Part shown: positions 1 through 64,000 of the stretch, piece by piece
How positions within the stretch are numbered: position 1 is the stretch's first letter
How the letters are laid out: every line of letters starts with the position of its first letter
Virus record (IMG/VR): IMGVR_UViG_3300028327_000814
DNA from: a virus
Length of the DNA: 64,000 bases
Strand: one strand, 5' to 3'
Notes under the pieces: model-generated
What the model saw: the letters and a program-made list of their open reading frames with translations, nothing else
Database searches by the model: none
Told to the model about the DNA's origin: nothing
Position numbers and translations under genes: made by a program

Positions 1-216
1 TCAGGTGAGGTTTGTTGGGTTCAGTTTAGGCGTGGTCTGGTAAGGCAGGCTTGTTAAGGTTCGGCTTGCTCAGGTGTGGCATGGTGTGTTTCGGTAAGGC
101 AGGCGAGGCAAGGTCAGTTTTGGAGGGGTGAGGTTTGGCGTGTTCGGGTGGGTACTGGCGCGGCGTGATTAGGCAGGCATGGTACGTTGTGTTTAGGCGA
201 GTTATGGTTTGTAAGG
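1..216 (+). repeat. Non-coding 5-nt-period array of G(G/T)Y-NN units punctuated by 4-nt GGCA units; candidate guide-RNA array, truncated at window start and split by the Mu-like insertion
   Basis: Parses as ggt-ga ggt-tt gtt-gg gtt-ca gtt-ta ggc-gt ...; the boundary motif T(A/T)AGGCAGGC recurs at ~41-50, 95-104 and 169-178; the register resumes at 36306. Confidence 0.85.
211..216 (+). repeat. Left copy of 6-bp target-site duplication GTAAGG
   Basis: Identical hexamer at 36300-36305; these copies bound an element with symmetric end repeats. Confidence 0.85.
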
Positions 217-223
217 TGAACAC

Positions 224-258
224 GCAAGCAAACAGAACTAAAAACGCAAGAGAATAGA
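224..258 (+). promoter_or_regulatory. Left-end putative transposase-binding sites
   Basis: GCAAGCAAACAGA (224-236) and GCAAGAGAATAGA (246-258), 22 bp apart. Confidence 0.75.
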
Positions 259-297
259 ACCATATAAATAATTGCACATAGAGCAATGTCTTTACAT

Positions 298-918
298 TTA
301 TCTATATTTTTCTTCGATTTTTGTTTTTCTTGATTGATATTCTATTGCAGCATCAAAAGGTTCACCGGCGATTTCGGCCTCTTCCTTCAAACGTCTCACT
401 TCCCGTTTTGCGGCGGCCAAGGCTGCTTCCTTTTCTTCGGTTTTTTGTTCTGGGGTAAGATTTGCTAATCGTGCCGCTTCGTTTTGTTCTGCAATTTCTC
501 TTTGCTGTGTCTGGGAAAGTTTATCAGGTAATATTGCATCTTGAGGTAATGATTCTCCAATTTGTTCAATTTTTTGTTTGTTCCAACTTCCGTCTTGTAT
601 TATCCAGTATTCCGTATCCCTCCAGTCGGCTATAATATCACCTGAAAATTGTAGTCTCTCATGAGGATCTAGATTGTCTAGTATACTTTTCAATCTTTTT
701 CCCTCGTCATCATCAACATTTTTTTTCCCCTGGCCAAGATGGGAAAATACTACATTTTCTGCCAAGAGTTCTTCGCGTGTTTTTTTGAGCAAAATATCAG
801 GGGTTTTTGCAATTATAGCCTCAACCTTGGCATTTGTTTCTTCAGGATCAGGTGATGCATTTTCAATACCAATAATAATTTGATAACTTTCAATTTCTAC
901 GAAAGTAATTGTTTTCAT
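298..918 (-). CDS. Probable tail-fibre assembly chaperone (Tfa-like)
   Basis: IADWRDTEYW...KIEQIGESLP resembles tail-fibre assembly proteins; lies at the tail end of the prophage. Confidence 0.55.
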   Translation of the reverse strand: MKTITFVEIESYQIIIGIENASPDPEETNAKVEAIIAKTPDILLKKTREELLAENVVFSHLGQGKKNVDDDEGKRLKSILDNLDPHERLQFSGDIIADWRDTEYWIIQDGSWNKQKIEQIGESLPQDAILPDKLSQTQQREIAEQNEAARLANLTPEQKTEEKEAALAAAKREVRRLKEEAEIAGEPFDAAIEYQSRKTKIEEKYR

Positions 919-1081
919 TAAAAAACCTCCATAATTGTTACCATGTTAAATCTTAATATGCTCCTAATCATAATAACCGTCATTATTGTAAATAATCCTT
1001 ATTTATGGAGCATTGCAGAAGTTTGCCCATGCCATGCTTTTTTTGCTTATGTTCTGCTATGGTCAACAGCAGGAGGCTTTT

Positions 1082-2056
1082 ATGCAGATAAAAAATTATG
1101 CGGATTTATTTTCGCAAGACGGTTTCTGGCGTGTCAAACGCGCAGAAAAGAAAAAATTTTACACGGACAAGTCGATGGACACAAGGGACGCTGTAATGCG
1201 AAACTGGGTGGTTCCGCTATGGGGAGAAATTAACCCCAAGCGGCTTACTGTCAAAATGATTGACCGAGCGATGATGGGCACCACGTCGAAGCTGACCAAG
1301 CGCACATTGGCGGGAGCGACACGGAACAGAATTTTGTCGGTGTTATCGGAAATGTATGTTCACTTAATCGAGGAAGGAAAATCGCGGATAAACCCTGTTA
1401 GGGACGTTGTGCGGTGTAATTCATACCCCGAACACCCCAGAGGCGTATTGCCGTTAAATGATTTGAAATTACTGTTTCCTGATAATCTTGCAGAATTAAA
1501 ACAAATATGGCGGACGCAAAAATACATCTGCGCGTTTTTGATACTCAGGGACACGGGTATACGCCCTGGGGAATTAGTCGCGCTCAGATGGGGTGATTGG
1601 GATTCAGATATTAAATTCTTTCCAATTTTAAAAGCGCTTGAATCGGGCAGCAAAAATAAAATTAAAGGGACAAAAACAGGTTCAACCAAGCCAGCGATTA
1701 TTACGGATCAGACCGCAGAGGAAATAGAGCGTCTGAAGAAAAAAGTAAAGCCCAAACCTGAAGATTATATTTTTGCCAACAAACACGGCATACCTTACGG
1801 CACCCACCGTCTGTCGTGGAATTTCCGCAAGTCTGTGGAACGCGCCGGAATTGACAAGCCGTATCTCACGCCCTACTGGCTGCGGCACACGTTTAATTCC
1901 ATTTTACTAGAAACTAACTCTACTAAGGTGGTACAGCTCTTAATGGGGCATAACACCGAAGCCATGACGCGCCATTACCGCCACGCGGGGGTTGAATCAT
2001 TGGCGCGAACCGCTGTAAAAATTAGAGATGAGGTTAACGCCTGTAGATTGTACTGA
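1082..2056 (+). CDS. Tyrosine recombinase, candidate shufflon invertase
   Basis: RDTGIRPGE, GTKT, YWLRH, LMGH and RHY catalytic motifs; AGGAGG before ATG 1082 (ORF track starts at TTG 1013); adjacent to the cassette array. Confidence 0.9.
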   Translation: MQIKNYADLFSQDGFWRVKRAEKKKFYTDKSMDTRDAVMRNWVVPLWGEINPKRLTVKMIDRAMMGTTSKLTKRTLAGATRNRILSVLSEMYVHLIEEGKSRINPVRDVVRCNSYPEHPRGVLPLNDLKLLFPDNLAELKQIWRTQKYICAFLILRDTGIRPGELVALRWGDWDSDIKFFPILKALESGSKNKIKGTKTGSTKPAIITDQTAEEIERLKKKVKPKPEDYIFANKHGIPYGTHRLSWNFRKSVERAGIDKPYLTPYWLRHTFNSILLETNSTKVVQLLMGHNTEAMTRHYRHAGVESLARTAVKIRDEVNACRLY

Positions 2057-2259
2057 CCCTTGAGGATTGGGAGGGGAAATTATTTAATAAACCGAATCTG
2101 GTATTATTGCATTACCGACAATACTTTGAAATGTAGTAGCAGGAGTCCACCACACAAAAGGCCTACTATTAGGTGGATGTCTTTAAAATTGACCACTAAT
2201 AAAAAATTTTCCAATTTCATAACGGCATTGTTTGCCTTCTTTTTTATGGGTGCATTCGT

Positions 2260-2448
2260 TCATTGTATATTTAACCCTTTTGAGAAATCTATTTTTTTCC
2301 AGTTTTCAGGGATTTTAGCCCCCTCTAAGCAACAATGCATTTGGCCGTTTTCGTCTATGTAATAATAATACCGAATACCTAACGGCGGACAAGCTTCAAA
2401 GCTGTCCACTATCGTCTTCAACATAATTTCCCCCTCATGCTTAAGCAT
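2260..2448 (-). CDS. Small hypothetical protein with its own promoter
   Basis: 62-aa ORF with a sigma70-like promoter immediately upstream. Confidence 0.45.
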   Translation of the reverse strand: MLKHEGEIMLKTIVDSFEACPPLGIRYYYYIDENGQMHCCLEGAKIPENWKKIDFSKGLNIQ

Positions 2449-2454
2449 ACTATT

Positions 2455-2483
2455 ATAGTAATTCCTCTATAATTTTTTGTCAA
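2455..2483 (-). promoter_or_regulatory. sigma70-type promoter
   Basis: TTGACA-17-TACTAT on the minus strand. Confidence 0.6.
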
Positions 2484-2492
2484 GCAATTTCT

Positions 2493-2757
2493 TTATGATG
2501 GAAATTCCATTGGAGCATACAATAGTGATAAAATACTGACACAAGTAGGATCGTTTGATGTACCAAGTTTTTGGAGCGGTCGTCTAGTGGTAAATCCAAC
2601 TGGAATTATACAAATATTAGGCACAAATACAAATTATGATAGCATCGTAAGCAACCCTTCTCAACAACAGTTACAGTACAAAATACAAGTGGGCTTTGGC
2701 TCCGGGTCGGAGACTAAACCAGTATCTACCTCCGTTTTAGTTTGTATTGCCTATTAA
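2493..2757 (+). other. Silent fibre C-terminal cassette D (87 aa, no start codon)
   Basis: Hand translation is open: YDGNSIGAYNSDKILTQVGS...GSETKPVSTSVLVCIAY-stop. Confidence 0.88.
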
Positions 2758-2761
2758 TTCT

Positions 2762-3017
2762 TTATGATGGAAACGCAATAGGAAGTATAATTGGGGACGC
2801 TATACGGAATATGGAAGGTTCTGTCGGATCGGGAATTGGGCTGTTTGCTAATATACAATCTGGGGTTTTTTCTTTAGACACCACAACAACAGATGTGTAT
2901 CAAGTCGGTACTGGAAACGGCTATAAAACATTAAAATTTAGAGCAAGTAACGTTGTGCCAACCGCTTACGAAAATCGTCCTGCCAGCATCAGTTTTTTGG
3001 TCTGTGTTACCTATTGA
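2762..3017 (+). other. Silent fibre C-terminal cassette C
   Basis: YDGNAIGSIIGDAIRN...YENRPASISFLVCVTY-stop. Confidence 0.88.
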
Positions 3018-3038
3018 TCATTCCGTCAGCGGAAAACT

Positions 3039-3261
3039 TTAATAGGTAATGCAAACTAGAGCGGATATTGACGCGGGGCGGTTTTCGTAGCTTCCGTTAA
3101 AATTTGATGTAGCGTATGTAACTGTATCAAAGCTGTAAACACCAAATTCATGCCCCCCTAAATTATAAGAGGCACTATTTTTATGTGCAAATCCATCTAA
3201 GGGATGCAAATGTGTTTTTAACGCGTCACTGATAAACGCCCCAATCGAATTTCCATCATAA
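3039..3261 (-). other. Silent fibre C-terminal cassette B
   Basis: YDGNSIGAFISDALKTHLH...YENRPASISALVCITY-stop. Confidence 0.88.
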
Positions 3262-3268
3262 GGAATTA

Positions 3269-4057
3269 TCAGTAAGTGATGCAAACAAGGACTGAAAAAG
3301 ACACAGGTTTTGTTTCCGAGTCGCCGTAATAACCTGTATAAGCTTCAGTGTTTGTTACACTCCCGTCAGTTCGCGGCCAATACCTTACATCTCCGAAAAG
3401 ATTATTTCCGACATCTGCAACGCCTATAGATTTGGTATGCAGGTGTGAGCGAACCGCGTCACTCTGATATGTCCCAATTGCGTTTCCATCATAAGGCGTG
3501 GATAATGGATTATTCATATTAGTACGGTAATATGAATTCTGTCCGGCTGCTCGAGGGAAAAGACCACTTATGTCCAAAAGTCTAAAATATAAACCTGTTA
3601 TACTTCTTGTACCGTCTATATTGCATCTATACCACCAAAGAGCATTATTGTTATTGTCATCACCTACATACATTAAATCAAACAAATCTTGATACAACTC
3701 TATTTTAAAAATTTCACCTTTAAGAGGTAAAAGATGCATCTTAATAAGCTGCTCTACAGATGGTTCATAAGCTAACATTACAAGTTCACCAACTCTTCGT
3801 GGTGCAAATCCTTTCTGCATAGCTTTTTTAAGTTGTTCCGGATCCGTATTGTTTGGATCTAACCCAATTTCACTGATTAGATTTTCCATGTTATCAATCA
3901 AGAGATTGAATGTTGCTGCAGGGATATGGGACGGTTTTTTCAGCGGGTCGGAAAAATCCCCGTCGGTAAATTTATGCGTTTCCGGGTCAAGACCGGGATA
4001 CATAACTTGTTCCCCGAAAATTTCAAGTAACTGATCATCTGGATACATTCCTGGCAT
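3269..4057 (-). CDS. Tail fibre (constant N-terminus plus currently expressed cassette A)
   Basis: Follows the gp48-like gene; Mu-type fibre N-terminus; collar-like LPLKG and GLFPRAAG; ends ETKPVSFSVLVCITY. Confidence 0.85.
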   Translation of the reverse strand: MPGMYPDDQLLEIFGEQVMYPGLDPETHKFTDGDFSDPLKKPSHIPAATFNLLIDNMENLISEIGLDPNNTDPEQLKKAMQKGFAPRRVGELVMLAYEPSVEQLIKMHLLPLKGEIFKIELYQDLFDLMYVGDDNNNNALWWYRCNIDGTRSITGLYFRLLDISGLFPRAAGQNSYYRTNMNNPLSTPYDGNAIGTYQSDAVRSHLHTKSIGVADVGNNLFGDVRYWPRTDGSVTNTEAYTGYYGDSETKPVSFSVLVCITY

Positions 4058-4068
4058 TTTAATTCCTC

Positions 4069-4764
4069 CTAAAGTTTATATAAAAAATAAGCAATATTGC
4101 TTGCTATTAATTTGTCGTTTACATCCCGCTCAAAATCATCAAGTATTTCTATTTCTGAAAAAATGCGACTTGAGTAGTCCTTAATAAAAAAAGAACGTCT
4201 AAAAAAATGACCTATACCAAAGCAGCCTTGGCCAAATGAAGAGTTTTTTATCAATTTAGTTATACAATTTTTTGCTTCAATTCTTAATTCTTCATTTTGA
4301 AACGCCGCTATAACATAAAACACCGAATAAAAAGCGGGACGTGAAAATATAGAACGGCCAAATTTGGAGAACCCAAAAAACGAAGGTTTAAACGGAAAAA
4401 TTATATCAATCAATGTCAGACCGTATTTTTGAGCAATATCCGCAATCAATATGCGGTTAATTAATGGAGTTTTTTTTGTCGCTAATATTTTCCGGCGTTC
4501 TTCGATAGGCAGGTGAATATTTGTATATCCCAAAAGGACACGTTCCCAATCGTCTATGCTTTCAACCGCGGTTTGATAATCACTCTCTGCAAGTAAATCA
4601 CTCATTCGTTTTCGCAAATTAATAATTTCTTTTGATTTTGCTTTACAAAATAAATTTAAGTCGGATTCAGGATCAGCAAATTGTTTTTTCCAATATTCAC
4701 CCTGGGGAAACAGATCGCGGATTGCTCCGCTGTAATCTTTTTCAGTAGCCACATTTATACCCAT
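4069..4764 (-). CDS. Baseplate wedge protein (Mu gp48-like, DUF2313)
   Basis: LFPQGEYW and ESIDDWERVLLG; position after the J-like gene. Confidence 0.75.
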   Translation of the reverse strand: MGINVATEKDYSGAIRDLFPQGEYWKKQFADPESDLNLFCKAKSKEIINLRKRMSDLLAESDYQTAVESIDDWERVLLGYTNIHLPIEERRKILATKKTPLINRILIADIAQKYGLTLIDIIFPFKPSFFGFSKFGRSIFSRPAFYSVFYVIAAFQNEELRIEAKNCITKLIKNSSFGQGCFGIGHFFRRSFFIKDYSSRIFSEIEILDDFERDVNDKLIASNIAYFLYKL

Positions 4765-5822
4765 GTTATAGTCCCCAGTACCGGATATTCCAATATTGTT
4801 GTCGATATAATACCGATGATATTCCCCGACAGTTTTATTACTGCGTCTGTTATTGTTACGCCATCAATGACGGCAGTTTTCAACATTCCGGAAGTTATCT
4901 GAATACCCGGCTTTGCGATTTGCTGGAGATATGCTTTTAAGCGCGTTTCCACCAGTTCAATGTTTTTCTGGGTATTCTCAAACGGCATCAATTTTATTTC
5001 AGGATTTAAGGGAATAAGCGAAGGCGTACGCACGTCAAAAATGACCGGAGGAGATACCGTGCTGATATAATTCCGTACTGCCGCAAGGTTTTTTACCTGA
5101 TGGACGCCGCTCATTTGATTGCCGTTTATCACCTGTATAAGCAATGCCCCAAACACCCCGAAATTTCTGAATTCCCATGCGGCGGAAACTTCCGGTGTCG
5201 CGTCCAGCGCCCATGCCTCAAAATCTTTATACTGACCATACCTGTTGGGATTACGCAAAGTAACAAGGACTCTGACAAGATATTCTTCATCGCTTTCAGC
5301 GTCTACCCCCCCAAGAATACCTTCGTCACCAACTTTGGCGTCTGAATCAATGCCAGCCGGAATTGAGGAGACAATACTTAACGGGCTGCCTGTTTCAAGA
5401 TTAGAATCTTTCCCCGCATTTTCCGCTTTTACATTGACAATCACTTTACCGTTACTCGAAATATTATAAGCTTTTTCAGTGAAGTATCTTTTACCTGAAG
5501 CGCTTTTAAAGACAATGCCGGCCGGCGCTGGTTTTCCTGCAATGCCGTTTACTTCGACATTTCCAATTGCCGCTACCGCATACAACGGCGGTACTATCAT
5601 GGACCAATGAGATCTCAAATATTCGCCTTCGGCGGTATCCGGAAACAGTTGTTTTGACAGAAAAACCAAATCACCTTGCAAAAGATGAGACAGGCCGGCA
5701 TCGACATTCGCCATCACTGAAACAAGGTTATAACGCGGCGTCCTGTCCATCGGTTTGAACAGGCTCAAATAATTGGCTGCCGTCCTTTCTTTCAGGACTT
5801 GTAAACTATCTCTGTTAAACAT
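4755..5822 (-). CDS. Baseplate J-like protein (Mu gp47)
   Basis: QLFPDTAEGEYL, GGVDAESDEEY and DFEAWAL motifs; start placed at ATG 5822. Confidence 0.88.
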   Translation of the reverse strand: MFNRDSLQVLKERTAANYLSLFKPMDRTPRYNLVSVMANVDAGLSHLLQGDLVFLSKQLFPDTAEGEYLRSHWSMIVPPLYAVAAIGNVEVNGIAGKPAPAGIVFKSASGKRYFTEKAYNISSNGKVIVNVKAENAGKDSNLETGSPLSIVSSIPAGIDSDAKVGDEGILGGVDAESDEEYLVRVLVTLRNPNRYGQYKDFEAWALDATPEVSAAWEFRNFGVFGALLIQVINGNQMSGVHQVKNLAAVRNYISTVSPPVIFDVRTPSLIPLNPEIKLMPFENTQKNIELVETRLKAYLQQIAKPGIQITSGMLKTAVIDGVTITDAVIKLSGNIIGIISTTILEYPVLGTITWV

Positions 5823-6156
5823 CTTTCCAAACATCCTTAATAAAAATACTGCCGCCGTCTGGCTGTATTGTTTCAACGGTGTATGAAATTACATTTTTGC
5901 CGGTACGTTCAACGGCACAATTTATTTGCCGGGCAAGTCCGTCAGTTACAATCCATGAAAGACATTCCTGCAGCATCCGTTTAAAATTCCCCGCTGTTTT
6001 TTCGTCAACTTTGCCGTTCTCCCTTAATAAGTAAAGTTCGCTTCCGAAATTTGGATCTGCCCACCACGAGCCTTTATCAGTGCCGATACTCATTTGCACA
6101 AGTTCGCGGATGTCTGTCCAGTTTTCGACAGCTACCGTTTTATTTGCCTGTTCCAT
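5815..6156 (-). CDS. Mu gp46-like baseplate protein
   Basis: GSWWAD...GSELYLL, LSWIVTDGLA. Confidence 0.8.
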   Translation of the reverse strand: MEQANKTVAVENWTDIRELVQMSIGTDKGSWWADPNFGSELYLLRENGKVDEKTAGNFKRMLQECLSWIVTDGLARQINCAVERTGKNVISYTVETIQPDGGSIFIKDVWKDV

Positions 6157-6709
6157 GCAACACCTTTTTATTTTCCAAGTTTGAAAAATCTTCTTTATTA
6201 ACCAATGCAGCTAACATTGCGGCAATTTGCGCTTTATATGTCGCGCCGCCGTCCTGTACGGCAGTCTGCGAATTTTTGAGCGCGTCTATAATCCCGTCAA
6301 CACGAGCCGACAATTTATTAAGCTGGCTTTCAAGCTCGGCGGCTTTGACTACGCCGCCGGCATCGGTTCCAAAAAGTTCCAGCGTCCCTTTTTCCCGCGC
6401 TATTATCCAACCGCCTTCTTGGGTATACAGCGCGGAATCGCCTTCTTCCAATTGCGGCGGGCATACTTCGTCATCAGCCGTTAGTGGCATAATTTCAAAG
6501 CCGCCGAAATCCCCTCCCTGACAAAAAACAAACGTCTTGCCTGTTTTAGCTTTGGCGGTAAAGCCATAGGGAAACGCTTCTTTTTTTTCTATGACCCTGC
6601 CGGAATGTGTTTTTACCTGCAGTCTGCCGTCATCATAACGTTTTTCAAATTTGGCTATTGAGAAAGTGTTACGAATTTTGGCTCTTATTTGACCAAACAA
6701 ATCATTCAC
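6140..6709 (-). CDS. Baseplate spike (Mu gp45-like)
   Basis: PYGFTA...LEEGDSALY; synteny. Confidence 0.75.
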   Translation of the reverse strand: MNDLFGQIRAKIRNTFSIAKFEKRYDDGRLQVKTHSGRVIEKKEAFPYGFTAKAKTGKTFVFCQGGDFGGFEIMPLTADDEVCPPQLEEGDSALYTQEGGWIIAREKGTLELFGTDAGGVVKAAELESQLNKLSARVDGIIDALKNSQTAVQDGGATYKAQIAAMLAALVNKEDFSNLENKKVLHGTGK

Positions 6710-7725
6710 AAATATGCCTCTTTTTTTACCAGCGTTATGTCACTGCTTATCGCATCGGCGTTCGCGGTCAATTCCACTTCGGATATTAACAGATTAGCCT
6801 TGAGACCAAGCGTTGGCATACTAACGGGAATTATTGATTTTGGAAACCAAAAAAGTTCCGGTTTATCTATTGATGCTCCCAATCTTTTTATCTGCTCATC
6901 GGTAAGTCCCCAACCGGGAACTGTAGCCGTAATTTTACTTTCTCTTCTGCGCTTCACTTCCATTTTTGCCCGCCGTTTAACAGCGTCTTCACCAATATGC
7001 GTATCGGACAAATCAATGGTAAGAATGCGGCCCTTCGGGCATGAAGTATCAATTTCTCGCGCTTCATAATCTTCGCCGATTACAACATATTCATAAAATT
7101 GCTCGGAACCGTTTTCCGTCCATTTAATATTTTTGACGTTTACGCCTTCAGTAATATGAAATCCTTCATGCCTGACGCCGCCGTCTATTTTCCAAAGATA
7201 AAGTTTTCCCGCTTGGTTACTGGTTAATATATACCCCTGATTGTCCGCTTCATTTATCAGTTTAGTCCATGGGCTTTCGTTATTCCACTCAAAGTCATAA
7301 ACCGGATCCGTTGGATCAGGTTTATCAGGCGGAAGGGTATCGCATTCAATACCAAATCTTTTCCCTATATAGTTTATTAATGTCCGAAGTTGCCTGTCGT
7401 CGCCGGTATCAGACCATGTTGAGTCTATTATATTCCGCGCCGGAGAGCGCCCTATAACCATGAGGCTGTTTTTCGTAACATCAGCGTTAGACGTAACTTC
7501 GTCAACAAGAACGGTCGTAATTAATCTGCTCCAGTTAGGATTCCTTATTATTGGATTATCAAAGGTGACCGTTATTCTATTATGTTTTCTGACTTTGGGC
7601 CGTTCAGACAGCGGTATTTCCAGCTCAAGCGTATGACATATTTCATCAAGTGACTTTCTAATTTTTATGGAACGCCATAACAGTTCATTGCCGGTATTTT
7701 CGTTTTTGACAATTATTTTAGACAT
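6706..7725 (-). CDS. Baseplate hub (Mu gp44/gpP-like)
   Basis: Size and synteny; VIGRSPARNIIDS, ESPWTKLINEA. Confidence 0.75.
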   Translation of the reverse strand: MSKIIVKNENTGNELLWRSIKIRKSLDEICHTLELEIPLSERPKVRKHNRITVTFDNPIIRNPNWSRLITTVLVDEVTSNADVTKNSLMVIGRSPARNIIDSTWSDTGDDRQLRTLINYIGKRFGIECDTLPPDKPDPTDPVYDFEWNNESPWTKLINEADNQGYILTSNQAGKLYLWKIDGGVRHEGFHITEGVNVKNIKWTENGSEQFYEYVVIGEDYEAREIDTSCPKGRILTIDLSDTHIGEDAVKRRAKMEVKRRRESKITATVPGWGLTDEQIKRLGASIDKPELFWFPKSIIPVSMPTLGLKANLLISEVELTANADAISSDITLVKKEAYL

Positions 7726-8986
7726 AGGACACGTCTCCTGAAACTAATAACGAATCTTCAATAAAATTTAAAATTCTTAATTGATCTTCATCGCAGCCCA
7801 GATAATGCGAGAGAAAAAGTAATGGTACGGGTTTTTCAATTGTTTTTTTCAGTTCACGGTTCATGTCGCTTTGCCGCAGCTTTAAGGAAAGCGCGGAACG
7901 CATATTAACAACAGCTTCGTACATATCAGGGTCTTCAAGGTTTATACTGTTTTCAAGTTTTGTATATAATGACCAATATCCGATCATTTGATCATGCGTT
8001 GTGTTATCATCCATCGACATTAAAATTTCTGCAGCCACGCACAGGCTTACTGTGCGATATAGGTTTTCAGAGGCTTCTTTTGTTTTATTTTGCATTATCG
8101 TCACCGCTTCAATTGGGAGCGTCCAAGTACTGGCTGATAAAAATTCCAATACGGATTTTTTTTTGTTATTCCGACCTGAAAAATATATGCCAACGGTTTG
8201 CGCTGATTCGCCAATTGAAATAACTGCCGCTGCTATTGAAAAACCGACATTGACAAACGCCTGTGCCAATTGCATGGGCGTCTGTACTCCTTGAGCTATA
8301 AGGTTCGTTATACCGGTAATCTCGTTGGTTATACCATTTAGAATATTTTGGGGTAGTTGAAGTATGCCTGTAATAGCGAGTAACCGCGCTTTTATTGCGC
8401 CAAACACCTGTAGTAACATTTGGGGATCAAAGTAGGTTTTAGTAAATATTTCGACAGCGGTAAGCGCGACATCTTCCGGTTTGGCAAGCTCTTGCGGGCT
8501 TAACTCAAGCGCGCGGTTTTCAAGCGAAACTCCGGCCCGTTTGAGTGTAAGTGTTAGTTCACACTGGCCGTTTTCATTTGCCGATTCAGAGACGTTGTAA
8601 TTATCGACTACGACTTTGAACCGTCCCCAGAGGGGATGATCAAAAAAGCCGGGCTCGTCATCGGATGTGCGAACCATCAACGCATTAAGAAAATCCATTC
8701 GCTGCTGCAAATAATATTCGCCGCGTAAATATCCGTGTACAGTAATGCTTTGTGGTTTTTGGTTCAATGCCTCATTAGACCATAAACCGTCAAACGGATA
8801 TTCGGCGGTGTCAACTGACTGACCGCCAGAGAATTCAATGCTTTTATAAATAAAAGGAATAGGTTTGCCATTAGGCGCCTGATAACTGGACAGACGCGGA
8901 GCATCGTCTTTATCCGCCCTGTAAGCCTCCCGCCATTTATCTTTATATGGAGTGGGAAGCTTAATGTCAAAACGCGCTTCGCTCAT
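7718..8986 (-). CDS. DNA circularisation protein (Mu gp43/N-like)
   Basis: VDTAEYPF, PGFFDHPLWG, CELTLTLKRAG. Confidence 0.8.
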   Translation of the reverse strand: MSEARFDIKLPTPYKDKWREAYRADKDDAPRLSSYQAPNGKPIPFIYKSIEFSGGQSVDTAEYPFDGLWSNEALNQKPQSITVHGYLRGEYYLQQRMDFLNALMVRTSDDEPGFFDHPLWGRFKVVVDNYNVSESANENGQCELTLTLKRAGVSLENRALELSPQELAKPEDVALTAVEIFTKTYFDPQMLLQVFGAIKARLLAITGILQLPQNILNGITNEITGITNLIAQGVQTPMQLAQAFVNVGFSIAAAVISIGESAQTVGIYFSGRNNKKKSVLEFLSASTWTLPIEAVTIMQNKTKEASENLYRTVSLCVAAEILMSMDDNTTHDQMIGYWSLYTKLENSINLEDPDMYEAVVNMRSALSLKLRQSDMNRELKKTIEKPVPLLFLSHYLGCDEDQLRILNFIEDSLLVSGDVSYV

Positions 8987-11058
8987 CGGAGATACCTCGC
9001 AATTTTCGCATAACCGGGATTGAATTGAATGTCCGTGGTATTATCCCGTATGGCCACGGAAGCAGTCGGGTTGACTCCAGAAAGATTAACATTAACGTCC
9101 ATAACCGCCTGTCCGCCAAGTTCTACTTTTTGTGGCGTAACGCTTGAGCCTGGCTGCGTGATCTGGGGAGGCAAATCGGAAACAGGCATTGCTCGCCGAT
9201 ACCTTTGTTTATAACGCTTATGGCTTGGGGATTCGCGCCAATCGGTTTCTTTACTTGTCTGTACTTCCGAATCATCGGCTGCTAGAGACTCGCCGATGCC
9301 TTCGCCAATTTTGCGACCTGCTTTTCCGCCAAGCCACATGCCAAGTGCACCTACTCCGGCGCCGACCAGAGCGCCAACCGCCGTACCAAGTACCGGAACA
9401 ACAGATCCAACTGCAGCTCCGACTGCGGCTCCAGCCGCAATACCGGCTGCACCGCCTACCGCCGCTCCGGCAATACTGCCTGAAGCGTCTCCTATCGCTC
9501 CACCTTTGGCCTTGCCGCGTTCTTTTGCCGTTAAGCTTTCATTCTTTTTTATTTCGTCTAACTCGTTTATCATTTGGGGGATTTTAATAAATGCGGCTGT
9601 AAGTGCTGCACCCCCAGCGGCTCCGGCGTATTGTTTAGGCGTTATATTTTTTACAGCGTTTTGCGCTGATGTTAAAGGATTGTTCGATAATTGGGGGGCT
9701 TGCGCTTGCGGCTGTTGAAATTGTCCGCCGGCGCCGATTCCAGGAGCTCCCATCCCTCCGCCCCAGTTGGTTACATACACCGGCATTGCCGTCGCCATGT
9801 TCAACGATTCGGTTATATTTACATTGCCGCTTTTCAGTTGCAATAAACTACCTACAAGCCGCGATATTCCGGCAATGCCTTTTACTGCAGCAATCGCTCC
9901 AATCCCAACGGCGATTCCGGTAAACACTTTTTTTAAGCGTTCTGGATCTTCGGATAATTTATTCAGAAGCCCTGTCAGGTGTTCAAGTGGTTTTGCCAAA
10001 TTGGTATCGGCAAAACTGTTAAAAGCAGTTTGCAGATTTTTTAGGTTTGATTGCATGGTTCCGGCCATTGCCGCCGATTGTTTTTGCAATAAACCTGTGG
10101 TATCACCGAGATCGTTCAAAGAATTCTTCAGCCTATCACCTTGCGAAATATAAGAATTTATCGCCACCATTGAAGATGAATCAAACATCCTGTTAATAGA
10201 ATTGGTGAAACGTGAGTCTTTTGCTTTTTCAGCAATCTCAAACATAATATCATTGAAGTCTCTAAAATTTCCGTTAGAATCCTTAACACTAATCCCCAAC
10301 TTTCTAAAATCTTTTCGTTTATCAGGATCGGTTATTTCTTTAAACACGGAATCGAAAGCGGCAAATGCTTTTGTTGGATTTTTTGCGCCCGCATTGATAA
10401 TTTGTAAGGCGGCGTGGATGTTTTCTATTTTTTCCGGCGTGGCTCCCATTCCTTTTGCCTCTAACGCTGAAAATATTGTAGAAGCATTTTTTGCAAAATC
10501 AGCTAACGAAAATGCGCCCTGATTAGCCTGTGCGACCATATCATCCATGAGCGATGATATTTGTTCGGTAGAATATCCAAAATTTCTGAATTGGGAAAAA
10601 AGAATTCCCATTGATTCGCCGGATTCGCCTGTCGCCTGTATTGCAAGAGCGATGTTTCTGATGTTATCCTCGGCGAATTTCAAATCGCCGGTTTGATCTT
10701 TTATTTTTTCAAAAGCGTTAACAATTTTATCTGGATCAATTTTGATATCTGGAGCTTGAGCTACGTCAAATATTGCTCTTTTCAATTTTGAGATTTGTTC
10801 AGCTGACGCATTTGTGGATATACCGAGCCGCGTCATGCGGTGATCCATCTCAATAACGCCTTTTGCCGCGGCGCCAACGGAAAGCGTTAAGCCAAGTGCC
10901 GCGAGTTTTGCGGTAGTGCCCGAAATAGCTTTGTCTACTTTTTCTATCGCGCCAAGCGTTTTACCGGCAAAACTCGAAGCCGCTCCCGCGGCTTTGTTCA
11001 TGCCTTGTGAAAATAAATCTTTCAGCGATAAAAGAACGCCGCTTTTAATTTCAGCCAC
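8983..11058 (-). CDS. Tape measure protein
   Basis: 691 aa, helical TP901-like core, Gly/Ala-rich hydrophobic C-terminal half; follows the chaperone. Confidence 0.88.
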   Translation of the reverse strand: MAEIKSGVLLSLKDLFSQGMNKAAGAASSFAGKTLGAIEKVDKAISGTTAKLAALGLTLSVGAAAKGVIEMDHRMTRLGISTNASAEQISKLKRAIFDVAQAPDIKIDPDKIVNAFEKIKDQTGDLKFAEDNIRNIALAIQATGESGESMGILFSQFRNFGYSTEQISSLMDDMVAQANQGAFSLADFAKNASTIFSALEAKGMGATPEKIENIHAALQIINAGAKNPTKAFAAFDSVFKEITDPDKRKDFRKLGISVKDSNGNFRDFNDIMFEIAEKAKDSRFTNSINRMFDSSSMVAINSYISQGDRLKNSLNDLGDTTGLLQKQSAAMAGTMQSNLKNLQTAFNSFADTNLAKPLEHLTGLLNKLSEDPERLKKVFTGIAVGIGAIAAVKGIAGISRLVGSLLQLKSGNVNITESLNMATAMPVYVTNWGGGMGAPGIGAGGQFQQPQAQAPQLSNNPLTSAQNAVKNITPKQYAGAAGGAALTAAFIKIPQMINELDEIKKNESLTAKERGKAKGGAIGDASGSIAGAAVGGAAGIAAGAAVGAAVGSVVPVLGTAVGALVGAGVGALGMWLGGKAGRKIGEGIGESLAADDSEVQTSKETDWRESPSHKRYKQRYRRAMPVSDLPPQITQPGSSVTPQKVELGGQAVMDVNVNLSGVNPTASVAIRDNTTDIQFNPGYAKIARYLR

Positions 11059-11282
11059 TAATTTCCCCCGCGTATCGCCTTTGTCACACTCACGGCTTTT
11101 TCATGCCAAAAAGACAGTTGCTCCCAATACATATCCATAAGTGTCGTAAAATCCATTCCCGGAAGCAGCATAAGAATTTCCGCGACCATTTCAGCAACAC
11201 GGTTACAGATTTCTTCTAGTGTTAGAAGGTCACCGTTGTCTCGTTTTGCGGAGCCTTCACCGCCTCCGCGCCGGTAGGGTTT
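11058..11282 (-). CDS. Frameshift extension of tail assembly chaperone (G-T type)
   Basis: -1 frame open from slippery A-AAC-CCT (11276-11282) to the tape measure start; FTTLMDMYWEQLSFWHEKA. Confidence 0.55.
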   Translation of the reverse strand, partial: KPYRRGGGEGSAKRDNGDLLTLEEICNRVAEMVAEILMLLPGMDFTTLMDMYWEQLSFWHEKAVSVTKAIRGGN

Positions 11283-11551
11283 TCGTCGTATTCCTTTGAC
11301 GTAAAATACGAAGCCCAAACAAGCGCGAGTTCGGTACGGATTATTGACCAGTCGTCAATGTCAATCTGCGAAACAACAGACATCGGCAGGCCGGACAATG
11401 AAGAAAACAGCGCGGCATCGGCGGCGGCGCTGTCAACTGGATTAGAGCCAACCGCGATAAAATCTTTTGTCTTAGGACGCTGAATAGTTACATCCGTAAT
11501 TTTCAATTCACCGACCATGAAGGGATGTTTCAGTTCAATTTTTTTTGCCAT
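11222..11551 (-). CDS. Tail assembly chaperone (Mu gp41-like)
   Basis: IELKHP...VTIQRPKTKD...SQIDIDDW. Confidence 0.82.
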   Translation of the reverse strand: MAKKIELKHPFMVGELKITDVTIQRPKTKDFIAVGSNPVDSAAADAALFSSLSGLPMSVVSQIDIDDWSIIRTELALVWASYFTSKEYDENPTGAEAVKAPQNETTVTF

Positions 11552-11560
11552 GACGTTCCC

Positions 11561-11920
11561 CTATACAAGCCTTGGGCTGGTACCGGAATTGTAGGCGATG
11601 TCCATTTCGGCATCGCCCAATTCTCCCGGTTCTGTTACCCATGCGCGTGGCATCATATACTGCTTGCCGCCTGTTGTGTAAATGGTAAGGGTGTCCTCTT
11701 CAATAGCGGAAAGTTCTTCAACGCCGAGCGAACCTGTGGCATTGAGTTTCAACTTCAATTCGGCAAAAGTCTGGCTTTCAGTGTAACCGGTGTTCTCCGG
11801 AACTTCGCCTGTCTTTGTTTCTCGTTTTGTGCCGGCAGGTTTAAAAGTAGCTCCTTTCTCCTGAATCGGCAGTTCACCTAATGCCGCCGAAATAACGCGC
11901 TGTACTCTCTCAAGTTTCAT
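11561..11920 (-). CDS. Tail tube protein
   Basis: Between sheath and chaperone; GGKQYMMPRAWV. Confidence 0.8.
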   Translation of the reverse strand: MKLERVQRVISAALGELPIQEKGATFKPAGTKRETKTGEVPENTGYTESQTFAELKLKLNATGSLGVEELSAIEEDTLTIYTTGGKQYMMPRAWVTEPGELGDAEMDIAYNSGTSPRLV

Positions 11921-11930
11921 TTTCCGCCTC

Positions 11931-13388
11931 CTATTTGAATTGCGTCAGACCCGCGCCGATATAGAACTGGCCTATCAGATTGGGCTGATGGGAATATTCA
12001 AGACGGGTTTTACTTCCCGCTTTGATCTCGACTATGACCGATTTTTTATAACCGTCAAAATCCTGACACCATTGTTTTTCCTTGATGAAAACTTCCTGAT
12101 ACAATTCCGCAAGGAATGAGCGGAAAACACCCGCGGTCATCACCCGCGCGCCAGAACCGAAGTTTTCTTCAGTGCTTGCCAGTTTCCATGTCTTAAACTT
12201 TTTCTTTGCATCGGCGTTGATGTAGGTACGGACGGCATCCACCGTTTCGGTAACCTGCACGTCGAGGTAACTCGTATCACGCCCGCCGTCCGTGTTTTCC
12301 GTGTAACTGGTTACGAGCCGTTCAATCAGCACATGGCCAGTTGTAGCCAAACGGTATGTGGCAATACCGGCTTCGAGTAATTTCTGCCGTTCATCAGCGT
12401 TAAATTCTACGCCGCCGATTAAGCCGGTTATTTTGGTGTCGTAAGTGTTGGCTGCGGGATCATCGGCAAGGATACGGCAAGCGACCGCGCACCATGCCGC
12501 AGCCCAAACGCAGGGAAGATCGGGATTCTTACTTCGGGGAATGAGAATGACGTGAGGTGAATTAACTTCACCCGCTTTTGCTAGCATTGTTCCCGCTTCG
12601 GTTTTGCTTCCCAATTCGCCGGAAAGAGCGACGTACATTCTGCCGCCGATTTGCCTCATCGCGCCGTAACGGGATTCAAGTTCATCGGAACTTGCCCGTA
12701 TGTTTCCGGCATCGTTGAAATCGCTTGCGATAAAATTGTAGCGGATTTCGCCTAACCCTTTAAGAAACGGTTTGATGTTGGTAACGCCGGTTCCAACGGT
12801 AGTCGCTGTTTCCTCAACGGAAACGCCGGCTGCCAGGGCGGTGATAAAAACGCAGTTGGAATTTCCCACCTCCCCCTTTACGTTAGCTGAAACTGTAATA
12901 ACGCCTGAATCAGCCTCGGCGGTAACTGGTAGGGTAATCTCCGCGTTGATTCTGGCGGTGATGGCGGCGGCTACGGCCTCCGCGTTTGCTCCGGCTGTAA
13001 TCGCCGCGTCAAAACCATGACCGTTTACCGCTATACGGATCGCTCCAGCGGCTGCGGCGGTTACGCTGACCGTGAATTGCTTTTTCCACGCGGTTCCAGC
13101 CGCAGGTTCGGGGATGGGAAGTACGTACAATTCTTCGACTTTGTTAAGAGCGAGGAATGTTTCCGCCATAATCGCGGCGGGACTTCCGTATCCGAAAAGC
13201 TGATGCGCCTTCGCCGCCGAAAGCACGTTGACCGGCTTTCCGTTTTCGGCTTCCGACGTGGCAAGTTTATACCCTATCATCAAAGCCTTTTTGACGTCGC
13301 CTTGCGAACCCGCAAGTGAATTGTCAATCTCATTGTACTGTCCGGGAACCAGCAGGTTCGCCGGAATTTGTCTAATCGGTACTGGCAT
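11931..13388 (-). CDS. Tail sheath protein (Mu gpL-like)
   Basis: NLLVPGQYNEIDNS, LFGYGS, IERLVTSY, SYLDV. Confidence 0.92.
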   Translation of the reverse strand: MPVPIRQIPANLLVPGQYNEIDNSLAGSQGDVKKALMIGYKLATSEAENGKPVNVLSAAKAHQLFGYGSPAAIMAETFLALNKVEELYVLPIPEPAAGTAWKKQFTVSVTAAAAGAIRIAVNGHGFDAAITAGANAEAVAAAITARINAEITLPVTAEADSGVITVSANVKGEVGNSNCVFITALAAGVSVEETATTVGTGVTNIKPFLKGLGEIRYNFIASDFNDAGNIRASSDELESRYGAMRQIGGRMYVALSGELGSKTEAGTMLAKAGEVNSPHVILIPRSKNPDLPCVWAAAWCAVACRILADDPAANTYDTKITGLIGGVEFNADERQKLLEAGIATYRLATTGHVLIERLVTSYTENTDGGRDTSYLDVQVTETVDAVRTYINADAKKKFKTWKLASTEENFGSGARVMTAGVFRSFLAELYQEVFIKEKQWCQDFDGYKKSVIVEIKAGSKTRLEYSHQPNLIGQFYIGAGLTQFK

Positions 13389-13929
13389 TTGTAACCTCCA
13401 AATTTACATTATCTTTTGCGACCGCGCTTCCAATATTGTGCGTCGCGTCATAGCCTTCAAAATATTCAAGATCGGGAAACATTATCCCGCCTTCGCCTTC
13501 ATAAGGCGTTAAATTCGTTATGTGCCATTTCCACCTGATCCCCCAAAGCGTTATATTAATCTGGTCAAGCGTTCCGGAATATAAGCATTCCGCCGCAATG
13601 TCCTTTCCAGCGCCGATACTCCATTCAGCGTCCAAATTTCCGATAACCGGAATGAGAGCCGAAACGATTTTTAACGCGCCGTCGTACAAACGATCTTTGC
13701 CGTCGGCGCGATACAATACCCAGCTCACAAAGTCTACGGTATGATCCTCATCGGTATACCGCATAAACGAAGTAAGTATTGACGGAGTCTGGTTGGCAAG
13801 CCTTTTAATTTCCGTATCATCGAACCTGCCCGGATGCGCCGCTATGTGCAATTTTTTATCTTTCGCAAAAGCCGTTTTTATCTGATTGATCGCCTCATCG
13901 CGAACATCCACTAAAGTAATAATTTTCAC
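13372..13929 (-). CDS. Tail terminator (Mu gp37-like)
   Basis: AHPGRFDDTEIKRL; synteny. Confidence 0.7.
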   Translation of the reverse strand: MKIITLVDVRDEAINQIKTAFAKDKKLHIAAHPGRFDDTEIKRLANQTPSILTSFMRYTDEDHTVDFVSWVLYRADGKDRLYDGALKIVSALIPVIGNLDAEWSIGAGKDIAAECLYSGTLDQINITLWGIRWKWHITNLTPYEGEGGIMFPDLEYFEGYDATHNIGSAVAKDNVNLEVTNASTD

Positions 13930-14375
13930 GCTACTTGCTCCTTCATAAATTCGTCAACCGCGTTTTGCAGTTCGATGATGTTATCAGTGCCGAAGCCCAA
14001 AAATTTACGTGCAACCATTTTTTTTGTACCTTCCTGAAGATAACCCGCATATTCCTTTGAAGAACCAACGAGTACCGCGTCACTTCCCTTCATCTGATGT
14101 TCAATTGAATCAAGCAAGCCACCTTCGCGGTTTAACAAACTGGAGCCTTTAGAATATTTTTGCATAAATTTTTGCGTTGCTTCTTTCCACGGGTCCCATT
14201 TTTTGTTGTCCGGGTCTTGCTTGGTTATATCAATTCGTTCTTTTGTCTGTTCCTCAATTACCATGCCCAGACTGTTGAGGAGCCGCTTTTTATCTCCACC
14301 AGATAAAACAAACTCGTCAAGTTTGCGCAGGAGTTTGTATATCTCTTGCACTTTAACATCAACGGCTGCGCCCAT
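13926..14375 (-). CDS. Virion morphogenesis protein (Mu gpG / P2 gpS family)
   Basis: VGSSKEYAGYLQEGT..MVARKFLG. Confidence 0.85.
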   Translation of the reverse strand: MGAAVDVKVQEIYKLLRKLDEFVLSGGDKKRLLNSLGMVIEEQTKERIDITKQDPDNKKWDPWKEATQKFMQKYSKGSSLLNREGGLLDSIEHQMKGSDAVLVGSSKEYAGYLQEGTKKMVARKFLGFGTDNIIELQNAVDEFMKEQVA

Positions 14376-14815
14376 TAGTACATCCCGCCTTTTTTAAAAA
14401 ACCTGCCGTCAGTGATGCCCTCTGCCTCGTTAGGTGTAACTACGGCAGACGATTGCAAACCGGGACCTTCAAGCCCTCCCTGGTATTCGCGGTTGATTTT
14501 ATTTAACAGGCTCATGTTGTCGCGGTATTTCTCCCGCGCGTCTTCGCTGCCTGAAACACCATCTGTCAGCCTGTATAAAGCGATGTCCGTACAAATGCTG
14601 TTAAGCGCGTCAGCGAACTGCGGATTGACCGGTAGCGCGATCTCCCCTGTTTTATTATCTAAAAGCCAGGGGAGATTTGCGGTAATGATACCCGTAGCGT
14701 CCCGTAAAGCAATTTCAATCAGAGCGGTTTCCGGTTCACCTAAATCATCGGTCGGTAAAATAACGGATTGCGGTTTTCTCAAAAGAAACTGATCTACGGA
14801 AACAAGTGGAATCAT
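14375..14815 (-). CDS. Head-tail adaptor (Mu gp36, DUF1320)
   Basis: IALRDATGII...ICTDIALYRL. Confidence 0.8.
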   Translation of the reverse strand: MIPLVSVDQFLLRKPQSVILPTDDLGEPETALIEIALRDATGIITANLPWLLDNKTGEIALPVNPQFADALNSICTDIALYRLTDGVSGSEDAREKYRDNMSLLNKINREYQGGLEGPGLQSSAVVTPNEAEGITDGRFFKKGGMY

Positions 14816-15090
14816 TTACCGTCTCCGATTACTACCCACGGATCTTTTTTAAGCGCGGCAAGCTGCTCATCGGTTACCTCGTAGGTTTGCGCCTTCTGCG
14901 TCAGTACCAAACCGGCGCGGCGGTATCTGGGATATTCGGTTTTATGCCAAAGAATGACTGATTGTTTTTTTGCGGAATCATCTCCGCTCTTGGCGGCGCC
15001 AGAACCTGAATTTGCGCTCAAAACTGATTCTGCACCAAGAGCGGAGCTTTCATCCTTATTTCCATTGTTCAATTTTTTTTCTTCTTTCAT
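14812..15090 (-). CDS. Mu gp35-like small protein
   Basis: RYRRAGLVLT...EVTDEQLAALKKDP. Confidence 0.65.
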   Translation of the reverse strand: MKEEKKLNNGNKDESSALGAESVLSANSGSGAAKSGDDSAKKQSVILWHKTEYPRYRRAGLVLTQKAQTYEVTDEQLAALKKDPWVVIGDGK

Positions 15091-15100
15091 ACCACACCCC

Positions 15101-16018
15101 TTACGCCAGATGCGGAATAACTATAAGTTCCGCCGTCCTGTAATAGATGTTTGACGCGCCGTTTGCCAAGAACTGCGCCTCCACGATTTTACGCGCCTCC
15201 GCCTCGTTTGACGGGCCGACTATCAAATGGGTTGGAACGATGCCCAAAGGATCGCCGCCGTCCCTCTTGAGCGATTGCATTTTTTCGCGGGCCTGTTTGT
15301 AGGTGTTTTCAGCTAACGCCATTTTTGAACCGACAGCCTGCTGCCAAAGCCCGTAACCGAAATTGCCGCGGTAACGGATGCCGTACAGGTATATGTCCTG
15401 CATGAACACCTTGTCATTTTTGGTGTCGGTGATTTCTTCAAACTCCGGCGTTGTGCGCTGTTGAAGAATAAGCGGCTTGAGGCTGCCTGAAAGCGACAGA
15501 AGGAACCAAGGAGGGCTATTATCGTCAACAGATCCGACAATGTTGGAAAATAGCGTAACGGCTCCCGTGCCGTCCGTTTTTTCATATATCGGATGTTCCG
15601 CGTCAAAGAAATTTTGCCCGTCATAACAGGTGTTGGTAAAGCCCTCTTTTAACAATAGGGCGATATTCCTGTTGAAGAACGCCTCGACTTCATCGGCCAT
15701 CGCAGCCACCAGTACGCGGTACTGTCCAAGGTTGTCATCTTCAATGTCGGTACGCTCAACGCCAAGCGTGGATTCGTACTTTTTATTGACGATCTGGTAT
15801 GCGGCTTCCGCAATGTCCCTTATAACGCGGTCGCCTACCCATTCCCGAAGCTGCGGGAACGCGCCAAGCCACCCGTAAGTGTTGCTTTTGGTGTTGGAAG
15901 TGATGATAGTCGCCAACAGTTTCCAAATGGAATTTGCGGCAAGTTCGGACATCCTTTTACGGAACTCGTCACGTAACGCGGTCCGCAGTCCGTTTAATAT
16001 GGGAGTTGTTATAATCAT
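15101..16018 (-). CDS. Major capsid protein (Mu gpT-like)
   Basis: TYGWLGAFPQLREWVGDR, IEDDNLG, CYDGQNFFDAEHP. Confidence 0.95.
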   Translation of the reverse strand: MIITTPILNGLRTALRDEFRKRMSELAANSIWKLLATIITSNTKSNTYGWLGAFPQLREWVGDRVIRDIAEAAYQIVNKKYESTLGVERTDIEDDNLGQYRVLVAAMADEVEAFFNRNIALLLKEGFTNTCYDGQNFFDAEHPIYEKTDGTGAVTLFSNIVGSVDDNSPPWFLLSLSGSLKPLILQQRTTPEFEEITDTKNDKVFMQDIYLYGIRYRGNFGYGLWQQAVGSKMALAENTYKQAREKMQSLKRDGGDPLGIVPTHLIVGPSNEAEARKIVEAQFLANGASNIYYRTAELIVIPHLA

Positions 16019-17001
16019 TTTGATCCCTCCATGATTTTTGCGAATTCTTCAGGCGTATAGCCCATAGATTTGGCAAGCTGTGTCTGTTCGGCGTTAAGCG
16101 CCACGCCATCCGACTTGGGAGGCGTACCTTGCGACGCTTGCCCTTCGGTGATAATGGCGGGACTTGCCTCGGCGATTTTTTTAAAGGATTCAAGCCCTTC
16201 CTTTGTCGCGCACATGGCAAGATATACCGCCCTGCTTGCGGGCGCAAACTTGCGGGCTTTGATCGCCTCGTCCACCGCCGTCTCCGCGTCCTTTTTAAGC
16301 TGGGCCGCATTCAAATCGGCAAGCTGTTTTTCCGCCGTGACGGCCCTTGCTTCCATCGCGTTCAAATCGGCGCGAGGCGCGTATGCGGTAAGATCAACAG
16401 ACGATTTGTCAGTCTGCGGCGCGGTAGCGGTCTTTGCAGCGTTCAGCGATTTTGCCATCGCAAGCGCTTCCGCTTCGGTCGCGGTTTCGGGCAAACCCAA
16501 AGCCGCTAATAATTCTTTATTCATTGAAACCTCCGTATTCATATTTTCTAACCGCTCCGAATTCAGGGCGGGAAGATTCAGGTTTGGCGAATTGGTGAGC
16601 GCGGCGCGTACTATGCAGGCGATCTCACCTTCTTTGTTATGCAAAAAAACAGGGGAAATAAACCGGTATTCTTTTTTTGAAAGCGCGTTGAGTCCCAATT
16701 CAGTCCATTCGACATCAGCCCATATTTCACCTAACTCATTGGCGCAAAGGTTTTTCATCCAGCCGAAAGCCGGTGACGGTCCGCCTTTTGGCGCCGATAA
16801 ATCCGTGGAATGATTTTCGTCTATCACTAACGCCGGAAGACGCGTGTTGGAATTAAGCGCGAGCAGTTTGGGATCGGGATTTTTCCATTCCCTGCCGTCA
16901 CGCCCTTTCACCGTCGCGCCGGAAGGAACGACTTTGACACGTTTGGGAATTTCTTCGCCTTCAAAATTGAGGGATAAAAAAAGACTGCCCGTTGTTTCCA
17001 T
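16015..17001 (-). CDS. Protease/scaffold (Mu gpI-like)
   Basis: IDENHST, PAFGW, EYRFISPVF, AALTNSPNL. Confidence 0.93.
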   Translation of the reverse strand: METTGSLFLSLNFEGEEIPKRVKVVPSGATVKGRDGREWKNPDPKLLALNSNTRLPALVIDENHSTDLSAPKGGPSPAFGWMKNLCANELGEIWADVEWTELGLNALSKKEYRFISPVFLHNKEGEIACIVRAALTNSPNLNLPALNSERLENMNTEVSMNKELLAALGLPETATEAEALAMAKSLNAAKTATAPQTDKSSVDLTAYAPRADLNAMEARAVTAEKQLADLNAAQLKKDAETAVDEAIKARKFAPASRAVYLAMCATKEGLESFKKIAEASPAIITEGQASQGTPPKSDGVALNAEQTQLAKSMGYTPEEFAKIMEGSK

Positions 17002-17037
17002 TAAGGCAGTCTATGATTTAAAATATGCGTTTTTACA

Positions 17038-17511
17038 TTAATCGGAATTATTGTATGAAAGTTCCAGAAACGGCAGATATGGAATAGATTGGTGATATTT
17101 TTCACTCCGGCCTTCACGCCACAGCGTATAAGTATGGGTAAAGCTGATATTGTACTCGCGGGCAAGAGCGTTTATGGGTTTGCCGTTTTCATAATTCTGC
17201 TTGTAAATTTCAAGTGCGATTATTTTACGGAACGCGCAACGCTCAAGGGGGATGTATATTTGCAGGCTACCGAAACGTAACATGAGTTTTTCCAACATGG
17301 CCGCCGCGTCCTTATCGCCTACCGCGTCGGCAAGAACGCCGCGTATTTTATCGGCGCTTTGTCCCGCGTCGTTTTTTAGCGGAACATAAATGAGCTGCCC
17401 GCCGAAATACCGGCATAACGCCCTGATGCCTTTCTGCGCGGCTTGCGATCCCACGGCGGTACTGCAAAGGATGATCATGTCTTCGGCAAGAGAATTATCC
17501 CTTTTACCCAT
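17038..17511 (-). CDS. Mor/C-family transcriptional activator with duplicated N-terminal module
   Basis: FGGQLIYVP and FGSLQIYIP followed by the HTH LAREYNIS. Confidence 0.8.
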   Translation of the reverse strand: MGKRDNSLAEDMIILCSTAVGSQAAQKGIRALCRYFGGQLIYVPLKNDAGQSADKIRGVLADAVGDKDAAAMLEKLMLRFGSLQIYIPLERCAFRKIIALEIYKQNYENGKPINALAREYNISFTHTYTLWREGRSEKYHQSIPYLPFLELSYNNSD

Positions 17512-17531
17512 GTTATTAATCTCCCATACCC

Positions 17532-17693
17532 TTACGGCAACAGCCGTTTGTATTCCCTGATTAATTTAAGCAATTCACTCGGTTGTAAAAAAAATTGGCA
17601 TCCCTTAAAGCAATGTTTTTTTTGGCACTTTAAGCAGGTTTCAATTTTTTTTTCCAGTTCTTCTAATGATTCTTTCGTTGTTTTAAATATCAT
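17532..17693 (-). CDS. Small Cys-rich hypothetical protein (53 aa)
   Basis: Hand-translated MIFKTTKESLEELEKKIETCLKCQKKHCFKGC...; overlaps the upstream stop. Confidence 0.45.
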   Translation of the reverse strand: MIFKTTKESLEELEKKIETCLKCQKKHCFKGCQFFLQPSELLKLIREYKRLLP

Positions 17694-18327
17694 AATTTAC
17701 CACCTTTAAATTAAACTGCTTTTCAAATTCGGTTCGATATTCCTTGTCGTATTTCAACCTCATGCAACACTCCCTTAAATGTATTATCTGTAACCTGTTA
17801 AATACGTCCCTTGGCAGTCTGGGGATATTTTCATTAATATATTGCTCGGCTTCTTCCATTTCCCTTTCTGTTCTTTCACTGCCCGCAAGCCCGTCCGTTT
17901 TGCCTTCAGCGTCTACCAGCCTGTAAACCCTAAAGCCTAGATCAAGCTCTTTGCTTTCACTTTCTCCCAATATGCCTAAAAAATCGTCAGCGGGTTCGGG
18001 CGGCTCTTCGGGTTTTTCCGCCTCTATTTTCTGCGCCTGTTTCCGCCGTTTCTCCAGTTTGGGGTATTCCTTCCAGCGCCGCCACAATCTGTAAGGTATG
18101 TCGCCCGCGCCTTCTTTTACCAATTTCTTATACGTGTCTAAAACCTCATCGCCCAAAATAAAGCCGATTTCTTTTTGCCCTTTTAACACGTTGTTTATCG
18201 TCTTAAAACGTAACGCGAAATAAAGAAATTCATCGTAGTCAGCCTGATGCAAATACGCTATTGGCTTTTTTTGCCACGCCACCCTGACCTGACAAGAGCA
18301 ATTTTGTTTGGTTTTTTTTATTCCCAT
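17683..18327 (-). CDS. Hypothetical protein
   Basis: 214-aa ORF coupled to neighbours in the early/middle operon. Confidence 0.6.
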   Translation of the reverse strand: MGIKKTKQNCSCQVRVAWQKKPIAYLHQADYDEFLYFALRFKTINNVLKGQKEIGFILGDEVLDTYKKLVKEGAGDIPYRLWRRWKEYPKLEKRRKQAQKIEAEKPEEPPEPADDFLGILGESESKELDLGFRVYRLVDAEGKTDGLAGSERTEREMEEAEQYINENIPRLPRDVFNRLQIIHLRECCMRLKYDKEYRTEFEKQFNLKVVNYDI

Positions 18328-18776
18328 TACGCTAACCTCTCCGAAGTGTCGGGATCAAACCCAGCCTTTGTCATCATGTCGCGTAATGCCAGAATGACTT
18401 TTTGAGCCGACTCCACGTTAAGAAAACGTAACGCGTCAACGCGGGTGATGCGTTTTACAAACCTCGTGAGCGCCGCGTCGCTTTTATTACGGGCGCAGAC
18501 TGCCCACATGCCTTTGATGTACTCAAGCTGATCCAAAGTCGCTTTGCCTTTTTCTTCCGGCTTTACCCTGTTTGGCGTTCCTTCAAAGCCGTTTCCTCTC
18601 ATGGCTTTGAGCGCCTTTTCCAGTTGGCGGATCGTCATTTTCGCGGCTGAATCCCTGCCGCAGACTCCGGTCAAAAACGCCCGGTACGCCTCCTCATTCA
18701 TGCCCATTTTTCCCTTGCCAATATGAATAAGCTGGATAAGCTTTTTACGCCTGTTTTCGCTTGCCACTGACCTCAT
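18327..18776 (-). CDS. Mu gp16/GemA-like protein (DUF1018)
   Basis: LIQLIHIGKGKMGMNEEAYRAFL, QLEKALKAMR, AQKVILAL. Confidence 0.85.
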   Translation of the reverse strand: MRSVASENRRKKLIQLIHIGKGKMGMNEEAYRAFLTGVCGRDSAAKMTIRQLEKALKAMRGNGFEGTPNRVKPEEKGKATLDQLEYIKGMWAVCARNKSDAALTRFVKRITRVDALRFLNVESAQKVILALRDMMTKAGFDPDTSERLA

Positions 18777-18811
18777 TTAAATCCCCTTTTAGAGCCGTTA
18801 GGCTGTACAGC

Positions 18812-19144
18812 CTAGACACGCGTATCGGCATCGCCTATATTTTTATCGTTTTGCCGTTTATGACCTTCTGTAAGCGGATATTTGGTCATGTATTGCTTCA
18901 TTGCAAAACCAACAAAAACTTCTACGCTGCCAAACCGTTTTGCTTCGACATACGCCTCAATCTCGCGCCAGTCTTTAGCTGTGATGGTGTATGCTTTTGA
19001 TTCCGCATTGTTATTAAACCTGCTAAATTGCTCGTGCAAAATCATCCGAATTAAGATGCCTGATGAAATACCTTTTTTTGTCGCGGCGGTTTTTATCGCC
19101 TCAATTGTTTCTTCAGATAAGTCAACTCTTATTTGTTTTCTCAT
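18812..19144 (-). CDS. Ribbon-helix-helix DNA-binding protein
   Basis: IRVDLSEETIEAIKTAATKKGISSGILIRMIL. Confidence 0.6.
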   Translation of the reverse strand: MRKQIRVDLSEETIEAIKTAATKKGISSGILIRMILHEQFSRFNNNAESKAYTITAKDWREIEAYVEAKRFGSVEVFVGFAMKQYMTKYPLTEGHKRQNDKNIGDADTRV

Positions 19145-19167
19145 GATTCCCCTCCCTAATAATTTTT

Positions 19168-20025
19168 TTACAAAGCGTTCACCACTTCGGCATCAACGCA
19201 TTTAGCGCCGAGTTCGCAGGCGGCGTTCATCGCCTTCATGCACCAGTTGTTGATCAACAGCGGATAGGCGACCGAATAGATTTGCTGGGTTCGCGTCTGT
19301 CGTCTTAGTTTGGCGGCAAGCGCGGCGCAGCCCGAATCATTGATAATGTCAAGACGGTTTTTGTTGAGCCTTGCGAATTTAATGTCAAGATATTTCGCGA
19401 TCTCTTCGCCGCTTCCAAGCGGTTCCAGTTCCAGAACTTCCATGCGCCGGATAACTTCCCGCGCTTCCCAGTTTTTGGATTCGTCAAGTTTCATTTTCAT
19501 TTCAATCTGTCCGATTAAAACGATTGACAACAGCTTTTTGTAGCCGTCTTCAAGTTCCCAAAACCGTTTCAGGTACTTGAGGGTGTTGATGTTCAAATCA
19601 TGCGCTTCCTCGATCATCAGTACGTGGCTCCATCCGGCGCGGCTGGAGTTTGTTAAAATCCGTTCTATCTGCCGTGCTTTCGCTTCCAATGTCCGCTTCG
19701 GCGCTTCCGTGGAACAGTCGTTTATAATCGCGTCACAGATGCCGCCCGTTGAAAGACGCGTCTTGTCGATACAGCGCGGCGCGATTACGCGCACTTTCTG
19801 GCCTTCGGCGGCCATGCGGTCTATCGCGTAACGGCGGATCGTGCTTTTTCCGCTCCCGCTTTCTCCTACCAGCGCGACCATGCCTCCGGCCTTCGCCGAT
19901 TGCAAAATGTATTCCGCTATAAACCGGGTGTCCTCGGTCAGGTACACGTCCTCGGCTTTCACCACATCACCCGAAAAGGGATCGGCTTTCAGCCCGAATT
20001 TTTTAAAAGTTTTTAGTGTTAACAT
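19168..20025 (-). CDS. Transposition AAA+ ATPase (MuB functional equivalent, ExeA-type)
   Basis: Walker A GESGSGKS, Walker B MIEEAH; follows the transposase. Confidence 0.9.
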   Translation of the reverse strand: MLTLKTFKKFGLKADPFSGDVVKAEDVYLTEDTRFIAEYILQSAKAGGMVALVGESGSGKSTIRRYAIDRMAAEGQKVRVIAPRCIDKTRLSTGGICDAIINDCSTEAPKRTLEAKARQIERILTNSSRAGWSHVLMIEEAHDLNINTLKYLKRFWELEDGYKKLLSIVLIGQIEMKMKLDESKNWEAREVIRRMEVLELEPLGSGEEIAKYLDIKFARLNKNRLDIINDSGCAALAAKLRRQTRTQQIYSVAYPLLINNWCMKAMNAACELGAKCVDAEVVNAL

Positions 20026-20034
20026 ATTTTCTCC

Positions 20035-21726
20035 TTATGCAAATTTAAGAATCTTCTCAAAGGGCTTTTCTTCCTGTTGCCCTTTGTACTTGTTTACCAA
20101 ATCATCAAGCAGGTTGGACGGCGTTCCTTCGGGATACGCTTCCTTCAACCATTCGATGAAACCTTCCGGCACATAACCGAGTACCGGCTTAATCCGTTTC
20201 GCCATTTCGGTCGCGCTGATTAAAATCTCGTGGGTATGAATTGTTTCTGCGATCTCTATTCTGCTTCCTTCGGTCTGACGCATAAACGGATTTTCCGGTT
20301 GTATGAAGCTGTGCGCCGGACCCATGACCGATTCAAGAGCAGGATTTTCAAGAGACTTCTTTTGTTTTTCCCTCGCCGTGTCCTTATGCCGTTTGTAATT
20401 CACGCCGAATACGGGAGCGGTGATGTCAAAACCGGCTTCGTCAAATTCAATCGGTTCAATCTCAAAACTCAATTCTTCGCCCTTGTATTCGTAACTTACG
20501 ATGCAGACGGGATCTTCCGTCACCAGCACAGGCTGTAGGCTCACTTCCATTCCAACCAGTACGCCCTGCAAATCGCGGAGGCTGTATTTCAGAGACCGCT
20601 TTGCCCTCGGATGCACGATGCTTACGGTTAAATCCCCCGCGACCTTTCTAGTCTGTATGCCGCTTGCAAAAACCTGACGGCAAATTTCCTCATCGGGCAA
20701 TTCCCGCAGGTTTTCTTTTGCGATACGCTGCCAAAGCACAACTCGGCTTTGATTAATGCCGCTACGGCGCAAACGTGTATCAAGGTGAGGGATCATGTTG
20801 GCGTTATACGCCGCGCACCACCGCTCAACAGATTCATTCAATTCTTCAATGCTGTTTACAGGTTCAAAGCGCAAGCGGCTTTCAAACTGCGTTTCAACGA
20901 TGTTATTCGCATTTTCTACTTGCCCTTTTGCTCTTGGGTTACCAGGCATATGCGGATTTGTTTTAACATTAAACGCCTTGAGAGCGTTGGTGATTGGTTT
21001 GGCGATGTTACCAGTACCGCAGTCCCAAATCAACAATTCAGGGATTCCGTGAAAAACATAAGTGTTGTTCTCTTTCCGTCCCCAAGCGTATAACAGGAAG
21101 TCGTACATATTGGCGGCGGTTTCGCCCATCGCCGCGTAATAGCGGACGCATATTGAGCCGGAGTAATGATCTGTAAGCACATAACGTAAACACTTTTGGC
21201 GCCCTTCAAGAAAATTTTTATTTTTGTATAATTCGTCATCGTTAATGATTTTCTGTTTTCCGTTAGGCGCGAAATATAAAAGACATACTGACGGGTCTGT
21301 AAAATGAACCTGATTCGGGTATTCGCTTCTCATGCTTTGATGCGGCGTTGGAATCTTGCTGTCTGCTACAGACAGGTGATTTTCGCGTAACAGCATACGC
21401 AAGCGGCTGTCGCTTACCGGCACATCGATCCCCCGCGATTGAAGTATTGATCTTGCGACGTTCACAGGGAGAGTCGCCTTGCCGTTTTTTCGTATGCACT
21501 GTTTGACCATATCGGCGACCGCCAACAGGAGTTTTTCATCAAGGCTGGTTTCTCCGACATCTTTGCGTTTTTCACGCCCGGATTCCCAGCCGTTTTCTTT
21601 TAACACCTTGTAGGCTTTCGCCGGTGAGAAAGCGAACATACGGCACATATCGGCGACCACCGCCTTATGTTCAGCGTTGGTTTCGGCGGCGTTCATCCTA
21701 TCGACATACGGCTGATACACAGGCAA
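20035..21726 (-). CDS. DDE transposase (MuA functional equivalent)
   Basis: VHFTDPS, LIWDCGTGN, PRAKGQVENAN. Confidence 0.92.
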   Translation of the reverse strand: MPVYQPYVDRMNAAETNAEHKAVVADMCRMFAFSPAKAYKVLKENGWESGREKRKDVGETSLDEKLLLAVADMVKQCIRKNGKATLPVNVARSILQSRGIDVPVSDSRLRMLLRENHLSVADSKIPTPHQSMRSEYPNQVHFTDPSVCLLYFAPNGKQKIINDDELYKNKNFLEGRQKCLRYVLTDHYSGSICVRYYAAMGETAANMYDFLLYAWGRKENNTYVFHGIPELLIWDCGTGNIAKPITNALKAFNVKTNPHMPGNPRAKGQVENANNIVETQFESRLRFEPVNSIEELNESVERWCAAYNANMIPHLDTRLRRSGINQSRVVLWQRIAKENLRELPDEEICRQVFASGIQTRKVAGDLTVSIVHPRAKRSLKYSLRDLQGVLVGMEVSLQPVLVTEDPVCIVSYEYKGEELSFEIEPIEFDEAGFDITAPVFGVNYKRHKDTAREKQKKSLENPALESVMGPAHSFIQPENPFMRQTEGSRIEIAETIHTHEILISATEMAKRIKPVLGYVPEGFIEWLKEAYPEGTPSNLLDDLVNKYKGQQEEKPFEKILKFA

Positions 21727-21729
21727 CCC

Positions 21730-22581
21730 CTACAAATCGCTGATGCGCCAGTCTTTCTGCGGACCTAAATTGTCGAGTACGTCTGTCCAACATTCACTCA
21801 ACCCGCGGAAAGTATTCATTTCCATATCAAACTGACCCATCCAGTCATTCAATTGTTGGACATTAACGTCTTCGATTTTCTCGGCTTTTGCGATTAAAGA
21901 AAGAACGTTGCGGATGCTGCTGTTTACTTCCGCTAATGCGATAGTGTATTCTTTGTTAAGTCCATAAAGCGCAGCTTGTGCTACTTGTTCCTTTGTAGGA
22001 GGTAAACGATTTTCATTTTCTAATTCAAGATGGGCAATTTGTTCATCTTTTTGCCTTATTTTTTCTTTTACTACAGCTTCCGTTTTTTTTACTTTTTCTC
22101 GTAGCTTTCGGACTTCATCCTCAAGTTCCCGTGTCGTCATTTCAGCAACATCATCGTGAGGTATTTCTCCCAGATTGCCACCTTTTAGGTATTCATCAAC
22201 AACTGGCTTTTCAAGTACAGATAAAAGTTTAAATTTGGTGGTTCCCAAATTGTTCAGCGCCGAACAATTTACCCCTTCAGCGACAAGTTGAGCCGCACGT
22301 ATTGCAAACCATGAACCTGTATGATTTACTCCCATTCGTTTTAACGATTCAAGAAATTCTCCATGTTCAACGTATGCCTTAATCCAAAGATAACACCTTC
22401 CAGCTTCTACCATTTCCTGCGCCCAATTTGCCGTATGAGTTTTTCCAATTGTTTCTACTCGAGTCAGATCAAATGGAAGCCCATCGCCATATAAACGATC
22501 CGCCATTTCTCTGTTTGCTTGCATTTTATCTAGAGCCTTTGTTTCAGGCGCAATTTTGTTTTTCGTTCTCGCCATCTTCAT
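21730..22581 (-). CDS. Hypothetical phage protein (DUF3102-like)
   Basis: EAGRCYLWIKAYVEHGEFLESL, LGTTKFKLL. Confidence 0.65.
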   Translation of the reverse strand: MKMARTKNKIAPETKALDKMQANREMADRLYGDGLPFDLTRVETIGKTHTANWAQEMVEAGRCYLWIKAYVEHGEFLESLKRMGVNHTGSWFAIRAAQLVAEGVNCSALNNLGTTKFKLLSVLEKPVVDEYLKGGNLGEIPHDDVAEMTTRELEDEVRKLREKVKKTEAVVKEKIRQKDEQIAHLELENENRLPPTKEQVAQAALYGLNKEYTIALAEVNSSIRNVLSLIAKAEKIEDVNVQQLNDWMGQFDMEMNTFRGLSECWTDVLDNLGPQKDWRISDL

Positions 22582-22587
22582 TTCCCC

Positions 22588-22884
22588 TTATTGCATTTCG
22601 GCGGCGTACCGCGCTTCCTCTTCGGTCAAGCGCAGTTTTGCCAACTGATACGAGCGCATAATGCGCCCGGAAAATCCCCCGAAGGTTGGCGATAAACGCC
22701 ACCTTGATCCGTTGCCCTGGACAACCCAATCGTTAGTTTTGAAAAGCGCCATGTCACGGCAGATGTTTGTTTCGCTGGTTTTAATGCGAACCGCAAGTTC
22801 TTTGTTTGTAAGCCCTGAAACATGGTTGTCGCATAACAGACGGATAATCTCAAATATCCGTTCCTGACTATTTAATTTTTCCAT
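22588..22884 (-). CDS. Winged-helix (IclR-like) DNA-binding protein
   Basis: GLTNKELAVRIKTSETNICRDM. Confidence 0.7.
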   Translation of the reverse strand: MEKLNSQERIFEIIRLLCDNHVSGLTNKELAVRIKTSETNICRDMALFKTNDWVVQGNGSRWRLSPTFGGFSGRIMRSYQLAKLRLTEEEARYAAEMQ

Positions 22885-23002
22885 GCTTCAACGCCACCTC
22901 CCTGATACTATAGCCGAGACTGATAAGCCAACCCCAATTCCATTGTTCGCCCTTGTCTTTAAGGCTGACGCCTAACCTTAAAATGAATCCCATAACAGCC
23001 TC

Positions 23003-23611
23003 CTACAAAGCCGCCACGTCCAGCGGTATCATCTGATACTCGCCGTTGGCGTCGCGTTCATAAATCCGCAGATATTGCTTTGTTCCCGTTATGTGAACGC
23101 TCTCGGTGATTGCCGTCATCGCCTTTTGCCAGTCCGCGTCTTGTATATCAAGGCGGCGCAAACCCAAAACCCTAGCCGTGGATATTTTCCCTTGCTTGTC
23201 AACTTGGAACGCGTCATTTACCAACACGCGAATTTCGTCACGAGCGCCCTTGCTCCATTTGGTCAGACACTTGCCGATTAAATCGCGCGCCACTTGCAGG
23301 CGCTCGTCAAAGGTGATGTTGTCATTCATGGCGATTATCAATTTGAATTGACCGTCATAAGAGGTGAGGGATATATTTCCTTTTTTCCCGCCCCACTCAA
23401 CACCATAGTCCTTGGCAGATTTTTTTACAAAGTCAAGAATGTCATCGCGTATGCGGCTCTTAAATTCACCTAACACGCTTTTTATTTCTCTTGCTTCGTC
23501 TGCAATACGGCGGACTACCTGATCCCGCAGTATGTCGATTTCTTTGACCATTTTTATAGGGACTTGCCGTCCCATGCTGTCGGTCATAAATTCCTGTTTG
23601 CTTTTACTCAT
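23003..23611 (-). CDS. DUF3164 family Mu-like early protein
   Basis: GGKKGNISLTSYDG, FDERLQVA, VLGLRRLDI. Confidence 0.82.
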   Translation of the reverse strand: MSKSKQEFMTDSMGRQVPIKMVKEIDILRDQVVRRIADEAREIKSVLGEFKSRIRDDILDFVKKSAKDYGVEWGGKKGNISLTSYDGQFKLIIAMNDNITFDERLQVARDLIGKCLTKWSKGARDEIRVLVNDAFQVDKQGKISTARVLGLRRLDIQDADWQKAMTAITESVHITGTKQYLRIYERDANGEYQMIPLDVAAL

Positions 23612-23903
23612 AATTTTTCCCTCCTAAAGTTTCTTGCGGATAGGCTAAAAGATATTCCACAACAGCCAATGCCTTTTTTGGTTCGTTATTTTCCAAAAAA
23701 GTTTTTACTAATTCAATGCGTCTTTTTATTTCCCTGAAAACATCACACTCTATAGACCCTCTAATGGATAATTCAAAAAGTCCCATGTCAGATAATTTTC
23801 CCTCTCTAATGTGTTCGAGGCTTTTGTGAATTTTCATTGTGTACGGTAGTTCTTCTTTGACTTTCTTTGTGATTTTTCTAGGGGAAGGATATGCGCTTTT
23901 CAT
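23604..23903 (-). CDS. Hypothetical protein
   Basis: Translationally coupled ORF in the early operon. Confidence 0.55.
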   Translation of the reverse strand: MKSAYPSPRKITKKVKEELPYTMKIHKSLEHIREGKLSDMGLFELSIRGSIECDVFREIKRRIELVKTFLENNEPKKALAVVEYLLAYPQETLGGKNYE

Positions 23904-24139
23904 AGCCTCACCCCTGCTGCCACGTCTTTGATTGCTTGGGCCGGACTGTCGGCTTCAATGCAGATGAGTTTGTTTCTGGTTTTATTTTTGTTTGTGACAT
24001 CCACCATCTTGTTGTTTAACGGATCGACAAAACAGCGGAAGCTGACAGGCAAGTCTGCCAAACTAAAAGCGTTTTCAAGTTGGCGTAACGAGTCTTCGTA
24101 ATCCGCAAAAGCGGCTTTGTGTTGTTCGTCAAGGATCAT
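23900..24139 (-). CDS. Hypothetical protein
   Basis: Overlapping stop/start with both neighbours. Confidence 0.55.
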   Translation of the reverse strand: MILDEQHKAAFADYEDSLRQLENAFSLADLPVSFRCFVDPLNNKMVDVTNKNKTRNKLICIEADSPAQAIKDVAAGVRL

Positions 24140-24405
24140 ACAGCTTCCTTCCCACGGCTTGCCGCTATCAGTTTCTCGAAAGATTCGTAACCTAAGACTT
24201 CAGCCAAAGCCTTTTTGACCTTTTCAGAGTTCTTGCGTCCACGCAAAAAATCTGATACCATACGATTATTGCAGCCTGCCTTTGCGGCGACTTCAATTTG
24301 AGTGATGCTGCGTAATCTCAACATATAGTTGATATAGCAGCCCTTCTGTGGAGTAATTGTGATTCCCATCGCTTTTCTCCTTGCACGACTTAGTTTCTGT
24401 GCCAT
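24136..24405 (-). CDS. Ner/Cro-like HTH regulator
   Basis: ITQIEVAAKAGCNNRMVSDFLRG; first gene divergent from the repressor. Confidence 0.75.
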   Translation of the reverse strand: MAQKLSRARRKAMGITITPQKGCYINYMLRLRSITQIEVAAKAGCNNRMVSDFLRGRKNSEKVKKALAEVLGYESFEKLIAASRGKEAV

Positions 24406-24518
24406 CTTGGACTCCTTCCCGCGTAAGCGGGTTTTGGTTTGGTTTGCAGGGTTTTCGCGTCCGGCTGGAACCCTGCAATTTTTTACTTGCGGATGTGGAA
24501 ACTTCCGCAGATAGTTTA

Positions 24519-24547
24519 TTATTGTCGGATTTTTTCTAATATGTCAA
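24519..24547 (-). promoter_or_regulatory. Early leftward promoter
   Basis: TTGACA (24542-24547 reversed) with CAATAA(T) 17 bp downstream; dyad TTGCAGGGTT..AACCCTGCAA nearby. Confidence 0.5.
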
Positions 24548-24568
24548 GGAGAAAATAAGAAAAATTCT

Positions 24569-25267
24569 ATGAATTTTGCAAAAAGTATAGAAAAAATACG
24601 AACACAATTAAACGTTTCTACGGCAGCCTTAGAAAAATTCTTAGGCTTGTCAAATGGGTATATTTCGAATATTGAAAAAAATGGAACAGATAACCCTGGA
24701 AAACTCCTAATTGCCCTCAAAGAAAAAGGTATAAGTACGGATTGGTTCCTGACTGGCGAAGGCGAAATGTTCAGGAATCAAGAACCTGAGAGCACTGCGC
24801 CGGAGAAACCTGCCAAAACTGTTTTTGAAATCCCTCTTTTGACCAAAGAACATCTATTGTCCTTTGACCCCGAAAAAGAAATCCCTGAAAGGGAGCGGAA
24901 GGCGAATTCCGGGGATTATCCGGACTTAACTTATATCCCTGTTCCTATGCGTGTTATGGAATACAGTACCGACCTCCGCGCGGCGGTGGCGTTCGACAGC
25001 CGCATGGCTCCCATTATCCGCTCAGGCGACATCGCCATTTTCGAGGCTACCGGCTGGGGTGGCAACGGCATTTACCTCTATCGGATGGGCGGCAAACTTC
25101 ATATCGGCTACGTCGGGCATTATGATAACACGCATCATTTATTTGATGAACGGAAAAACGATGAACTGCCGTATGACGAGACATTTAAGGCGATAGGCAG
25201 AGTCCGCGCCGTGGTCAGCGATTTATCCGGCAACGACTGGAAAGGCGGCAAGCAGCCGCCAAATTGA
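24569..25267 (+). CDS. CI-like repressor (HTH plus S24-like C-terminal domain)
   Basis: LGLSNGYISNIEK, ISTDWFLTGEGEM, RMAPIIRSGDIAIF. Confidence 0.85.
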   Translation: MNFAKSIEKIRTQLNVSTAALEKFLGLSNGYISNIEKNGTDNPGKLLIALKEKGISTDWFLTGEGEMFRNQEPESTAPEKPAKTVFEIPLLTKEHLLSFDPEKEIPERERKANSGDYPDLTYIPVPMRVMEYSTDLRAAVAFDSRMAPIIRSGDIAIFEATGWGGNGIYLYRMGGKLHIGYVGHYDNTHHLFDERKNDELPYDETFKAIGRVRAVVSDLSGNDWKGGKQPPN

Positions 25268-25270
25268 GGA

Positions 25271-26269
25271 GTGATGATGAAAAAATTAATATTTCTTATT
25301 ACTTTTATTTTTTTGGCTTATTCGACATATGCACAAAAATTTGATTTTCCTATTGTCAGCAATACAGTTCCTTCTGTGCAAAATGCTTTCATTGCATTGT
25401 TGCATAACATGGCCTATTTAAGCGAAAAATCTACAATGGTAGATAATATAAAATATGAAAATACAAACATTAGATATATTGAATACATTGATTTTATATT
25501 AAATAAAATGACGTTTGAAAATATACGAAATTATTTTTTAAGTATTTCTCAAAACATTGAAAGAATAGATTATTTAAGTTTATCTAAGAAACAACAAGAA
25601 AATTTTGAATATTTTTTACGAACTGCAATAGTAGATAGTTGGACATTTGGAACAGGAAGCATTGATTTTGTTAATCTTCCCATTATTGAAAATAGCGATA
25701 TAAATCTGGATGCGTTTAACGATAAAATAATACAAGAACAAAATAATATTACGAACTATGAAACGCAATTAAATGCCCTGCCTAAACTTGAAGCTATCCA
25801 AAAAATGATAGATGATGCAGTTATAGAATATCGTGAATTACAAAACAGTACCCCCAAGACAGCAAGAGCTGTTCAGAATAAAGAAAACCGCATGGCTGAG
25901 TTAAAAAATATTGAGGCAAAAGCACGCAAGCAACATATAGAAGTTTCTGATCAAATAAAAATTTTAAAAAGCAGAATTTCATCATCAAGAACAAATATAC
26001 GAAATATTGAATTACAGAGAGAAAATGAAATAAAAAATTTAAATGAAAAAGCAAAACAAAACTACATAAAGAATCTGCATGATAATATAAACAACTTTTA
26101 CCAGTGGAAAGATTTTTTTAATAACAAAAACAATATTATAAGAGAATATTTAATAGCTATTGATATCCGCGGTCATCTTACTGGAGTTATTAATGATTAT
26201 ATACCGCAAAGGCAGGTTCAAAGTTTCCGTACAAGGCTTGATGCTTTTTGTGCAGGATGGGGAATATAA
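25271..26269 (+). CDS. Exported coiled-coil protein (moron)
   Basis: Signal peptide MKKLIFLITFIFLAYSTYA; AT-rich; 3 bp after the repressor. Confidence 0.7.
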   Translation: MMMKKLIFLITFIFLAYSTYAQKFDFPIVSNTVPSVQNAFIALLHNMAYLSEKSTMVDNIKYENTNIRYIEYIDFILNKMTFENIRNYFLSISQNIERIDYLSLSKKQQENFEYFLRTAIVDSWTFGTGSIDFVNLPIIENSDINLDAFNDKIIQEQNNITNYETQLNALPKLEAIQKMIDDAVIEYRELQNSTPKTARAVQNKENRMAELKNIEAKARKQHIEVSDQIKILKSRISSSRTNIRNIELQRENEIKNLNEKAKQNYIKNLHDNINNFYQWKDFFNNKNNIIREYLIAIDIRGHLTGVINDYIPQRQVQSFRTRLDAFCAGWGI

Positions 26270-26286
26270 AAGGAGGATAATTTTTT

Positions 26287-26463
26287 ATGGAAAACGATTC
26301 TGTAAAACGCAAAGAGGCAATGGAACTGGCGATAAAGACCGTTGCAGTCTGCCCTGAATTTTTTTCAAAATCAGCAACACCCACAGAACGGACTTTAGGA
26401 GCGATGATAGTGCGTGAAGCAAAAACTATTTACGACTATCTTTATCCGGAGGGAAAACAGTAA
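26287..26463 (+). CDS. Small hypothetical protein (58 aa)
   Basis: AGGAGG upstream; MENDSVKRKEAMELAIK... Confidence 0.45.
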   Translation: MENDSVKRKEAMELAIKTVAVCPEFFSKSATPTERTLGAMIVREAKTIYDYLYPEGKQ

Positions 26464-26651
26464 TTGCCAAAGCCTGGTTAAATTGTTCATCTTTCTTTAC
26501 GGCAATTACATCGTATCCGAATTTGGCCAGCAGATTGGCGGCGCGGATCAAGTCGTTTTTGTTTTTCTTGCGTTTTTTATTTTCAGCCATATTCACATGG
26601 TAGCGTATGGCAGGGCTGTTATTACAATAATGACTAATATTAATTAAAGCT

Positions 26652-26684
26652 AAAAAAAAGGCGAGGATAACCCCCGCCTTTTTT
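26652..26684. terminator. Bidirectional intrinsic terminator
   Basis: AAAAAAAGGCG-loop-CGCCTTTTTT between convergent genes. Confidence 0.65.
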
Positions 26685-26697
26685 GGTCCCTTTGCTG

Positions 26698-27009
26698 CTA
26701 GTAAAAAACCTGTCCGGGACTGAAATTAATGAAACTTGTCTTTTCGGTTTTAATGTTCTTTGTCAAACCGATAAAACTAATTTCCGGCACTGCTGTCTCA
26801 TACGGGATTGTTTCCGAGGATATAATACGGGAATCCGTCGATAGATTAACCGTACACCCTAAGAATTCCCCGATATCAAAACCTTCATCCAACGAAAGCT
26901 GGATTAAAACAGGTTCAGCATCGACAGTGTAGCTTGCCCTTTCATCCGCCATTACGCCCATAAGGGCAATCAGGCAAAAGAACAAGGCAAAAAGTAAAAT
27001 ACGTTTCAT
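26698..27009 (-). CDS. Exported hypothetical protein
   Basis: Signal peptide MKRILLFALFFCLIALMGVMA; AGGAGG upstream. Confidence 0.6.
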   Translation of the reverse strand: MKRILLFALFFCLIALMGVMADERASYTVDAEPVLIQLSLDEGFDIGEFLGCTVNLSTDSRIISSETIPYETAVPEISFIGLTKNIKTEKTSFINFSPGQVFY

Positions 27010-27176
27010 GTAACGCCTCCTATAAAAAATTAGCGGTCACGAGTCCGACCGCCAAGGACATCAAACCAATTAAAGGAGTAAAGTAGGCATTGTCAGAATA
27101 ACCTGACAACAGCCAAAAAATACAATAATTATAATTATTGTAAATCGCGGCCCGTAAATCGGTACGATTTTACAAT

Positions 27177-27494
27177 ATGGTAGAAAATAAGAAGTTTTCG
27201 TTTTCAATTTTCTTAATCAAGATAACATCCCGCGCATTCTGGGTTTGGCTCATTACTACGGGGATAGTTTGTTATGTAATTTACAAAATATTAAACGCTG
27301 AAAAACCCCAAACTTACACATGGATTCCTATTCTCCTGTGGATATGGGGAGGAACGGCGCTTCTTTTTATCGGCGGTAGGGTACTGCTAGACGCGTTAGG
27401 CAAAATGGTAGAAAAGGCAAACCTGACCATAAACCAAAATAACAACATCAGCGCAAGCACGCAAATCTCCGGAACTCTGGGAGCGACAAAATGA
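27177..27494 (+). CDS. Holin-like protein
   Basis: Two TM segments; immediately before the endolysin. Confidence 0.65.
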   Translation: MVENKKFSFSIFLIKITSRAFWVWLITTGIVCYVIYKILNAEKPQTYTWIPILLWIWGGTALLFIGGRVLLDALGKMVEKANLTINQNNNISASTQISGTLGATK

Positions 27495-28135
27495 AAATCG
27501 TCAATAACAGTGACGGCAAGCCGTATTATACCCAGCGCAATAATGAATTATTCCCAAGCTCCGCATGTAACGTGACGAGCATGGTTTCAGGTCTGGCAGC
27601 CGCGGGCTGGCCTTTTGCCGCCGGAAAATATAGGCAGCCCGAAGACAACCTGATGGATTTTATTCGTAGCAACCCGACGGTAAAAAAGAGATGGGACGTT
27701 ATTGATCCGCAGCATACAACGCCGCCAAACCAGATTCATGAATTGATTTGTCTTGGAACCAATCTTTGGATCGAACATCTTAAAGGACCGAAAATTGAAC
27801 TGCTTTGGCAATTGTACCCTTCCGATGTCGTCAAAATAATTGACGAAGGCGGGGCCGTGGTCATGTCAGGCAGGTTTCAAGACTCTAAGATCGGCTACTT
27901 GGGGCATATCGTCGCCGTGGTCGGATACCAGGCTACGGATGCCGGAGAGATAACTCATTTTATCATTGACGATCCCTGGGGAGATTACGAAACACTTTAC
28001 AGAGTTCAGCGCGGCGATGATGTGTTTATGCCGTTATCTGATTGGCTGTCTATGATGAGGGAGCAAAAAAACCCGTATAAATTCGGTCATGTCATTAAGA
28101 AGTTTAAGACGCAGGGGACGGAATGTGGCGGCTAA
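27491..28135 (+). CDS. Endolysin candidate, C39-like cysteine peptidase
   Basis: QRNN..SACNVTS (Cys), GHIVAVVGY (His), IIDDPWG. Confidence 0.75.
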   Translation: MKIVNNSDGKPYYTQRNNELFPSSACNVTSMVSGLAAAGWPFAAGKYRQPEDNLMDFIRSNPTVKKRWDVIDPQHTTPPNQIHELICLGTNLWIEHLKGPKIELLWQLYPSDVVKIIDEGGAVVMSGRFQDSKIGYLGHIVAVVGYQATDAGEITHFIIDDPWGDYETLYRVQRGDDVFMPLSDWLSMMREQKNPYKFGHVIKKFKTQGTECGG

Positions 28136-28560
28136 ACTCAAAAAAACTATTTTTTATATCGCTGTTACTGTGCTTGTTTTCGGCGCGGGTTTTTTCGCAA
28201 GGGGTCTATTTGACCGAAAGCGAATATCGGGAACTGTTGAACCTTATCAAAACATCCAAAACGAACTCCGAAGCGCAGACGAAGCTCATAACAGAATTGA
28301 AGAGAGTATTGGCGGAGCAAGAAACGGAGTTACGTCAGGCATTGAACTTTCTGGAACAATCGGAAGCGGACTTGACGGAATTGAAAGCCTCGCTGTCGAG
28401 AATACGGACTTACTCGGAAGAGCTGAACGAATACTGCTTAACGCTGGAGCAAGAGAACAAAGCCCTTAACAAAAAAAACAAGGGATTAAAGATAGGGCTT
28501 GGAATATCATCCGGCGCAGCCGGAGCTTTATTAGTTGCACTTTTAATATTGATTTTATAA
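28123..28560 (+). CDS. Signal peptide, coiled coil and C-terminal TM protein (spanin-like)
   Basis: MWRLNSKKLFFISLLLCLFS...; heptads; GLKIGLGISSGAAGALLVALLILIL. Confidence 0.6.
   Translation: MWRLNSKKLFFISLLLCLFSARVFSQGVYLTESEYRELLNLIKTSKTNSEAQTKLITELKRVLAEQETELRQALNFLEQSEADLTELKASLSRIRTYSEELNEYCLTLEQENKALNKKNKGLKIGLGISSGAAGALLVALLILIL
28125..28469 (+). CDS. Embedded N-anchored coiled-coil protein (i-spanin-like)
   Basis: GTG overlaps the ATG of the partner (ATGTG); TM IFYIAVTVLVFGAGFFA. Confidence 0.5.
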   Translation: MAAKLKKTIFYIAVTVLVFGAGFFARGLFDRKRISGTVEPYQNIQNELRSADEAHNRIEESIGGARNGVTSGIELSGTIGSGLDGIESLAVENTDLLGRAERILLNAGAREQSP

Positions 28561-28626
28561 ATACAATAACCGCCATTAGGGGAAATATAACGGCGGCCTG
28601 TTTTAAATTATAAAGCGGAGGGATTT

Positions 28627-28950
28627 GTGGAAATAGCGAAATTTGTATTGACGGCGATTGGCACTTTTTTGTCGGTCTTCGCGCTTTCGTTTACGGTATT
28701 TCAATACTGGCGGAAAAAGCAGGATGAAAAATTTGATCTGCTCAAAAAGTCTTTGGAAAACATCATACAGAAAGAAATCGACAACCGTAAGGAATCAATA
28801 GCGCACATGGAAGGGCGTGTTAGTTCCCTTGAAAATACCATGTCACAGAGGTTTGAAAACCGTCTAAGCGTGATTGAAGGCGAACTACGCGGAATCAAAC
28901 CGATTTTACAATCAATTCAAAACTGGTTCATCAATAACAAAAAGGGGTAA
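28627..28950 (+). CDS. Membrane-anchored coiled-coil protein (Mu gp25-like position)
   Basis: N-terminal TM; synteny before gp26. Confidence 0.6.
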   Translation: MEIAKFVLTAIGTFLSVFALSFTVFQYWRKKQDEKFDLLKKSLENIIQKEIDNRKESIAHMEGRVSSLENTMSQRFENRLSVIEGELRGIKPILQSIQNWFINNKKG

Positions 28951-28953
28951 ACA

Positions 28954-29247
28954 ATGGCAGACATTTTTTTACCTCTCCGCCGTATCATTATACTCCAAGG
29001 GATAGAAGCAGCACCCGGGCGTGAACTGTCCAACGAAATGATACAGCGACTTTTAAAATCCCACTGCCACGCTTGTTCCATCGCCGAGATCAACGAACAA
29101 ATAAACTGGCTTGAGAACCGTGGTTATGTGAAGGCGACGCGCATGGGCGATTCCGGTTTTATTAACGTACATATTACCCGACCGGGAATTGACGTAGCCC
29201 AGGGCAACACCCGCGCCGAAGGCATCGACCCGCCTCCGGAGGTATAG
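28954..29247 (+). CDS. Mu gp26-like winged-helix protein
   Basis: QINWLENRGYV, ITRPGIDVAQG. Confidence 0.75.
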   Translation: MADIFLPLRRIIILQGIEAAPGRELSNEMIQRLLKSHCHACSIAEINEQINWLENRGYVKATRMGDSGFINVHITRPGIDVAQGNTRAEGIDPPPEV

Positions 29248-29248
29248 A

Positions 29249-29800
29249 ATGGGCCAAAAAAGCTCCATTGACAAACTGCCGAAAAAACTCCGTGACAAGC
29301 TGATAGAGATGTTACAAAACCCAGCCGTAACACAGGCTGAAATTGTTGACGCGATAAACGCCGAGGCAGGCGAGCCGCTTATTTCAAAATCGTCAATGAA
29401 CCGCTACGCGCAAAAAATGAAACACTTCACGGAAAAGAACCGGCAGGCGAAAGAGATCGCCGACGCGTACATTGAGAAATACGGCAGCGAAAACCGGCAG
29501 AACCTCGGCAAAGTAATCAACCAGCAAATGCGCGTGGCGATATTCGACCTTATGGGCGAGTTTGAAGAAATCCTTGCCGACCCTGAAACAAAAAGCGTGG
29601 AAGCGGCGGACATACTCTACAAAATATCGCGCGGTCTTAAAGAGCTTGAGCAAGCGGAAAAACTGAACGCAGAGCGTACCCAGCACATACGCCAAGAAGC
29701 GTTAGCCGATGCCGCCGAGATTGTGGAGAAAGAAGCGAAATCAGCAGGGCTTGACGAATCCGCACTGGAGATTATCAAGCGTAAAATTTTGGGAATATAA
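29249..29800 (+). CDS. Terminase small subunit (Mu gp27, DUF3486)
   Basis: MGQKSSIDKLP, ISKSSMNRY. Confidence 0.85.
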   Translation: MGQKSSIDKLPKKLRDKLIEMLQNPAVTQAEIVDAINAEAGEPLISKSSMNRYAQKMKHFTEKNRQAKEIADAYIEKYGSENRQNLGKVINQQMRVAIFDLMGEFEEILADPETKSVEAADILYKISRGLKELEQAEKLNAERTQHIRQEALADAAEIVEKEAKSAGLDESALEIIKRKILGI

Positions 29801-29811
29801 GGAGAGACAAG

Positions 29812-30051
29812 ATGAATCCACAATTTATTAAGTATGGAACACCGTCAATAAAGCTTATTGAGGAATGTTCAGAGGTAATTCATGCTCTGTGCAAGGCTGA
29901 CCGCTTCGGGCTTGACGACCACCACCCTGAAAAAAACATCACAAATCGCGATTCCATAAATTCGGAAATTAACGACTTGCAAATAGCAATTAAAAATTTT
30001 CAAGAATGGGAAAAAAGCATTCCTGTCGGAAGTGACAGGAAAAGGAAATAA
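29812..30051 (+). CDS. MazG-like nucleotide pyrophosphohydrolase
   Basis: KLIEECSEVIHALCK ... EINDL acidic helices. Confidence 0.55.
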   Translation: MNPQFIKYGTPSIKLIEECSEVIHALCKADRFGLDDHHPEKNITNRDSINSEINDLQIAIKNFQEWEKSIPVGSDRKRK

Positions 30052-30057
30052 AACCCC

Positions 30058-30261
30058 ATGAATGAAAATTTACTACCATGCCCATTTTGCGGTGAAATTC
30101 CTATATTAAGTAAATATAAAAATCTAAAAAATAAATCGTTTTACTACACATATCATGTTTGTGGCGATGGTTCAATGATTTGGATAAAAACCGCATTTTT
30201 CAAAACAAAAAAAGAAGCCATTGCCGCATGGAATAAGAGGACTGATAAACCTCATGAATGA
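30058..30261 (+). CDS. Lar-like restriction alleviation protein
   Basis: LLPCPFCG ... EAIAAWNKR. Confidence 0.75.
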   Translation: MNENLLPCPFCGEIPILSKYKNLKNKSFYYTYHVCGDGSMIWIKTAFFKTKKEAIAAWNKRTDKPHE

Positions 30262-31723
30262 AGACGTACTCCTTCCTTACCAAAAAGCGTGGATAGAAGA
30301 CAAGTCCAGCGTCAAAGTCTGGGAGAAATCCCGGCGCATTGGAGCGTCTTATGTCGAAGCGTTGGACTCGGTACTGGAAGGCGCAAAGTCAAAAGAGGCG
30401 GGCGGTCAATCTACATATTACCTTTCCTATTCCAAAGAAATGACACAGCAATTTGCGAGGGACTGCGCGTTCTGGGCAAAACACATAAACGCCGCCGCTT
30501 CCGAACTTGAAGAAATCGTACTCAATGATGAGGACAAAGATATTACCGTCTACCGCATACGTTTCGCATCAGGCTTTGAAATATGGTGTCTGCCGTCTGT
30601 CGCTCGTTCGCTCCGTTCCAAACAGGGACGGGTTATCATTGACGAAGCGGCGTTTGTCGAAGATTTGGGTGCACTCTTAAAAGCGGCGATGGCGCTTCTT
30701 ATGTGGGGCGGTTGCGTCAGGATTTTATCAACGCATAACGGCGATGATAATCCGTTCAACGAACTTATCAAAGAGATAAAAGAAGGGAAAAAAGACTACA
30801 GCCTCCACCATACCACATTTGACGAAGCTCTGGCGCAGGGTTTATATAAACGAATTTGCCTTGTTCAAAAAAAAGAATGGTCGCCTGAAGCGCAGGAAGT
30901 TTGGCGGCAGAAAATTATTGACGAATACGGCGAAGACGCCGATGAAGAATTATTTTGTATTCCCGTCCGTGCCGGAACACGATACTTCCCATCGGCGTTG
31001 CTTGAGGCAGTTTCCGATCCTAGCGCAAAAGTTCTGCGTAAAACCTGCGATGACGGCTTCACTTTCGTAGAAAAAGAAAAGCGTGTCAAAGAATTTGACA
31101 CTTGGCTTAAAAACGAAGTCCGTGACACATTGCTGCTTCATACCAATCCAGTATATCTGGGCGAAGACTTTGCCCGTTCCGGCGACCTGACCGCCATATT
31201 CCTTGACGAGCTGATGCCTGACGGAAAACTGCTTACATTCCTTGTAATCGAATTGCGTAACGTGCCGTTTGACCAACAGTTGCAAGTCATTTTGTATCTT
31301 ATGAATACCGTGCCGAATTTCGGCGGCGGAGCGTTTGACTCACGAGGTAACGGTCAGATGATCGCCGAATACGCGGCGCAGGAATATCCGGGCTATGTGT
31401 ATCAGGTAATGATCACTATGGCATGGTACGGGCAAACATTCCCCAAACTGAAAGAACGAATGGAAGACGCTACCACTACCATTCCCGATGACGCTTCTAT
31501 CCGTGAGGATTTTCGGGTTGTCGGAATCAAAGCGGGCGTTCCCTGCGTGCTTGAGCGTTCCGGCGGTATCCGAGAACGGCGGCACGGCGACGGAGCGATT
31601 GCGAAACTTATGGCGGTCTACGCCGCTGACAATGACGAAGAAAAAGGCTACCAGCCTATGACATACGAATCGGTAGAAACACCTAACAGATATAAAACAG
31701 GAGGTAAAGACCCGTGGGACTGA
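30254..31723 (+). CDS. Terminase large subunit (Mu gp28-like)
   Basis: LLPYQKAW, EKSRRIGAS, IIDEAAF, GEDFARSGD, HGDGAIA. Confidence 0.93.
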   Translation: MNEDVLLPYQKAWIEDKSSVKVWEKSRRIGASYVEALDSVLEGAKSKEAGGQSTYYLSYSKEMTQQFARDCAFWAKHINAAASELEEIVLNDEDKDITVYRIRFASGFEIWCLPSVARSLRSKQGRVIIDEAAFVEDLGALLKAAMALLMWGGCVRILSTHNGDDNPFNELIKEIKEGKKDYSLHHTTFDEALAQGLYKRICLVQKKEWSPEAQEVWRQKIIDEYGEDADEELFCIPVRAGTRYFPSALLEAVSDPSAKVLRKTCDDGFTFVEKEKRVKEFDTWLKNEVRDTLLLHTNPVYLGEDFARSGDLTAIFLDELMPDGKLLTFLVIELRNVPFDQQLQVILYLMNTVPNFGGGAFDSRGNGQMIAEYAAQEYPGYVYQVMITMAWYGQTFPKLKERMEDATTTIPDDASIREDFRVVGIKAGVPCVLERSGGIRERRHGDGAIAKLMAVYAADNDEEKGYQPMTYESVETPNRYKTGGKDPWD

Positions 31724-33303
31724 TAGAGGATATAAAAAAACGGTTTAACAAAAAAGACGCTTCCAATTCAAGCGACAGCGATGAGCAGGCAAGCGCCGTT
31801 CAATATACAAACCGCCACCCTTGGGGTGATTTTTCGCTATTGAACAGTTTAACGCCGGAACGCCTTGCGACAATTCTCAACGATGTCAGGCGTGGCGAAT
31901 GCCCTGCCGAATATTTGGAACTGTCGCAGGATATTGAACTGCGTGATCTGCATTACCGCTCCGTGCTTTCCACACGCAAAGACGCTATTACAGGGCTTGA
32001 AATAAAAGTCATTCCGGCAGGCGAAGGTGAAAAAGAAAAGGAACTTGCCGAGGCTGTAGAACGTGACATCGTTAAAAACTCAAGCGCAAAACTTCGTTCA
32101 TTGCTACGAAATATGCTTGACGCTCTTGGCAAAGGTTTTTCCGTCAATGAAATTATCTGGGATACAGGAAGCGTTCCGTGGAAACCGAAAGCGTACAAAT
32201 TCCGGGACCCCCGCTGGTTTCAATACGACAGGGAAACCGGAGACAATCTTATGTTACGCGCTCCATACGGAAACGATCTTGAACAGCTCAAGCCTTTTCA
32301 ATTTGTCGTACACGAGCCGCACTTAATCAGCGGAAAACAAATCACCGCAGGGCTTGCGCTTCCGGCGTTATTTTATTGGATGCTCAAAACTTACAACGTA
32401 ACAAGCTGGGCGGCGTTCATTGACCGCTACGGCTATCCGATCCGCATCGGCAAATACGGCAAAAAATTCACCGAAGAGGATCGAGTTACGCTCAAAAGAG
32501 CGGTCGCCGCCATTGGTCAGGATTTCGGCGCTATCATTCCCGAAAGCGCACAGCTTGAAATTATCGAATCCAAAAGCACCGGCGAAAAGTCAAACGTATA
32601 TAACAACATGGCGGACTGGATCGACAAACAGATCAGCAAACTTGTACTCGGTCAGACTATGACCACAGACGAAGGCGCAAGCAGGGCGCAGAGCGAGACT
32701 CACGAAAAAGTTCGTGACGATATTGCCGACAGCGACATTCAGCAGATTGTCGATACGTTGAACGCCGCATTGACCGTTCCTTACATTAACCTTAACTTTG
32801 GCGAGCAGAGCGAATACCCAAAGATAGACCTTTTCAAACCCGATGAAAAAAACATAGAGCAGATAATTACGGCGGTTAAAGAATTGGGACCGCTAGGGTT
32901 AGAAGTCAAAGCTGATGAAGTCCGCTCGCTTATCGGTCTATCCAATCCCGATCCCAAAGATGAAGTAATCGGCGGCAGATCATCCTATCCGCAAGACCCC
33001 TCTACAAATCTTGACGATTTAAATTCGGCTCGGAAAATCGCGCTCAACTCCGCCGCAAATAATGAACCTGCCGACAGTGTTGACGAACTGGACGCTGAAA
33101 ACGAGAACGGTTATGTCGCAATCTCCGACGAGATCGCAAGCGTGATTGAAAAAGCGGCTGATGCCGCTGTCGATTTTGAGTCATTCCAAAAGGAACTGAC
33201 AAAACTGGTTACCGGCTGGGCGCCGGATAAAATCGCCGAATGTATCGCCGTGGCGACATTCAAAGCAAGAGCGCTTGGAAGCGCAGAGTTTGACGATGAA
33301 TAA
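31714..33303 (+). CDS. Portal protein (Mu gp29, DUF935)
   Basis: DLHYRSVLSTRK, WAAFIDRYGYP, ISKLVLGQTMTT. Confidence 0.93.
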   Translation: MGLIEDIKKRFNKKDASNSSDSDEQASAVQYTNRHPWGDFSLLNSLTPERLATILNDVRRGECPAEYLELSQDIELRDLHYRSVLSTRKDAITGLEIKVIPAGEGEKEKELAEAVERDIVKNSSAKLRSLLRNMLDALGKGFSVNEIIWDTGSVPWKPKAYKFRDPRWFQYDRETGDNLMLRAPYGNDLEQLKPFQFVVHEPHLISGKQITAGLALPALFYWMLKTYNVTSWAAFIDRYGYPIRIGKYGKKFTEEDRVTLKRAVAAIGQDFGAIIPESAQLEIIESKSTGEKSNVYNNMADWIDKQISKLVLGQTMTTDEGASRAQSETHEKVRDDIADSDIQQIVDTLNAALTVPYINLNFGEQSEYPKIDLFKPDEKNIEQIITAVKELGPLGLEVKADEVRSLIGLSNPDPKDEVIGGRSSYPQDPSTNLDDLNSARKIALNSAANNEPADSVDELDAENENGYVAISDEIASVIEKAADAAVDFESFQKELTKLVTGWAPDKIAECIAVATFKARALGSAEFDDE

Positions 33304-33622
33304 AATTACGCGGATGGTATTTGGTCAAAATATAAAATATTACCGCAAAAAAAAAGACTGGACGCAACTTCGCTTGGGTATGGAATTAGGATTATCCCAG
33401 CCTACTATAGCACAATACGAATTGGGGATATATAGAAAAATGACAAGTAAAAAAAGTTTACAGTTTGCAAACGCGCTCGATGTTGAAGTATGGCAGTTAT
33501 TCGATTCAAACAATAATTCTTCAGGCAACGAAGATTTAGGTTTAACCGCCTATAGCAGAGAAATTAAAAGAAAAAGGCGGCAAAAGGATCGGTGTACAAA
33601 ACGTCTTGGACGTTTTATATAA
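33296..33622 (+). CDS. XRE-family HTH protein
   Basis: NIKYYRKKKDWTQLRLGMELGLSQPTIAQYELG. Confidence 0.7.
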   Translation: MNKITRMVFGQNIKYYRKKKDWTQLRLGMELGLSQPTIAQYELGIYRKMTSKKSLQFANALDVEVWQLFDSNNNSSGNEDLGLTAYSREIKRKRRQKDRCTKRLGRFI

Positions 33623-33638
33623 AAGCAAGGAGTAAGTT

Positions 33639-33908
33639 ATGAAAACATCGTTGGAAGAATTAAACACGCATCTGTTTGAAACTATTGAATGGCTGACAGA
33701 CAGGGACATCAGAAATGAAGAACTTGATCAAGAAATCAGAAGGGCTGAAACGGTTTGTAAGGTTGCAAGCGCAATTATCAGCAATGCCCAAACGGTTTTA
33801 TCGGCTTATAGGACAGCCGATGAAGTGGCGAATAATTTGCCGGAATGGATCGAAGGCAAAAAAATAAAACAACAACAACTTACCGATAAAACAAAAGGAC
33901 AAAAATAA
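33639..33908 (+). CDS. Hypothetical protein preceding the HNH gene
   Basis: LEELNTHLFETIEWL; AAGGAG upstream. Confidence 0.65.
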   Translation: MKTSLEELNTHLFETIEWLTDRDIRNEELDQEIRRAETVCKVASAIISNAQTVLSAYRTADEVANNLPEWIEGKKIKQQQLTDKTKGQK

Positions 33909-34519
33909 TGCGCATGAACCGCTGGTACACGCCGGAAGAAATCCAGTTCGTTAAAAAGAACATCAAAGGACGCACTTACCTTAAATTGCTTGCGATGTTC
34001 AATAAGCGGTTTAAACTCAGTTTGTCTTTGAAACAATTTCAAACCCTGACGTATAAGCATGGATTACGTAACGGCATCGGTAAATTTAAACCTGGCCATA
34101 AACCTTTTAATAAAGGGATAGATACAAAACAATGGAAAAAAATCTGTAAGGTGCGAAAAGATTATATACCCATTGGGAGCGAAAGAACCTCTAAGAATCA
34201 ATGCAAAGAATATGTCGATGTTAAAATCGGAGAAGCAAAATGGAAAAGAAAGCATGTTTTAATTTGGGAAGAGGCAAACGGTAAAGTGCCTAAAGGCCAT
34301 GTTGTTATTTTTGCGGACGGAAATCAAAAAAACTTCGCTCTGGAAAACCTCTTATTGGTGTCAAGGAAGGAACTTGGAGTGATGAATAGTTCCGGACTTA
34401 TATTTAATAATGGAGAATTTACCAAAATTGGTAAAACAATCGCGAATGTTAAAATGACTATTGAAAAACAAAAGAGAAAAATTAAAAAGAAAGGGAAGAG
34501 GAAAAAAGAGGTGTGCTAA
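33908..34519 (+). CDS. HNH endonuclease (HNH_3-like)
   Basis: KHVLIWEEANGKVPKGHVVIFADGNQKNFALENL. Confidence 0.82.
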   Translation: MRMNRWYTPEEIQFVKKNIKGRTYLKLLAMFNKRFKLSLSLKQFQTLTYKHGLRNGIGKFKPGHKPFNKGIDTKQWKKICKVRKDYIPIGSERTSKNQCKEYVDVKIGEAKWKRKHVLIWEEANGKVPKGHVVIFADGNQKNFALENLLLVSRKELGVMNSSGLIFNNGEFTKIGKTIANVKMTIEKQKRKIKKKGKRKKEVC

Positions 34520-35982
34520 TGGCAGACATAATTCCAAAAGTCGCATTGGACTACATAAAAAATAAAAATCTCAAGGTTGGTTTTTCTTACAAAGACGTAT
34601 GGAACGAAGAACACGCCACCGCTTTCACAATCGCCAAAGCCATGCAGATTGACGTACTTTCCGATTTACATAACGCCGTAATTCAGGCTGTTGAAAAAGG
34701 GCAGTCTTTTGAGTCATTCAAAAAAAATATAAAACCAACGCTTCAACAAAAAGGCTGGTGGGGTCGCAAAAAAATGGAAGATCCGCTTACCGGAAAAACA
34801 GTTGACGCATTGCAAGGTAGCGATCGCAGATTGAAAACCATCTATAGCACCAATATGCGTTTCGCATATCAAGAAGCGCAATATAAACGAACAATGGAAA
34901 GCGATCTTCATCCGTATTTCAGATATTGCTTGGGTGTCAGCGATAAGCATCGCAAAGAACACGAAAACTGGAATGGTATAGTTCTTCCAAAAGATGATCC
35001 GTGGTGGGATTCCCATTTTCCGCCAAAAGGTTGGGGTTGCAAATGCTACACCAGAGCCGTAACGGAAAGCCAAAAGAAAAAATATGAAGCCGAAGGTATA
35101 CCGGTTCCGACTCGGGCAGACGGTACTGGCGGCGGAAATATTAAAATAAAAACCAAAGCGCCGCCGGAAGAGTACACAACCTTTTTCAACGAACGCAAAG
35201 GCACTGTTGAGAAAGTTCCTAAAGGTGTCGATCCTGCGTTTAATAGTAAGCCGGGGAGGGTTTCACGGCAGGAAGCGGCAAAACAAAAACTCGCAGATTC
35301 GGAACGCAATTACAAGGCGAGTGCGGCAGGGTTTACAGATGAAATACCAAGTCCACCTAAAGTTGATGCAAAGGCAAGACGCATTCCCGACAGTGAGGAC
35401 ATAAAGAAAAAATTCTCCGAAATCGGAATCAGTTATATTGACCTTCAAGGTTTACCGGATGAAGTAAAGAAAATGATTTTTGAAAAAACAAAAAATGTCG
35501 TTGAGCGCTTCCCATTGGCTCGGAAAGCAGTGCCCGGAATTGTAGCTGACTTTGAGATGCCAGACGCTGACTTTGCTAAAACTAACAAGAAAACAGGGGA
35601 AATCAGGTTGAATGGAAACTGGTTTGCAAACATCTCGCAGTTTAGAAAATATTTTAACTCCCTTGTCCAGAAAGGAGACTTTCCGGCAGGGACAGACTGT
35701 CTTGATAACGTGACGCACGAATTTGGTCACGCAATAGTTCGAAAGCTCGCAGAAAATGGTAAAGTTGATAAATTTTGCGCTGGACTCCAAGACTATGTTC
35801 TGGTAAAATTAAAGAAAGATATTGCCGATATTGGAACAGGGCTTTCTAAAAATGCCTTGGAATGTCCGGCAGAATTTGTTGCTGATGGTTTCAATGAATT
35901 TGTAAACGTGGTGTCGGCACGAAAAATGGCAAAAGAACTTGGCAGGGCTTTAATCTATCTTTTGGGAGCAAAAAAATGGTGA
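34519..35982 (+). CDS. MuF head morphogenesis protein with C-terminal HExxH domain
   Basis: RRLKTIYSTNM, FPPKGWGCKC; C-terminal VTHEFGH ... AEFVADGF. Confidence 0.85.
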   Translation: MADIIPKVALDYIKNKNLKVGFSYKDVWNEEHATAFTIAKAMQIDVLSDLHNAVIQAVEKGQSFESFKKNIKPTLQQKGWWGRKKMEDPLTGKTVDALQGSDRRLKTIYSTNMRFAYQEAQYKRTMESDLHPYFRYCLGVSDKHRKEHENWNGIVLPKDDPWWDSHFPPKGWGCKCYTRAVTESQKKKYEAEGIPVPTRADGTGGGNIKIKTKAPPEEYTTFFNERKGTVEKVPKGVDPAFNSKPGRVSRQEAAKQKLADSERNYKASAAGFTDEIPSPPKVDAKARRIPDSEDIKKKFSEIGISYIDLQGLPDEVKKMIFEKTKNVVERFPLARKAVPGIVADFEMPDADFAKTNKKTGEIRLNGNWFANISQFRKYFNSLVQKGDFPAGTDCLDNVTHEFGHAIVRKLAENGKVDKFCAGLQDYVLVKLKKDIADIGTGLSKNALECPAEFVADGFNEFVNVVSARKMAKELGRALIYLLGAKKW

Positions 35983-36161
35983 GAGTACAAAGTTGGTGGC
36001 ATTCTAAATATCTTGAACCCGGAACTATAAAGATAAAAGACGGCACGCCCGCCGATGAACGTCGTAAACTTGAAACCGCTATTGCAACATGGCAATCTCC
36101 GCCTGTAGAAAACCCAATGACAGCGCAAGATATTGCAAAACTTATGGGCGAAAAACTTTAA
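35976..36161 (+). CDS. Small protein overlapping the MuF stop (candidate immunity)
   Basis: 61 aa, last gene of the prophage. Confidence 0.45.
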   Translation: MVRVQSWWHSKYLEPGTIKIKDGTPADERRKLETAIATWQSPPVENPMTAQDIAKLMGEKL

Positions 36162-36257
36162 TTTTTTAATAAAGATTGACTGCTTTTTTATTACACTATA
36201 TGCAAAGTCTTTACATTCTCTATCCCTATAAATTCCGCTAAATTCCTCAAATTCCCG

Positions 36258-36291
36258 TCTATTCTCTTGCATTTATAAATCTATTCTCTGC
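36258..36291 (-). promoter_or_regulatory. Right-end putative transposase-binding sites
   Basis: Reverse complements GCAAGAGAATAGA (36258-36270) and GCAGAGAATAGA (36280-36291). Confidence 0.75.
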
Positions 36292-36299
36292 TGTGATGA

Positions 36300-36323
36300 G
36301 TAAGGCAAGGTTTGGCGGGGCAA
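36300..36323 (+). repeat. Right TSD copy plus distal remnant of the GGY-NN array
   Basis: GTAAGG-c aa ggt tt ggc gg ggc aa. Confidence 0.8.
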
Positions 36324-36350
36324 TCTATTTTAATTCTTAAGGAGTGGTTT

Positions 36351-36854
36351 ATGAAAGGGATTTATTCATGGAAAACAGGCAGTCATTGTAAAGGTGACGC
36401 CTCTAAAGTCGGCGCGGAATTGGAAACAATAGGCGAACAGGTAACGCCTGAAAATGTTGTCGCTTTTGCCGCGAAACATAAAAAGTCGGAATTGCACGGC
36501 GAGTTTGAATGGGACAATGAAACCGCAGGTCATTTACACCGCCTTAATCAGGCGAGGCATTTACTGGCTTGCATTATCATTGAACGGGAAGTGCAAACGC
36601 CTAAAGGGAAAAAAGAAGTCGTTATTACAAGGGCTTATGAAAATGTGAAAGTGGCGGATAATGACGAAACTGAAAAGCGCGTGTATGTGCCGATTGACGT
36701 TGCATTGACCGTACCCGAACATAGGGACTTTGTAATCAGCGGCATTTTCAAGGCTATTCAAGACTTGCAAGACAAGGCGCGTGTATATGACGGCTATTTG
36801 AAAAATCCAGTCAAGTTTAATACCGGGCTTAATACGGCGTTAAAAGCGGTTTGA
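36351..36854 (+). CDS. Conserved phage protein of unknown function downstream of the pentamer array
   Basis: AAGGAG before ATG 36351; VTPENVV..ELHGEFEWDN..AGHLHRLNQAR motif, which I recall occurring beside such arrays. Confidence 0.75.
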   Translation: MKGIYSWKTGSHCKGDASKVGAELETIGEQVTPENVVAFAAKHKKSELHGEFEWDNETAGHLHRLNQARHLLACIIIEREVQTPKGKKEVVITRAYENVKVADNDETEKRVYVPIDVALTVPEHRDFVISGIFKAIQDLQDKARVYDGYLKNPVKFNTGLNTALKAV

Positions 36855-36856
36855 CT

Positions 36857-36902
36857 ATATGGCAGATATTGTTAAATAAAACGTATCTGCCATATTTTCT
36901 TT
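36857..36902 (+). terminator. 12-bp inverted repeat with T-tract, overlapping the portal promoter
   Basis: ATATGGCAGATA (36857-36868) / TATCTGCCATAT (36884-36895), then TTTCTTT. Confidence 0.5.
36867..36896 (+). promoter_or_regulatory. Putative late promoter (first of six)
   Basis: TATTGTTAAA with CATATT 24 bp after motif start; same geometry at 41054, 46962, 49059, 49911 and 62163. Confidence 0.65.
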
Positions 36903-38348
36903 ATGACAATTTATGAAGTATTAGCCAAATTCGGGCAGAGGACGGACAGGCTTAATAAAACGCCTTTTACTTTTGACTTTGACGCAATAGCCGAAGCGAG
37001 AAACGAATACAACAAGTTTGTGGAGGAATGGCAAAATTACTATAACGGCACGGTAACTGACATTCATTCCTACAAAAGATTTAACGGCATAAGAACCCAT
37101 GACGTTAAAAGACGCTCCATGAGATTAGCAAAACAGATAACCAAAAAATGGGCGGCCACCCTTTTTAGCGAGGCTTTTCAAGTTACGCTGAAAGATGATG
37201 ACGAAACGGAGAAATTCAACAAACTTGCTAAGGCGGTGGGGTTCAGGGCGAAACTTAACAACGCCGCCATATCGGGTTACGCTCTGGGGACTTCGGTACT
37301 TTTGGCGAGCGCGGACATAATCAAAACGGGCGAAAAGACAAGCGGGGGGAAAGTAAAGTTAGACCTTATCCGTTATCCCAACATCTACCCCATATCCTAC
37401 ACCCAGGACGAGGTTTTAACCGTGGCTTTTGTAAGGACTGAAAAATCAAAAGACGCTGAAAAGTTTTATATAAGCATACACACCGTGGGAGACAAAACGA
37501 CGATTGAGAACACGATAGCGACCGTTAAAAATAACGAGGTTACATGGGAAGACTTGCCGCTGGTGGAAATGCTGACTTCCCCTTTCGCTTGGATTAAGCC
37601 CAACACGTTAAACGACTACTCCGAAACCCTGCCTTTCGGCCAATCAATTTTCGCCGACGCTCTAGCCCCCATTGTTGACGTTGATCTTGCCGCCGCAGGA
37701 TTAAGGCGGGACTTGAAAGAGGGCGATCAGGTTACGTTCATTGGGCGGGATTTGTTACTGGAAAAAATGAAGGGGGACGACGGGGAGACGGAGAGAATAT
37801 TCGACAATTCCGAAGGCCAGTTTTTCGCCATTCCCCAAGACAACCTAAACAACGGCGAAAAGAAAAAACAGCTTTTTGAACAGCACACTCCCGAAATAAG
37901 AACCCAGCAATTCACGCAGGCGATTAAAGACTCGTTAAATTGGGCTTCCGTCAATTCAGGGCTGGGCAAAGACTCCCTAGACATACAGCCGATGGCGACC
38001 GCGACACAGGTGGTTCATTCGTCGGCAGAAAAAATGCAAAACAAGTCATTGCACGAAGCCTATCTTGAGGGCGAGATTATAAAACTGGTCAAGGCGTTAT
38101 GTGAACTTTCTACGACGGTGTTAAACCCGATAGACGCGAGCGAAGTAAGCATTGTTTGGGAAGATTCCGTGATAGTTGACACCGCCGAGCAGAAAAAACT
38201 GGCGATGATGGAAGTGGACAACGGCTTAATATCAAAAGAGGAATACCGCATGAAGTTTTACGGGGAAACGCCGGAACAGGCGCAAGAGAAGATAGCGGGG
38301 ATTGGTGAAACATCGGACGGTTTTAATTTTGAGGGCGAGAATGAATAA
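36903..38348 (+). CDS. Portal protein (A118/SPP1-like)
   Basis: 481 aa; WIKPN, GQSIFAD, TATQV, WEDSVIVD, RMKFYGET. Confidence 0.88.
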   Translation: MTIYEVLAKFGQRTDRLNKTPFTFDFDAIAEARNEYNKFVEEWQNYYNGTVTDIHSYKRFNGIRTHDVKRRSMRLAKQITKKWAATLFSEAFQVTLKDDDETEKFNKLAKAVGFRAKLNNAAISGYALGTSVLLASADIIKTGEKTSGGKVKLDLIRYPNIYPISYTQDEVLTVAFVRTEKSKDAEKFYISIHTVGDKTTIENTIATVKNNEVTWEDLPLVEMLTSPFAWIKPNTLNDYSETLPFGQSIFADALAPIVDVDLAAAGLRRDLKEGDQVTFIGRDLLLEKMKGDDGETERIFDNSEGQFFAIPQDNLNNGEKKKQLFEQHTPEIRTQQFTQAIKDSLNWASVNSGLGKDSLDIQPMATATQVVHSSAEKMQNKSLHEAYLEGEIIKLVKALCELSTTVLNPIDASEVSIVWEDSVIVDTAEQKKLAMMEVDNGLISKEEYRMKFYGETPEQAQEKIAGIGETSDGFNFEGENE

Positions 38349-38361
38349 ATATGGGGAGAAA

Positions 38362-38577
38362 ATGAAACACGTTTATCACGTTTGCTGTCAATTTATTAAA
38401 TCAGAAAAATCTGCCTATTTGGATACAGTTTTCACATCGGAAAAAAGAATTGATTGTAATAACTATGACAGTGTAAAGCAACAAATATGGGATAAATCGC
38501 CGGATAACATCCATGAAAACTTTGAAAAAATCAACATGAGCATAATATCATTGTCGTATTTACACGCAGAGGCATAA
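38362..38577 (+). CDS. Hypothetical protein
   Basis: GGGGAG upstream of ATG 38362. Confidence 0.5.
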   Translation: MKHVYHVCCQFIKSEKSAYLDTVFTSEKRIDCNNYDSVKQQIWDKSPDNIHENFEKINMSIISLSYLHAEA

Positions 38578-38578
38578 A

Positions 38579-40657
38579 ATGCCCCCACAAACTAACATTG
38601 AACAATCAAGCGACGCAATCCAAAACCGCCTGACCTCCGTAGAGCTTTACGCTATGACTATAGCGGGTCAAAGGTTAGCCAAGATTTACGGCAAGGAAGA
38701 TTTAACCACTTATCTCTACTCCGCCGAAGCGTTATCCGACAGCCAAACCGATTTGCGGAAAATCGAGAAAGCCCTTAATAAAGCCCACCGTGAAAATCTA
38801 GCCGAGATGAATTCCCTTTTCAAAACCGTTACCGCCGAAGTCTATACTTCAGGTCAGGAAATGGCGGAGCATAAAAACACCCGATTATCACCATTGACCA
38901 GTTACCGCCAAGAGGCAAGCCCGCTGTTGAGGCAGGCGGTCAGGGATTACGAGGTAATGTCTAGATCAACGACATTAAACAGCGACTATAAAAAAACTAT
39001 TAGGCAATACGTCAACAGGCTTGTAATTGGCGATGAAGACAACGCGCCTACCGCTTTAAGAAAAGCCGTGAAAGAATTGACGGCGCAGGGCATATCGACC
39101 ATTGACTATGAATCTGGGCGCAGTGTTCGCATGGATACGGCTGTTAGAAACAGTTTGATGACCGAGTATACAAATATAGTCCAGCAGGTACAAAACAAGG
39201 TAGGGCAAGAGATCGGGGCGGACGCTGTTGAAATATCAGGACACCAGCATAGCGCAGAGGATCACGAACCGATACAAGGCAGGATTTTTACGCTGGAAGA
39301 ATTTGAGAAACTTCAAAACGGAGAGGAAGCGAGGGACGTTGACTTTGAAAAATACGAGGCGGGGGAAGCGGATTATTTAGGCGAGACTTTCCAGACCGAC
39401 CGACCGATAGGTATGTGGAATTGCCGCCATATTTGGTTCCCGTTTATTTTAGGCGTTTCAATACCGTCTTTCTCAAAAGACGAACTGGAAGCTATGCAAG
39501 ACCGCAATGAGGACGGCATAGACTTTAAGGGCGAGCATTACACGCTGTATGAAGGCGAACAAGCCCAAAGAAAACTGGAAGCGCAAATGCGAGCCGAGCG
39601 GGAAAACCTTAATTTATATAAAGAGGTCAGGGAAACAAGCCCGCAGGCGGAGCATGACTACCAAAAAAGTAAGGCAAGATTAGCCGAGTTAAGGAATGAG
39701 TACAAAGAATTAGGGGCGGCGTTAGAACCAAAAGCGATAAGAATGAAGTGGGACAGGGCAAGCGTGCCGAAGGGGTCTACAGGCGGGGCGGTTTTACCTA
39801 ACGCGCCCAATTCCCCCAACTCGCCAGAAATCAGAGACGGCTGGTCTCCTAATTTTCAAGAGAAAATTGACAGAATCAGAAATTATAACAGTCCGCATAA
39901 TGTAGACACCGACCTATTAGACGCAATAGCAAGACAAGAGGGATATAAGAGCGGGCAGGAATTTACCGCTTCGGTTAATGGTTATATTAAAGAAAATCAA
40001 GTTATGATGAGATTTGATAATAATTTGTTGGATAATTTAAAATATTGGGCAGACGATCCAGTAATAAAAAATAAATTTGAGACGGTCTTTCCGCAAGCCA
40101 AGATGGATAATATAGACGACAGATATATAAATTTAAATACTTCGTCATGGAATAGGGACTATCTAAAAGCAAGATTAACATGGGAAAACAAAATAGCCGG
40201 AGAGGATATAAATTTTCCTACAAGGGAACGCCCTGTTTACGGGTTTGTGGGAAACAGATTGGATATTCAAAATAACACGGCGCGTGAATACGGCGAATCT
40301 TTTTTGGTATTCAAGGAAACGGTAAAAGCGCGTTCAACATTTATGCTTGATAACAGCAGTAATCCGATAGGCGCGTTTACAAATGATGTTTCTGCAATGT
40401 TTAATAAAGGGCGTTCTATCAGCAACGCCGCCGCCGAAGTGGGCATATACAATTCACGCCTTATATTAAACCATAGCGGGGAAAAATACATGGAAGCGCA
40501 AATTTGGGGAAGCGCCGATATTAGGAAAGACGTGGAAAAAATAGTTTTAGGCAAAAAAGACCTTGACTTTGTAAGGAAAAATGAAGTATTATTAAATAAA
40601 TTGAAGTCCAAAATCGGAAATGTGCCTATAGAGGATATGGCGGGCAACAGATTATGA
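38579..40657 (+). CDS. Minor capsid (MuF-family) protein with C-terminal DUF3626-like extension
   Basis: EISGHQHSAEDHEPIQG, WNCRHIWFP; extension ERPVYGF..YGESFLVFKETVKARSTF..EAQIWG. Confidence 0.8.
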   Translation: MPPQTNIEQSSDAIQNRLTSVELYAMTIAGQRLAKIYGKEDLTTYLYSAEALSDSQTDLRKIEKALNKAHRENLAEMNSLFKTVTAEVYTSGQEMAEHKNTRLSPLTSYRQEASPLLRQAVRDYEVMSRSTTLNSDYKKTIRQYVNRLVIGDEDNAPTALRKAVKELTAQGISTIDYESGRSVRMDTAVRNSLMTEYTNIVQQVQNKVGQEIGADAVEISGHQHSAEDHEPIQGRIFTLEEFEKLQNGEEARDVDFEKYEAGEADYLGETFQTDRPIGMWNCRHIWFPFILGVSIPSFSKDELEAMQDRNEDGIDFKGEHYTLYEGEQAQRKLEAQMRAERENLNLYKEVRETSPQAEHDYQKSKARLAELRNEYKELGAALEPKAIRMKWDRASVPKGSTGGAVLPNAPNSPNSPEIRDGWSPNFQEKIDRIRNYNSPHNVDTDLLDAIARQEGYKSGQEFTASVNGYIKENQVMMRFDNNLLDNLKYWADDPVIKNKFETVFPQAKMDNIDDRYINLNTSSWNRDYLKARLTWENKIAGEDINFPTRERPVYGFVGNRLDIQNNTAREYGESFLVFKETVKARSTFMLDNSSNPIGAFTNDVSAMFNKGRSISNAAAEVGIYNSRLILNHSGEKYMEAQIWGSADIRKDVEKIVLGKKDLDFVRKNEVLLNKLKSKIGNVPIEDMAGNRL

Positions 40658-40854
40658 ACATACTGGCGGAAAACAGCGAATTTAACATCATGGAAGACGA
40701 TGATAATTGGATTATCGTCTGGAAAGAAAACGGTAAGGAGTTAAAACGCTATTCCAAAAAAAAAGAGCCGATGTACCCCATTGCGGCAGTGGCAAAATGG
40801 GGCTATACCCCCGTAGACACCGTAAGAATGAATGAATTATTAAAGACCGCTTAA
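40654..40854 (+). CDS. Small protein overlapping the MuF stop (candidate immunity)
   Basis: 66 aa, 4-bp overlap, followed by a terminator. Confidence 0.5.
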   Translation: MNILAENSEFNIMEDDDNWIIVWKENGKELKRYSKKKEPMYPIAAVAKWGYTPVDTVRMNELLKTA

Positions 40855-40874
40855 TCCAAACAAGCCCTTTACAG

Positions 40875-40899
40875 AGCCGTCCTTCGGGGCGGCTTTTTT
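40875..40899 (+). terminator. Intrinsic terminator
   Basis: AGCCGTCC-TTCG-GGGCGGCT-TTTTT. Confidence 0.8.
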
Positions 40900-41187
40900 A
40901 TGCCCTAAATATCGTTTAACCCACACTACTCCCTTAAACTGCCCCTAGCGCGGTTTTAGAGTGCCTTCGGGCAAGGGTATCATCTCCCTATCCTGCTCTA
41001 AAGCCGCGTTTTTTTCTTAAAAGACTTGACAAGTTAAATTATTTTTCCGCTGATATTGTTTAATTTTTTGCATTTGTTACTTTGTATTTGTTGAGCGTGA
41101 ACAACGATTAAAAACACGCATTGTTGAACAGGCAACATATAAAAACCTGAATTGCCCTCTATGGCGTTAAAACTGGAAGGAGTGATT

Positions 41188-41838
41188 ATGGATTTTCTAA
41201 AGGAACTTTTTGAGACTGAGGAGGCGTTTAATAATTTCGTTAAAAAGGTGAAGGAAAAGGGGCTTAATTTAGCCGACCTGTCAAAAGGCGAGTATGTGAG
41301 CAAGGGTAAGCATGAAAGCGAAGCCAAGAAACTACAGGCCGACATGGAGGCGAAAATAAAAGCCCTGACCGACGAATTCGCCAAAAAGGAAGCCGACTAT
41401 AAGGCGCAGGCCGACAAATCGACCGCTACCTTGACCGAAGGCGAAAAGGCGGCGAAGGCGTTGCAGGATCAGCTTGCGAAGTTTGAAAAGGAACAGGAAA
41501 AGGCGAAAAAAGAGATTGAGAAGCTCCAAGCCGACAACGAGGCGGCGAAGAGGGAAAGCGTAACCGCTACTCATAGGGCATTGTATATCGAGGCGGGGGG
41601 AAAGTCAAAGAACGTATTGCGGGACATTGATTTTCTTTCCAAGCAGGTTAACGACGACGTTACTTTTGAAGCCGCCCTTGAATCCTACAAAAAAGAAAAT
41701 CCCGAATTATTCAAAGAAGAAAAGACGGAGGTAATATCCACCTCCCTTGACGTAAAAGGCGGTCAAAAGCCTACCAGTGAGGAACAGGCTGAAATAGACC
41801 GCGTAAGGTCTAACGTAGGATTAGACAAAAAAACCTAA
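41188..41838 (+). CDS. Capsid scaffolding protein
   Basis: Charged coiled coil; GEYVSKGK; precedes the capsid gene. Confidence 0.8.
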   Translation: MDFLKELFETEEAFNNFVKKVKEKGLNLADLSKGEYVSKGKHESEAKKLQADMEAKIKALTDEFAKKEADYKAQADKSTATLTEGEKAAKALQDQLAKFEKEQEKAKKEIEKLQADNEAAKRESVTATHRALYIEAGGKSKNVLRDIDFLSKQVNDDVTFEAALESYKKENPELFKEEKTEVISTSLDVKGGQKPTSEEQAEIDRVRSNVGLDKKT

Positions 41839-41850
41839 TAGGAGTTATTT

Positions 41851-42738
41851 ATGCCAAATACAATTATTCCGGCGAAAGAATATCAGAGGATAATCCTTGA
41901 TATTTACGAAATCGACAGTCTGACCAAACAGCTTGACAGCCAAACGAGGCAGTTGCCTGTCGGACAGGGAAACCCCAACGAGATTTTGATTAAAAAAGTC
42001 AAAACGTCGAGTTTGGGCGACTATGTGAGGGACGGCGGCTTTAAGTCCGGCACCGTCAATATCGGGTGGGAAACCATCAAACTTGAACAGGACAGGGGCG
42101 TTAAATTCCTGCTCGACCGCGTGGACAGCATTGAAACGCTTAACACCACAATCGGCGACGTGGTTGCGGACTTTACAAGGCGGCACATGACCCCCGAAAT
42201 TGACGCTTTCCGCTTCGCGAGGTACGCCGCGAACGCGGGAACTAAAAAGACAGTCATTCCCACGGTGGACAATATTCTTCCTGAGATTGATCTGGCGACC
42301 GCCACCCTGAGCAACAAAAAAGTCCCCGTAGCGGGCAGGGTGTTGTTTGTAAACCAGCTTTTACAGCCGATACTCAACGCCGCCTTAAAGAGAATGTGGG
42401 GCAACGACGCGATGATCAACACCAACACGGTAAGATACAACGGCATGGACATCGTATACGTCCCGTCCGACCGTTTCTACAACGGCATTGTGTTGCAGGG
42501 CGATTCGGGAGACGCGGGATTCATTCCCGATGTTGGCGCGAAGAAAGTGAACTTCATCATGGGCGACCCCAAAGCCATTTGGCAAGCCGTGAAAGTCAAC
42601 GTGCCGAAATTCCTGTCGGCGGACGACCCCGCCAACGAGATTGACAGCCACAGGTTCAACCTCCGCATTTTCCATGATGCGGGAGTTATTGACTATAACA
42701 AAGACGGCATTTACGCCAACGAAGGTGAGGCGGCTTAA
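41851..42738 (+). CDS. Major capsid protein
   Basis: LGDYVRDGG, LEQDRG, VDSIET, PEIDAFRFA, FHDAGV. Confidence 0.88.
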   Translation: MPNTIIPAKEYQRIILDIYEIDSLTKQLDSQTRQLPVGQGNPNEILIKKVKTSSLGDYVRDGGFKSGTVNIGWETIKLEQDRGVKFLLDRVDSIETLNTTIGDVVADFTRRHMTPEIDAFRFARYAANAGTKKTVIPTVDNILPEIDLATATLSNKKVPVAGRVLFVNQLLQPILNAALKRMWGNDAMINTNTVRYNGMDIVYVPSDRFYNGIVLQGDSGDAGFIPDVGAKKVNFIMGDPKAIWQAVKVNVPKFLSADDPANEIDSHRFNLRIFHDAGVIDYNKDGIYANEGEAA

Positions 42739-42905
42739 TGGAACAGGCGAAAGAACAGGCAAAGCCTGAAACCAAACCCGAAAAACCCGAAGTAAAATCG
42801 GAAAAGCCCGCAAAGGGCGAAGGCGTGAAAGTTACCAAAGGCGGGATCAGCAAGTATGTTGATCCCTCCCAAGTGGCGGCTTACAAAGCCAACGGCTGGA
42901 AATAG
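42738..42905 (+). CDS. Small Lys/Glu/Pro-rich protein (55 aa)
   Basis: TAATG coupling to the capsid stop; ends AYKANGWK. Confidence 0.55.
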   Translation: MEQAKEQAKPETKPEKPEVKSEKPAKGEGVKVTKGGISKYVDPSQVAAYKANGWK

Positions 42906-42909
42906 AGAT

Positions 42910-42932
42910 AGGGGGCGCAAGCCCCCTGTTTT
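42910..42932 (+). terminator. Intrinsic terminator
   Basis: AGGGGGC-GCAA-GCCCCCT-GTTTT. Confidence 0.6.
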
Positions 42933-42937
42933 AAGGA

Positions 42938-43285
42938 TTGAGTATGTACCTTCAATTCACCGAATACCAATCGCTGGGCGGCGATTTAGAACAGCCGGAA
43001 TTTAACCGCCAAGAATTCGCCGCCAGAAAAGAAATTGACTTTTACACGTTTAACAGGTTACGGGAGATTGATCCCATACCGGAGAATTTGAAAATGTGCG
43101 TATTGGAATTGATACAGCGCGGCTTTTGCGGTTCCCTTGACGGCCAGGACTTCATATCGCAGGGCAGCGGAAAATTATCAGGGACTAAAGAATCAATAAA
43201 AGGCAGGGCGGCGGAATTGATCCGCAAGTACCTTGACGGGATGACGGTTAACGGGGTTCCCGTATTTTACGCGGGGAACGCATGA
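42938..43285 (+). CDS. Head-tail connector (A118 gp8-like)
   Basis: YLQFTEY, IDFYTFNR, KMCVLELI. Confidence 0.7.
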   Translation: MSMYLQFTEYQSLGGDLEQPEFNRQEFAARKEIDFYTFNRLREIDPIPENLKMCVLELIQRGFCGSLDGQDFISQGSGKLSGTKESIKGRAAELIRKYLDGMTVNGVPVFYAGNA

Positions 43286-43605
43286 AACCGGAAACCCTTA
43301 ATATTCTGGGCATACCCTACAAAATAAGGTATGTCGATAAACTTACAGACGTAACCAAAAATGACAGGACTACCGGAGTAATCGGGGAGATTGATTATGT
43401 AGACAAAATAATCAGTATCTATGACAACGGCAGATCAATAAACGATATATGGGAAACCATCATACATGAAGTCATACACGGGATAGCCGAATCATTGTAC
43501 ATAAAGCCGTTAATTGGGGAAGAAAACGAAACCGCCGTAGATTTATTGGGGTTGGCGTTAAGCGATTTTCTTTTCAGAAATGATTTATTTAAGGCTGGGA
43601 ATTAA
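43282..43605 (+). CDS. HExxH-containing small protein
   Basis: GEIDYVDKII..ETIIHEVIHGI. Confidence 0.65.
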   Translation: MKPETLNILGIPYKIRYVDKLTDVTKNDRTTGVIGEIDYVDKIISIYDNGRSINDIWETIIHEVIHGIAESLYIKPLIGEENETAVDLLGLALSDFLFRNDLFKAGN

Positions 43606-43607
43606 AA

Positions 43608-44048
43608 ATGACTTTGGCAAAACACGTCTTGACCGTTTATAACAAATACGCGAAGTTGCCCGACAATTGGCAGGGCGGCGTTCCCCCGTCCAATATAGAG
43701 GCGTGGAACAGAACCGTTATAAAATTCGGACAATGGGAAGATTCAACGGATAAAAACGCGGACACCGGAGGAAAGAATTTTATTGACAAGCATATATCAA
43801 TTATTATCCCAAAAACAGCTAACGCGGGCGGCAAGAAATACGTCAAGCCTCTTGAATGGGCATCCCCTTTTAATACGGCATGGACTTTAAACGTGGGCGC
43901 GATAATAGCTTTTGGGGAGGCTCCGGAAATTACAGGCGCGTACACGATGGCGGCCATGAAAGCTAACTTTAAGAATTGTGAAATTCGGGCAATAGAGGAT
44001 TTAACGGATCAGCCGATTATGCCGCATTTTGAAATTTTGGGGGTATAA
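43608..44048 (+). CDS. Head closure protein (A118 gp9-like)
   Basis: LTVYNK, WTLNVGAIIAFG, HFEILGV. Confidence 0.65.
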   Translation: MTLAKHVLTVYNKYAKLPDNWQGGVPPSNIEAWNRTVIKFGQWEDSTDKNADTGGKNFIDKHISIIIPKTANAGGKKYVKPLEWASPFNTAWTLNVGAIIAFGEAPEITGAYTMAAMKANFKNCEIRAIEDLTDQPIMPHFEILGV

Positions 44049-44049
44049 A

Positions 44050-44268
44050 ATGAGCGACACATTATCCCAAGATGAAATAAACGAATTGCTAACCGAAACC
44101 GAAGCGGAAGCGTTTGACAGAAAAAGGCGGTGGGTACTGGAAAACATCGAATATATAAAAACTTTTAGTTACGACAAATACGAAGACCAATTACATCTTG
44201 ACACCCTAACTAATTTAATAAAACTTATGAAAAATTATCATGGAGCGCAAAAATGTCCGTTTATGTAA
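44050..44268 (+). CDS. Small protein with FliM-like N-terminal motif
   Basis: MSDTLSQDEINELL. Confidence 0.55.
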   Translation: MSDTLSQDEINELLTETEAEAFDRKRRWVLENIEYIKTFSYDKYEDQLHLDTLTNLIKLMKNYHGAQKCPFM

Positions 44269-44705
44269 GCATAGTAACATGGCTTAATTCCATACTGCTG
44301 GAATTAAAAGACGAATTCCCCCACCCGTTCACGATTATCGACCTAGAAAAAATCCCCCTGCCCTCCGACTACCCCCAGATAGACTTCCAAGCCGCAGGGT
44401 TATTTTCAAGCCCCAACGACTTGACGACAGAGCTAATGGGCGGACAGGTAAAACATACTGATTTTAAAAGTTTTTATTTGCGCAGACCATTCAAGGAATT
44501 TTCCTCTAGGCTGGAAAATGAAAACTTTTTTGAAAAGCTGGCGAAAAAAATCCATGAGCGGAATTTAGACAGTAATTTTCCGCATGACGGCAGATGGTGG
44601 AGCGCGATAAAAATCAACGCAGGAACATATCCGGCGCAGAGAGACGAAGCCTCATTATTTGCCGACTATTTAATTCCGTTAAAGTTAATTTATCTTGACG
44701 GTTAA
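44253..44705 (+). CDS. Tail terminator (A118 gp11-like)
   Basis: Size and position; ends YLIPLKLIY. Confidence 0.6.
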   Translation: MSVYVSIVTWLNSILLELKDEFPHPFTIIDLEKIPLPSDYPQIDFQAAGLFSSPNDLTTELMGGQVKHTDFKSFYLRRPFKEFSSRLENENFFEKLAKKIHERNLDSNFPHDGRWWSAIKINAGTYPAQRDEASLFADYLIPLKLIYLDG

Positions 44706-44806
44706 TATAGCAGAAAACCGCCTTTTTACCTCAAAACTACTATACAACCATTAAGTAAAACCTCAAAAAATCTGTAAAAAAAATGAAAATATTTTCTCCA
44801 AAACGC

Positions 44807-44888
44807 TTGACAAACCTATCATGTTGGGTTATTATTATAATATAAGGATTAAATAAAATCCTTAAATAAAACGACCTGCTGGCAGGTA
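44807..44888 (+). promoter_or_regulatory. Moron promoter with two dyads
   Basis: TTGACA-18-TATTAT; TAAGGATT-N6-AATCCTTA (44844-44865); ACCTGC-TG-GCAGGT (44875-44888). Confidence 0.55.
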
Positions 44889-44906
44889 AGTATACCAGAC
44901 AAGAAA

Positions 44907-45224
44907 ATGGAAAAGATTATCGAGGCAAAATCAGAAAAACAAAAAGCCTATGCCGTTGACATGATCAACAGCATGGAAGCGCGTTACAACAGCCGTATCA
45001 ATGAGGCGAAAAAGAGAATAGAGGAAGGCAGTTATGAGAAAGGAAACGGCTGGTATTCAAAAAGATTTTTTGTAGAACTGGCGACCTTTTACATTACGGA
45101 TGCGGCGGTAAGGCGGCAACAACTTGACAGACTGGATGACGCAGGCGAGATCATTAATTTTGTCAAAAACATAAATTTTGACGCGCTGGACGCTGAGGCG
45201 CGGACAAAATGCGGAAAAGAATAA
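44907..45224 (+). CDS. Hypothetical protein
   Basis: First ORF after the promoter; SEKQKAYA motif. Confidence 0.55.
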   Translation: MEKIIEAKSEKQKAYAVDMINSMEARYNSRINEAKKRIEEGSYEKGNGWYSKRFFVELATFYITDAAVRRQQLDRLDDAGEIINFVKNINFDALDAEARTKCGKE

Positions 45225-45235
45225 GGAGCGAAAAC

Positions 45236-45679
45236 ATGAAAAAATTCAACATGAAAATCTGTCCGTGGAAAGACGGACAAGGTTGGCAGGAACATTGTAT
45301 CGCGGACAGGCAAGCGGACACAATCGCCGACTTATTCGTACAGCTTAACCGCCTACAATTAGACATGGACTGCGGCGACGGCAACGATTACAGCGTGGAT
45401 ATTTACAACAGCAAAATTAAAATCGTTGAATTTTGGCTGTCTGAATATTTACAGAACGGCGTTGAAATTGACGGCGTTAAGTACGGCATAGAAACAAAGA
45501 CAGAAAAAGAGAAATTTTTTGACTGGCTTGATGGACTGGTAAAAGAAGAATGTAAAACCGACAAATTCCGTGAAGCGTCATGGAGCGAAGCGCAAGAAAA
45601 AGACGCTTGCGGCATGAGCTTTGAATTAAGCGCGCGGCACACCTTATCAGGCAGACCGTACTCATACCGACTGTCATAA
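45236..45679 (+). CDS. Hypothetical protein
   Basis: AAGGAG before ATG 45236. Confidence 0.55.
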   Translation: MKKFNMKICPWKDGQGWQEHCIADRQADTIADLFVQLNRLQLDMDCGDGNDYSVDIYNSKIKIVEFWLSEYLQNGVEIDGVKYGIETKTEKEKFFDWLDGLVKEECKTDKFREASWSEAQEKDACGMSFELSARHTLSGRPYSYRLS

Positions 45680-45695
45680 TAGGAGCGGCTTTATA

Positions 45696-46685
45696 ATGCT
45701 TTTTAGAAAAATGACCATTAAGAATTGCATTGACGGTCTATATAATCTTGACGGTTATCTAATGCGTAAGAGGCGGCAAAAAAGCAGACCGCTTACAGAC
45801 AAGTCGGCTGATATTCGTAATGGATATATAAAAAATTACATTATCCCTTTATGGGGAAACTTGAGCATAAAAGAATTAACGGTAAAAAAAATTGATGACG
45901 GTCTTTTAAGCCTTATGTCGGTGCGGAGCGGCAAGGATTTGTCAGGTACGGCAAAAAATACAATCCTTCTTATATTGGACAGTATGTTTTCAATCGCCAT
46001 AGAAAACGGCGTGACGGAAAACAATCCGGCAAAGTCCGTAATGCGCTTTTCGCAAGCCGTCCGCAACCAGCGCGGGGCGATTCCAAAAGACGAAATGAGG
46101 CTATTGTTTCCGGCATCGCATGACAGGCTTGTTAAAATATGGCGCAAACAGATTTATGCGGCAGCCTATCTTGTCCTTCGTGATACCGGCTTGCGCCCGG
46201 GGGAACTTCGGGCTTTACAATGGGGCGACTGGTATCCAGAATTAAAATTCTTTCCGATTACGAAAGCTATTGAAAGCGGCAAGCGGGACAAGATAAAAGG
46301 AACTAAAACAGGCTCTGTTAAACCTGCGGTAGTCAGCGAACAAACGGCGGCGGAGTTGGAAATTTTACGGAAAAGCGTCAAAGACTATGCGCCCGAAAAA
46401 TTTATATTTGCGGACAGGAGCGGACTGCCGTTTACAATTTGGACTATCGCCTATAATTTTAAGGCTGGGGTTTTTAGGGCGGGGCTGGATAAGCCGTATT
46501 CCCCGTACTGGTTAAGGCACACGTTTAATACGCGGATGTTGGATATTCTCCCAGACGAGACTGTGCGCCTTTTAATGGGACACGCAACCGAAGCCATGAC
46601 GCGGCATTACAGACACCCTGATATTGAATCGCTTAAACAAGAGGCGATAAAAATTCAAAAGGTGCTAAAAAGGAAAAACACATGA
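45696..46685 (+). CDS. Tyrosine recombinase homologous to 1082-2056
   Basis: RDTGLRPGE, GTKTGS, YWLRHTFN, LMGHATEAMTRHYRH. Confidence 0.9.
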   Translation: MLFRKMTIKNCIDGLYNLDGYLMRKRRQKSRPLTDKSADIRNGYIKNYIIPLWGNLSIKELTVKKIDDGLLSLMSVRSGKDLSGTAKNTILLILDSMFSIAIENGVTENNPAKSVMRFSQAVRNQRGAIPKDEMRLLFPASHDRLVKIWRKQIYAAAYLVLRDTGLRPGELRALQWGDWYPELKFFPITKAIESGKRDKIKGTKTGSVKPAVVSEQTAAELEILRKSVKDYAPEKFIFADRSGLPFTIWTIAYNFKAGVFRAGLDKPYSPYWLRHTFNTRMLDILPDETVRLLMGHATEAMTRHYRHPDIESLKQEAIKIQKVLKRKNT

Positions 46686-46716
46686 CAAAAACCATTATAA
46701 TATGATATAATAAACC

Positions 46717-46950
46717 ATGCCCGATTTTCCTAAAACAGAAAGAATAGAAATCCGCCTGCGTCAAGATTTAGCTGACCGCTTGCCAAAAGAGAAAGGCAAG
46801 AAAAACGCTTTTATTAACCAAGCTGTAGAACATGAACTGGATGGCCCGGAATGGTTAAGCCGAGCCGGAAGAACGATCACTCCGGCAAAGTCTGCCGCTG
46901 CGCGGGAAAACGGCAAGAAGGGCGGAAGACCTAAAAAACAAAAAGACTGA
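46717..46950 (+). CDS. Small RHH-like DNA-binding protein
   Basis: RIEIRLRQDL..FINQAV; basic tail KSAAARENGKKGGRPKK. Confidence 0.65.
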   Translation: MPDFPKTERIEIRLRQDLADRLPKEKGKKNAFINQAVEHELDGPEWLSRAGRTITPAKSAAARENGKKGGRPKKQKD

Positions 46951-47043
46951 TTATCTCTTTATATTGTTAAATTAAACCATTTCTTTACCCTTATCTTTAA
47001 TCAATCATTAGATTGAAATTCCATTGCAATAGGAGTAATTATT

Positions 47044-47850
47044 ATGAGTAAAATTTGGAACGCGGACTTTGCCAAAGTAGTCCCCGAAGGCGCGGCGGGA
47101 AATCAAGCGCAGTTGGGCATTTTCTACAGGGACTTTAAGGGGCTTATTAAGAGGCTTACTCAGGCGGAGGGGAATGAAAGAAGCCTTAACCCCGAAGAGA
47201 AAGAGACAAACCCCATCGGGCAGGAAGCCCCGTCAACGGTTATCAGAAGCTACAGCATGGCTTTTGATAAAGACGTGATTATCGAGAAGGGGGAGGAAAA
47301 CTACGAATTCTTCTCGGAGTTTGCCCGCCTCCGTCCGACAGGCAAAAACGCCGTATTGGAAACCTACCTTGTGGACTTCCGGAAAGAAGAGGCGGGAGAA
47401 AAACACAACAGGTATTACGCCGAAAAAATGGACGCGACCGTTACGGTCAACACCATCAATGAAACTGACGGGATTATATCCGTCCATTTCGCGCAAGACG
47501 GCGATTTGACAATCGGCGTTATGGAAAGAACGGATACCAGCGTTGTTGACGATCCGTCCACCTTCACTTACGGCTTCACTTCATCGGAACAGATCGCCGT
47601 TACTGGCATTACCACCAGCCTTGACGAGGTTGAAATCTCCGCAGGCGAACAGGCGAGGGCGGCGGTGTCTTTCTCCCCTCTGGGCTGTCCGTATGACTTC
47701 AAAGTGGAGAGCGACAGCGATGCGGTGGCGGTGAGCAGGTGGAACCAGTCCGTTGACATCAAAGGGCGCAAGGCTGGGACGGCGACCGTTACCATAACGA
47801 GCGTATCTAACCCGACAATCAAAGCCGATATTGAGGTTACGGTCAGTTGA
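47044..47850 (+). CDS. Major tail protein with C-terminal Ig-like (Big_2) domain
   Basis: SLNPEEKE, GRKAGTATVTITS. Confidence 0.82.
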   Translation: MSKIWNADFAKVVPEGAAGNQAQLGIFYRDFKGLIKRLTQAEGNERSLNPEEKETNPIGQEAPSTVIRSYSMAFDKDVIIEKGEENYEFFSEFARLRPTGKNAVLETYLVDFRKEEAGEKHNRYYAEKMDATVTVNTINETDGIISVHFAQDGDLTIGVMERTDTSVVDDPSTFTYGFTSSEQIAVTGITTSLDEVEISAGEQARAAVSFSPLGCPYDFKVESDSDAVAVSRWNQSVDIKGRKAGTATVTITSVSNPTIKADIEVTVS

Positions 47851-48413
47851 TCCCCCTCGACAAGGCGGACAGGTCAAGGCAATCCAGTATATGGGTGGAC
47901 GGGAATGAACACTTAATTCACACCGCCTTCCCATACTGGATAGGCTTCGGCAAAAAACTTGAAACCCTGACGGAATTTCCCATTAACCAATTAACGCCGT
48001 ATTTTAAGATTATTAAAGACGGCGATAAAGAGTACGGGCTTCCCGAAAACTGGAATTCCGCCTATGAGGAATTAGTCAAGTTTTACGTCAACAAACAGCC
48101 GCTTCCTAAAGACACGGGCAAGGAAAACAAAAAGCTGATTGACTGGGACGTTGACTCAGAGAGAATTTACTGCGCCTTTTTGGAGCGGTATAATATCAAC
48201 CTGATTACTACCGATCTTCATTGGCACGACTTTTTAGCCTTATATCATAATTTATTCTGGACGCTTAAAGACGTGATAGGGGCAAGGCAGTACGAGAAAC
48301 CCACTAAAAAAACCACCAAGCAGATAGAGGCGGAAACCGAGCAGAGGGAGCTTCAAAACAGGTATATGTGGGAACTGGAAACGGAAAAGAAAGAAGCGTT
48401 TAAGATGAGGTGA
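47847..48413 (+). CDS. A118 Gp15-like tail protein
   Basis: IDWDVDSERIYCAFLERYNINL..LHWHDFLAL. Confidence 0.8.
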   Translation: MIPLDKADRSRQSSIWVDGNEHLIHTAFPYWIGFGKKLETLTEFPINQLTPYFKIIKDGDKEYGLPENWNSAYEELVKFYVNKQPLPKDTGKENKKLIDWDVDSERIYCAFLERYNINLITTDLHWHDFLALYHNLFWTLKDVIGARQYEKPTKKTTKQIEAETEQRELQNRYMWELETEKKEAFKMR

Positions 48414-48738
48414 TTATATATTCCTTATTGCAGTCAGGACAGGCGTATTTTTTCCGCCCCGCCTTGTTAAGTGGAATAAGTTTTGAAGTGGAAGCATAAC
48501 AATCGGCGCAGAAAATCCCTTTTTTGTCGTCCGATACGGTATATAAATAACCATTAGGAGATGTGAATATGGGCAGACCGCCGGTAAAAACAGTATTTTT
48601 TTCCATCATTGCTTTTCTTCTATGCGCTTTAACAGCCAATGCTATAGTTTTCTTTATTTTGGGAAAATTATTAAACATTATTTCTATCACGCGCACTAAT
48701 ACAGCCGTTATAGCCGCCGTAATTATTGTTTCAACCAT
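48400..48738 (-). CDS. Membrane-anchored zinc-ribbon protein (moron; paralogue of 61723-62064)
   Basis: N-terminal TM; FCADCY..YACPDCNKEY. Confidence 0.7.
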   Translation of the reverse strand: MVETIITAAITAVLVRVIEIMFNNFPKIKKTIALAVKAHRRKAMMEKNTVFTGGLPIFTSPNGYLYTVSDDKKGIFCADCYASTSKLIPLNKAGRKKYACPDCNKEYIITSS

Positions 48739-48814
48739 AGAATATGCTTATGAAAATATAATCGGCATAAAAAAGACAAAAGATAAATTACAAAATTCGC
48801 CGATAGAAGCGGAT

Positions 48815-49057
48815 ATGGTAGGTCAAGACATATATGGGGAGTATATAAAGAGAGCCGACCGTCATATAGAAAAAATTCACAAAGCGTTAGCCCGCGCGGA
48901 TTATGCCCATTCCCCTTTTATTTCTCCCTATGTGGACGAATACGGCATAGTCTGGTTTAACGTATCGGTCGCATGGGACAAACTAAGCGAAGTCAAGAAA
49001 CGGATTAGGGAAGGCTTGCCCGACACGACGATAGAACAAAGGCTGGACGTTGAATAA
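48815..49057 (+). CDS. Hypothetical protein
   Basis: Start moved to ATG 48815 to avoid overlap with the antisense gene. Confidence 0.4.
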   Translation: MVGQDIYGEYIKRADRHIEKIHKALARADYAHSPFISPYVDEYGIVWFNVSVAWDKLSEVKKRIREGLPDTTIEQRLDVE

Positions 49058-49094
49058 ATCTTGTTTAATCCCCTTTATCCGTTACCCTTAAATT

Positions 49095-49472
49095 ATGACC
49101 AAAGCCAAAGGAACGGTTAAAGTAAAGATCAACACAAAGATAAGGGATAAATTACTGGCTTCGTACAATAAGGGTGGTGCTCTACAGAAATTTATTGATA
49201 TGTCCGTTGCTAGGCACTCTGATTTTTACGCGCCTTCGGATACTACCGCTTTAAGGAAAAGCGTTTTTGCAAATACCACTTTTGGCAGTGGGGAATTAAT
49301 CTATACAGTTTATGGCAACCCCGCCCCCGGACGCAACACATGGAATGATGACACTTCACTCTTTCAAGACCGACCGACTAGGGGATCGAGGTGGGTGGAG
49401 AGGTGGTGGAACGGCGGCGGTCGGGAAACTTTGATAGAAGAAATCAAAAGGTTTATTGATAGGTTTAAATAA
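49095..49472 (+). CDS. A118 gp10-like (Minor_capsid_2) neck protein, displaced
   Basis: FYAPSDTTALRKS..GSGELIY..RGSRWVER. Confidence 0.7.
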   Translation: MTKAKGTVKVKINTKIRDKLLASYNKGGALQKFIDMSVARHSDFYAPSDTTALRKSVFANTTFGSGELIYTVYGNPAPGRNTWNDDTSLFQDRPTRGSRWVERWWNGGGRETLIEEIKRFIDRFK

Positions 49473-49486
49473 TTCTCATTATTATT

Positions 49487-49855
49487 TTAATCCCACAAAA
49501 ATTCAGTTGAGCCGCAATATGGGCATTTTTCCAAATTCGCACCTATTCTCTTGGAACATTGCTTGCATTTTTTGGTCTGGCTTTCCGTGGAACTGTTTGT
49601 ATTAACCGTGGGCGTGGGATTTACTGGGCGCGTATCCTCTTTTCTCAGGGAGTCTTTAAGGGAATAAATGGACGAATTTAATTCTTCAAAATGCCTTTTG
49701 ATTGATATTAGAATAACCCCGCCCAAAATAAGAACGACGCTGATTAAAAAGCCCAAGTATTGGACGGTTTGATGAAAAGCCGATTCCGTCTTCATCGTCA
49801 TGTTTACGATAACGAAAATAGCCCCTAAAATTATAGAAATAATGCCTATTATCAT
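49487..49855 (-). CDS. Two-TM protein with C-terminal double CxxC zinc ribbon (moron)
   Basis: KKCKQCSK..KCPYCGS; own promoter. Confidence 0.7.
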   Translation of the reverse strand: MIIGIISIILGAIFVIVNMTMKTESAFHQTVQYLGFLISVVLILGGVILISIKRHFEELNSSIYSLKDSLRKEDTRPVNPTPTVNTNSSTESQTKKCKQCSKRIGANLEKCPYCGSTEFLWD

Positions 49856-49872
49856 ATTTTACCTCTTTTTTA

Positions 49873-49901
49873 ATTATAATCATTAAAAATACGGCGGTCA
49901 A
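49873..49901 (-). promoter_or_regulatory. sigma70-type promoter for the moron
   Basis: TTGACC-17-TATAAT. Confidence 0.7.
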
Positions 49902-49946
49902 TAATCAAAATATTGTTTAATTCCCCAGTTTTAATATGATTTTGTC

Positions 49947-50420
49947 ATGTCTGGACAAATAAACAATGTAATAGAAATGATTGATACGGTTGAACAAGCC
50001 AACGCCCAATTAGACAAAATAAACGAGGCGTGGGACAAATACAACCAGTTAAAAATTGACATACTTTCAGCGGGAAAAACTAACCCTTATATGAACGAAC
50101 GGGACATAAGGCAGGTGTTAAAATACGTTGACAATTTCAAGTCCGAATTCGGCAATATTTTATTAATTGAATCGGCTATTTATTTAATAAACCAAAACAG
50201 GACGCAAGAGCAAATTATCAAAATTATAAAAGCCGCTTATCTAATGGCTGAAAAAAAATTATCCGACTATTTGACGGCGGTCAAAATATTGGACGCTACT
50301 TTAAGCGGTATAAATTCGCTTAAAGCCATGCCGGAATTAAGCGGTCTTTCAGTGGTAGAACTGGCTGGCGGGAAAGCGATAGAAATTATTGAAAATATGT
50401 TAGGGGCAAATAATGGCTGA
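49947..50420 (+). CDS. Probable tail assembly chaperone or hypothetical protein
   Basis: Immediately before the tape measure gene. Confidence 0.5.
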   Translation: MSGQINNVIEMIDTVEQANAQLDKINEAWDKYNQLKIDILSAGKTNPYMNERDIRQVLKYVDNFKSEFGNILLIESAIYLINQNRTQEQIIKIIKAAYLMAEKKLSDYLTAVKILDATLSGINSLKAMPELSGLSVVELAGGKAIEIIENMLGANNG

Positions 50421-53208
50421 TAATGTTTATGACGTAGGAATAGGAACATCAGTAGACAACAACGGCTTAAAAAAGGATTTAAACAAAGCCGAGAAAAATA
50501 TAAAAGACTTCGCTGGCAAGGCTGGCAAGGCGTTATCAGGGATTGACTTTTCAAAAATAATGGGAGTGGCTGGCGGGGCTATCGCCGTGGCTGGCATAAA
50601 GCGGATAGTGGGCGCGTTAAACGAATGGGGCGCGGTGGCGGCTGAACACCAGAGAACGATTGAAAAACTGGACGTGGTTGTAAAAGCCTCCGGCGCGGCG
50701 GCGTGGACTAGCTCAAAACAGCTTCAGCAATTAGCGACGGAACAATCCAACGCGACGGGGAAAGCGAGGGACGAAATAGTCCAAATGCAGACCGTAATGC
50801 TGGGGTTTAATAATATAACCCAAGACGTATTTAAGGACGCGACTACGGCAGCTATGGGAATGGCCGCCGTAATGGGCAGCGACTTAAAAAGCGCGGCAAA
50901 CACTTTAGGCAAAGCCCTTGACGTGCCCTCACAGGGATTATCCGCATTAACAAAACAGGGATTTAGATTTACCGAACAGCAAAAAGCGATGGTAGTAGAA
51001 CTTGAAAGGCAAGGCAAAATACAAGAGGCGCAAAGGGTCATATTAAACAGCGTCCAGTCCGCTTACGGGGACGCTGCGGTTACGCAGGACAAATCGCTTA
51101 AAGCGCAAACGGCGTATAACAACGCGATGACCGATTTTAAGATCATTATCGGCACTGGTTGGAATAAAGCCATAGCGGGATTAAAGCAGGGAATGGCTGA
51201 GGCTGTTCAAGCGATAGTGGACGCTAACAATAAAATACAGGCAACAAAAGCGGCACAAGCCGAAGTACATAAACTTACAGAGGAACAACAACAAAGAATA
51301 AACGAATTACAGAAAAGATCGCTGGAGTTACAAAAGCAAGCGGCTTCGGCGACGGGAGAAAAGTTTAATTTATTAAAAATTGAATATGAAGAAATTGAAC
51401 GGCAAATAAAAATAATTCAAGATGAAGCCGTGGCAATGAATAAATATACAAGGGCTAATTTATTTTTAGTAGAAGAACAGTTAAAGGCGTATCAAAAAGA
51501 AGCTGACAGATTAAAAGGATTGAAAAAAGAAGCTAAAGACACAGGCGAGGCATGGAGCGCGGCGGAAGAAGGGCGATTAAGACGCGCCGTTGATTTATAT
51601 AACGAACAGAGAAAATTATATAATGAAGTGCGACATGAAGTGGAATTAAGAGAGGGCAATGCCGCCGCTGTTGCCGCCGCCGAAGCCGCCACCGCGAAAC
51701 AGGCGGGGGACAGGGCGACAATTAATTCTTTAATGGACGCTTACAACGCGAAACTTCAACAGCAAATAAACGAGATAAAAGAACTTGCAAAATTAAAGGG
51801 AATTGACGTTGACAGCCTAGAGGTACAAAACCAAATTCTTGACGTGCAAATATCCGCGTATAGGGAACTGGTAAACACTTCCAACGGGCTGATAAAAAAC
51901 GAATTAAGCATTGAACAGGCTATTATCAAGACTGGCGAAAGATTGAAAGAGAGAGCCGCCATTGAAAAACGCACCGATGAAGAGCGCAAAAAAGCCCTGT
52001 CCGATCTTTCCAAGCTACAGGAAGAAACCCAGTCCAAACTCAATAAAATTCTTGAGGACGCGCAAGCCGAAGCGGACAAACTTTATGACACCCGAAAAGA
52101 ACAAGCCCATCAAGACGAATTGGTAAAATTAAGAAAAAAGGCCGATTTGGAAGCGTGGGTTTTTTCAACCAAATCAGCCAAAGCCGCCATGGAACTTGAA
52201 CGGGAATACAGGGAACGGCAAAGACAAATAGAATACGACAATCAAATCGCGGATATTACCAATAACGTAATCCTGCAAAAAGAAAGGCTCGCGAAAATAA
52301 GGGACGCGGAAATTGAAGCCGCTGGGAACAATAAAACGCTTAAAGAGGAAATTAAGAAAAAATATAACGACGAAATACTGAGGCTTGACGATGATCTTAA
52401 CCTTGCAAGAAAGCAACTGGACGCTAATTTTCAAGAGCAAAAAAGACAGGCCGAAAAAGAAACCGTAAAAGCAATCGAGCAAGCCCATGTAGAAATGTAT
52501 CAAAGACTACTGTCCGCCGCGCAAGAATACCTAAACGCCGCCTCTTCAATCGCTTCTTCAATCTCCACTATCTGGACTAACAACATAGACTATGAAACCA
52601 ACGAAAAACTGAAAGCCAACGATAAACTTATTCAGAGTGATGAGGAACGGGCGGCCGCCGAAAAAAAGATTAACATCGAGGCGGCTTATGAGAGGTACAA
52701 AGCCGAGCTTTTCGCGTGGGCTACAAACGTAACTTTAGCAACGGCGCAGGCGGCAATGGCCGTGCTAAACGCCTTAAATTCCCAGCCCTTCCTTCCAATG
52801 GGGCCTGTTATGGCGGCACTGGCGACGACTATGGGGGCTATGCAGGTAGCCGCCGTAATATCGGCAAGACCGAAACCGCCCCGCTTCCACACTGGCGGTG
52901 TGGTAGAGGGTACGGGAGAAAAATCAGCGGTATTAAAAGGCGGCGAAGTAGTCCAGACGCAGAGGCAGTTCCAGAATACCATGCAAGCCATTAATAATTT
53001 AGCGCATAACGGATCGGGCGGCGGGGTGCAGATGAACGTCAAAGTGGAAAACAACGCCTCAAACAAAGTGAAAGCCGAGCCGCATATGACTGCGGACGGG
53101 TTGAAACTCGTCATCACCGAGACGGTAAACGAGGGTTTTGGCAACGGAAGTTTTGACATGGGAATAGCCCGGCAGCAGACCGGCCGGAGGGGGAACGTGT
53201 TTATATGA
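50413..53208 (+). CDS. Tape measure protein
   Basis: 931 aa; lambda H-like LGKALDVPSQGLSAL; ends PPRFHTGGVV. Confidence 0.9.
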   Translation: MADNVYDVGIGTSVDNNGLKKDLNKAEKNIKDFAGKAGKALSGIDFSKIMGVAGGAIAVAGIKRIVGALNEWGAVAAEHQRTIEKLDVVVKASGAAAWTSSKQLQQLATEQSNATGKARDEIVQMQTVMLGFNNITQDVFKDATTAAMGMAAVMGSDLKSAANTLGKALDVPSQGLSALTKQGFRFTEQQKAMVVELERQGKIQEAQRVILNSVQSAYGDAAVTQDKSLKAQTAYNNAMTDFKIIIGTGWNKAIAGLKQGMAEAVQAIVDANNKIQATKAAQAEVHKLTEEQQQRINELQKRSLELQKQAASATGEKFNLLKIEYEEIERQIKIIQDEAVAMNKYTRANLFLVEEQLKAYQKEADRLKGLKKEAKDTGEAWSAAEEGRLRRAVDLYNEQRKLYNEVRHEVELREGNAAAVAAAEAATAKQAGDRATINSLMDAYNAKLQQQINEIKELAKLKGIDVDSLEVQNQILDVQISAYRELVNTSNGLIKNELSIEQAIIKTGERLKERAAIEKRTDEERKKALSDLSKLQEETQSKLNKILEDAQAEADKLYDTRKEQAHQDELVKLRKKADLEAWVFSTKSAKAAMELEREYRERQRQIEYDNQIADITNNVILQKERLAKIRDAEIEAAGNNKTLKEEIKKKYNDEILRLDDDLNLARKQLDANFQEQKRQAEKETVKAIEQAHVEMYQRLLSAAQEYLNAASSIASSISTIWTNNIDYETNEKLKANDKLIQSDEERAAAEKKINIEAAYERYKAELFAWATNVTLATAQAAMAVLNALNSQPFLPMGPVMAALATTMGAMQVAAVISARPKPPRFHTGGVVEGTGEKSAVLKGGEVVQTQRQFQNTMQAINNLAHNGSGGGVQMNVKVENNASNKVKAEPHMTADGLKLVITETVNEGFGNGSFDMGIARQQTGRRGNVFI

Positions 53209-53693
53209 CGATAAACTGGAACCCTTTAGTAAACGCTAAATTCAGCCTTGAGGACAATTTCAGTTTACAAGACGGTTTTATAGAAGAATTAGTTTTTACG
53301 TCTGGAAAAAAAAGGACATGGCTTAGAAATTCTTATGTCCCTAAAATATTTCCTTCGTTAAGCCTTTTGCTTGACAATAAAACCCAACTGGAAAACGGCA
53401 AAACCGAATTTGAAGAGTTTGAAAACTGGTTTAACAACTCATTAAGATACGGGTCAATCTCTTTTCAAACAACAAGAATAGGCTTTAAAGACAAGTGGAA
53501 TACAAAACAGCCCGCAAAGGGAATATATAAATTTATAAGCGTGCCTGAATATGACAGGCTTGACGGTTTAGTAGCAGCCTCTTTTGGATTGGAGGAAACC
53601 GCGTCAACCTCAGAAGTTGAGCATACATATTTAACTACAAATAAAGGCGGAATATTGTTAACCAATAATAAAAATGCTATTGCAATAAATTAA
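53205..53693 (+). CDS. Distal tail protein (gpM-like position)
   Basis: Follows the tape measure; FENWFNNSLRYGSISF. Confidence 0.6.
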   Translation: MTINWNPLVNAKFSLEDNFSLQDGFIEELVFTSGKKRTWLRNSYVPKIFPSLSLLLDNKTQLENGKTEFEEFENWFNNSLRYGSISFQTTRIGFKDKWNTKQPAKGIYKFISVPEYDRLDGLVAASFGLEETASTSEVEHTYLTTNKGGILLTNNKNAIAIN

Positions 53694-53702
53694 GGAGCAT
53701 AT

Positions 53703-55757
53703 ATGCAAACTACGTTAATAGACCAATTGCCTGAAGCTAAAGAGCTGGCGGACGGTGACAGAATTATTATAAACCAGGAAGACACTGGCAGAGCCAGTCT
53801 CGGGCGGGTAAAAGAATATATGCAGGGCGACCTGCCTGAAAGAATAGACAACGCGATCAGCGAAGTTAAAGAATACACGGATCAACTGCTGTCAGGAAGA
53901 AACGAATGGCTTCCCCCCGTTAATGCCGTATCTGAATTAAAAACAGCCGGACTTGACAATAAAATAAATTATCTCTGTAAAGTAATAGCCGACGCGCATA
54001 GCGGGGTTTATCAGGCGGTGGCTGGCTGGACTGCTTCCCCTAAATGGGCATTGTTTGACGATACCGTTGATCTGGTAAACGAACAGGAATTGGCGGCTGG
54101 AATAAATAACCATGATGCAAGCGGCGCTTCTCATAATGAGATAAGGCTGGCGATAACAACCGAAGCGCGATTAAGGGCGGAAGCGGTTGACAATGAGGCG
54201 CAAGCGCGTCATCAGCAAATAACATCGGCGGTTGATCAGGAAGTCGCGGACAGAAACGCCGCTATCGGCGCACATAATACAAGCCATGAATCGCATGATG
54301 ACATTAGAGCAATTATTACAAACGAAACCCAAGAAAGACAATCGGAAGATCAAAACTTACAAACACAAATTAACAACGAAAATCAGGAAAGAGCGCAAGG
54401 AGATATTGACACCTTAAATAACTCCAAAGAATATGCCGACCAAAAAGCGGAAGAATTAAACGCGGCGGATCAAGATTTACAAGTGCAGATTGACAATGAG
54501 ATACAGGCGAGGGCGCAGGAAGACGCTAACACATTAAACAACGCCAAGGTTTATACCGATCAGGAAGCCGCCTATTTAAATTATATTCTTGACGGAGTTG
54601 GAGCGATAAAATTATCCGGCGCGTTATTGACAAGGGTAATTTTCGGCACTACCCCCGTAGCGAAAAACCTGTTTGACCCGTCAACGGTTTTTGTGGAAGA
54701 TAAAACTTTTATAAGCGACATAAACGGGACTTTTGGCGTGTGCAAGGAACAAAACAGCGCGACCGTGCTGGTTGAAACGCTGTCAATAGCCCCGATGTCA
54801 TCCAACGAACCCACCCTGTTGGGGAATGTGTCATCGTTTTCAAGGCTTCCGCTGACGGTTGAAGATGCGGTGCAAAACGGCTGGAACACCCCAAGAATCG
54901 ACGATTACGCGAGGGTGTTAAACGACGAGACAAACGGCAATAAAACGGTGGAATGGTACATCGCCGACATTGACGGCGGGGAAATTACGTGGGCAAACCC
55001 CGTCATTATTAACACTGGCGATTATCAGGCGCAAACTACCGCGCAGGACGCCGGGAAAGTGTTAATCGGCGGCGCGTCGCCGGGAACCCACGGGCAATCT
55101 AAATCCATTGACACGGAACCCACCGAGGACAGCGACAACCTGATTAATTCAAACGCCGTGTACGCCTTGATGAGGCAAGTTTTTTTATTGTCCCACCCCG
55201 TAGGAAATATATACATGACGGTTTCGGAAGATGAAGACACGGCGGAAAAAATGCACAACAAACACGGTGGGACATGGGCTGCATGGGGGCAAGGCAGGGT
55301 TCCGGTAGGCGTAAGTGATAGCGGAACGTTTAACACTGTAGAGAAAACAGGCGGCGCGGAAACGCACACATTAACCGGCGGGGAAATGCCCGCGCACAGG
55401 CACGACTTGAAAAATTCCACTGACGGGACAGGCGCGACTATAACGTCCCACGGGCACGCCTTTTCAGGAGATTTCCACGCCCACACGCAAGCGCCGCATG
55501 GCCATGGCGTAATTGGCGGGATTTATGGAGTAGAAGGATTTAATACTGTTATTGGAGGGAGTGTCACAAAAAGCCCTGGAACAGGAATGCCACTACAAGC
55601 TGTGAGTATTGTAAGCGCGACTCCAGCCATTAACCAGGAAGCGGCCGGAGGCAGTAACGCCGTACAAAACATGTCTGTGGCAAATAACGGATCAGGCAAC
55701 GCGCACAACAACCTACAGCCTTATATCACCTGTTATATGTGGAAACGGACAGCGTGA
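53703..55757 (+). CDS. Side fibre or receptor-binding protein with T4 gp10-C-like tip
   Basis: Coiled-coil repeats; HPVGNIYMT..GTW..GRVPVGV..HNNLQPYITCYMWKRTA. Confidence 0.75.
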   Translation: MQTTLIDQLPEAKELADGDRIIINQEDTGRASLGRVKEYMQGDLPERIDNAISEVKEYTDQLLSGRNEWLPPVNAVSELKTAGLDNKINYLCKVIADAHSGVYQAVAGWTASPKWALFDDTVDLVNEQELAAGINNHDASGASHNEIRLAITTEARLRAEAVDNEAQARHQQITSAVDQEVADRNAAIGAHNTSHESHDDIRAIITNETQERQSEDQNLQTQINNENQERAQGDIDTLNNSKEYADQKAEELNAADQDLQVQIDNEIQARAQEDANTLNNAKVYTDQEAAYLNYILDGVGAIKLSGALLTRVIFGTTPVAKNLFDPSTVFVEDKTFISDINGTFGVCKEQNSATVLVETLSIAPMSSNEPTLLGNVSSFSRLPLTVEDAVQNGWNTPRIDDYARVLNDETNGNKTVEWYIADIDGGEITWANPVIINTGDYQAQTTAQDAGKVLIGGASPGTHGQSKSIDTEPTEDSDNLINSNAVYALMRQVFLLSHPVGNIYMTVSEDEDTAEKMHNKHGGTWAAWGQGRVPVGVSDSGTFNTVEKTGGAETHTLTGGEMPAHRHDLKNSTDGTGATITSHGHAFSGDFHAHTQAPHGHGVIGGIYGVEGFNTVIGGSVTKSPGTGMPLQAVSIVSATPAINQEAAGGSNAVQNMSVANNGSGNAHNNLQPYITCYMWKRTA

Positions 55758-56221
55758 ACATAATTAACTTCTCAAAACTTTTTGACCGTGACGGGGGCTG
55801 CTCCCTCCCCGTGCTCATAGACCTTAAATGCCCCGGACTGCCAGATTGGCGCTTTACTTCCAATGACAGGGATATAACTTTTAACAACAATTTATACAAA
55901 TCAGCCCCCGTAAGTTATAAATTCCCTACTGCTGCAAACGGAGTTCCCCAGGGGGGTGTTTTGGAGATAGACATTGACATTCACGACGACGAAGGAAATG
56001 AACTGTTAAAATGGTTTGATGAATCAGACCATAGGGCGGCTGTTGACTTAGTTGGATTAATCAACGAACAGGGGGATATAACCCCTATAAGCCAGATGAC
56101 CCAAAGCCACGGCAACGTGTCATGGGACGGCGAGAAGATTACTTGGACTTTGGGCGCGGACGACCGTCTTAATATGCAGGTCAACCCGTGGGTAGCCGAC
56201 AATGATTTTTTAATGGGGTGA
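55739..56221 (+). CDS. Tail tip protein (gpL-like / DUF1833)
   Basis: Position before NlpC; fold guessed from FTSNDRDITFNNNLY. Confidence 0.55.
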   Translation: METDSVNIINFSKLFDRDGGCSLPVLIDLKCPGLPDWRFTSNDRDITFNNNLYKSAPVSYKFPTAANGVPQGGVLEIDIDIHDDEGNELLKWFDESDHRAAVDLVGLINEQGDITPISQMTQSHGNVSWDGEKITWTLGADDRLNMQVNPWVADNDFLMG

Positions 56222-56574
56222 TTATGGACGTGTCCGATTTAATTGGCATACCTTACAAAGTACACGGCAGGGACGAAACAGGGCTAGACTGTTTTGGTTT
56301 AATCTGGCTTATAGCCAAAAGAAACAACACGCCTGTTAAAGACCCCGTATATAAAGGCTTCGATCCCTCTCTGGTAAAACTTGCCAATTATATCGGAGTA
56401 AAACAAATAAATGAATTTCAAGCCGGCTGCGTATTGGAGATAGAAAAAGACGGCAGGTTGCATTTGGGGTACGCGATTGATCAGGAAAGAATGATACATT
56501 GCACGCATAATGAAGGCGTGACAGTCGAAGAAATTTCGAAATACAAAGTAAAGGGGCATTATCAATTTATATGA
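56218..56574 (+). CDS. NlpC/P60 tail tip protein (gpK-like)
   Basis: LIGIPYKVHGRDETGLDCFGL, HLG, IHC. Confidence 0.85.
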   Translation: MIMDVSDLIGIPYKVHGRDETGLDCFGLIWLIAKRNNTPVKDPVYKGFDPSLVKLANYIGVKQINEFQAGCVLEIEKDGRLHLGYAIDQERMIHCTHNEGVTVEEISKYKVKGHYQFI

Positions 56575-56628
56575 AAGCGTTTATTTTAATATTTATTATT
56601 TTATTTGCCCTGTCTTTTGGGGATCATA

Positions 56629-59600
56629 ATGGGTATTGTTAACTTGTACAGAAGGTTAAATTCAGAAAGAGAAATCTTTAATTTTAACGGTAAAATTAGA
56701 GACAACCTCGATCTGGACTGGAATTACGCCCTGATAACAAAAAACGGCGAAAAACTTACGCCTGATTATGAATTACAAGAGAATGAAGTTTTAACCGTAC
56801 AACAAACTCCGGGGCTTGTGGCTGCGGCGATAATTTTAGGCGTTGTATCTTTAGGCGTCGGGATTGGCGTTGGAGTATACGCTTATGAACAGGCGAAAAA
56901 CGCGCAAAAAGAAATGGAAGAGGCTGTCGCCAAGATAAAAAAAGCAAACAGCCAAAAAGACGTCGCCTCAATCCCTCAATTGGCGGACGGGAGAAACGAG
57001 AAGATAGACGGCAAGAACGTGCCGATAATTTTGGGCAAGCATTTATTCGCGCCTTATTTTTTGTCTGACCCTTACATGAAGCCTGAGGGGGAAGACGGCG
57101 CGGACTTGTACTGGTACGGCACTTTTCTTGTCGGGCAGAACGGATTGTGTTTTGAAAAGATAAGGAACGGCGTTACCGAGCTTGTAACCTTTACGGAGGA
57201 CGAACCCCAGCAGGTAAACGACAGGCGGTTTATAAGACCGCCAAATTACGACCCCGCCGACCCGCCGCCGTTTTATGACCCTGAGAATTATATAGACATA
57301 GTCCAAAAAGGGAATGAAGAAACCTCTAATAGTTTTACCGAAACGGTATTTGAAGAAAGATGGGCGGACTCCCTCGGCGGTTCTGTAGAGCTGGGCAGGA
57401 AGAAAATAGACAACGCCAAAACTGGCAACGTGATTAACGGGGCGTTTAAACCGGATGAAAACGGCATATTTACGGACGATGACGGGGCTGAACCCGTGAT
57501 AAGGGAGACCGCGAGATTCCCCATGTTAGCCGAAATTGAGATAAGTTTTCCTGACGGGCTTTTCGGCTGGGACAGCAAGAACGGGATTGCGACCCCCGCG
57601 AGCGTGGGCGTAAAACTTGAATGGTCAAAAGACGGTAAAAGCGGCTGGCTGGATATTCCAATTTCATTCCCCGACGAAAATAGTTTGACGGAAACGGAAA
57701 CCATACCCGCAAGCAGAAACGTGGCGGACTGGGTAGACCAGATGATCCCCGCCAGCCCCGGTTATGGGCGGACGCTTTCCCATACCATGACGCTGCCCAA
57801 CGGCGGGAGTTATGGCGGCTCCCCTTTAATGTTCATATTATTTGAAAAAGAATTAAGGCAGGAAAATACCAGTCAGGGGCTTACGTGGTTTACCCGCAGG
57901 AGAATTACATTCGTATATGAGGATTCAAAAAAGACGGTCAAGGCTTCGGGAACCATCGGCGGACAAGTGATAATATACGGAACGTCATCGGCGGGCAACG
58001 CGCGTATAGCCCGCGCGAGGGCGGCGCAGATGAGGTTTATTTTCAGCGTAACTTTTCCGCCGAGCGTTTATTCAAAGGCTGGCGATCCCGTATTCATAAG
58101 GGCGACAAGACTTACAAGGATGCACACCGGGAGCTACAGGGACAGGGTGTATTTAACCGCGATAAGGACGAGGCAGTATAATCCCAATACTTCAAACACC
58201 ACCCAATTAATAGCGGCAAAAAACATCAATGAAAGGTACAAAGACAAATTTTGCAGAATGGGAATAAAATTAAAAGTCAACAAGAACACTCAGGAATTCA
58301 TGGACAGGTTCAACGTGATAGCCTCAATGACTGGCAGGACGTGGAACGGGCAATGGTCAACCGATAAAACTAAAACGTCCAATTCCGCCGCCGTGTTGCT
58401 GGAATTAATTACAGGTCTTATACATGACACTTCCAAGCATAAAGATACCGAGCTTGACCAAAAAATAATGGGGAATAAAACAGTATACGGTTACACCTTC
58501 GGAAAACTTTATGAGTACTGCGCCAATCGGTCGGTACGGATTGAAGGGCAATCTTTACCTCAAAACTTCACCCTAGAGTGTAACGGGGTGCTTACTTCCG
58601 GCACAAGAAAGATTGACGCTATACAGTCAATCTTAGCGACTTGCGACGCCGGACTATATGTAAACGAATTTGGAAAGTTGGAAGTCTACTATGAAGATTA
58701 TCAGGTAACGCCGATAGCCTTACTAAACAATCAAAGGCTTATATCAATGGTAGACCAGAGATCGCTTGAAAGAAAATCGGACGGGTACACGGTAGAATTC
58801 GCGGATCAGGAAGCGGACTGGACGCAAAAAACACATAGGATATTAAGGCCGAGGGTTAAAGTAAATCCCGGGCTTAACACCTACTCACCCATGAAGTTAG
58901 ACTTCACGACAAGTTACAATCAGGCTATGTGGCACGCGAGAAGATTACTGGCGAAAGAAGAATTTAGACCGGGCGAGATAAAATGCACGGTCGGGAAAGA
59001 AGGCAGGTACTACAAGCCCGGCTCTCTTATAAAGGTGCAAAATGAGAGGCACAAAATAGGGCTGGGTTCTGGGGAGATTATACAGTTAATAAAGAACGGA
59101 AACCAGATAGTAGGTCTTAAACTAATGGAGCGTTTTGACATTTCTAAGGACAGGGATTACTGGATTGAATACTATGTGGTGGACGAAGACAGGAACTTTA
59201 TCGTACAAAAACAAATTCAGAGTGTGGGAGAATATACCGACAGGCTGATGTTCACCGTACCAATTGATCTGGACGATGAGGGCGACAGAACCAACGCCCC
59301 CGTTTTCGGGAACATCTTGTCTACCCTTTACGCCGAAGGCTTGAATACGGGCAGGGTGTGGGAATCCAAGAGATACATAGTAACCGACCTGAGCGAAAAC
59401 CAAAACGGCTATGATCTATCCCTAGCCGAGTACGCCGAAGAAATTTACTCCGACAGCGAGATGAAAGAAATAAAAGAGCGGCAGTCAAGCATACTGTCCG
59501 CGCCGCCTATGGTATTGGCAGACCAAGAAAGACGATTACAAGCCGAACTAATAAAAGCGTTACAAGAGCAGACAAGCCCCCCGAACATAGACCGTATAGC

Positions 59601-60456
59601 CTCTCAGGTATTCGACAGGGAATACGAAGATAATATATATAGTTCGGTAGGAAAATTATCACCCAGATACAGGGGCGGTTTTTACGTTATAGGATTAAAC
59701 GATGGAACTATAAATAATGAAATAATGAACCTTAATGACTGGGTTTCTTATCTTGGAACAACTGGGCAATGGGAAAACGGTTATTGTTACCAATGGACAG
59801 CGGACGGATGGAAAAAAGTAATAGTCAACGCTGATAACATGGGCAAATATACAACAGCGATACATGACTTATGTAAGGGTGCGCCAAATGGCTATTTCTC
59901 TATTCTTTTCTGCAAAACTATAGTTACCGTAGACGCATTGATTGAAAATCTGTATATGCAACGGGGGATAGTGCAAGGGGGGGGAGTTTTACAAAGTAAA
60001 AATTATATTCCCGACGTAAGCGGCTGGCTACTCACCGAAGAAAGAATATATGCGATGAGCGGATATATAGGCGGCGTGGATATTAATGCGCGTACAATAC
60101 AAGTAGAAGGAAAGGGATATTTGCCAATAGGGTTTATATATTTTCAACTAAGGGGGCAACCAGAACCAGCGTCAATATTTGCTGGTACATGGCAAAATAT
60201 AAGCTCTGAATTTGCGGGGTTATTTTTCCGAGTGGAAGGCGGCAACGCTGTTGGATTTGGGAATGATCAAGGACAGAGTATACAGCCTCACACACACACC
60301 TATATTAATAACCGATTTGGGAATATAGGTTCTAATGGGAATGGTTCTAATATTTCGTCAATTAATTCTCAGCCAACAGCAGATACAGGGTCGGCGGGTG
60401 CGGTAGAAACAAGACCAGTAAATACAACCATAAGAGTATGGAAAAGAACGGCTTAG
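56629..60456 (+). CDS. Central tail fibre / host-specificity protein (gpI+J-like)
   Basis: VPIILGKHLFAP, YECNGV-like segment, QAMWHARR; C-terminal collar ending ETRPVNTTIRVWKRTA. Confidence 0.85.
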   Translation: MGIVNLYRRLNSEREIFNFNGKIRDNLDLDWNYALITKNGEKLTPDYELQENEVLTVQQTPGLVAAAIILGVVSLGVGIGVGVYAYEQAKNAQKEMEEAVAKIKKANSQKDVASIPQLADGRNEKIDGKNVPIILGKHLFAPYFLSDPYMKPEGEDGADLYWYGTFLVGQNGLCFEKIRNGVTELVTFTEDEPQQVNDRRFIRPPNYDPADPPPFYDPENYIDIVQKGNEETSNSFTETVFEERWADSLGGSVELGRKKIDNAKTGNVINGAFKPDENGIFTDDDGAEPVIRETARFPMLAEIEISFPDGLFGWDSKNGIATPASVGVKLEWSKDGKSGWLDIPISFPDENSLTETETIPASRNVADWVDQMIPASPGYGRTLSHTMTLPNGGSYGGSPLMFILFEKELRQENTSQGLTWFTRRRITFVYEDSKKTVKASGTIGGQVIIYGTSSAGNARIARARAAQMRFIFSVTFPPSVYSKAGDPVFIRATRLTRMHTGSYRDRVYLTAIRTRQYNPNTSNTTQLIAAKNINERYKDKFCRMGIKLKVNKNTQEFMDRFNVIASMTGRTWNGQWSTDKTKTSNSAAVLLELITGLIHDTSKHKDTELDQKIMGNKTVYGYTFGKLYEYCANRSVRIEGQSLPQNFTLECNGVLTSGTRKIDAIQSILATCDAGLYVNEFGKLEVYYEDYQVTPIALLNNQRLISMVDQRSLERKSDGYTVEFADQEADWTQKTHRILRPRVKVNPGLNTYSPMKLDFTTSYNQAMWHARRLLAKEEFRPGEIKCTVGKEGRYYKPGSLIKVQNERHKIGLGSGEIIQLIKNGNQIVGLKLMERFDISKDRDYWIEYYVVDEDRNFIVQKQIQSVGEYTDRLMFTVPIDLDDEGDRTNAPVFGNILSTLYAEGLNTGRVWESKRYIVTDLSENQNGYDLSLAEYAEEIYSDSEMKEIKERQSSILSAPPMVLADQERRLQAELIKALQEQTSPPNIDRIASQVFDREYEDNIYSSVGKLSPRYRGGFYVIGLNDGTINNEIMNLNDWVSYLGTTGQWENGYCYQWTADGWKKVIVNADNMGKYTTAIHDLCKGAPNGYFSILFCKTIVTVDALIENLYMQRGIVQGGGVLQSKNYIPDVSGWLLTEERIYAMSGYIGGVDINARTIQVEGKGYLPIGFIYFQLRGQPEPASIFAGTWQNISSEFAGLFFRVEGGNAVGFGNDQGQSIQPHTHTYINNRFGNIGSNGNGSNISSINSQPTADTGSAGAVETRPVNTTIRVWKRTA

Positions 60457-61034
60457 AATTGCAAGCCGATAATTAAAGAAGGCTTAAAATAAAAATTATT
60501 AACATAATGGTCTTTAATTTCATAAATTGGCGTTGTTTGTGTTTTTGAAGTACCGTCATCAAAATTTGTAATTGTTTTTTTATATCCCGTCAATTCTTCA
60601 TATATATTATTAAAAGCATAAGTAACGCCAAGATTAAAACCAGTATAAATATATTTTGTCAATCTGTAATGTATGGCTATAAAACTACCAATTCCAATAA
60701 AATAAGTTTTGTCATTAATAAAGTCAAGACCTACCGCAAGCGGCAATCTCCATTTATCGTTATTAATAAAATAATAAATTGGGGCTAAAAATAGATGAAA
60801 AGCGGAATAATCTGTTGAAAATAAACCGCCCGCCTCTATGGTAAAACCAAATTTTTCAAACGAGTAGTATAATCTTATATCGGCTTGCGTTGCATTATTA
60901 AGATTTATGCCTAATGAATATCCAGCATTTAATTCTACCATAAAAGCTGGCAAGTCATCAGAAAACACATGGGAGGATATTGTCAAAAAGAAAAATAATA
61001 AAAAAAATATTTTATTTATTATCTTGATTTTCAT
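60453..61034 (-). CDS. Outer-membrane beta-barrel-like protein (moron)
   Basis: Signal peptide, alternating beta strands, terminal ...KPSLIIGLQF. Confidence 0.65.
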   Translation of the reverse strand: MKIKIINKIFFLLFFFLTISSHVFSDDLPAFMVELNAGYSLGINLNNATQADIRLYYSFEKFGFTIEAGGLFSTDYSAFHLFLAPIYYFINNDKWRLPLAVGLDFINDKTYFIGIGSFIAIHYRLTKYIYTGFNLGVTYAFNNIYEELTGYKKTITNFDDGTSKTQTTPIYEIKDHYVNNFYFKPSLIIGLQF

Positions 61035-61281
61035 TATGGAATTTCCATACCCTGTTTTGTAAAACAGTGAAACCGCATTTAGAGCAAGTAAAAGGCAGAA
61101 CGACAAAATCAGTCAATTTGCTAAAATAATCGGCTGGATTCATACTTTTTAATTTATCTAAATCCGTTTCTTTTACCCCAAAAAAGAAATAATTTGTATC
61201 CATATTGGGAATATTTGGGAATTCTTTATTCCCGCAAGACGGGCATTCTTTCATTTTTGACATAAATTGATATTCATTCAC
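61012..61281 (-). CDS. Small zinc-finger protein
   Basis: CPSCG ... FTCSKCG; promoter TTGACC-17-TAAAAT at 61301-61329. Confidence 0.65.
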   Translation of the reverse strand: MNEYQFMSKMKECPSCGNKEFPNIPNMDTNYFFFGVKETDLDKLKSMNPADYFSKLTDFVVLPFTCSKCGFTVLQNRVWKFHNENQDNK

Positions 61282-61722
61282 TTTACACCTCTTATGTTAA
61301 ATTTTAGGCTATTTTTAATGACAGGTCAAGTATTGTTTACTGGGCTTGCTTATTGGAAAATAAGGCTATGGGGGAAGGTATGGAAAAAGAACGGAAAGAA
61401 TGGTTAGACATTATAAAAGAGATACAGGAGGCGTTGAAACCGCTTAATTATGAAGTCGTGGGGTTTGACGTTCCCCCGCGAGAGCCTATTACGCTGAAAT
61501 TGGCTATAATTCACTAGCTATTTTTTTCGCATGGTCTATTATTGACCTTATATATTCTTCAAATGTGCTAAAATTGGATTTGTCATTCCCCTGCAACCAG
61601 CTATATTTTTGTTTGTCGGCAATCTTAAAAAGCTCAATTTTTTCAATGTTAGATAATTTGTCATAGTCCATTTTTTACCCCTTTAATTTATCATCGGCGA
61701 TTTTCAAGTATTGTTAATCTTA

Positions 61723-62064
61723 TTACTTGGCTTTATATTCCTTATTGCAAACGGGGCAAACGTATTTTTTACAGCCCGTCTTTACAAGTCGGACGTGTTT
61801 TGCATTATAACAGTCGGCGCAAAAGAAGATTTTCTTATCGCCGGACATATCGTATAAATAACCATAGGGGGATTTGAAAATGGGAACGCCGCCTTCAAAA
61901 ACAGTACCTTTCTCATACATTTGTTTTTTCTTTATTAGTTTAATCGCCAATATTATTGTCCGCTTTATTTTCTGGAAATTTGTGCATATCAGTTTTATAA
62001 GTATGCCGGAGGATATGGCGACAATTATCCCTTCGATTATTACGGCGGCGCTTAATATGACCAT
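61723..62064 (-). CDS. Membrane-anchored zinc-ribbon protein (paralogue of 48400-48738)
   Basis: FCADCY..YVCPVCNKEY. Confidence 0.7.
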   Translation of the reverse strand: MVILSAAVIIEGIIVAISSGILIKLICTNFQKIKRTIILAIKLIKKKQMYEKGTVFEGGVPIFKSPYGYLYDMSGDKKIFFCADCYNAKHVRLVKTGCKKYVCPVCNKEYKAK

Positions 62065-62273
62065 TGGATATTCCTTTGGTTATATTGACGGCAAAAAAGA
62101 GCCTAAAAATGAGAATAAATCAAAAATAAACCACAATATCCCGCCAGCTTGTTACCATTAAGTATTGTTAAATTTCCCCCATCCGCCATATTTACGAAAG
62201 AGGTTGATATGTGGGAAAACTTTTGGATTTGGGTGGACAAGAACTATGTCTATCAAACAGAGGGAGATATAAT

Positions 62274-62987
62274 ATGCACGGAGAAATAAACGCTAATCTT
62301 AGCACGATGCCGAAAGAAAACATGATAATTTTATTTACGGGTTTTGCGGTTTTGCTAATCATTACGGCGGTATTAGTTGTTATTATCGTGCGTAAATTAG
62401 GGATAAAGAGTTTCGGTCCATTTAAAACGGAATACAATAACTCGTCTGTTTTATACAATATGAACGAAAAAATAAAAGACATAGATGATACCTGTCACAG
62501 GCAAATGCGGTATATAACCGACAGAATGAAAATACATATCAGCAACATTTTCACAGAGATAAATATTTGTATTCCGGCAAGAGTGTCTATTTCATCTGCT
62601 ATTCGATTCCCGCTTTACGAAAGTATATCAAACAATCATTTTACAATAGAGCTTATGCCGGAACGTTACCCTATCTATCGTGAGCGGATTATCGACACAA
62701 TGAAGGACGAATACGTGTCCCTTGCGACGGCAAATAAAGACGAACAATGCAATCGGGATAAATTACCGCCGTGGGAGAAAATGAACGATCAAATAATCTC
62801 GTGCATAGACTTGTGGCTAAAGAGGGTTTCTAAAGAAGTTATGGACGCTTGCGATAAGAAAATTACCGTATATAAAAACTATTTACATGGTTTTGAGGAA
62901 TCGAAAGACGATTTTCGCGCCGGTATTTGTAAGACGTGTATAGAAAAAAACGAGCGGTATATCAGGGAGCTTAAACGCCTCATATAA
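62274..62987 (+). CDS. Membrane-anchored hypothetical protein at the head of the lysis module
   Basis: Single TM; GAGGGAG before ATG 62274. Confidence 0.6.
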   Translation: MHGEINANLSTMPKENMIILFTGFAVLLIITAVLVVIIVRKLGIKSFGPFKTEYNNSSVLYNMNEKIKDIDDTCHRQMRYITDRMKIHISNIFTEINICIPARVSISSAIRFPLYESISNNHFTIELMPERYPIYRERIIDTMKDEYVSLATANKDEQCNRDKLPPWEKMNDQIISCIDLWLKRVSKEVMDACDKKITVYKNYLHGFEESKDDFRAGICKTCIEKNERYIRELKRLI

Positions 62988-62998
62988 AGGAATTAAAT

Positions 62999-63193
62999 AT
63001 GGACGAAAGTGAAAAACAGGAACTGATTAAAAAACTTACCGAAAGCAGGGAGAATATAAATTTGTTGTTTAATATGTTGAAAAGAGAACAAAAAAATTTG
63101 GAGCATGAACTCCGATTGGCTGATGATGCAAAACGCGGTCTTAATGACGCGCTGTATGGATTAACTGGCAACGAATTCTACCGGAATAAATAG
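62999..63193 (+). CDS. Small coiled-coil protein
   Basis: AAAGGA upstream. Confidence 0.5.
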   Translation: MDESEKQELIKKLTESRENINLLFNMLKREQKNLEHELRLADDAKRGLNDALYGLTGNEFYRNK

Positions 63194-63203
63194 GAGGTAA
63201 TAT

Positions 63204-63632
63204 ATGATACGGCATATTCAGACTTTATGTATTGGTATTGGTGATGGGGCGTGTTACGCGCTTTCGCTGATAAAAGTGGCGGAAAGGTTCTTGGCGCGTG
63301 ATCTGGACGCGCTGAGAGCCATTGATGAGGCAATAGAAAAAAAGATTATTAAGTTCAATTGGGGAACTCCGACCGACAACGAGGCGATGTACGTCAACAC
63401 CCCGGCTGGATTTTTGCGGATGCTCACGGGGCGGAATTGGACAGTCCGCAGGGAAGACGCGGCGTATAAAACGGAGAATCCCAAAGAATACATTATCAAT
63501 TCATGGGGCATCAGCAACGCGGAAGGCGCACCGCGACATTTCACCTTTAACGCCGACGACACGCTTTACAAATCGCCTTTGAGAACCAACGGAAAACTTA
63601 TATCCGTGAGGGTGTGCAGGTTAGAAGGCTGA
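63204..63632 (+). CDS. DUF261-like protein, possible papain-fold endolysin
   Basis: IQTL..GACYALSL, MYVNTPAGFL, RHF; precedes the holin. Confidence 0.55.
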   Translation: MIRHIQTLCIGIGDGACYALSLIKVAERFLARDLDALRAIDEAIEKKIIKFNWGTPTDNEAMYVNTPAGFLRMLTGRNWTVRREDAAYKTENPKEYIINSWGISNAEGAPRHFTFNADDTLYKSPLRTNGKLISVRVCRLEG

Positions 63633-63644
63633 TGGGAAAAATAA

Positions 63645-63899
63645 ATGAATAAAAAAATAAGCAAGGGTTACGCGTTTATTTTTGGAATGATTTGCATATT
63701 AGCCCTGTTCGTGGTGACGGGTACGCTTCATTTTTTTGAGAAAGCAACGAGCCTTCCCGTCGGTTCTTTCCTTACCGCCATAGTCGGGTTGGTTACAAGT
63801 TACATGGGCATTGACGTGGTTAATAACGGCGTTAGGGGCAAGTGCTTTAATCCGGAAGTGGCAAAACTTGACGCGGAACAGAGGGGGAATAATGAATGA
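63645..63899 (+). CDS. Holin-like protein
   Basis: Two TM segments, charged C-terminus. Confidence 0.6.
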   Translation: MNKKISKGYAFIFGMICILALFVVTGTLHFFEKATSLPVGSFLTAIVGLVTSYMGIDVVNNGVRGKCFNPEVAKLDAEQRGNNE

Positions 63900-64000
63900 A
63901 AAAACTAACCGTAATCTTGTTATTACTATTATTATCCTGTCCGTCATACTCACAATCTCTGTCGGACTTAATATCGGACTTGGAAGAAGTGTCCCGGATA
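63892..64000 (+). CDS. N-anchored protein, partial (possible spanin)
   Basis: MNEKTNRNLVITIIILSVILTISVGL...; runs off the window. Confidence 0.45.
   Translation, partial: MNEKTNRNLVITIIILSVILTISVGLNIGLGRSVPD

What the first reader, a model, noticed from the sequence alone, without database searches (positions are those of the whole stretch)
176..36937. Pentamer-array unit encodes a gapped (every third base skipped) match to the start of the portal gene: candidate RNA-guided anti-phage system
Seen: joining 176-216 to 36306-36323 restores one array unit whose variable dinucleotides read AT AC GT TA GA AT TT [irregular 4-nt unit] AA TT GG AA. The portal gene at 36903 begins ATg ACa ATt TAt GAa GTa TTa GCc AAa TTc GGg CAg. 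Eight of 11 regular dinucleotides are identical and the other three differ by one base (19/22 nt). The register holds across the insertion point, and the match starts exactly at the start codon. A rough hand binomial estimate (p~0.27 per base) gives ~1e-8 per position, or ~1e-3 for the whole window on both strands. Read as codon positions 1-2, the unit spells M-T-V-Y-E-I-L-x-K-F-G-(K/N), i.e. the portal of a close relative (self is MTIYEVLAKFGQ). Inference: constant GGY triplets act as protein-bound scaffold and NN pairs read DNA while ignoring wobble positions, so the guide would tolerate synonymous escape. The target overlaps the predicted leaderless transcription start, which fits repression of a competitor's packaging operon. 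From memory, this matches the recently reported VIPR-type (GGY/NN, Cas7-like effector) systems; that recollection needs checking.
Basis: partly seen in the sequence, partly recalled or inferred. Interest (0 to 1): 0.97.

Follow-up and report, generated by a model that had tools for sequence, protein, structure and literature searches.

The report
Phage VIPR guide aimed at portal gene
The pentamer array is the guide-RNA array of a VIPR system, a CRISPR-related, phage-borne DNA-silencing system first described in 2026; its last guide spells the first 12 codons of the portal gene of related phages, and a second prophage has since split that guide in two.

Summary
This is a new member of a known kind.

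- **The array.** Window 1-216 plus 36306-36323 is one GGY/NN pentamer array. A 36-kb integrase-bearing prophage (217-36299, core GTAAGG) cuts it.
- **The effector gene.** A 219-aa gene lies 26 nt upstream of window position 1, on an identical public contig. Its model has a Cas7/RAMP fold. A profile built from it hits only the solved SUSP1 Vipr protein (E 6e-6).
- **The cassette.** vipr, the array and a 167-aa accessory gene recur together in 68 of 75 related viral loci.
- **The match.** The last guide matches the portal start at 36903 in 19 of 22 variable bases (19 of 24 if the odd unit counts). The next best site in the window scores 16 of 22. Only 1-3 of 2000 shuffles reach 19.
- **Relatives match better than self.** Portals 72-77% identical score 20-21 of 24.
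- **The clade pattern.** Guides of four sister phages from termite guts likewise hit each other's terminase, tail-terminator and vipr genes at 81-92%, in codon frame. Their own alleles score lower (73-79%) where the fetched locus holds one.

Not supported or not found:
- The "leaderless promoter" at the portal start is not supported.
- No RNA data exist.
- No perfect target was found.
- The other three guides have no target in the data searched.

The parts
1..216 (+). vrRNA array, 5' part. It holds the end of unit U1 (1-43; U1 starts 23 nt upstream of the window), then the 4-nt junction GGCA (44-47), U2 (48-97, 10 pentamers), GGCA (98-101), U3 (102-171, 14 pentamers), GGCA (172-175), and U4 units 1-7 plus the irregular unit (176-216).
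   Evidence: Across 47 pentamers, position 1 is G in 47/47, position 2 is G in 32 and T in 12, position 3 is a pyrimidine in 45/47, and positions 4-5 vary. The same GGCA junctions delimit units in L005, L006 and L008.
211..216 (.). Left copy of the 6-bp core GTAAGG at the insertion junction (attL side).
   Evidence: The junction is bridged by independently assembled public contigs.
217..36299 (.). Inserted 36-kb prophage ('phage A'). It carries a tyrosine integrase (1013-2056, +), a Mu-type portal (31714-33303), Mu F (34513-35982), Mu protease I and gpT major head (15101-17001, -), sheath, tape measure, baseplate and an HTH repressor (24569-25267).
   Evidence: Pfam hits. Gene calls of L001. 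Terminal inverted repeat 231-258 / 36258-36285.
36300..36305 (.). Right copy of the core GTAAGG (attR side).
36306..36323 (+). vrRNA array, 3' part: the last four pentamers of U4 (NN = AA, TT, GG, AA). The conserved array end follows.
   Evidence: It is homologous to the array ends of L005, L006 and L008.
36351..36854 (+). 167-aa accessory gene (vap-like). The fold is weakly winged-helix-like.
   Evidence: 74-90% identical to the gene after the array in L005, L006 and L008. A homologue is the first ORF after the array in 68 of 75 viral loci. phrog_15946. AlphaFold2 pLDDT 91. Best structural matches are winged-helix regulators, at only Z about 5; Foldseek found nothing.
36857..36895 (+). Strong hairpin followed by a U-rich run: a terminator-like end of the cassette, 7 nt before the portal ATG.
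   Evidence: -20.4 kcal/mol, z -7.05, 0 of 200 shuffles fold as well.
36903..36937 (+). Site matched by guide U4: codons 1-12 of the portal gene, with the skipped bases on the wobble positions.
36903..38348 (+). Portal gene of the host prophage ('phage B').
   Evidence: SPP1_portal; phrog_533.

Best explanation
**What the locus is.** It is a VIPR cassette carried as an extra module between the large-terminase and portal genes of a siphovirus-type prophage from a termite-gut metagenome. In order, the cassette holds:
- a small divergent HTH-like gene;
- a sigma-70-like promoter;
- vipr (219 aa, just outside the window);
- an array of four guide units joined head to tail at 4-nt GGCA junctions, with no tails between them;
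- a 167-aa accessory gene;
- a terminator-like hairpin.

**How it should work (established for VIPR in the cited papers, not tested here).** Vipr protomers coat the transcript, one per pentamer. They hold each GGY and expose each NN pair. The NN pairs bind double-stranded DNA while skipping every third base, and this blocks transcription.

**What guide U4 targets (inferred here).** U4 is aimed at the first 12 codons of the portal gene of closely related phages, so a rival that enters or wakes in the same cell cannot make portal and cannot package. The phage's own allele differs at 3 of the 11 regular NN pairs (5 of 24 positions if the irregular unit counts). I infer that this spares it.

**Current state.** A 36-kb prophage has since integrated inside U4. 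It cuts off the last four units and the array's conserved end, and it moves the accessory gene 36 kb away from its promoter. In this genome the system, and probably the host prophage too, is likely crippled.
For: **Vipr protein**
- A profile of the 219-aa family hits one PDB protein only, the SUSP1 Vipr protein 36pp (E 6.2e-6; single sequence E 0.11).
- The alignments place H35, R160, C195, E199 and R201 opposite SUSP1 H17, R138, C173, D177 and R179. These are the GGY-contacting residues named in 10.64898/2026.04.26.720927.
- The AlphaFold2 model has pLDDT 81. All but one of its 50 listed Foldseek matches are CRISPR RAMP proteins, chiefly Cas7-family (Csm3, type VII Cas7, Cmr4, Cas7-11), best E 3.5e-5.

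**Array next to vipr**
- An array follows the gene in 77 of 80 related viral loci.
- The accessory gene follows the array in 68 of 75.
- A promoter-like site, TTGACA-17-GATAAT, lies upstream of vipr.

**Target**
- 19/22 at the portal ATG; shuffles reach this 1-3 times in 2000.
- Relatives score 20-21/24 against 19/24 for self.
- No shuffled guide out of 5000 matches the portal family's N-termini as well.
- Pooled over nine clade loci, 0 of 1000 shuffles reach 21/24.

**Same behaviour in sister phages**
- L006 U1 hits this phage's vipr at 22/26, against 19/26 for its own.
- L017 U1 hits the tail-terminator gene of L006 at 22/24 and of L005 at 21/24, against 19/24 for its own.
- L008 U1 hits the terminase gene of this phage and of L012 at 26/32.
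- All these hits lie on the coding strand with the skipped base on the wobble position.

**Skip-rule control**
- Seven guides reach 80% with a 1-nt skip, against one each with 0, 2 or 3 nt. The 3-nt case is probably a match to an array itself.
Against: - No target with a perfect match was found. The best is 21/24.
Self-binding therefore cannot be excluded.
- The guide has an internal 4-nt unit. Sister arrays have a unit junction followed by a short terminal segment at the homologous place, so the last four units may not belong to the same processed RNA.
- Guides U1-U3 have no target in 1.3 Mb of related loci or in IMG/VR.
- No RNA run holds the array, so transcription and processing are unshown.
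- No uninterrupted copy of this exact array was found.
- Repressing a rival's portal helps only in some scenarios, because portal protein is a shared good in a mixed infection.
Confidence: 0.7

Rival explanations
1. Self-regulation. The guide binds the phage's own portal start, a partial match 0.6 kb downstream of the array. It damps or times the phage's own late operon, for example by keeping packaging genes silent in the lysogen.
For: - The self match is 19/22 (86%) if the irregular unit is ignored. That is above the 80% used as a target cut-off in 10.64898/2026.04.26.720920.
- In four sister loci, guides also have significant sub-threshold matches to the phage's own genes next to the cassette.
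Against: - Every case with data shows a better match to another phage's allele than to self.
- The papers report that guides searched against their own contigs never passed 80%. They also report that self-match scores lower than rival-match scores serve to avoid autoimmunity.
- Counted over all 12 units, the self match is 79%.
Confidence: 0.12
2. Local origin without a present target. Guides in this clade are somehow copied from neighbouring phage DNA. The resemblance to the portal start is a decaying footprint of that origin, not a maintained specificity.
For: - In the window, L005, L006, L008 and L017, the self near-matches fall in or next to the genes that flank the cassette.
- No perfect target is known.
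Against: - The mismatches to self coincide with the residues found in relatives (V3, I6, N8). This is not expected from random decay.
- L008 U1 matches terminase genes of another phage lineage with its first 11 units perfect.
- No guide-acquisition mechanism is known for VIPR.
- The apparent proximity is partly an artefact, because only about 6 kb on each side was available for the sister loci.
Confidence: 0.1
3. Chance. An AT-rich guide happens to resemble an AT-rich gene start.
For: - The pattern begins with AT, as any ATG does.
- The last NN is a constant of the array end.
- A shortened 18-base version of the pattern also hits unrelated viral genes beginning MTVYEIL.
Against: - Shuffle tests on the window give 0.0005-0.0015.
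- 0 of 5000 shuffles match the portal family as well.
- The register holds across the irregular unit, with 7 of 8 matches after it.
- Independent guides of sister phages behave the same way.
Confidence: 0.03

Closest known systems
VIPR systems (Vipr protein + vrRNA + vap), bioRxiv 10.64898/2026.04.26.720920; structures in 10.64898/2026.04.26.720927
   Same: - A small stand-alone RAMP protein with conserved GGY-contacting residues.
- An adjacent array of G-G/T-Y + NN pentamers.
- One accessory gene.
- Phage-borne.
- Targets follow the 1-nt skip rule, with skipped bases on wobble positions.
- Targets lie in competing mobile elements, including rival vipr genes.
   Different: - The protein is only remotely similar in sequence to the characterised SUSP1 Vipr (single-sequence E 0.11).
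- About a quarter of the units are GTT rather than GGY.
- The accessory protein has no recognisable sequence family.
- The predicted targets are structural and packaging genes (portal, terminase, tail terminator) of close relatives, which the main texts do not mention.
- The VIPR type (I-VII) could not be assigned from the text available.
Type II VIPR of Escherichia phage SUSP1 and the Pseudomonas fulva prophage
   Same: - The Vipr fold and G-loop motif (C-G-V-G-D/E-W/M-R).
- Guides of 9-16 units.
- Repression of rival elements.
- Self-match lower than rival-match.
   Different: - SUSP1 vrRNAs are separate transcripts of about 100 nt, each capped by a conserved 3' pseudoknot tail.
- Here the units abut directly at GGCA junctions, with no tail between them.
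- SUSP1 mainly targets a satellite's recombinase, not relatives' structural genes.
'Staggered vrRNA arrays' (fig. S18 legend of 10.64898/2026.04.26.720920)
   Same: The legend describes adjacent vrRNAs that overlap by 1 nt, so that the end of one marks the start of the next. Here GGCA-GGC can be read as GGCAG and GGCNN sharing one G.
   Different: Only the legend is available, not the figure or sequences. The identification is by description and has not been verified.
Class 1 CRISPR-Cas backbone proteins (Cas7/Csm3/Cmr4)
   Same: The best structural matches of the 219-aa protein. These proteins also form an RNA-coated filament with periodic flipped bases.
   Different: There are no CRISPR repeats or spacers, no other cas genes and no adaptation genes. 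The periodicity is 5 nt, not 6.

Membership tests
VIPR system | A Vipr protein: a minimal RAMP (RRM core, glycine-rich loop, thumb) related to characterised Vipr proteins. | tested here: met
   - A profile hits only the SUSP1 Vipr protein 36pp, E 6.2e-6.
- Foldseek top matches are almost all CRISPR RAMP proteins, chiefly Cas7-family.
- H35, R160, C195, E199 and R201 align to SUSP1 H17, R138, C173, D177 and R179.
- W178 is M in this protein but W in the family consensus.
VIPR system | An adjacent array of at least 4 tandem pentamers, each with a constant GGY (or related) triplet and a variable NN pair. | tested here: met
   47 pentamers, starting 12 nt after the vipr stop. The same arrangement is seen in 77 of 80 related viral loci.
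VIPR system | A vipr-accessory (vap) gene in the locus. | tested here: met
   The 167-aa gene is conserved after the array in 68 of 75 loci. Its fold is weakly winged-helix-like, as the paper predicts for some vap genes. Homology to a named vap1-6 was not testable.
VIPR system | Natural targets that obey the 1-nt skip rule at 80% NN match or better, with the skipped base on the wobble position. | tested here: met
   - U4 against the L012 portal: 21/24.
- Sister guides score 81-92% on the terminase, tail-terminator and vipr genes of other clade members, all in frame.
- The 1-nt skip outperforms 0, 2 and 3 nt.
VIPR system | The array is transcribed and processed into vrRNAs that bind Vipr and repress the target. 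| not testable with these tools
   No RNA run holds the sequence. Only a promoter-like site upstream of vipr was found.
Type II VIPR (SUSP1-like architecture) | Each vrRNA ends in a conserved structured 3' tail (a pseudoknot). | tested here: not met
   Units abut at 4-nt GGCA junctions with no intervening tail in all five clade arrays. Rfam finds nothing in the intact sister array.
CRISPR-Cas (class 1) | A repeat-spacer array with repeats of about 24-40 nt, plus further cas genes. | tested here: not met
   There are no such repeats in the window. The neighbouring genes are terminase, portal and phage structural genes.

The most novel reading that the evidence does not exclude
In this termite-gut phage clade the VIPR cassette works as a linked weapon-and-immunity unit. 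Its guides are aimed at rival alleles of conserved phage genes, often the very genes that flank the cassette: portal here, Mu F, tail terminator, tail tube and vipr itself in sister phages. The flanking self allele carries just enough NN mismatches to escape. Tight linkage of the guide to its resistant allele would stop recombination from producing self-targeting genomes. It would also let the cassette and its flanking allele spread together through a recombining phage population. The logic resembles that of homing endonucleases and their resistant target sites, but works by silencing rather than cutting.
Probability: 0.3. Interest if true: 0.7.

Novelty: new member of a known kind. Interest (0 to 1): 0.45.

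Why it matters
VIPR was described only in 2026, and its natural targets are known for just a few clades: a satellite's recombinase, and prophage regulators.

This locus adds a clade in which the predicted targets are the packaging and structural genes, and the vipr genes, of close relatives. Several phages from one habitat target one another, and each phage's own allele sits just below the matching threshold. That gives a concrete, testable picture of how much mismatch separates self from rival for a gapped guide.

It is also a natural case of a guide array disrupted by another prophage. The system itself is not new.

Tried and rejected
- **Whole genome.** None is held for this window. The upstream sequence came from an identical public contig, L001 (0 mismatches over 10,918 nt).
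- **Exact gapped scans of IMG/VR.** U4, U1, U2 and U3 gave no hits.
- **Shortened pattern.** An 18-base version of U4 hit three unrelated genes beginning MTVYEIL (two of them homologous to each other), so it is uninformative.
- **Portal search in JGI metagenomes.** It returned a single relative, which has no VIPR cassette.
- **Empty site.** No contig with the uninterrupted array was found.
- **RNA.** No RNA run holds the array.
- **Generalising the "guide resembles own neighbouring gene" pattern.** This failed for the wider Vipr family. Only 2 of 251 units from 77 viral loci beat all 200 shuffles (1.25 expected), and both come from the close termite-gut clade. The pattern is clade-specific or reflects sampling.
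- **Weaker self matches.** The L006 U5 and L008 U3 self matches lose significance when pooled (33 and 106 of 1000 shuffles).
- **Accessory protein.** No Pfam, PADLOC or PDB sequence hit, and no Foldseek hit.
- **Rfam.** Nothing in a sister array.
- **Genome collection.** It gave only distant Vipr relatives (39-52% identity) in Desulfosporosinus, Lachnospiraceae, Chloracidobacterium, Rhizobium and Martelella, so the host remains unknown.
- **VIPR type.** It could not be read from the papers' text or supplement.
- **Complex prediction.** Not run.
Full report
**What is in the sequence**

The + strand of window 1-216 is a run of pentamers whose first three bases are constant and whose last two vary. 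Over 47 pentamers:
- position 1 is G in all 47;
- position 2 is G in 32 and T in 12;
- position 3 is a pyrimidine in 45;
- positions 4-5 vary freely.

The run is divided by a 4-nt element, GGCA, at 44-47, 98-101 and 172-175. This gives units of 12, 10 and 14 pentamers and then a fourth unit that starts at 176.

At 216/217 the array breaks off. It resumes at 36306 with four more pentamers and then a short conserved end. The hexamer GTAAGG stands at both junctions (211-216 and 36300-36305).

No whole genome is held. An identical public contig, L001 (0 mismatches over 10,918 nt), supplies the DNA upstream of window position 1.

**The array is one array, split by an insertion**

- Three sister loci (L005, L006, L008) carry the same kind of array uninterrupted. 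It starts CTT-GGCA-GGC right after the stop of the upstream gene. It ends in GGCAAT(C/T)T(A/T)TTTTA, a ribosome-binding site and a 166-173-aa gene that is 74-90% identical to window 36351-36854.
- The end of the L008 array is homologous to the window sequence across the junction.
- The inserted 36 kb is a prophage. It encodes a tyrosine integrase at its left end, a Mu-type portal, Mu F, protease I, gpT capsid, sheath, tape measure, baseplate and an HTH repressor.
- The left junction is present in independently assembled public contigs of termite-gut metagenomes. The right junction is present in another.
- No uninterrupted copy of this exact array was found.

**The effector gene exists**

A 219-aa gene ends 26 nt upstream of window position 1, and the array starts 12 nt after its stop codon.

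- *Sequence families.* It has no Pfam or PADLOC family. It belongs to phrog_4652.
- *Family size.* 4282 clusters at 50% identity.
- *Solved relatives.* A profile of 28 members hits one PDB protein only, the SUSP1 Vipr protein (36pp), at E 6.2e-6.
- *Conserved residues.* The aligned stretch is the glycine-rich loop. H35, R160, C195, E199 and R201 stand opposite SUSP1 H17, R138, C173, D177 and R179, which the structural paper names as the contacts to the GGY bases.
- *Fold.* The AlphaFold2 model (pLDDT 81) matches almost only CRISPR RAMP proteins, chiefly Cas7-family backbone proteins of type III, VII and I complexes.

**The cassette**

- A promoter-like site (TTGACA-17-GATAAT, 11 of 12) lies upstream of vipr.
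- A small HTH-like gene lies divergent from it and is conserved in the sister loci.
- An array follows the vipr gene in 77 of 80 related viral loci.
- A homologue of the 167-aa gene is the first gene after the array in 68 of 75.
- The model of that accessory protein is confident (pLDDT 91). It resembles winged-helix DNA-binding domains only weakly (Z about 5).
- A strong hairpin with a U-rich tail closes the cassette 7 nt before the portal ATG.
- In sister phages the same cassette sits elsewhere in the structural module: after Mu F in L005, and between tail terminator and tail tube in L006 and L008.
- A portal relative, L010, lacks the cassette.
- The cassette is therefore a mobile extra module.

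**The gapped match**

- *In the window.* With one base skipped per unit, U4 matches 36903-36937 in 19 of 22 positions. The match starts on the ATG of the portal gene, and the skipped bases fall on the wobble positions. The next best site in 74 kb is 16 of 22.
- *Shuffles.* Shuffled guides reach 19 in 1 of 2000 (dinucleotide order) and 3 of 2000 (bases) trials.
- *The irregular unit.* It can be read as a unit missing one G, with NN = AA. The self match is then 19 of 24.
- *Relatives.* The peptide spelled is M-T-V-Y-E-I-L-(N/K)-K-F-G-(K/N). Portals 72-77% identical to this one begin MTVYEILTKF or MTVYEILNKY. At the DNA level L012 matches 21 of 24, with the first nine units perfect. L011 and L013 match 20 of 24. 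Self and L010 match 19 of 24.
- *Family-level control.* No shuffled guide out of 5000 fits the N-termini of the portal family as well.
- *Not found.* A perfectly matching allele.

**The same behaviour in sister phages**

I scanned the 20 guides of the five clade arrays against nine clade loci. Several hits at or above the published 80% cut-off appeared, all on the coding strand and in codon frame:

| Guide | Target | Match | Own allele |
|---|---|---|---|
| L006 U1 | this phage's vipr | 22/26 | 19/26 |
| L017 U1 | tail terminator of L006 | 22/24 | 19/24 |
| L017 U1 | tail terminator of L005 | 21/24 | 19/24 |
| L008 U1 | terminase of this phage and of L012 | 26/32, first 11 units perfect | not in its locus |

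Each of these beat all 1000 shuffles. With skips of 0, 2 or 3 nt the signal disappears.

In the wider family (Vipr 45-58% identical) guides show no excess of near-matches to their own loci. The mutual targeting is therefore a property of this close clade, or of how densely it was sampled.

**How it most likely works**

The following steps are established for VIPR by the cited papers and were not tested here:
- the filament forms on the RNA;
- the NN pairs bind DNA with one base skipped per unit;
- transcription is silenced on either strand.

The following are inferred from the matches:
- U4 silences the portal gene of related phages;
- the self allele escapes through its mismatches.

The papers report the same self-below-rival pattern for other guides.

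A block to elongation or read-through at the 5' end of the gene is enough.

The insertion removes the last four units and the array's end. It also separates the accessory gene from its promoter, and it puts 36 kb into the terminase-portal junction of the host prophage. Both the system and the host prophage are probably disabled in this genome.

**Comparison and verdict**

- *Membership.* The locus meets every VIPR feature that could be tested. It does not have the tailed-vrRNA architecture of the type II exemplar. Its junctions fit the paper's description of staggered arrays, but only the figure legend could be read.
- *Targets.* The main texts do not mention portal, terminase or tail genes as targets.
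- *Earlier scan notes.* They record VIPR arrays in other genomes. Two of them have guides that spell the neighbouring gene as it occurs in rival phages. My own tests on this clade point the same way.
- *Verdict.* A new member of a known kind, with a moderately interesting target pattern and an unusual disruption.

Noticed in passing
window 217-36299: A complete-looking prophage sits inside another prophage. It combines Mu-type head genes with a tyrosine integrase. Its portal and Mu F genes are on the + strand at the right end, while protease, capsid and tail genes are on the - strand. Its left-end segment 223-261 occurs at about four times the depth in other sequence contexts in the same metagenomes, so related elements sit at other sites.
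   Followed up: partly
window 2489-2528, 2755-2782, 3226-3268, 3459-3494: A set of 21-40-nt inverted repeats (78-95% complementary) lies next to the integrase and the distal tail genes of the inserted prophage. It looks like an invertible tail-fibre segment.
   Followed up: no
window 45696-46685: A second tyrosine integrase gene lies in the middle of the host prophage's head-tail module, between the tail-completion and major-tail genes. Parts of it are 77-85% identical in DNA to the inserted prophage's integrase (repeats at 1871-1998 and 46503-46630). In sister phages this is the same kind of slot that holds the VIPR cassette.
   Followed up: partly
window 48417-48616 and 61734-61927: Two direct repeats of about 200 nt, 70-74% identical, overlap small - strand ORFs of 112 and 113 aa. 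They look like paralogous small genes flanking the tail region.
   Followed up: no
L001:12960 region (about 2 kb upstream of window position 1) and L001:11123 region: This phage is itself a predicted target. Guide U1 of L008 matches its terminase gene at 26/32, and guide U1 of L006 matches its vipr gene at 22/26.
   Followed up: yes
window 38579-40657: The minor capsid protein 2 carries a C-terminal stretch that matches DUF3626 (E 1.8e-6), an unusual addition to this head protein.
   Followed up: no
L006:11739-12660: A reverse-transcriptase gene (RVT_1) follows the very long tail tube gene in a sister phage. It may be a diversity-generating retroelement.
   Followed up: no
window 26-286, - strand: An 86-aa ORF is listed across the array on the opposite strand. 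It is a by-product of the repeat composition, not a gene.
   Followed up: partly

What the first reader, a model, noticed from the sequence alone, without database searches (positions are those of the whole stretch)
1..216. The array is modular: separate units delimited by a 4-nt GGCA step, each with its own NN string
Seen: period-5 runs are broken by one-base-short units at T(A/T)AGGC-A-GGC (41-50, 95-104, 169-178). Strings: unit 0 (partial) CA GA TT GG CA TA GT CT AA; unit 1 TT AA TC TT CA GT AT GT TC AA; unit 2 GA AA CA TT GG GA TT GT CG GG CT GC GT TA. The scaffold is nearly fixed (GGY/GTT) while NN varies freely, which simple slippage-generated microsatellites do not produce. Inference: a multi-guide array with processing sites, analogous in layout to CRISPR but with repeat and spacer interleaved.
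Basis: partly seen in the sequence, partly recalled or inferred. Interest (0 to 1): 0.85.

Follow-up and report, generated by a model that had tools for sequence, protein, structure and literature searches.

The report
Phage VIPR guide-RNA array, staggered type

Summary
Window 1-216 is a run of 5-nt units (G, G/T, Y, then two free bases). One-base-short GGCA units break it at 44-47, 98-101 and 172-175. Its parse score is about 16 SD above dinucleotide-preserving shuffles, and no other such tract exists in the window.

It is a VIPR vrRNA array (bioRxiv 10.64898/2026.04.26.720920), of the tail-less "staggered" architecture. The evidence:
- A contig identical to the window shows a 219-aa gene ending 8 nt before the first GGCA. 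Its model's best AlphaFold-DB matches include all five published Vipr seed proteins.
- 76 unique arrays beside homologues share the scaffold and the GGCA delimiter. Modules are mostly 8-16 units.
- Guide-target matches follow the published 1-nt-skip rule, lie in frame, and stop at GGCA.
- Whole modules are gained, lost or replaced between related arrays.

Targets of the window's four guides:
- Unit 0 matches the HEXXH motif of ImmA/IrrE (M78) peptidase genes at 22-23 of 24 positions.
- Unit 3 matches the phage's own portal start at 19/22.
- Units 1 and 2 have no convincing target.

RNA ends could not be tested. A 36-kb Mu-like prophage splits unit 3. This is a new member of a known kind. The scan's notes on this same window had already flagged the portal match and the insertion.

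The parts
Its first four units and leading GGCA lie just upstream of the window. The full NN string has 12 units.
   Evidence: Its NN string matches the SIAHELGHYVLH (HEXXH) motif of M78 ImmA/IrrE peptidase genes at 22-23/24, in frame.
44..47 (+). GGCA delimiter, a one-base-short unit
   Evidence: GGCA is the conserved 4-nt unit across 76 unique arrays.
   Evidence: No convincing target: none in IMG/VR. The one exact metagenome hit is antisense, out of wobble phase and in an AT-rich membrane-protein gene, so probably chance.
98..101 (+). GGCA delimiter
   Evidence: No target found in the window, the host phage, relatives or exact-pattern scans.
172..175 (+). GGCA delimiter
The prophage insertion cuts it here.
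   Evidence: Joined to 36306-36323, its NN string matches codon positions 1-2 of the portal start at 19/22.
217..36305 (.). Inserted Mu-like prophage that interrupts the array, flanked by GTAAGG at 211-216 and 36300-36305. It is not part of the VIPR locus.
   Evidence: Mu-type tail and baseplate genes are called on the identical contig. Another assembly carries the same junction.
36306..36323 (+). vrRNA 4, 3' part: the rest of one unit plus three units, which ends the array
   Evidence: The same array-end context (the last unit followed by TCTATTTTA and the downstream gene's ribosome-binding site) is seen in relatives.
36351..36854 (+). 167-aa conserved gene directly after the array. It holds the vap (VIPR accessory) position. 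Its fold is unassigned.
   Evidence: Its only family match is phrog_15946, of unknown function. A homologue starts 12-49 nt after the array end in nearly all loci that have one; 67 of 85 loci have a hit. The AF2 model has pLDDT 91 but no significant PDB match, only faint winged-helix/RepA-like rows.
36903..36938 (+). First 12 codons of the SPP1-type portal gene, the best match of vrRNA 4 (86% of NN positions)
   Evidence: A relative's portal (89% identical, no VIPR cassette upstream) has the same NN bases and so also scores 19/22.

Best explanation
Window 1-216 plus 36306-36323 is the guide-RNA array of a phage-encoded VIPR system (Viral Interference Programmable Repeat), of the tail-less 'staggered' architecture.

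Locus layout. The operon sits in a siphovirus-type prophage from a termite-gut metagenome, between the large terminase and the portal gene. It reads: promoter, vipr (219 aa, ending 8 nt before the array and about 30 nt outside the window), four guides, then a conserved 167-aa accessory-position gene.

Mechanism, as published for SUSP1 VIPR and inferred here by homology. Each guide is a run of 5-nt units. One Vipr protomer binds each unit, sequesters the GGY bases and presents the two NN bases. The NN bases pair with double-stranded DNA at two of every three target bases. The skipped base falls on the codon wobble position, so synonymous mutations do not help the target escape. Binding silences transcription of competing mobile elements.

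Boundaries. A one-base-short GGCA unit precedes every guide and breaks the 5-nt register. I infer that it ends one Vipr filament and starts the next, and so defines separate guides without the 3' pseudoknot tail of type II vrRNAs.

Targets here.
- Guide 1 reads the HEXXH active-site motif of ImmA/IrrE-type M78 peptidase genes, a family I know to include phage and mobile-element anti-repressors.
- Guide 4 reads the start of SPP1-type portal genes, including this phage's own at 86% identity.
- Guides 2 and 3 have unknown targets.

State in this genome. A Mu-like prophage has inserted into guide 4. That truncates guide 4 and separates the accessory gene from the vipr promoter.
For: Protein:
- The identical contig L004 (0 mismatches over 10,918 nt) places a 219-aa gene 8 nt upstream of the first GGCA.
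- A profile of that protein hits PDB 36pp 'SUSP1 Vipr protein' at E 9.6e-7 over the G-loop. The GVGEMR motif here aligns to the motif in SUSP1 that holds D177, W178 and R179.
- The AF2 model (pLDDT 81) matches Csm3/Cmr/type VII Cas7 RAMPs in the PDB at E about 1e-5.
- In AlphaFold-DB clusters, ranks 1, 2, 3, 4 and 6 are the five seed proteins named in the VIPR paper. The best is A0A0F9A1L0 at E 2.6e-17, TM 0.72.

Array:
- 76 unique arrays beside homologues that are 43-90% identical give the unit logo G94, G71/T23, Y95, N, N.
- They hold 404 GGCA delimiters. Modules are mostly 8-16 units, mode 10.

Code:
- With stride 3 only, NN strings match coding DNA of the same or related phages. Window guide 4 scores 19/22 (0 of 200 and 0 of 300 order-shuffles reach it).
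- Five guides in L001-L003 reach p <= 0.02. All six matches are in frame with the skip at the wobble position.
- Across 348 guides, own-locus hits at p <= 0.02 make up 3.7% for stride 3 and about 1% for strides 2 and 4.

Boundaries:
- Matches fall to background across GGCA.
- Whole modules are inserted, deleted or replaced between close relatives.

Guide 1:
- The exact pattern of its first 10 units hits one IMG/VR contig and three Verrucomicrobiaceae MAGs.
- All four hits lie in frame on SIAHELGHYVLH of PF06114 proteins, at 22-23/24, and they differ at synonymous positions.

Rivalry among relatives:
- The first guide of L003 matches the vipr gene of the window's phage and of L002 at 22/26, but its own at 19/26. 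This is the pattern the second VIPR paper reports.
Against: - No RNA evidence exists: only DNA runs from termite-gut metagenomes hold the sequence. Expression, processing at GGCA and RNP formation are all inferred.
- Two of the four window guides have no credible target.
- A pooled scan of 347 guides against 1.1 Mb of related loci did not exceed shuffles, so target evidence rests on the near clade and on guide 1.
- The vipr gene itself lies outside the window.
- The near clade has Met where SUSP1 has W178, a residue that stacks on G2 of the repeat.
- The 86% self-match of guide 4 conflicts with the authors' report of no self-targets at >= 80% identity.
- The guide 1 hits come from genomes with no stated link to termite guts, so they identify the gene family targeted, not the actual victim.
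Confidence: 0.93

Rival explanations
1. The locus is a VIPR array but is crippled in this genome. The Mu-like insertion truncates guide 4 and cuts the accessory gene off from the vipr promoter. The system would then be partly or wholly inactive, and the tract would be a relic rather than a working weapon.
For: The insertion lies inside guide 4, 134 nt upstream of the 167-aa gene. Every public assembly that carries this exact locus has the insertion, and no empty-site allele was found. In SUSP1, vap1 enhanced protection but was not required.
Against: On the identical contig, vipr, its promoter region and guides 1-3 are intact and uninterrupted. Published VIPR repression needs only Vipr and a vrRNA. 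Scaffold positions in guides 1-3 show no decay.
Confidence: 0.3
2. A degenerate pentanucleotide microsatellite made by replication slippage, with no sequence-specific function.
For: The tract has 5-nt periodicity. Array length varies greatly between relatives, from 23 to 232 units.
Against: Tandem Repeats Finder reports nothing, because the units are not copies of one another. Scaffold positions are nearly fixed while the NN positions are near maximal entropy. The array keeps the same position and strand after vipr in 76 unique loci whose Vipr proteins are as little as 43% identical to the window's. The NN strings encode in-frame matches to phage genes.
Confidence: 0.02
3. Protein-coding sequence: the 86-aa minus-strand ORF at 26-286, or a low-complexity tail of some other product.
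For: An ORF is open across most of the tract on the minus strand.
Against: That ORF starts inside the inserted Mu-like prophage, so it is a chimera created by the insertion. It has no Pfam or PHROG match. A 5-nt period with 4-nt steps cannot hold a reading frame, and related arrays differ in length by amounts that are not multiples of three.
Confidence: 0.01
4. A structural or packaging DNA element of the phage, such as a pac/cos-type terminase site or G-quadruplex-forming DNA. The idea arises because the tract lies between the terminase and portal genes and is G-rich on one strand.
For: Its position is between the large terminase (PF04466) and the portal gene. GC skew is strong, about +0.5.
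Against: The vipr-array-accessory cassette sits in different phage backgrounds. In L001 and L003 different genes flank it, and a close portal relative (L087) lacks it entirely. This reading explains neither the hypervariable NN positions nor the in-frame target matches.
Confidence: 0.02

Closest known systems
VIPR systems with 'staggered' vrRNA arrays (bioRxiv 10.64898/2026.04.26.720920, fig. S18)
   Same: Both have a Vipr RAMP protein next to the array, GGY/NN pentamer repeats, guides of about 9-16 repeats, the 1-nt-skip code with the skip at the wobble position, a phage or provirus location and a conserved neighbouring accessory gene. In both, adjacent guides abut with a one-base offset and no tail between them.
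   Different: The preprint text says the staggered architecture was not confirmed by small-RNA sequencing. The text I could read gives neither a delimiter consensus nor which VIPR type has staggered arrays. Here the delimiter is GGCA followed by GG(C) in 404 cases. This instance is also interrupted by another prophage.
SUSP1 / P. fulva type II VIPR (structure PDB 36pp; bioRxiv 10.64898/2026.04.26.720927)
   Same: Both use a pentamer scaffold with one protomer per repeat. The G-loop motif G-x-G-(D/E)-x-R, a His on the RRM sheet and a thumb Arg are conserved in the alignment (H35, R160, E199 and R201 here against H17, R138, D177 and R179 in SUSP1). Both include guides directed at rivals' vipr genes.
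   Different: Type II vrRNAs are separate transcripts of about 100 nt, each capped by a roughly 40-nt 3' tail with a pseudoknot. Here there is no tail and guides are separated only by GGCA. Sequence similarity to SUSP1 Vipr is confined to the C-terminal third. W178 is Met in the near clade.
Class 1 CRISPR-Cas (Cas7 backbone filaments on crRNA)
   Same: The RAMP fold is shared. Protomers polymerise along a guide RNA, and a thumb periodically breaks the guide-target duplex. Both hold several guides in one locus.
   Different: This locus has no long identical direct repeats with unique spacers. No cas1/cas2 adaptation genes lie next to the array. Repeat and guide positions are interleaved within each 5-nt unit. 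Pairing covers 2 of 5 guide bases and 2 of 3 target bases, against 5 of 6 in CRISPR. Published VIPR activity is DNA binding and repression, not cleavage.
TRAP-RNA recognition in Bacillus (11 GAG/UAG triplets spaced by 2-3 nt)
   Same: It shares the arithmetic of a protein oligomer binding a conserved triplet every 5 nt with free spacer bases between. This comparison comes from my own knowledge and was my first guess.
   Different: In TRAP the spacers carry no information and the RNA is a regulated leader, not a guide. The protein folds are unrelated. The resemblance is superficial.

Membership tests
VIPR (Viral Interference Programmable Repeat) | A Vipr protein (minimal RAMP with RRM core, glycine-rich loop and thumb) encoded next to the repeat tract | tested here: met
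   A 219-aa gene ends 8 nt before the array on the identical contig. Its profile hits SUSP1 Vipr (36pp) at E 9.6e-7. Foldseek finds Cas7-type RAMPs in the PDB. All five published Vipr seed proteins fall in the top six AFDB clusters. Caveat: the gene lies just outside the 64-kb window.
VIPR (Viral Interference Programmable Repeat) | vrRNA made of tandem 5-nt repeats with a conserved GGY and hypervariable NN, about 9-16 repeats per guide | tested here: met
   Window units show G in 47/47, G/T at position 2, Y at position 3, and 1.8-1.9 bits at the NN positions. The four guides have 12, 10, 14 and 12 units. The family logo and module sizes come from 76 arrays.
VIPR (Viral Interference Programmable Repeat) | Targets obey the 1-nt-skip rule (NNx), with the skipped base mostly at the codon wobble position | tested here: met
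   Only stride 3 gives significant matches. All six matches are in frame. Guide 1 hits four M78 peptidase genes that differ at synonymous sites. Two of the four window guides have no target.
VIPR (Viral Interference Programmable Repeat) | Minimal locus with one accessory (vap) gene | tested here: inconclusive
   A homologue of the 167-aa gene follows the array within 12-49 nt in nearly all loci that have one; 67 of 85 loci have a hit. Its relation to the published vap1-6 could not be checked, because no supplementary data are held. No significant fold match was found.
VIPR (Viral Interference Programmable Repeat) | Encoded mainly by phages and proviruses, with targets in competing mobile elements | tested here: met
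   The locus lies between terminase and portal in a siphovirus-type prophage. IMG/VR holds 543 loci with a homologue. Targets in the near clade are head, portal, tail, repressor and vipr genes of related phages.
VIPR (Viral Interference Programmable Repeat) | vrRNAs are expressed, processed to discrete small RNAs, and co-purify with Vipr | not testable with these tools
   Only DNA runs from termite-gut metagenomes hold the sequence, and no RNA run does.
VIPR type II (SUSP1-like) | Each vrRNA ends in a conserved 3' tail of about 40 nt with a pseudoknot | tested here: not met
   Guides are separated by only 4 nt (GGCA), and no conserved tail lies between them. This fits the 'staggered' architecture of fig. 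S18 instead.
CRISPR array | Near-identical direct repeats of roughly 24-48 nt alternating with unique spacers, usually with cas1/cas2 nearby | tested here: not met
   No tandem or spaced long repeats were found. Rfam gives no match. The neighbouring genes are terminase, vipr, the 167-aa gene and portal.

The most novel reading that the evidence does not exclude
In this clade the one-base-short GGCA unit may be the entire boundary signal. By breaking the 5-nt register it would end one Vipr filament and seed the next, so mature tail-less guides arise without a pseudoknot cap or a ribozyme. That would be a biogenesis route not yet shown experimentally for any VIPR system. A second possibility is that guide 4, at 86% identity to the phage's own portal start, acts on the phage's own portal gene rather than only on rivals. 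The Mu-like insertion would have destroyed that guide.
Probability: 0.3. Interest if true: 0.55.

Novelty: new member of a known kind. Interest (0 to 1): 0.35.

Why it matters
VIPR was described only in 2026, and the staggered, tail-less array form is the one architecture its authors did not confirm by RNA sequencing. This termite-gut clade offers computational support for that architecture:
- a sharply conserved GGCA delimiter;
- guide-target matches that stop at it;
- whole-guide gain, loss and replacement at it.

It also adds natural target examples: the catalytic motif of ImmA/IrrE peptidase genes, and rivals' vipr, portal and tail genes. It shows one phage disrupting another phage's guide array. 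None of this changes the known picture, but it gives a clean test system for how guide boundaries are set without a tail.

Tried and rejected
- Tandem Repeats Finder and Rfam found nothing in the tract.
- No whole genome is held for the window.
- My first idea was a TRAP-like protein-binding RNA, a G-quadruplex or a packaging site. I dropped it once the gapped in-frame matches replicated in relatives and the literature search found VIPR.
- A pooled scan of 347 guides against 1.1 Mb of related loci was no better than shuffles for any stride, because short guides hit the noise floor.
- Exact-pattern scans found nothing for full guide 1 and guide 2 in IMG/VR, guide 4 in IMG/VR, full guide 3 in metagenomes, or the first 10 units of guide 3 in genomes.
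- The single exact hit for guide 2 (L088) is antisense, out of wobble phase and in an AT-rich membrane-protein gene. I treat it as chance.
- A relative's portal gene gives the same 19/22 as the window's own, so no better-matched portal was found.
- The other window guides do not match the DNA around the guide 1 hits.
- I looked for a link between Met or Trp at the G-loop position and the frequency of T at repeat position 2. The difference was small: 0.28 against 0.22.
- No RNA runs exist.
- No empty-site allele lacking the Mu-like insertion was found.
- The fold of the 167-aa protein gave no significant PDB match.

Full report
**1. Observation**

Window 1-216 is a G/T-rich tract that parses into 5-nt units: G, then G or T, then a pyrimidine, then two free bases. 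Four-nucleotide GGCA units at 44-47, 98-101 and 172-175 interrupt it, as the finding states.

- G autocorrelation peaks at lags 5, 10, 15 and 20, and this is the strongest period-5 signal in the window.
- A local parse scores 84.1, against 13.2 +/- 4.3 for 500 dinucleotide-preserving shuffles. The next best tract in the 64 kb scores 11.5.
- Scaffold positions are nearly fixed, and the NN positions carry 1.8-1.9 bits of entropy.
- Tandem Repeats Finder and Rfam report nothing.

**2. True extent of the array**

Earlier notes on this window said a 36-kb Mu-like prophage sits inside the array.

- GTAAGG flanks both junctions (211-216 and 36300-36305), and the pentamer register resumes at 36306-36323.
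- A public contig, L004, is identical to the window over 10,918 nt. It supplies the DNA upstream of position 1.
- The array begins 27 nt before the window with a GGCA, only 8 nt after the stop codon of a 219-aa gene.
- In window orientation the order is: small and large terminase, a small divergent HTH gene, the 219-aa gene, the array with the Mu-like prophage inserted, a 167-aa gene (36351-36854), then the SPP1-type portal (36903-38348).
- The restored array has four modules of 12, 10, 14 and 12 units.

**3. What it is**

A literature search found that this feature was described in 2026 as VIPR. The system comprises a minimal RAMP protein (Vipr), an accessory gene (vap) and vrRNAs of 9-16 GGY/NN repeats.

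- The NN dinucleotides pair with double-stranded DNA while skipping every third target base, usually the wobble position. Binding silences competing phages and satellites.
- Structures show one Vipr protomer per repeat, with the GGY bases sequestered and the NN bases presented.
- The authors list variant architectures. One is the "staggered array", whose guides derive from positions overlapping by 1 nt, so that the end of one guide marks the start of the next. They did not confirm this form by small-RNA sequencing.

**4. Membership tests**

*Protein.* The 219-aa protein has no Pfam match.

- A profile of 35 homologues hits PDB 36pp "SUSP1 Vipr protein" at E 9.6e-7 across the G-loop.
- Its AF2 model (pLDDT 81) matches Csm3, Cmr and type VII Cas7 subunits.
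- In AlphaFold-DB clusters, ranks 1, 2, 3, 4 and 6 are the five UniProt entries the VIPR paper names as its founding hits.
- The family is large: 2,871 clusters at 50% identity and 543 IMG/VR loci.

*Array.* In 76 unique arrays next to homologues that are 43-90% identical, 4,310 regular units give the logo G94, G71/T23, Y95, N, N.

- Nearly every 4-nt unit is GGCA (404 instances), followed by GG and usually C.
- Internal modules are mostly 8-16 units, mode 10.

*Accessory gene.* A homologue of the 167-aa gene starts 12-49 nt after the array in nearly all loci that have one, and 67 of 85 loci have a hit. Its fold is confidently predicted but unassigned.

*Tail.* There is no 3' tail between guides, so this is not the type II form.

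**5. The code and the boundaries**

Reading each module's NN string with stride 3 gives significant matches. Strides 2 and 4 do not.

- Window unit 3 matches the first 12 codons of the phage's own portal gene at 19/22. No order-shuffle reaches this score.
- Five modules in relatives L001-L003 match genes in their own loci at p <= 0.02.
- All six matches are same-sense and in frame, with the skipped base at the wobble position.
- When each match is extended into neighbouring modules, it falls to background straight after GGCA, whether GGCA is counted as zero or one codon.
- Between closely related arrays, whole GGCA-bounded modules are deleted or replaced while their neighbours stay the same.

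Together these results show that the modules are independent guides. This is the core of the finding.

**6. Targets**

*In the near clade.* The matched genes are MuF-type head morphogenesis, an HTH repressor, portal, minor tail, tail terminator and vipr itself.

- Guides often match a relative better than their own phage. The first guide of L003 scores 22/26 on the vipr genes of the window's phage and of L002, but 19/26 on its own.
- The first guide of L009 scores 22/24 and 21/24 on relatives, but 19/24 on its own phage.
- The second VIPR paper reports the same pattern.

*For the window's own guides.*

- Unit 0: the exact pattern of its first ten units found one IMG/VR contig and three Verrucomicrobiaceae MAGs. 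In all four the match lies in frame on SIAHELGHYVLH, the HEXXH motif of Peptidase_M78 (ImmA/IrrE) proteins. Scores are 22-23/24, and synonymous codons differ between hits.
- These hits identify the gene family read by unit 0. They do not identify the actual victim in the termite gut.
- Unit 1 has one exact metagenome hit that I judge to be chance.
- Unit 2 has none.
- No portal better matched than 19/22 was found for unit 3.

**7. What is inferred, not shown**

- Transcription, processing at GGCA, Vipr loading and repression are inferred by homology. No RNA data exist for this element.
- That GGCA works by breaking the filament register is my own inference.
- The 86% self-match of unit 3 exceeds the 80% threshold below which the authors found all self-matches. 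Its meaning is open.
- The Mu-like insertion splits that guide and detaches the accessory gene from the vipr promoter, so the locus may be partly disabled here.

**8. Verdict**

It belongs to a system already published in 2026. It is a new member of a known kind, with modest added value for the staggered architecture.

Noticed in passing
217-36305: A Mu-like prophage is inserted inside the last guide of the array, with GTAAGG on both sides. The identical contig L004 and the overlapping contig L094 carry the same junctions, and no empty-site allele was found.
   Followed up: partly
211-214: An irregular 4-nt unit GTAA sits inside guide 4. The portal match continues in phase across it, counting it as one codon. 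L001 has a similar GTCA inside a 22-unit module, which may be a decayed GGCA that once separated two guides of 10 and 11 units.
   Followed up: partly
L004:10948-11604 (minus strand), about 30 nt upstream of window position 1: The Vipr G-loop reads GVGEMR in the window's clade and GxGEWR in most relatives. The Met replaces the Trp that stacks on G2 of the repeat in the SUSP1 structure. The frequency of T at repeat position 2 is only slightly higher in the Met group (0.28 against 0.22).
   Followed up: partly
L010 (same contig as L003), first guide of its array, against HOST composite position 9498 (the vipr gene just upstream of the window): A related phage's first guide matches the C-terminal part of the window phage's vipr gene at 22/26, but its own vipr at only 19/26. 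This suggests relatives target each other's VIPR systems.
   Followed up: partly
L057 and L059 (IMG/VR), downstream of vipr: A very long array of 232 units with 23 four-nt units, several of them variants of GGCA (GGCG, GGCT, GGAT, GGTT).
   Followed up: no
L019, L027, L063 (array upstream of vipr); L050, L053 (arrays on both sides): In some relatives the array lies upstream of vipr, or on both sides of it, rather than downstream.
   Followed up: no
L087:2215-2962: A close relative of the window's phage (portal 89% identical) has no VIPR cassette between terminase and portal and carries a different gene there. The cassette therefore appears to be an exchangeable moron-like insert.
   Followed up: no
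1013-4057: A tyrosine recombinase gene lies next to several short ORFs that all end in a similar LVC(I/V)(T/A)Y motif.
   Followed up: no

What the first reader, a model, noticed from the sequence alone, without database searches (positions are those of the whole stretch)
211..36305. Phage inside a phage: the Mu-like prophage inserted precisely into the other phage's guide-like array
Seen: GTAAGG flanks both ends; GCAAGAGAATAGA lies inverted exactly 29 bp inside each end (246-258; 36258-36270); the GGY-NN register continues across the empty site. The insertion cuts the portal-matching unit in two and separates the array from the downstream conserved gene, while leaving every siphovirus structural gene intact. 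Inference: either chance or selection, because inactivating an anti-phage or self-repressing guide could favour one or both phages. A 36-kb insert would also overfill the siphovirus head unless the Mu-like element is lost.
Basis: partly seen in the sequence, partly recalled or inferred. Interest (0 to 1): 0.82.

Follow-up and report, generated by a model that had tools for sequence, protein, structure and literature searches.

The report
Mu-like prophage splits a VIPR guide
A jumping (Mu-like) prophage of a termite-gut Treponema has landed inside another prophage, in the middle of that phage's VIPR guide-RNA array, and splits the one guide that spells the start of the phage's own portal gene; both kinds of element are already known and the hit is most likely an accident.

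Summary
Window 217-36299 is one complete Mu-like transposable prophage. It has imperfect inverted ends, GCAAGAGAATAGA 29 bp inside each end, and a 6-bp target duplication GTAAGG. Both junctions recur in independent termite-gut assemblies, so this is not a chimera.

The flanks are one locus of a siphovirus prophage: TerL, a 219-aa gene, a GGY-NN pentamer array, a 167-aa gene, then portal. The array belongs to a VIPR system, described in 2026 preprints. The 219-aa protein folds as a Cas7-type RAMP. In 77 of 80 related viral loci the 167-aa homologue lies at most about 1.3 kb from vipr. Only here do 36 kb intervene.

My constant-phase reading put the 'portal match' at chance (16/24). Allowing the 4-nt phase step at the insertion site, the split guide matches the first 11 codons of the phage's own portal at 18/20, with wobble bases skipped (0 of 3000 shuffles). 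It matches relatives' portals equally well.

No guide targets the Mu-like family, and relatives of the Mu-like phage sit at unrelated sites, so chance insertion is the best reading. No empty-site allele was found.

This scan has already noted VIPR systems in at least 36 other genomes. None had an insertion.

The parts
1..216 (+). 5' part of the VIPR vrRNA array (GGY-NN pentamers). The array starts 33 nt before the window, right after the stop codon of the vipr gene. It has four units of 12, 10, 14 and about 11 pentamers, separated by 4-nt GGCA steps.
   Evidence: Same architecture in L003-L005, Gordonia phages ODay and Pipp and cyanophage Cy-LDV1.
176..210 (+). 5' half of the split guide: seven pentamers with NN = AT AC GT TA GA AT TT, which correspond to portal codons 1-7.
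211..216 (.). Left copy of the 6-bp target duplication GTAAGG (the 4-nt phase step GTAA plus the GG of the next pentamer).
217..36299 (.). Mu-like transposable prophage, 36,083 bp, with two divergent arms.
   Evidence: Pfam and PHROG hits. Ends compared with relatives.
217..260 (+). Left end, 5'-TGAACAC..., with two transposase-site-like repeats (224-238 and 246-260).
   Evidence: Homologous ends in relatives.
298..17001 (-). Mu-like tail and head arm. It holds a tail-fibre region with a tyrosine recombinase (1013-2056, + strand), baseplate genes, tape measure 8983-11058, sheath 11931-13388, major head gpT 15101-16018 and protease/scaffold I 16015-17001.
19168..21726 (-). MuB-like AAA ATPase (19168-20025) and Mu-type transposase (20035-21726; phrog_310, E 7e-70).
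24569..25267 (+). HTH repressor-like gene, divergent from the transposase operon.
29249..35982 (+). Mu-like packaging arm: TerS 29249-29800, TerL 30221-31723, Portal_Mu 31714-33303, HNH 33908-34519, MuF 34513-35982.
36258..36299 (+). Right end with two site repeats. It ends ...GTGATGA, where all relatives seen end ...TTCA.
36300..36305 (.). Right copy of the target duplication GTAAGG.
36304..36336 (+). 3' part of the split guide (GGCAA GGTTT GGCGG, NN = AA TT GG, portal codons 9-11), followed by the conserved array tail GGCAATCTATTTTAATTC.
36351..36854 (+). 167-aa gene (phrog_15946), the candidate vap accessory gene of the VIPR locus.
   Evidence: A homologue lies next to vipr in 77 of 80 loci. 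The fold is uninformative.
36902..36934 (+). Predicted target of the split guide: the first 11 codons of the siphovirus portal gene, with the skipped bases on the wobble positions.
36903..60456 (+). Siphovirus structural genes: SPP1-type portal 36903-38348, minor capsid 2 with DUF3626 38579-40657, scaffold, tape measure 50413-53208, and tail tip genes up to 60456.

Best explanation
A temperate siphovirus of a termite-gut Treponema carries a VIPR locus in the variable slot between its large terminase and portal genes. The locus is vipr (a 219-aa Cas7-like RAMP, just upstream of the window), a staggered array of four GGY-NN guide units, and a 167-aa accessory gene.

By the published mechanism, Vipr protomers coat each guide RNA, one per pentamer. 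The NN dinucleotides pair with DNA while every third target base is skipped, and transcription is silenced. The last guide spells the first 11 codons of SPP1-type portal genes of this phage group, the phage's own included. It was therefore most likely a weapon against related superinfecting phages.

A Mu-like transposable phage later inserted by transposition into that guide and duplicated 6 bp. This split the guide. It also put 36 kb, 24 kb of it antisense, between vipr/array/TerL and vap/portal/all structural genes. The composite is too large for one siphovirus head. The siphovirus is therefore probably grounded, while units 1-3 of the array and vipr stay intact.

The choice of site is most likely accidental. 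Insertions into dispensable prophage DNA are simply the ones that survive.

Shown here: the insertion, the locus identity, the guide-portal match. Inferred: guide activity, the loss of siphovirus viability, and chance rather than selection.
For: Element and ends.

Junctions in independent assemblies:
- Right junction in ENA ERZ27257311 and ERZ27257309.
- Left junction in ENA ERZ27257309, Logan SRR5247073 and SRR5247076, and JGI 3300002308.

VIPR identity:
- The published description is bioRxiv 10.64898/2026.04.26.720920.
- 72 of 80 vipr loci have a pentamer array directly downstream, and 77 of 80 have the vap homologue.

Skip rule in this clade: 20 hits at 18/20 or better with a 1-nt skip, against 0 and 4 for the 0-nt and 2-nt controls. 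A guide of L005 matches vipr of this very strain at 22/26, in wobble phase.

Portal match: 18/20, unique in the window, 0 of 3000 shuffles. It is equally good on the portal genes of L123-L125.

Chance reading:
- Guides of 80 arrays against 336 kb of the Mu-like family gave 1 hit, against 0 and 3 in the controls.
- The window's own units score at chance level on the Mu-like element.
- Relatives of the Mu-like phage have unrelated flanks.

Host: termite-gut metagenome runs and Treponema MAG relatives.
Against: - No RNA or binding data exist, so guide processing and activity are assumed from the preprints on other VIPR types.
- The portal match depends on treating the 4-nt step as one unit. About 20 parses and guides were tried, so the corrected p is roughly below 0.01, not vanishing.
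- No perfectly matched target exists in IMG/VR or the JGI metagenomes.
- The preprint found no self-targeting guides, so a 90% self-match is unusual and could mean something other than kin exclusion.
- No empty-site allele of the same strain was found, so the pre-insertion sequence is inferred.
- One event cannot separate chance from selection.
Confidence: 0.75

Rival explanations
1. The insertion was selected. Destroying the guide that matches the siphovirus's own portal start (or uncoupling vap) relieved self-silencing or removed a kin-exclusion weapon. Alternatively, grounding the siphovirus benefited the host and the Mu-like phage, so this particular insertion rose to fixation.
For: - The split guide is the only one of four units with an identifiable target, and that target lies in the same phage 600 bp downstream.
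- The preprint reports no self-targeting above 80% in its own sets, so this guide is atypical.
- Every assembly holding these sequences carries the insertion, and no empty site was seen.
Against: - The insertion also cuts the siphovirus late operon, so it cannot rescue that phage.
- The own portal and the relatives' portals match equally well (18/20 each), as expected for a kin-directed guide with an incidental self-match.
- This is 1 of 81 loci.
- The Mu-like phage's genes are not targeted.
Confidence: 0.12
2. VIPR arrays are a preferred target for this Mu-like family, for example because of DNA structure or transcription of the G-rich 5-bp-periodic tract.
For: The insertion lies exactly on a phase step of the array.
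Against: At least six other right-end flanks of related elements are unrelated to pentamer arrays. These are L014, L015, L016, L029 and the loose ends in runs X1-X3. None of 80 other vipr loci is interrupted.
Confidence: 0.04
3. Assembly artefact: the Mu-like element and the siphovirus are joined only in silico.
For: Metagenome-derived sequence, repeats at element ends, and relatives of the Mu-like phage present in the same samples.
Against: - Both junctions are identical in contigs from three assembly pipelines and at least two studies.
- A clean 6-bp duplication is present, and the two flanks together rebuild a locus that is contiguous in relatives.
Confidence: 0.02
4. The pentamer tract is not a guide array but another signal, such as a packaging site or a protein-binding DNA tract next to the terminase genes.
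For: It lies between TerL and portal in this phage. There are no expression data here.
Against: - The same vipr-array-vap module sits in quite different genome positions in Gordonia phages, a cyanophage and 80 viral contigs.
- It is always beside a RAMP gene.
- Decoded guides hit coding sequences in wobble phase, and only under the 1-nt skip rule.
Confidence: 0.03

Closest known systems
VIPR systems (Vipr RAMP + vrRNA + vap). bioRxiv 10.64898/2026.04.26.720920, .720927 and 10.64898/2026.10.15.759431. Closest to the 'staggered arrays with overlapping vrRNAs' of fig. S18.
   Same: - A phage-borne lone Cas7-like RAMP of about 24 kDa.
- An adjacent tract of GGY-NN pentamers in units of 10-14.
- A small accessory gene.
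- Guides that read coding DNA with every third (wobble) base skipped.
- Guides aimed at related phages and at other vipr genes.
   Different: - There is no separate structured tail between units. Units abut at 4-nt GGCA steps.
- Many GTT pentamers stand in place of GGY; only 57% of pentamers are canonical.
- One guide matches its own phage at 90%, whereas the preprint found no self-targets at or above 80%.
- The array is interrupted by a 36-kb prophage.
- The type (I-VII) could not be assigned, because the type tables were not readable.
Mu-like transposable phages (Mu, and the BcepMu-type with an inverted early arm)
   Same: DDE transposase plus AAA ATPase, Mu-type portal, F, I and T head genes, a contractile tail, inverted ends with repeated sites, a short target duplication, and insertion at unrelated sites in relatives.
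   Different: - The duplication is 6 bp, not 5.
- The right terminus is GA, where relatives have CA.
- The packaging genes (TerS to MuF) lie on a separate arm that runs outwards to the right end. More distant relatives have that block in the other orientation.
Nested prophages, and Mu-like insertions into genes (ordinary insertion mutations)
   Same: A transposable prophage inside dispensable DNA, flanked by a target duplication.
   Different: The target here is a guide RNA of another phage's RNA-guided silencing system. Neither the three VIPR preprints nor this scan's notes report such a case.
Self-targeting CRISPR spacers associated with damaged CRISPR loci
   Same: A guide that matches the carrier's own genome lies in a locus that has been disrupted.
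   Different: This is an analogy only. Here silencing, not cleavage, is expected, and the disruption is a phage insertion.

Membership tests
VIPR system | Stand-alone RAMP (Cas7-like) Vipr protein outside a CRISPR-Cas locus | tested here: met
VIPR system | Glycine-rich loop and thumb of RAMPs | tested here: inconclusive
   A conserved C-terminal G-rich motif is present (invariant G192, G198, G206, G209; nearly invariant G196, G205). The thumb was not examined residue by residue.
VIPR system | Tandem YNNGG / GGY-NN pentamers, 9-16 per vrRNA, next to vipr | tested here: met
   Units of 12, 10, 14 and about 11 pentamers begin 5 nt after the vipr stop codon. The periodicity z-score is about 6. 72 of 80 homologous loci have an array.
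VIPR system | Constant GGY, hypervariable NN among relatives | tested here: met
   Arrays of L003-L005, ODay, Pipp and Cy-LDV1 share the period, the 5' CTTGGCAGGC and (in L003-L005) the 3' tail, but not the NN strings.
VIPR system | Targets recognised with a 1-nt skip, with skipped bases on codon wobble positions | tested here: met
   Enrichment is seen only at skip 1 (20 hits, against 0 and 4). L005 guide 1 on vipr scores 22/26 in wobble phase. The window guide on the portal start scores 18/20 in wobble phase.
VIPR system | Accessory vap gene | tested here: inconclusive
   The 167-aa gene is a conserved neighbour in 77 of 80 loci, and also in a mycobacteriophage that has no array between the two genes. 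Its model is poor (pLDDT 67) and has no fold match. Identity with vap1-6 could not be checked.
VIPR system | vrRNAs expressed, bound by Vipr, and able to silence targets | not testable with these tools
   No RNA runs were available. The holding runs are kept only as DNA contigs.
Mu-like transposable phage | Mu-type DDE transposase and MuB-like ATPase | tested here: met
   phrog_310 at E 7e-70, with weak rve hits. AAA_22 at E 3e-16.
Mu-like transposable phage | Mu-type head module (portal, F, I, T) | tested here: met
   Portal_Mu 1e-95, Mu_F 3e-17, Mu-like_Pro 4e-52, gpT 1.5e-107.
Mu-like transposable phage | Inverted ends with repeated transposase sites and a short target duplication | tested here: met
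   The duplication is 6 bp (GTAAGG), not Mu's 5 bp. End positions were fixed by homology with relatives.
Mu-like transposable phage | 5'-TG ... CA-3' termini | tested here: not met
   The left end is TGAA.... The right end is ...ATGA, whereas L014-L016, L029 and eight contigs in runs X1-X3 end ...TTCA. The terminal A is kept.
Mu-like transposable phage | Little target specificity (different flanks in different copies) | tested here: met
   Relatives have unrelated flanks.
CRISPR array | Direct repeats of 25-40 nt separated by unique spacers, with cas genes | tested here: not met
   The tract has a 5-nt period only. Rfam gave no hit to the arrays of three relatives. No cas operon is present.

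The most novel reading that the evidence does not exclude
The insertion is not an accident. A transposable phage (or selection acting on its lysogen) disarmed a rival prophage's RNA-guided silencing system by splitting the one guide that also matches that prophage's own portal gene. That would make insertional knock-out of VIPR guides a natural counter-measure, or a cure for VIPR 'autoimmunity'.
Probability: 0.1. Interest if true: 0.75.

Novelty: new member of a known kind. Interest (0 to 1): 0.45.

Why it matters
VIPR systems were described only in 2026, and their natural history is almost unknown. This locus gives:

- a staggered-array VIPR in spirochaete phages of the termite gut;
- a guide whose decoded target is the start of portal genes of its own phage group, with a 90% self-match, which the preprint did not see in its sets;
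- a natural interruption of such a guide by another phage.

It is a ready-made test case. Rebuilding the guide and testing it on the portal start would show whether 4-nt steps are tolerated inside a guide, and whether two mismatches protect the phage's own gene.

The insertion itself is an ordinary transposition event, and the evidence gives no reason to think it was selected.

Tried and rejected
- A constant-phase parse of unit 4 against the window gave 16/24 on the portal, equal to shuffled controls. I first took this as refuting the portal match, then corrected it with the phase-aware parse.
- Units 1-3 found no target above chance in the window plus 9.7 kb upstream, or in 782 kb of related loci.
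- Exact-pattern scans for unit 4 (12, 11 and 7+3 units) and unit 3 found nothing in IMG/VR. In JGI metagenomes the 11-unit pattern found nothing, and the 7+3 pattern gave one hit. That hit lies inside a bacterial ORF out of wobble phase, about what chance predicts.
- The Mu-like left end as an exact pattern found nothing in IMG/VR.
- megablast of 1-24500 against cultured phages found nothing.
- A genome-contig scan with the 167-aa protein found nothing.
- Rfam gave no hit to the arrays of L003-L005.
- Pfam, NCBIfam and PADLOC gave nothing for either VIPR protein.
- The vap fold was poor and gave no match.
- The empty-site search failed. All contigs with the exact vipr, vap or Mu-end proteins carry the insertion. 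Laid contigs showed no listed loose end at 36300, but most rows were not shown and contigs drop rare variants.
- No whole genome is held for this window.


Full report
**The element.** Window 217-36299 carries a full set of Mu-like genes. One strand holds the major head protein gpT, protease/scaffold I, sheath, tape measure and baseplate genes. It also holds a MuB-like AAA ATPase and a 563-aa transposase (phrog_310, E 7e-70). The other strand holds an HTH repressor-like gene, TerS, TerL, Portal_Mu, an HNH gene and MuF.

The ends are imperfect inverted repeats. Each contains two related sites, and GCAAGAGAATAGA lies exactly 29 bp inside each end. GTAAGG flanks both ends.

Comparison with 27 related viral contigs fixes the right end at 36299. 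Homology runs to the same distance beyond the last site in every relative and is followed there by unrelated DNA. Relatives end in ...TTCA, and so does the window's left end when read inwards. The window's right end is ...ATGA.

**The junctions are not an assembly artefact.**
- The right junction is identical in two ENA assemblies.
- The left junction is identical in an ENA contig of 51 kb, two Logan assemblies and a JGI contig.
- Runs that hold the sequence are termite-gut metagenomes from two studies.
- Contigs laid on the right junction show several related Mu-like elements. Their right ends continue into other flanks at 36292, so the family is present at several sites in these communities.
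- The nearest genomic relatives of the Mu-like head gene and one named siphovirus portal relative are in Treponema MAGs.

**The flanks.** The 51-kb contig gives what lies before window position 1: TerS, TerL (Terminase_3) and a 219-aa ORF. The G/T-rich tract starts 5 nt after that ORF's stop codon. After the element come the last 20-odd bases of the tract, a 167-aa ORF, an SPP1-type portal and a complete siphovirus structural module.

Three related viral contigs have the same order without any insert. The 219-aa ORF is followed by a 225-400 bp tract of GGY-NN pentamers that opens with CTTGGCAGGC. The tract ends in GGCAATCTATTTTA and a ribosome-binding site, and the 167-aa ORF follows. The same three-part module occurs in Gordonia phages ODay and Pipp and in cyanophage Cy-LDV1, at quite different genome positions.

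**What the tract is.** A literature search found three 2026 preprints on VIPR systems. They describe:
- a small phage-borne RAMP protein (Vipr);
- guide RNAs made of 9-16 YNNGG repeats, whose NN dinucleotides pair with DNA while one target base in three is skipped;
- an accessory gene (vap);
- several array architectures, including staggered arrays in which neighbouring guides overlap by 1 nt.

I tested the defining features here.
- Of 80 viral loci with a homologue, 72 have a pentamer array directly downstream.
- 77 of the 80 have a homologue of the 167-aa gene, starting at most about 1.3 kb beyond vipr.
- Guides taken from those 80 arrays hit those loci 20 times at 18/20 or better under a 1-nt skip. 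The 0-nt and 2-nt controls gave 0 and 4 hits.
- The hits fall mostly in vipr genes of other loci. The first guide of L005 matches vipr of the window's own strain at 22/26, with the skipped bases on wobble positions. Its own vipr scores 19/26.

The locus is therefore a VIPR system of the staggered kind. The window is the one locus of 81 in which vipr and array are separated from vap.

**The split guide.** The rebuilt array has four units of 12, 10, 14 and about 11 pentamers, separated by GGCA steps. Read in constant phase, the last unit matches the portal start at only 16/24, no better than shuffles.

The GG phase, however, shifts by one base at GTAA (211-214), within the left flank. I took seven pentamers (176-210), counted the 4-nt step as one unread unit, and added the three canonical pentamers on the right flank (36304-36318). 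The NN string is then AT AC GT TA GA AT TT .. AA TT GG. It matches 36902-36934 at 18 of 20 positions. Those are the first 11 codons of the portal gene (MTIYEVLAKFG), and every skipped base falls on a wobble position.

The match stands up to controls.
- The next best score among 147,000 positions is 15.
- None of 3000 shuffles reaches 18.
- When all offsets and all step positions are allowed, codon-shuffled targets never reach it.
- About 20 parses and guides were tried in all, so the corrected p remains below about 0.01.

The same guide scores 18/20 on the portal starts of three relatives that have other genes, not VIPR, in the TerL-portal slot (MTVYEILTKFAE). The arrays of four close relatives contain no such guide. 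No perfect target was found in IMG/VR or the JGI metagenomes.

The simplest reading is a guide against portal genes of kin phages, with a near-match to the phage's own gene. By the preprint's 80% criterion it counts as a self-target, which the authors did not find in their sets.

**Consequences (inferred).**
- The duplication leaves the seven 5' units on the left and the three 3' units plus the tail on the right, so the guide cannot be made as one RNA.
- vap, portal and all structural genes now lie 36 kb from TerL and from whatever promoter served them. The first 24 kb of the insert would be read antisense.
- No intrinsic terminator is predicted between MuF and vap on the + strand, so read-through from the Mu-like late arm is possible.
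- Relatives' contigs of this siphovirus group are about 39-40 kb, so a composite with 36 kb more cannot fit one head.
- Mu-type prophages do not excise precisely as part of their cycle (general knowledge of Mu). The siphovirus is therefore probably permanently grounded, while vipr and units 1-3 are untouched.

**Chance or selection.** Four tests lean to chance.
- Nothing in this array matches the Mu-like element above chance.
- Guides from 80 related arrays show no enrichment on 336 kb of the Mu-like family (1 hit, against 0 and 3 in controls).
- Related Mu-like elements sit in unrelated DNA.
- No other vipr locus of 80 is interrupted.

A selective reading cannot be excluded from one event. 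The split guide is the only one with a recognisable target, and that target lies in the same phage.

**Limits.**
- There are no RNA data.
- No empty-site allele of the same strain was found.
- The VIPR type could not be assigned, because the preprint's tables were not available.
- The function of the 167-aa protein rests on conserved neighbourhood alone.

**Earlier notes.** This scan's notes record VIPR systems in at least 36 other genomes. None has an insertion in the array.

Noticed in passing
window 36280-36299, compared with L014:6869-6888, L015:11701-11720, L016:11593-11612, L029:5226-5245: The Mu-like right terminus reads ...GCTGTGATGA. All relatives (4 loci and 8 contigs in three runs) read ...GCT(W)(W)ATTCA. 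The window's left end read inwards is ...GTGTTCA. The right end thus lacks the canonical CA (it has GA), and the element may be impaired for further transposition.
   Followed up: partly
window 217-36299, compared with L018, L019, L021, L023, L024, L031, L033: The packaging block (lysis genes, TerS, TerL, portal, MuF) lies between one genome end and the repressor. It points outwards in the window and in L015. In more distant relatives it points inwards (MuF next to the repressor, the end next to the TerS side). This is an in-place inversion of an 8-9 kb late-gene block within a Mu-like family.
   Followed up: partly
L013:3063-3332 (Gordonia phage Pipp, gene 43): The annotated 'hypothetical protein' gene 43 is the pentamer guide array itself, not a coding sequence. 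ODay genes 19/20 and Cy-LDV1 g34/g33 flank unannotated arrays of the same kind.
   Followed up: partly
L012:2300-3516 (Mycobacterium phage Donkeykong, genes 49 and 50): The vipr and vap homologues are adjacent with only 14 bp between them, and no pentamer array was seen in the stretch read (to about 120 nt beyond gene 50). About 27 mycobacteriophage records matched the vipr query. Their guides may lie elsewhere or be absent.
   Followed up: no
L005:10389-10640: An RT-2 RNA (Rfam RF03077, 98 bits) lies about 4.4 kb downstream of the VIPR locus in a related termite-gut phage contig.
   Followed up: no
L076:3173-3230, against L041, L044, L050, L085, L086, L097 and L100 near 3095-3160 (minus strand): The first guide of L076's very long array (about 1.1 kb) matches the conserved C-terminal G-rich region of vipr genes in seven other loci at 18-19 of 20 positions. 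This looks like an anti-VIPR guide of the kind mentioned in the preprints.
   Followed up: partly
L123:3131-3931, L124:3257-3961, window 1-36854: The slot between TerL and portal in this siphovirus group is variable. It holds an HNH gene in L123, a DNA methyltransferase in L124 and the VIPR locus in the window's phage.
   Followed up: no
window 1-216: Only 57% of the pentamers of this array have canonical GGY, and 12 of 47 have GTT instead. The figures for L004 and L005 are 84-85%. This could reflect relaxed selection after the phage was grounded, or a tolerated variant. L003 parsed at 50%, perhaps through parsing errors.
   Followed up: partly
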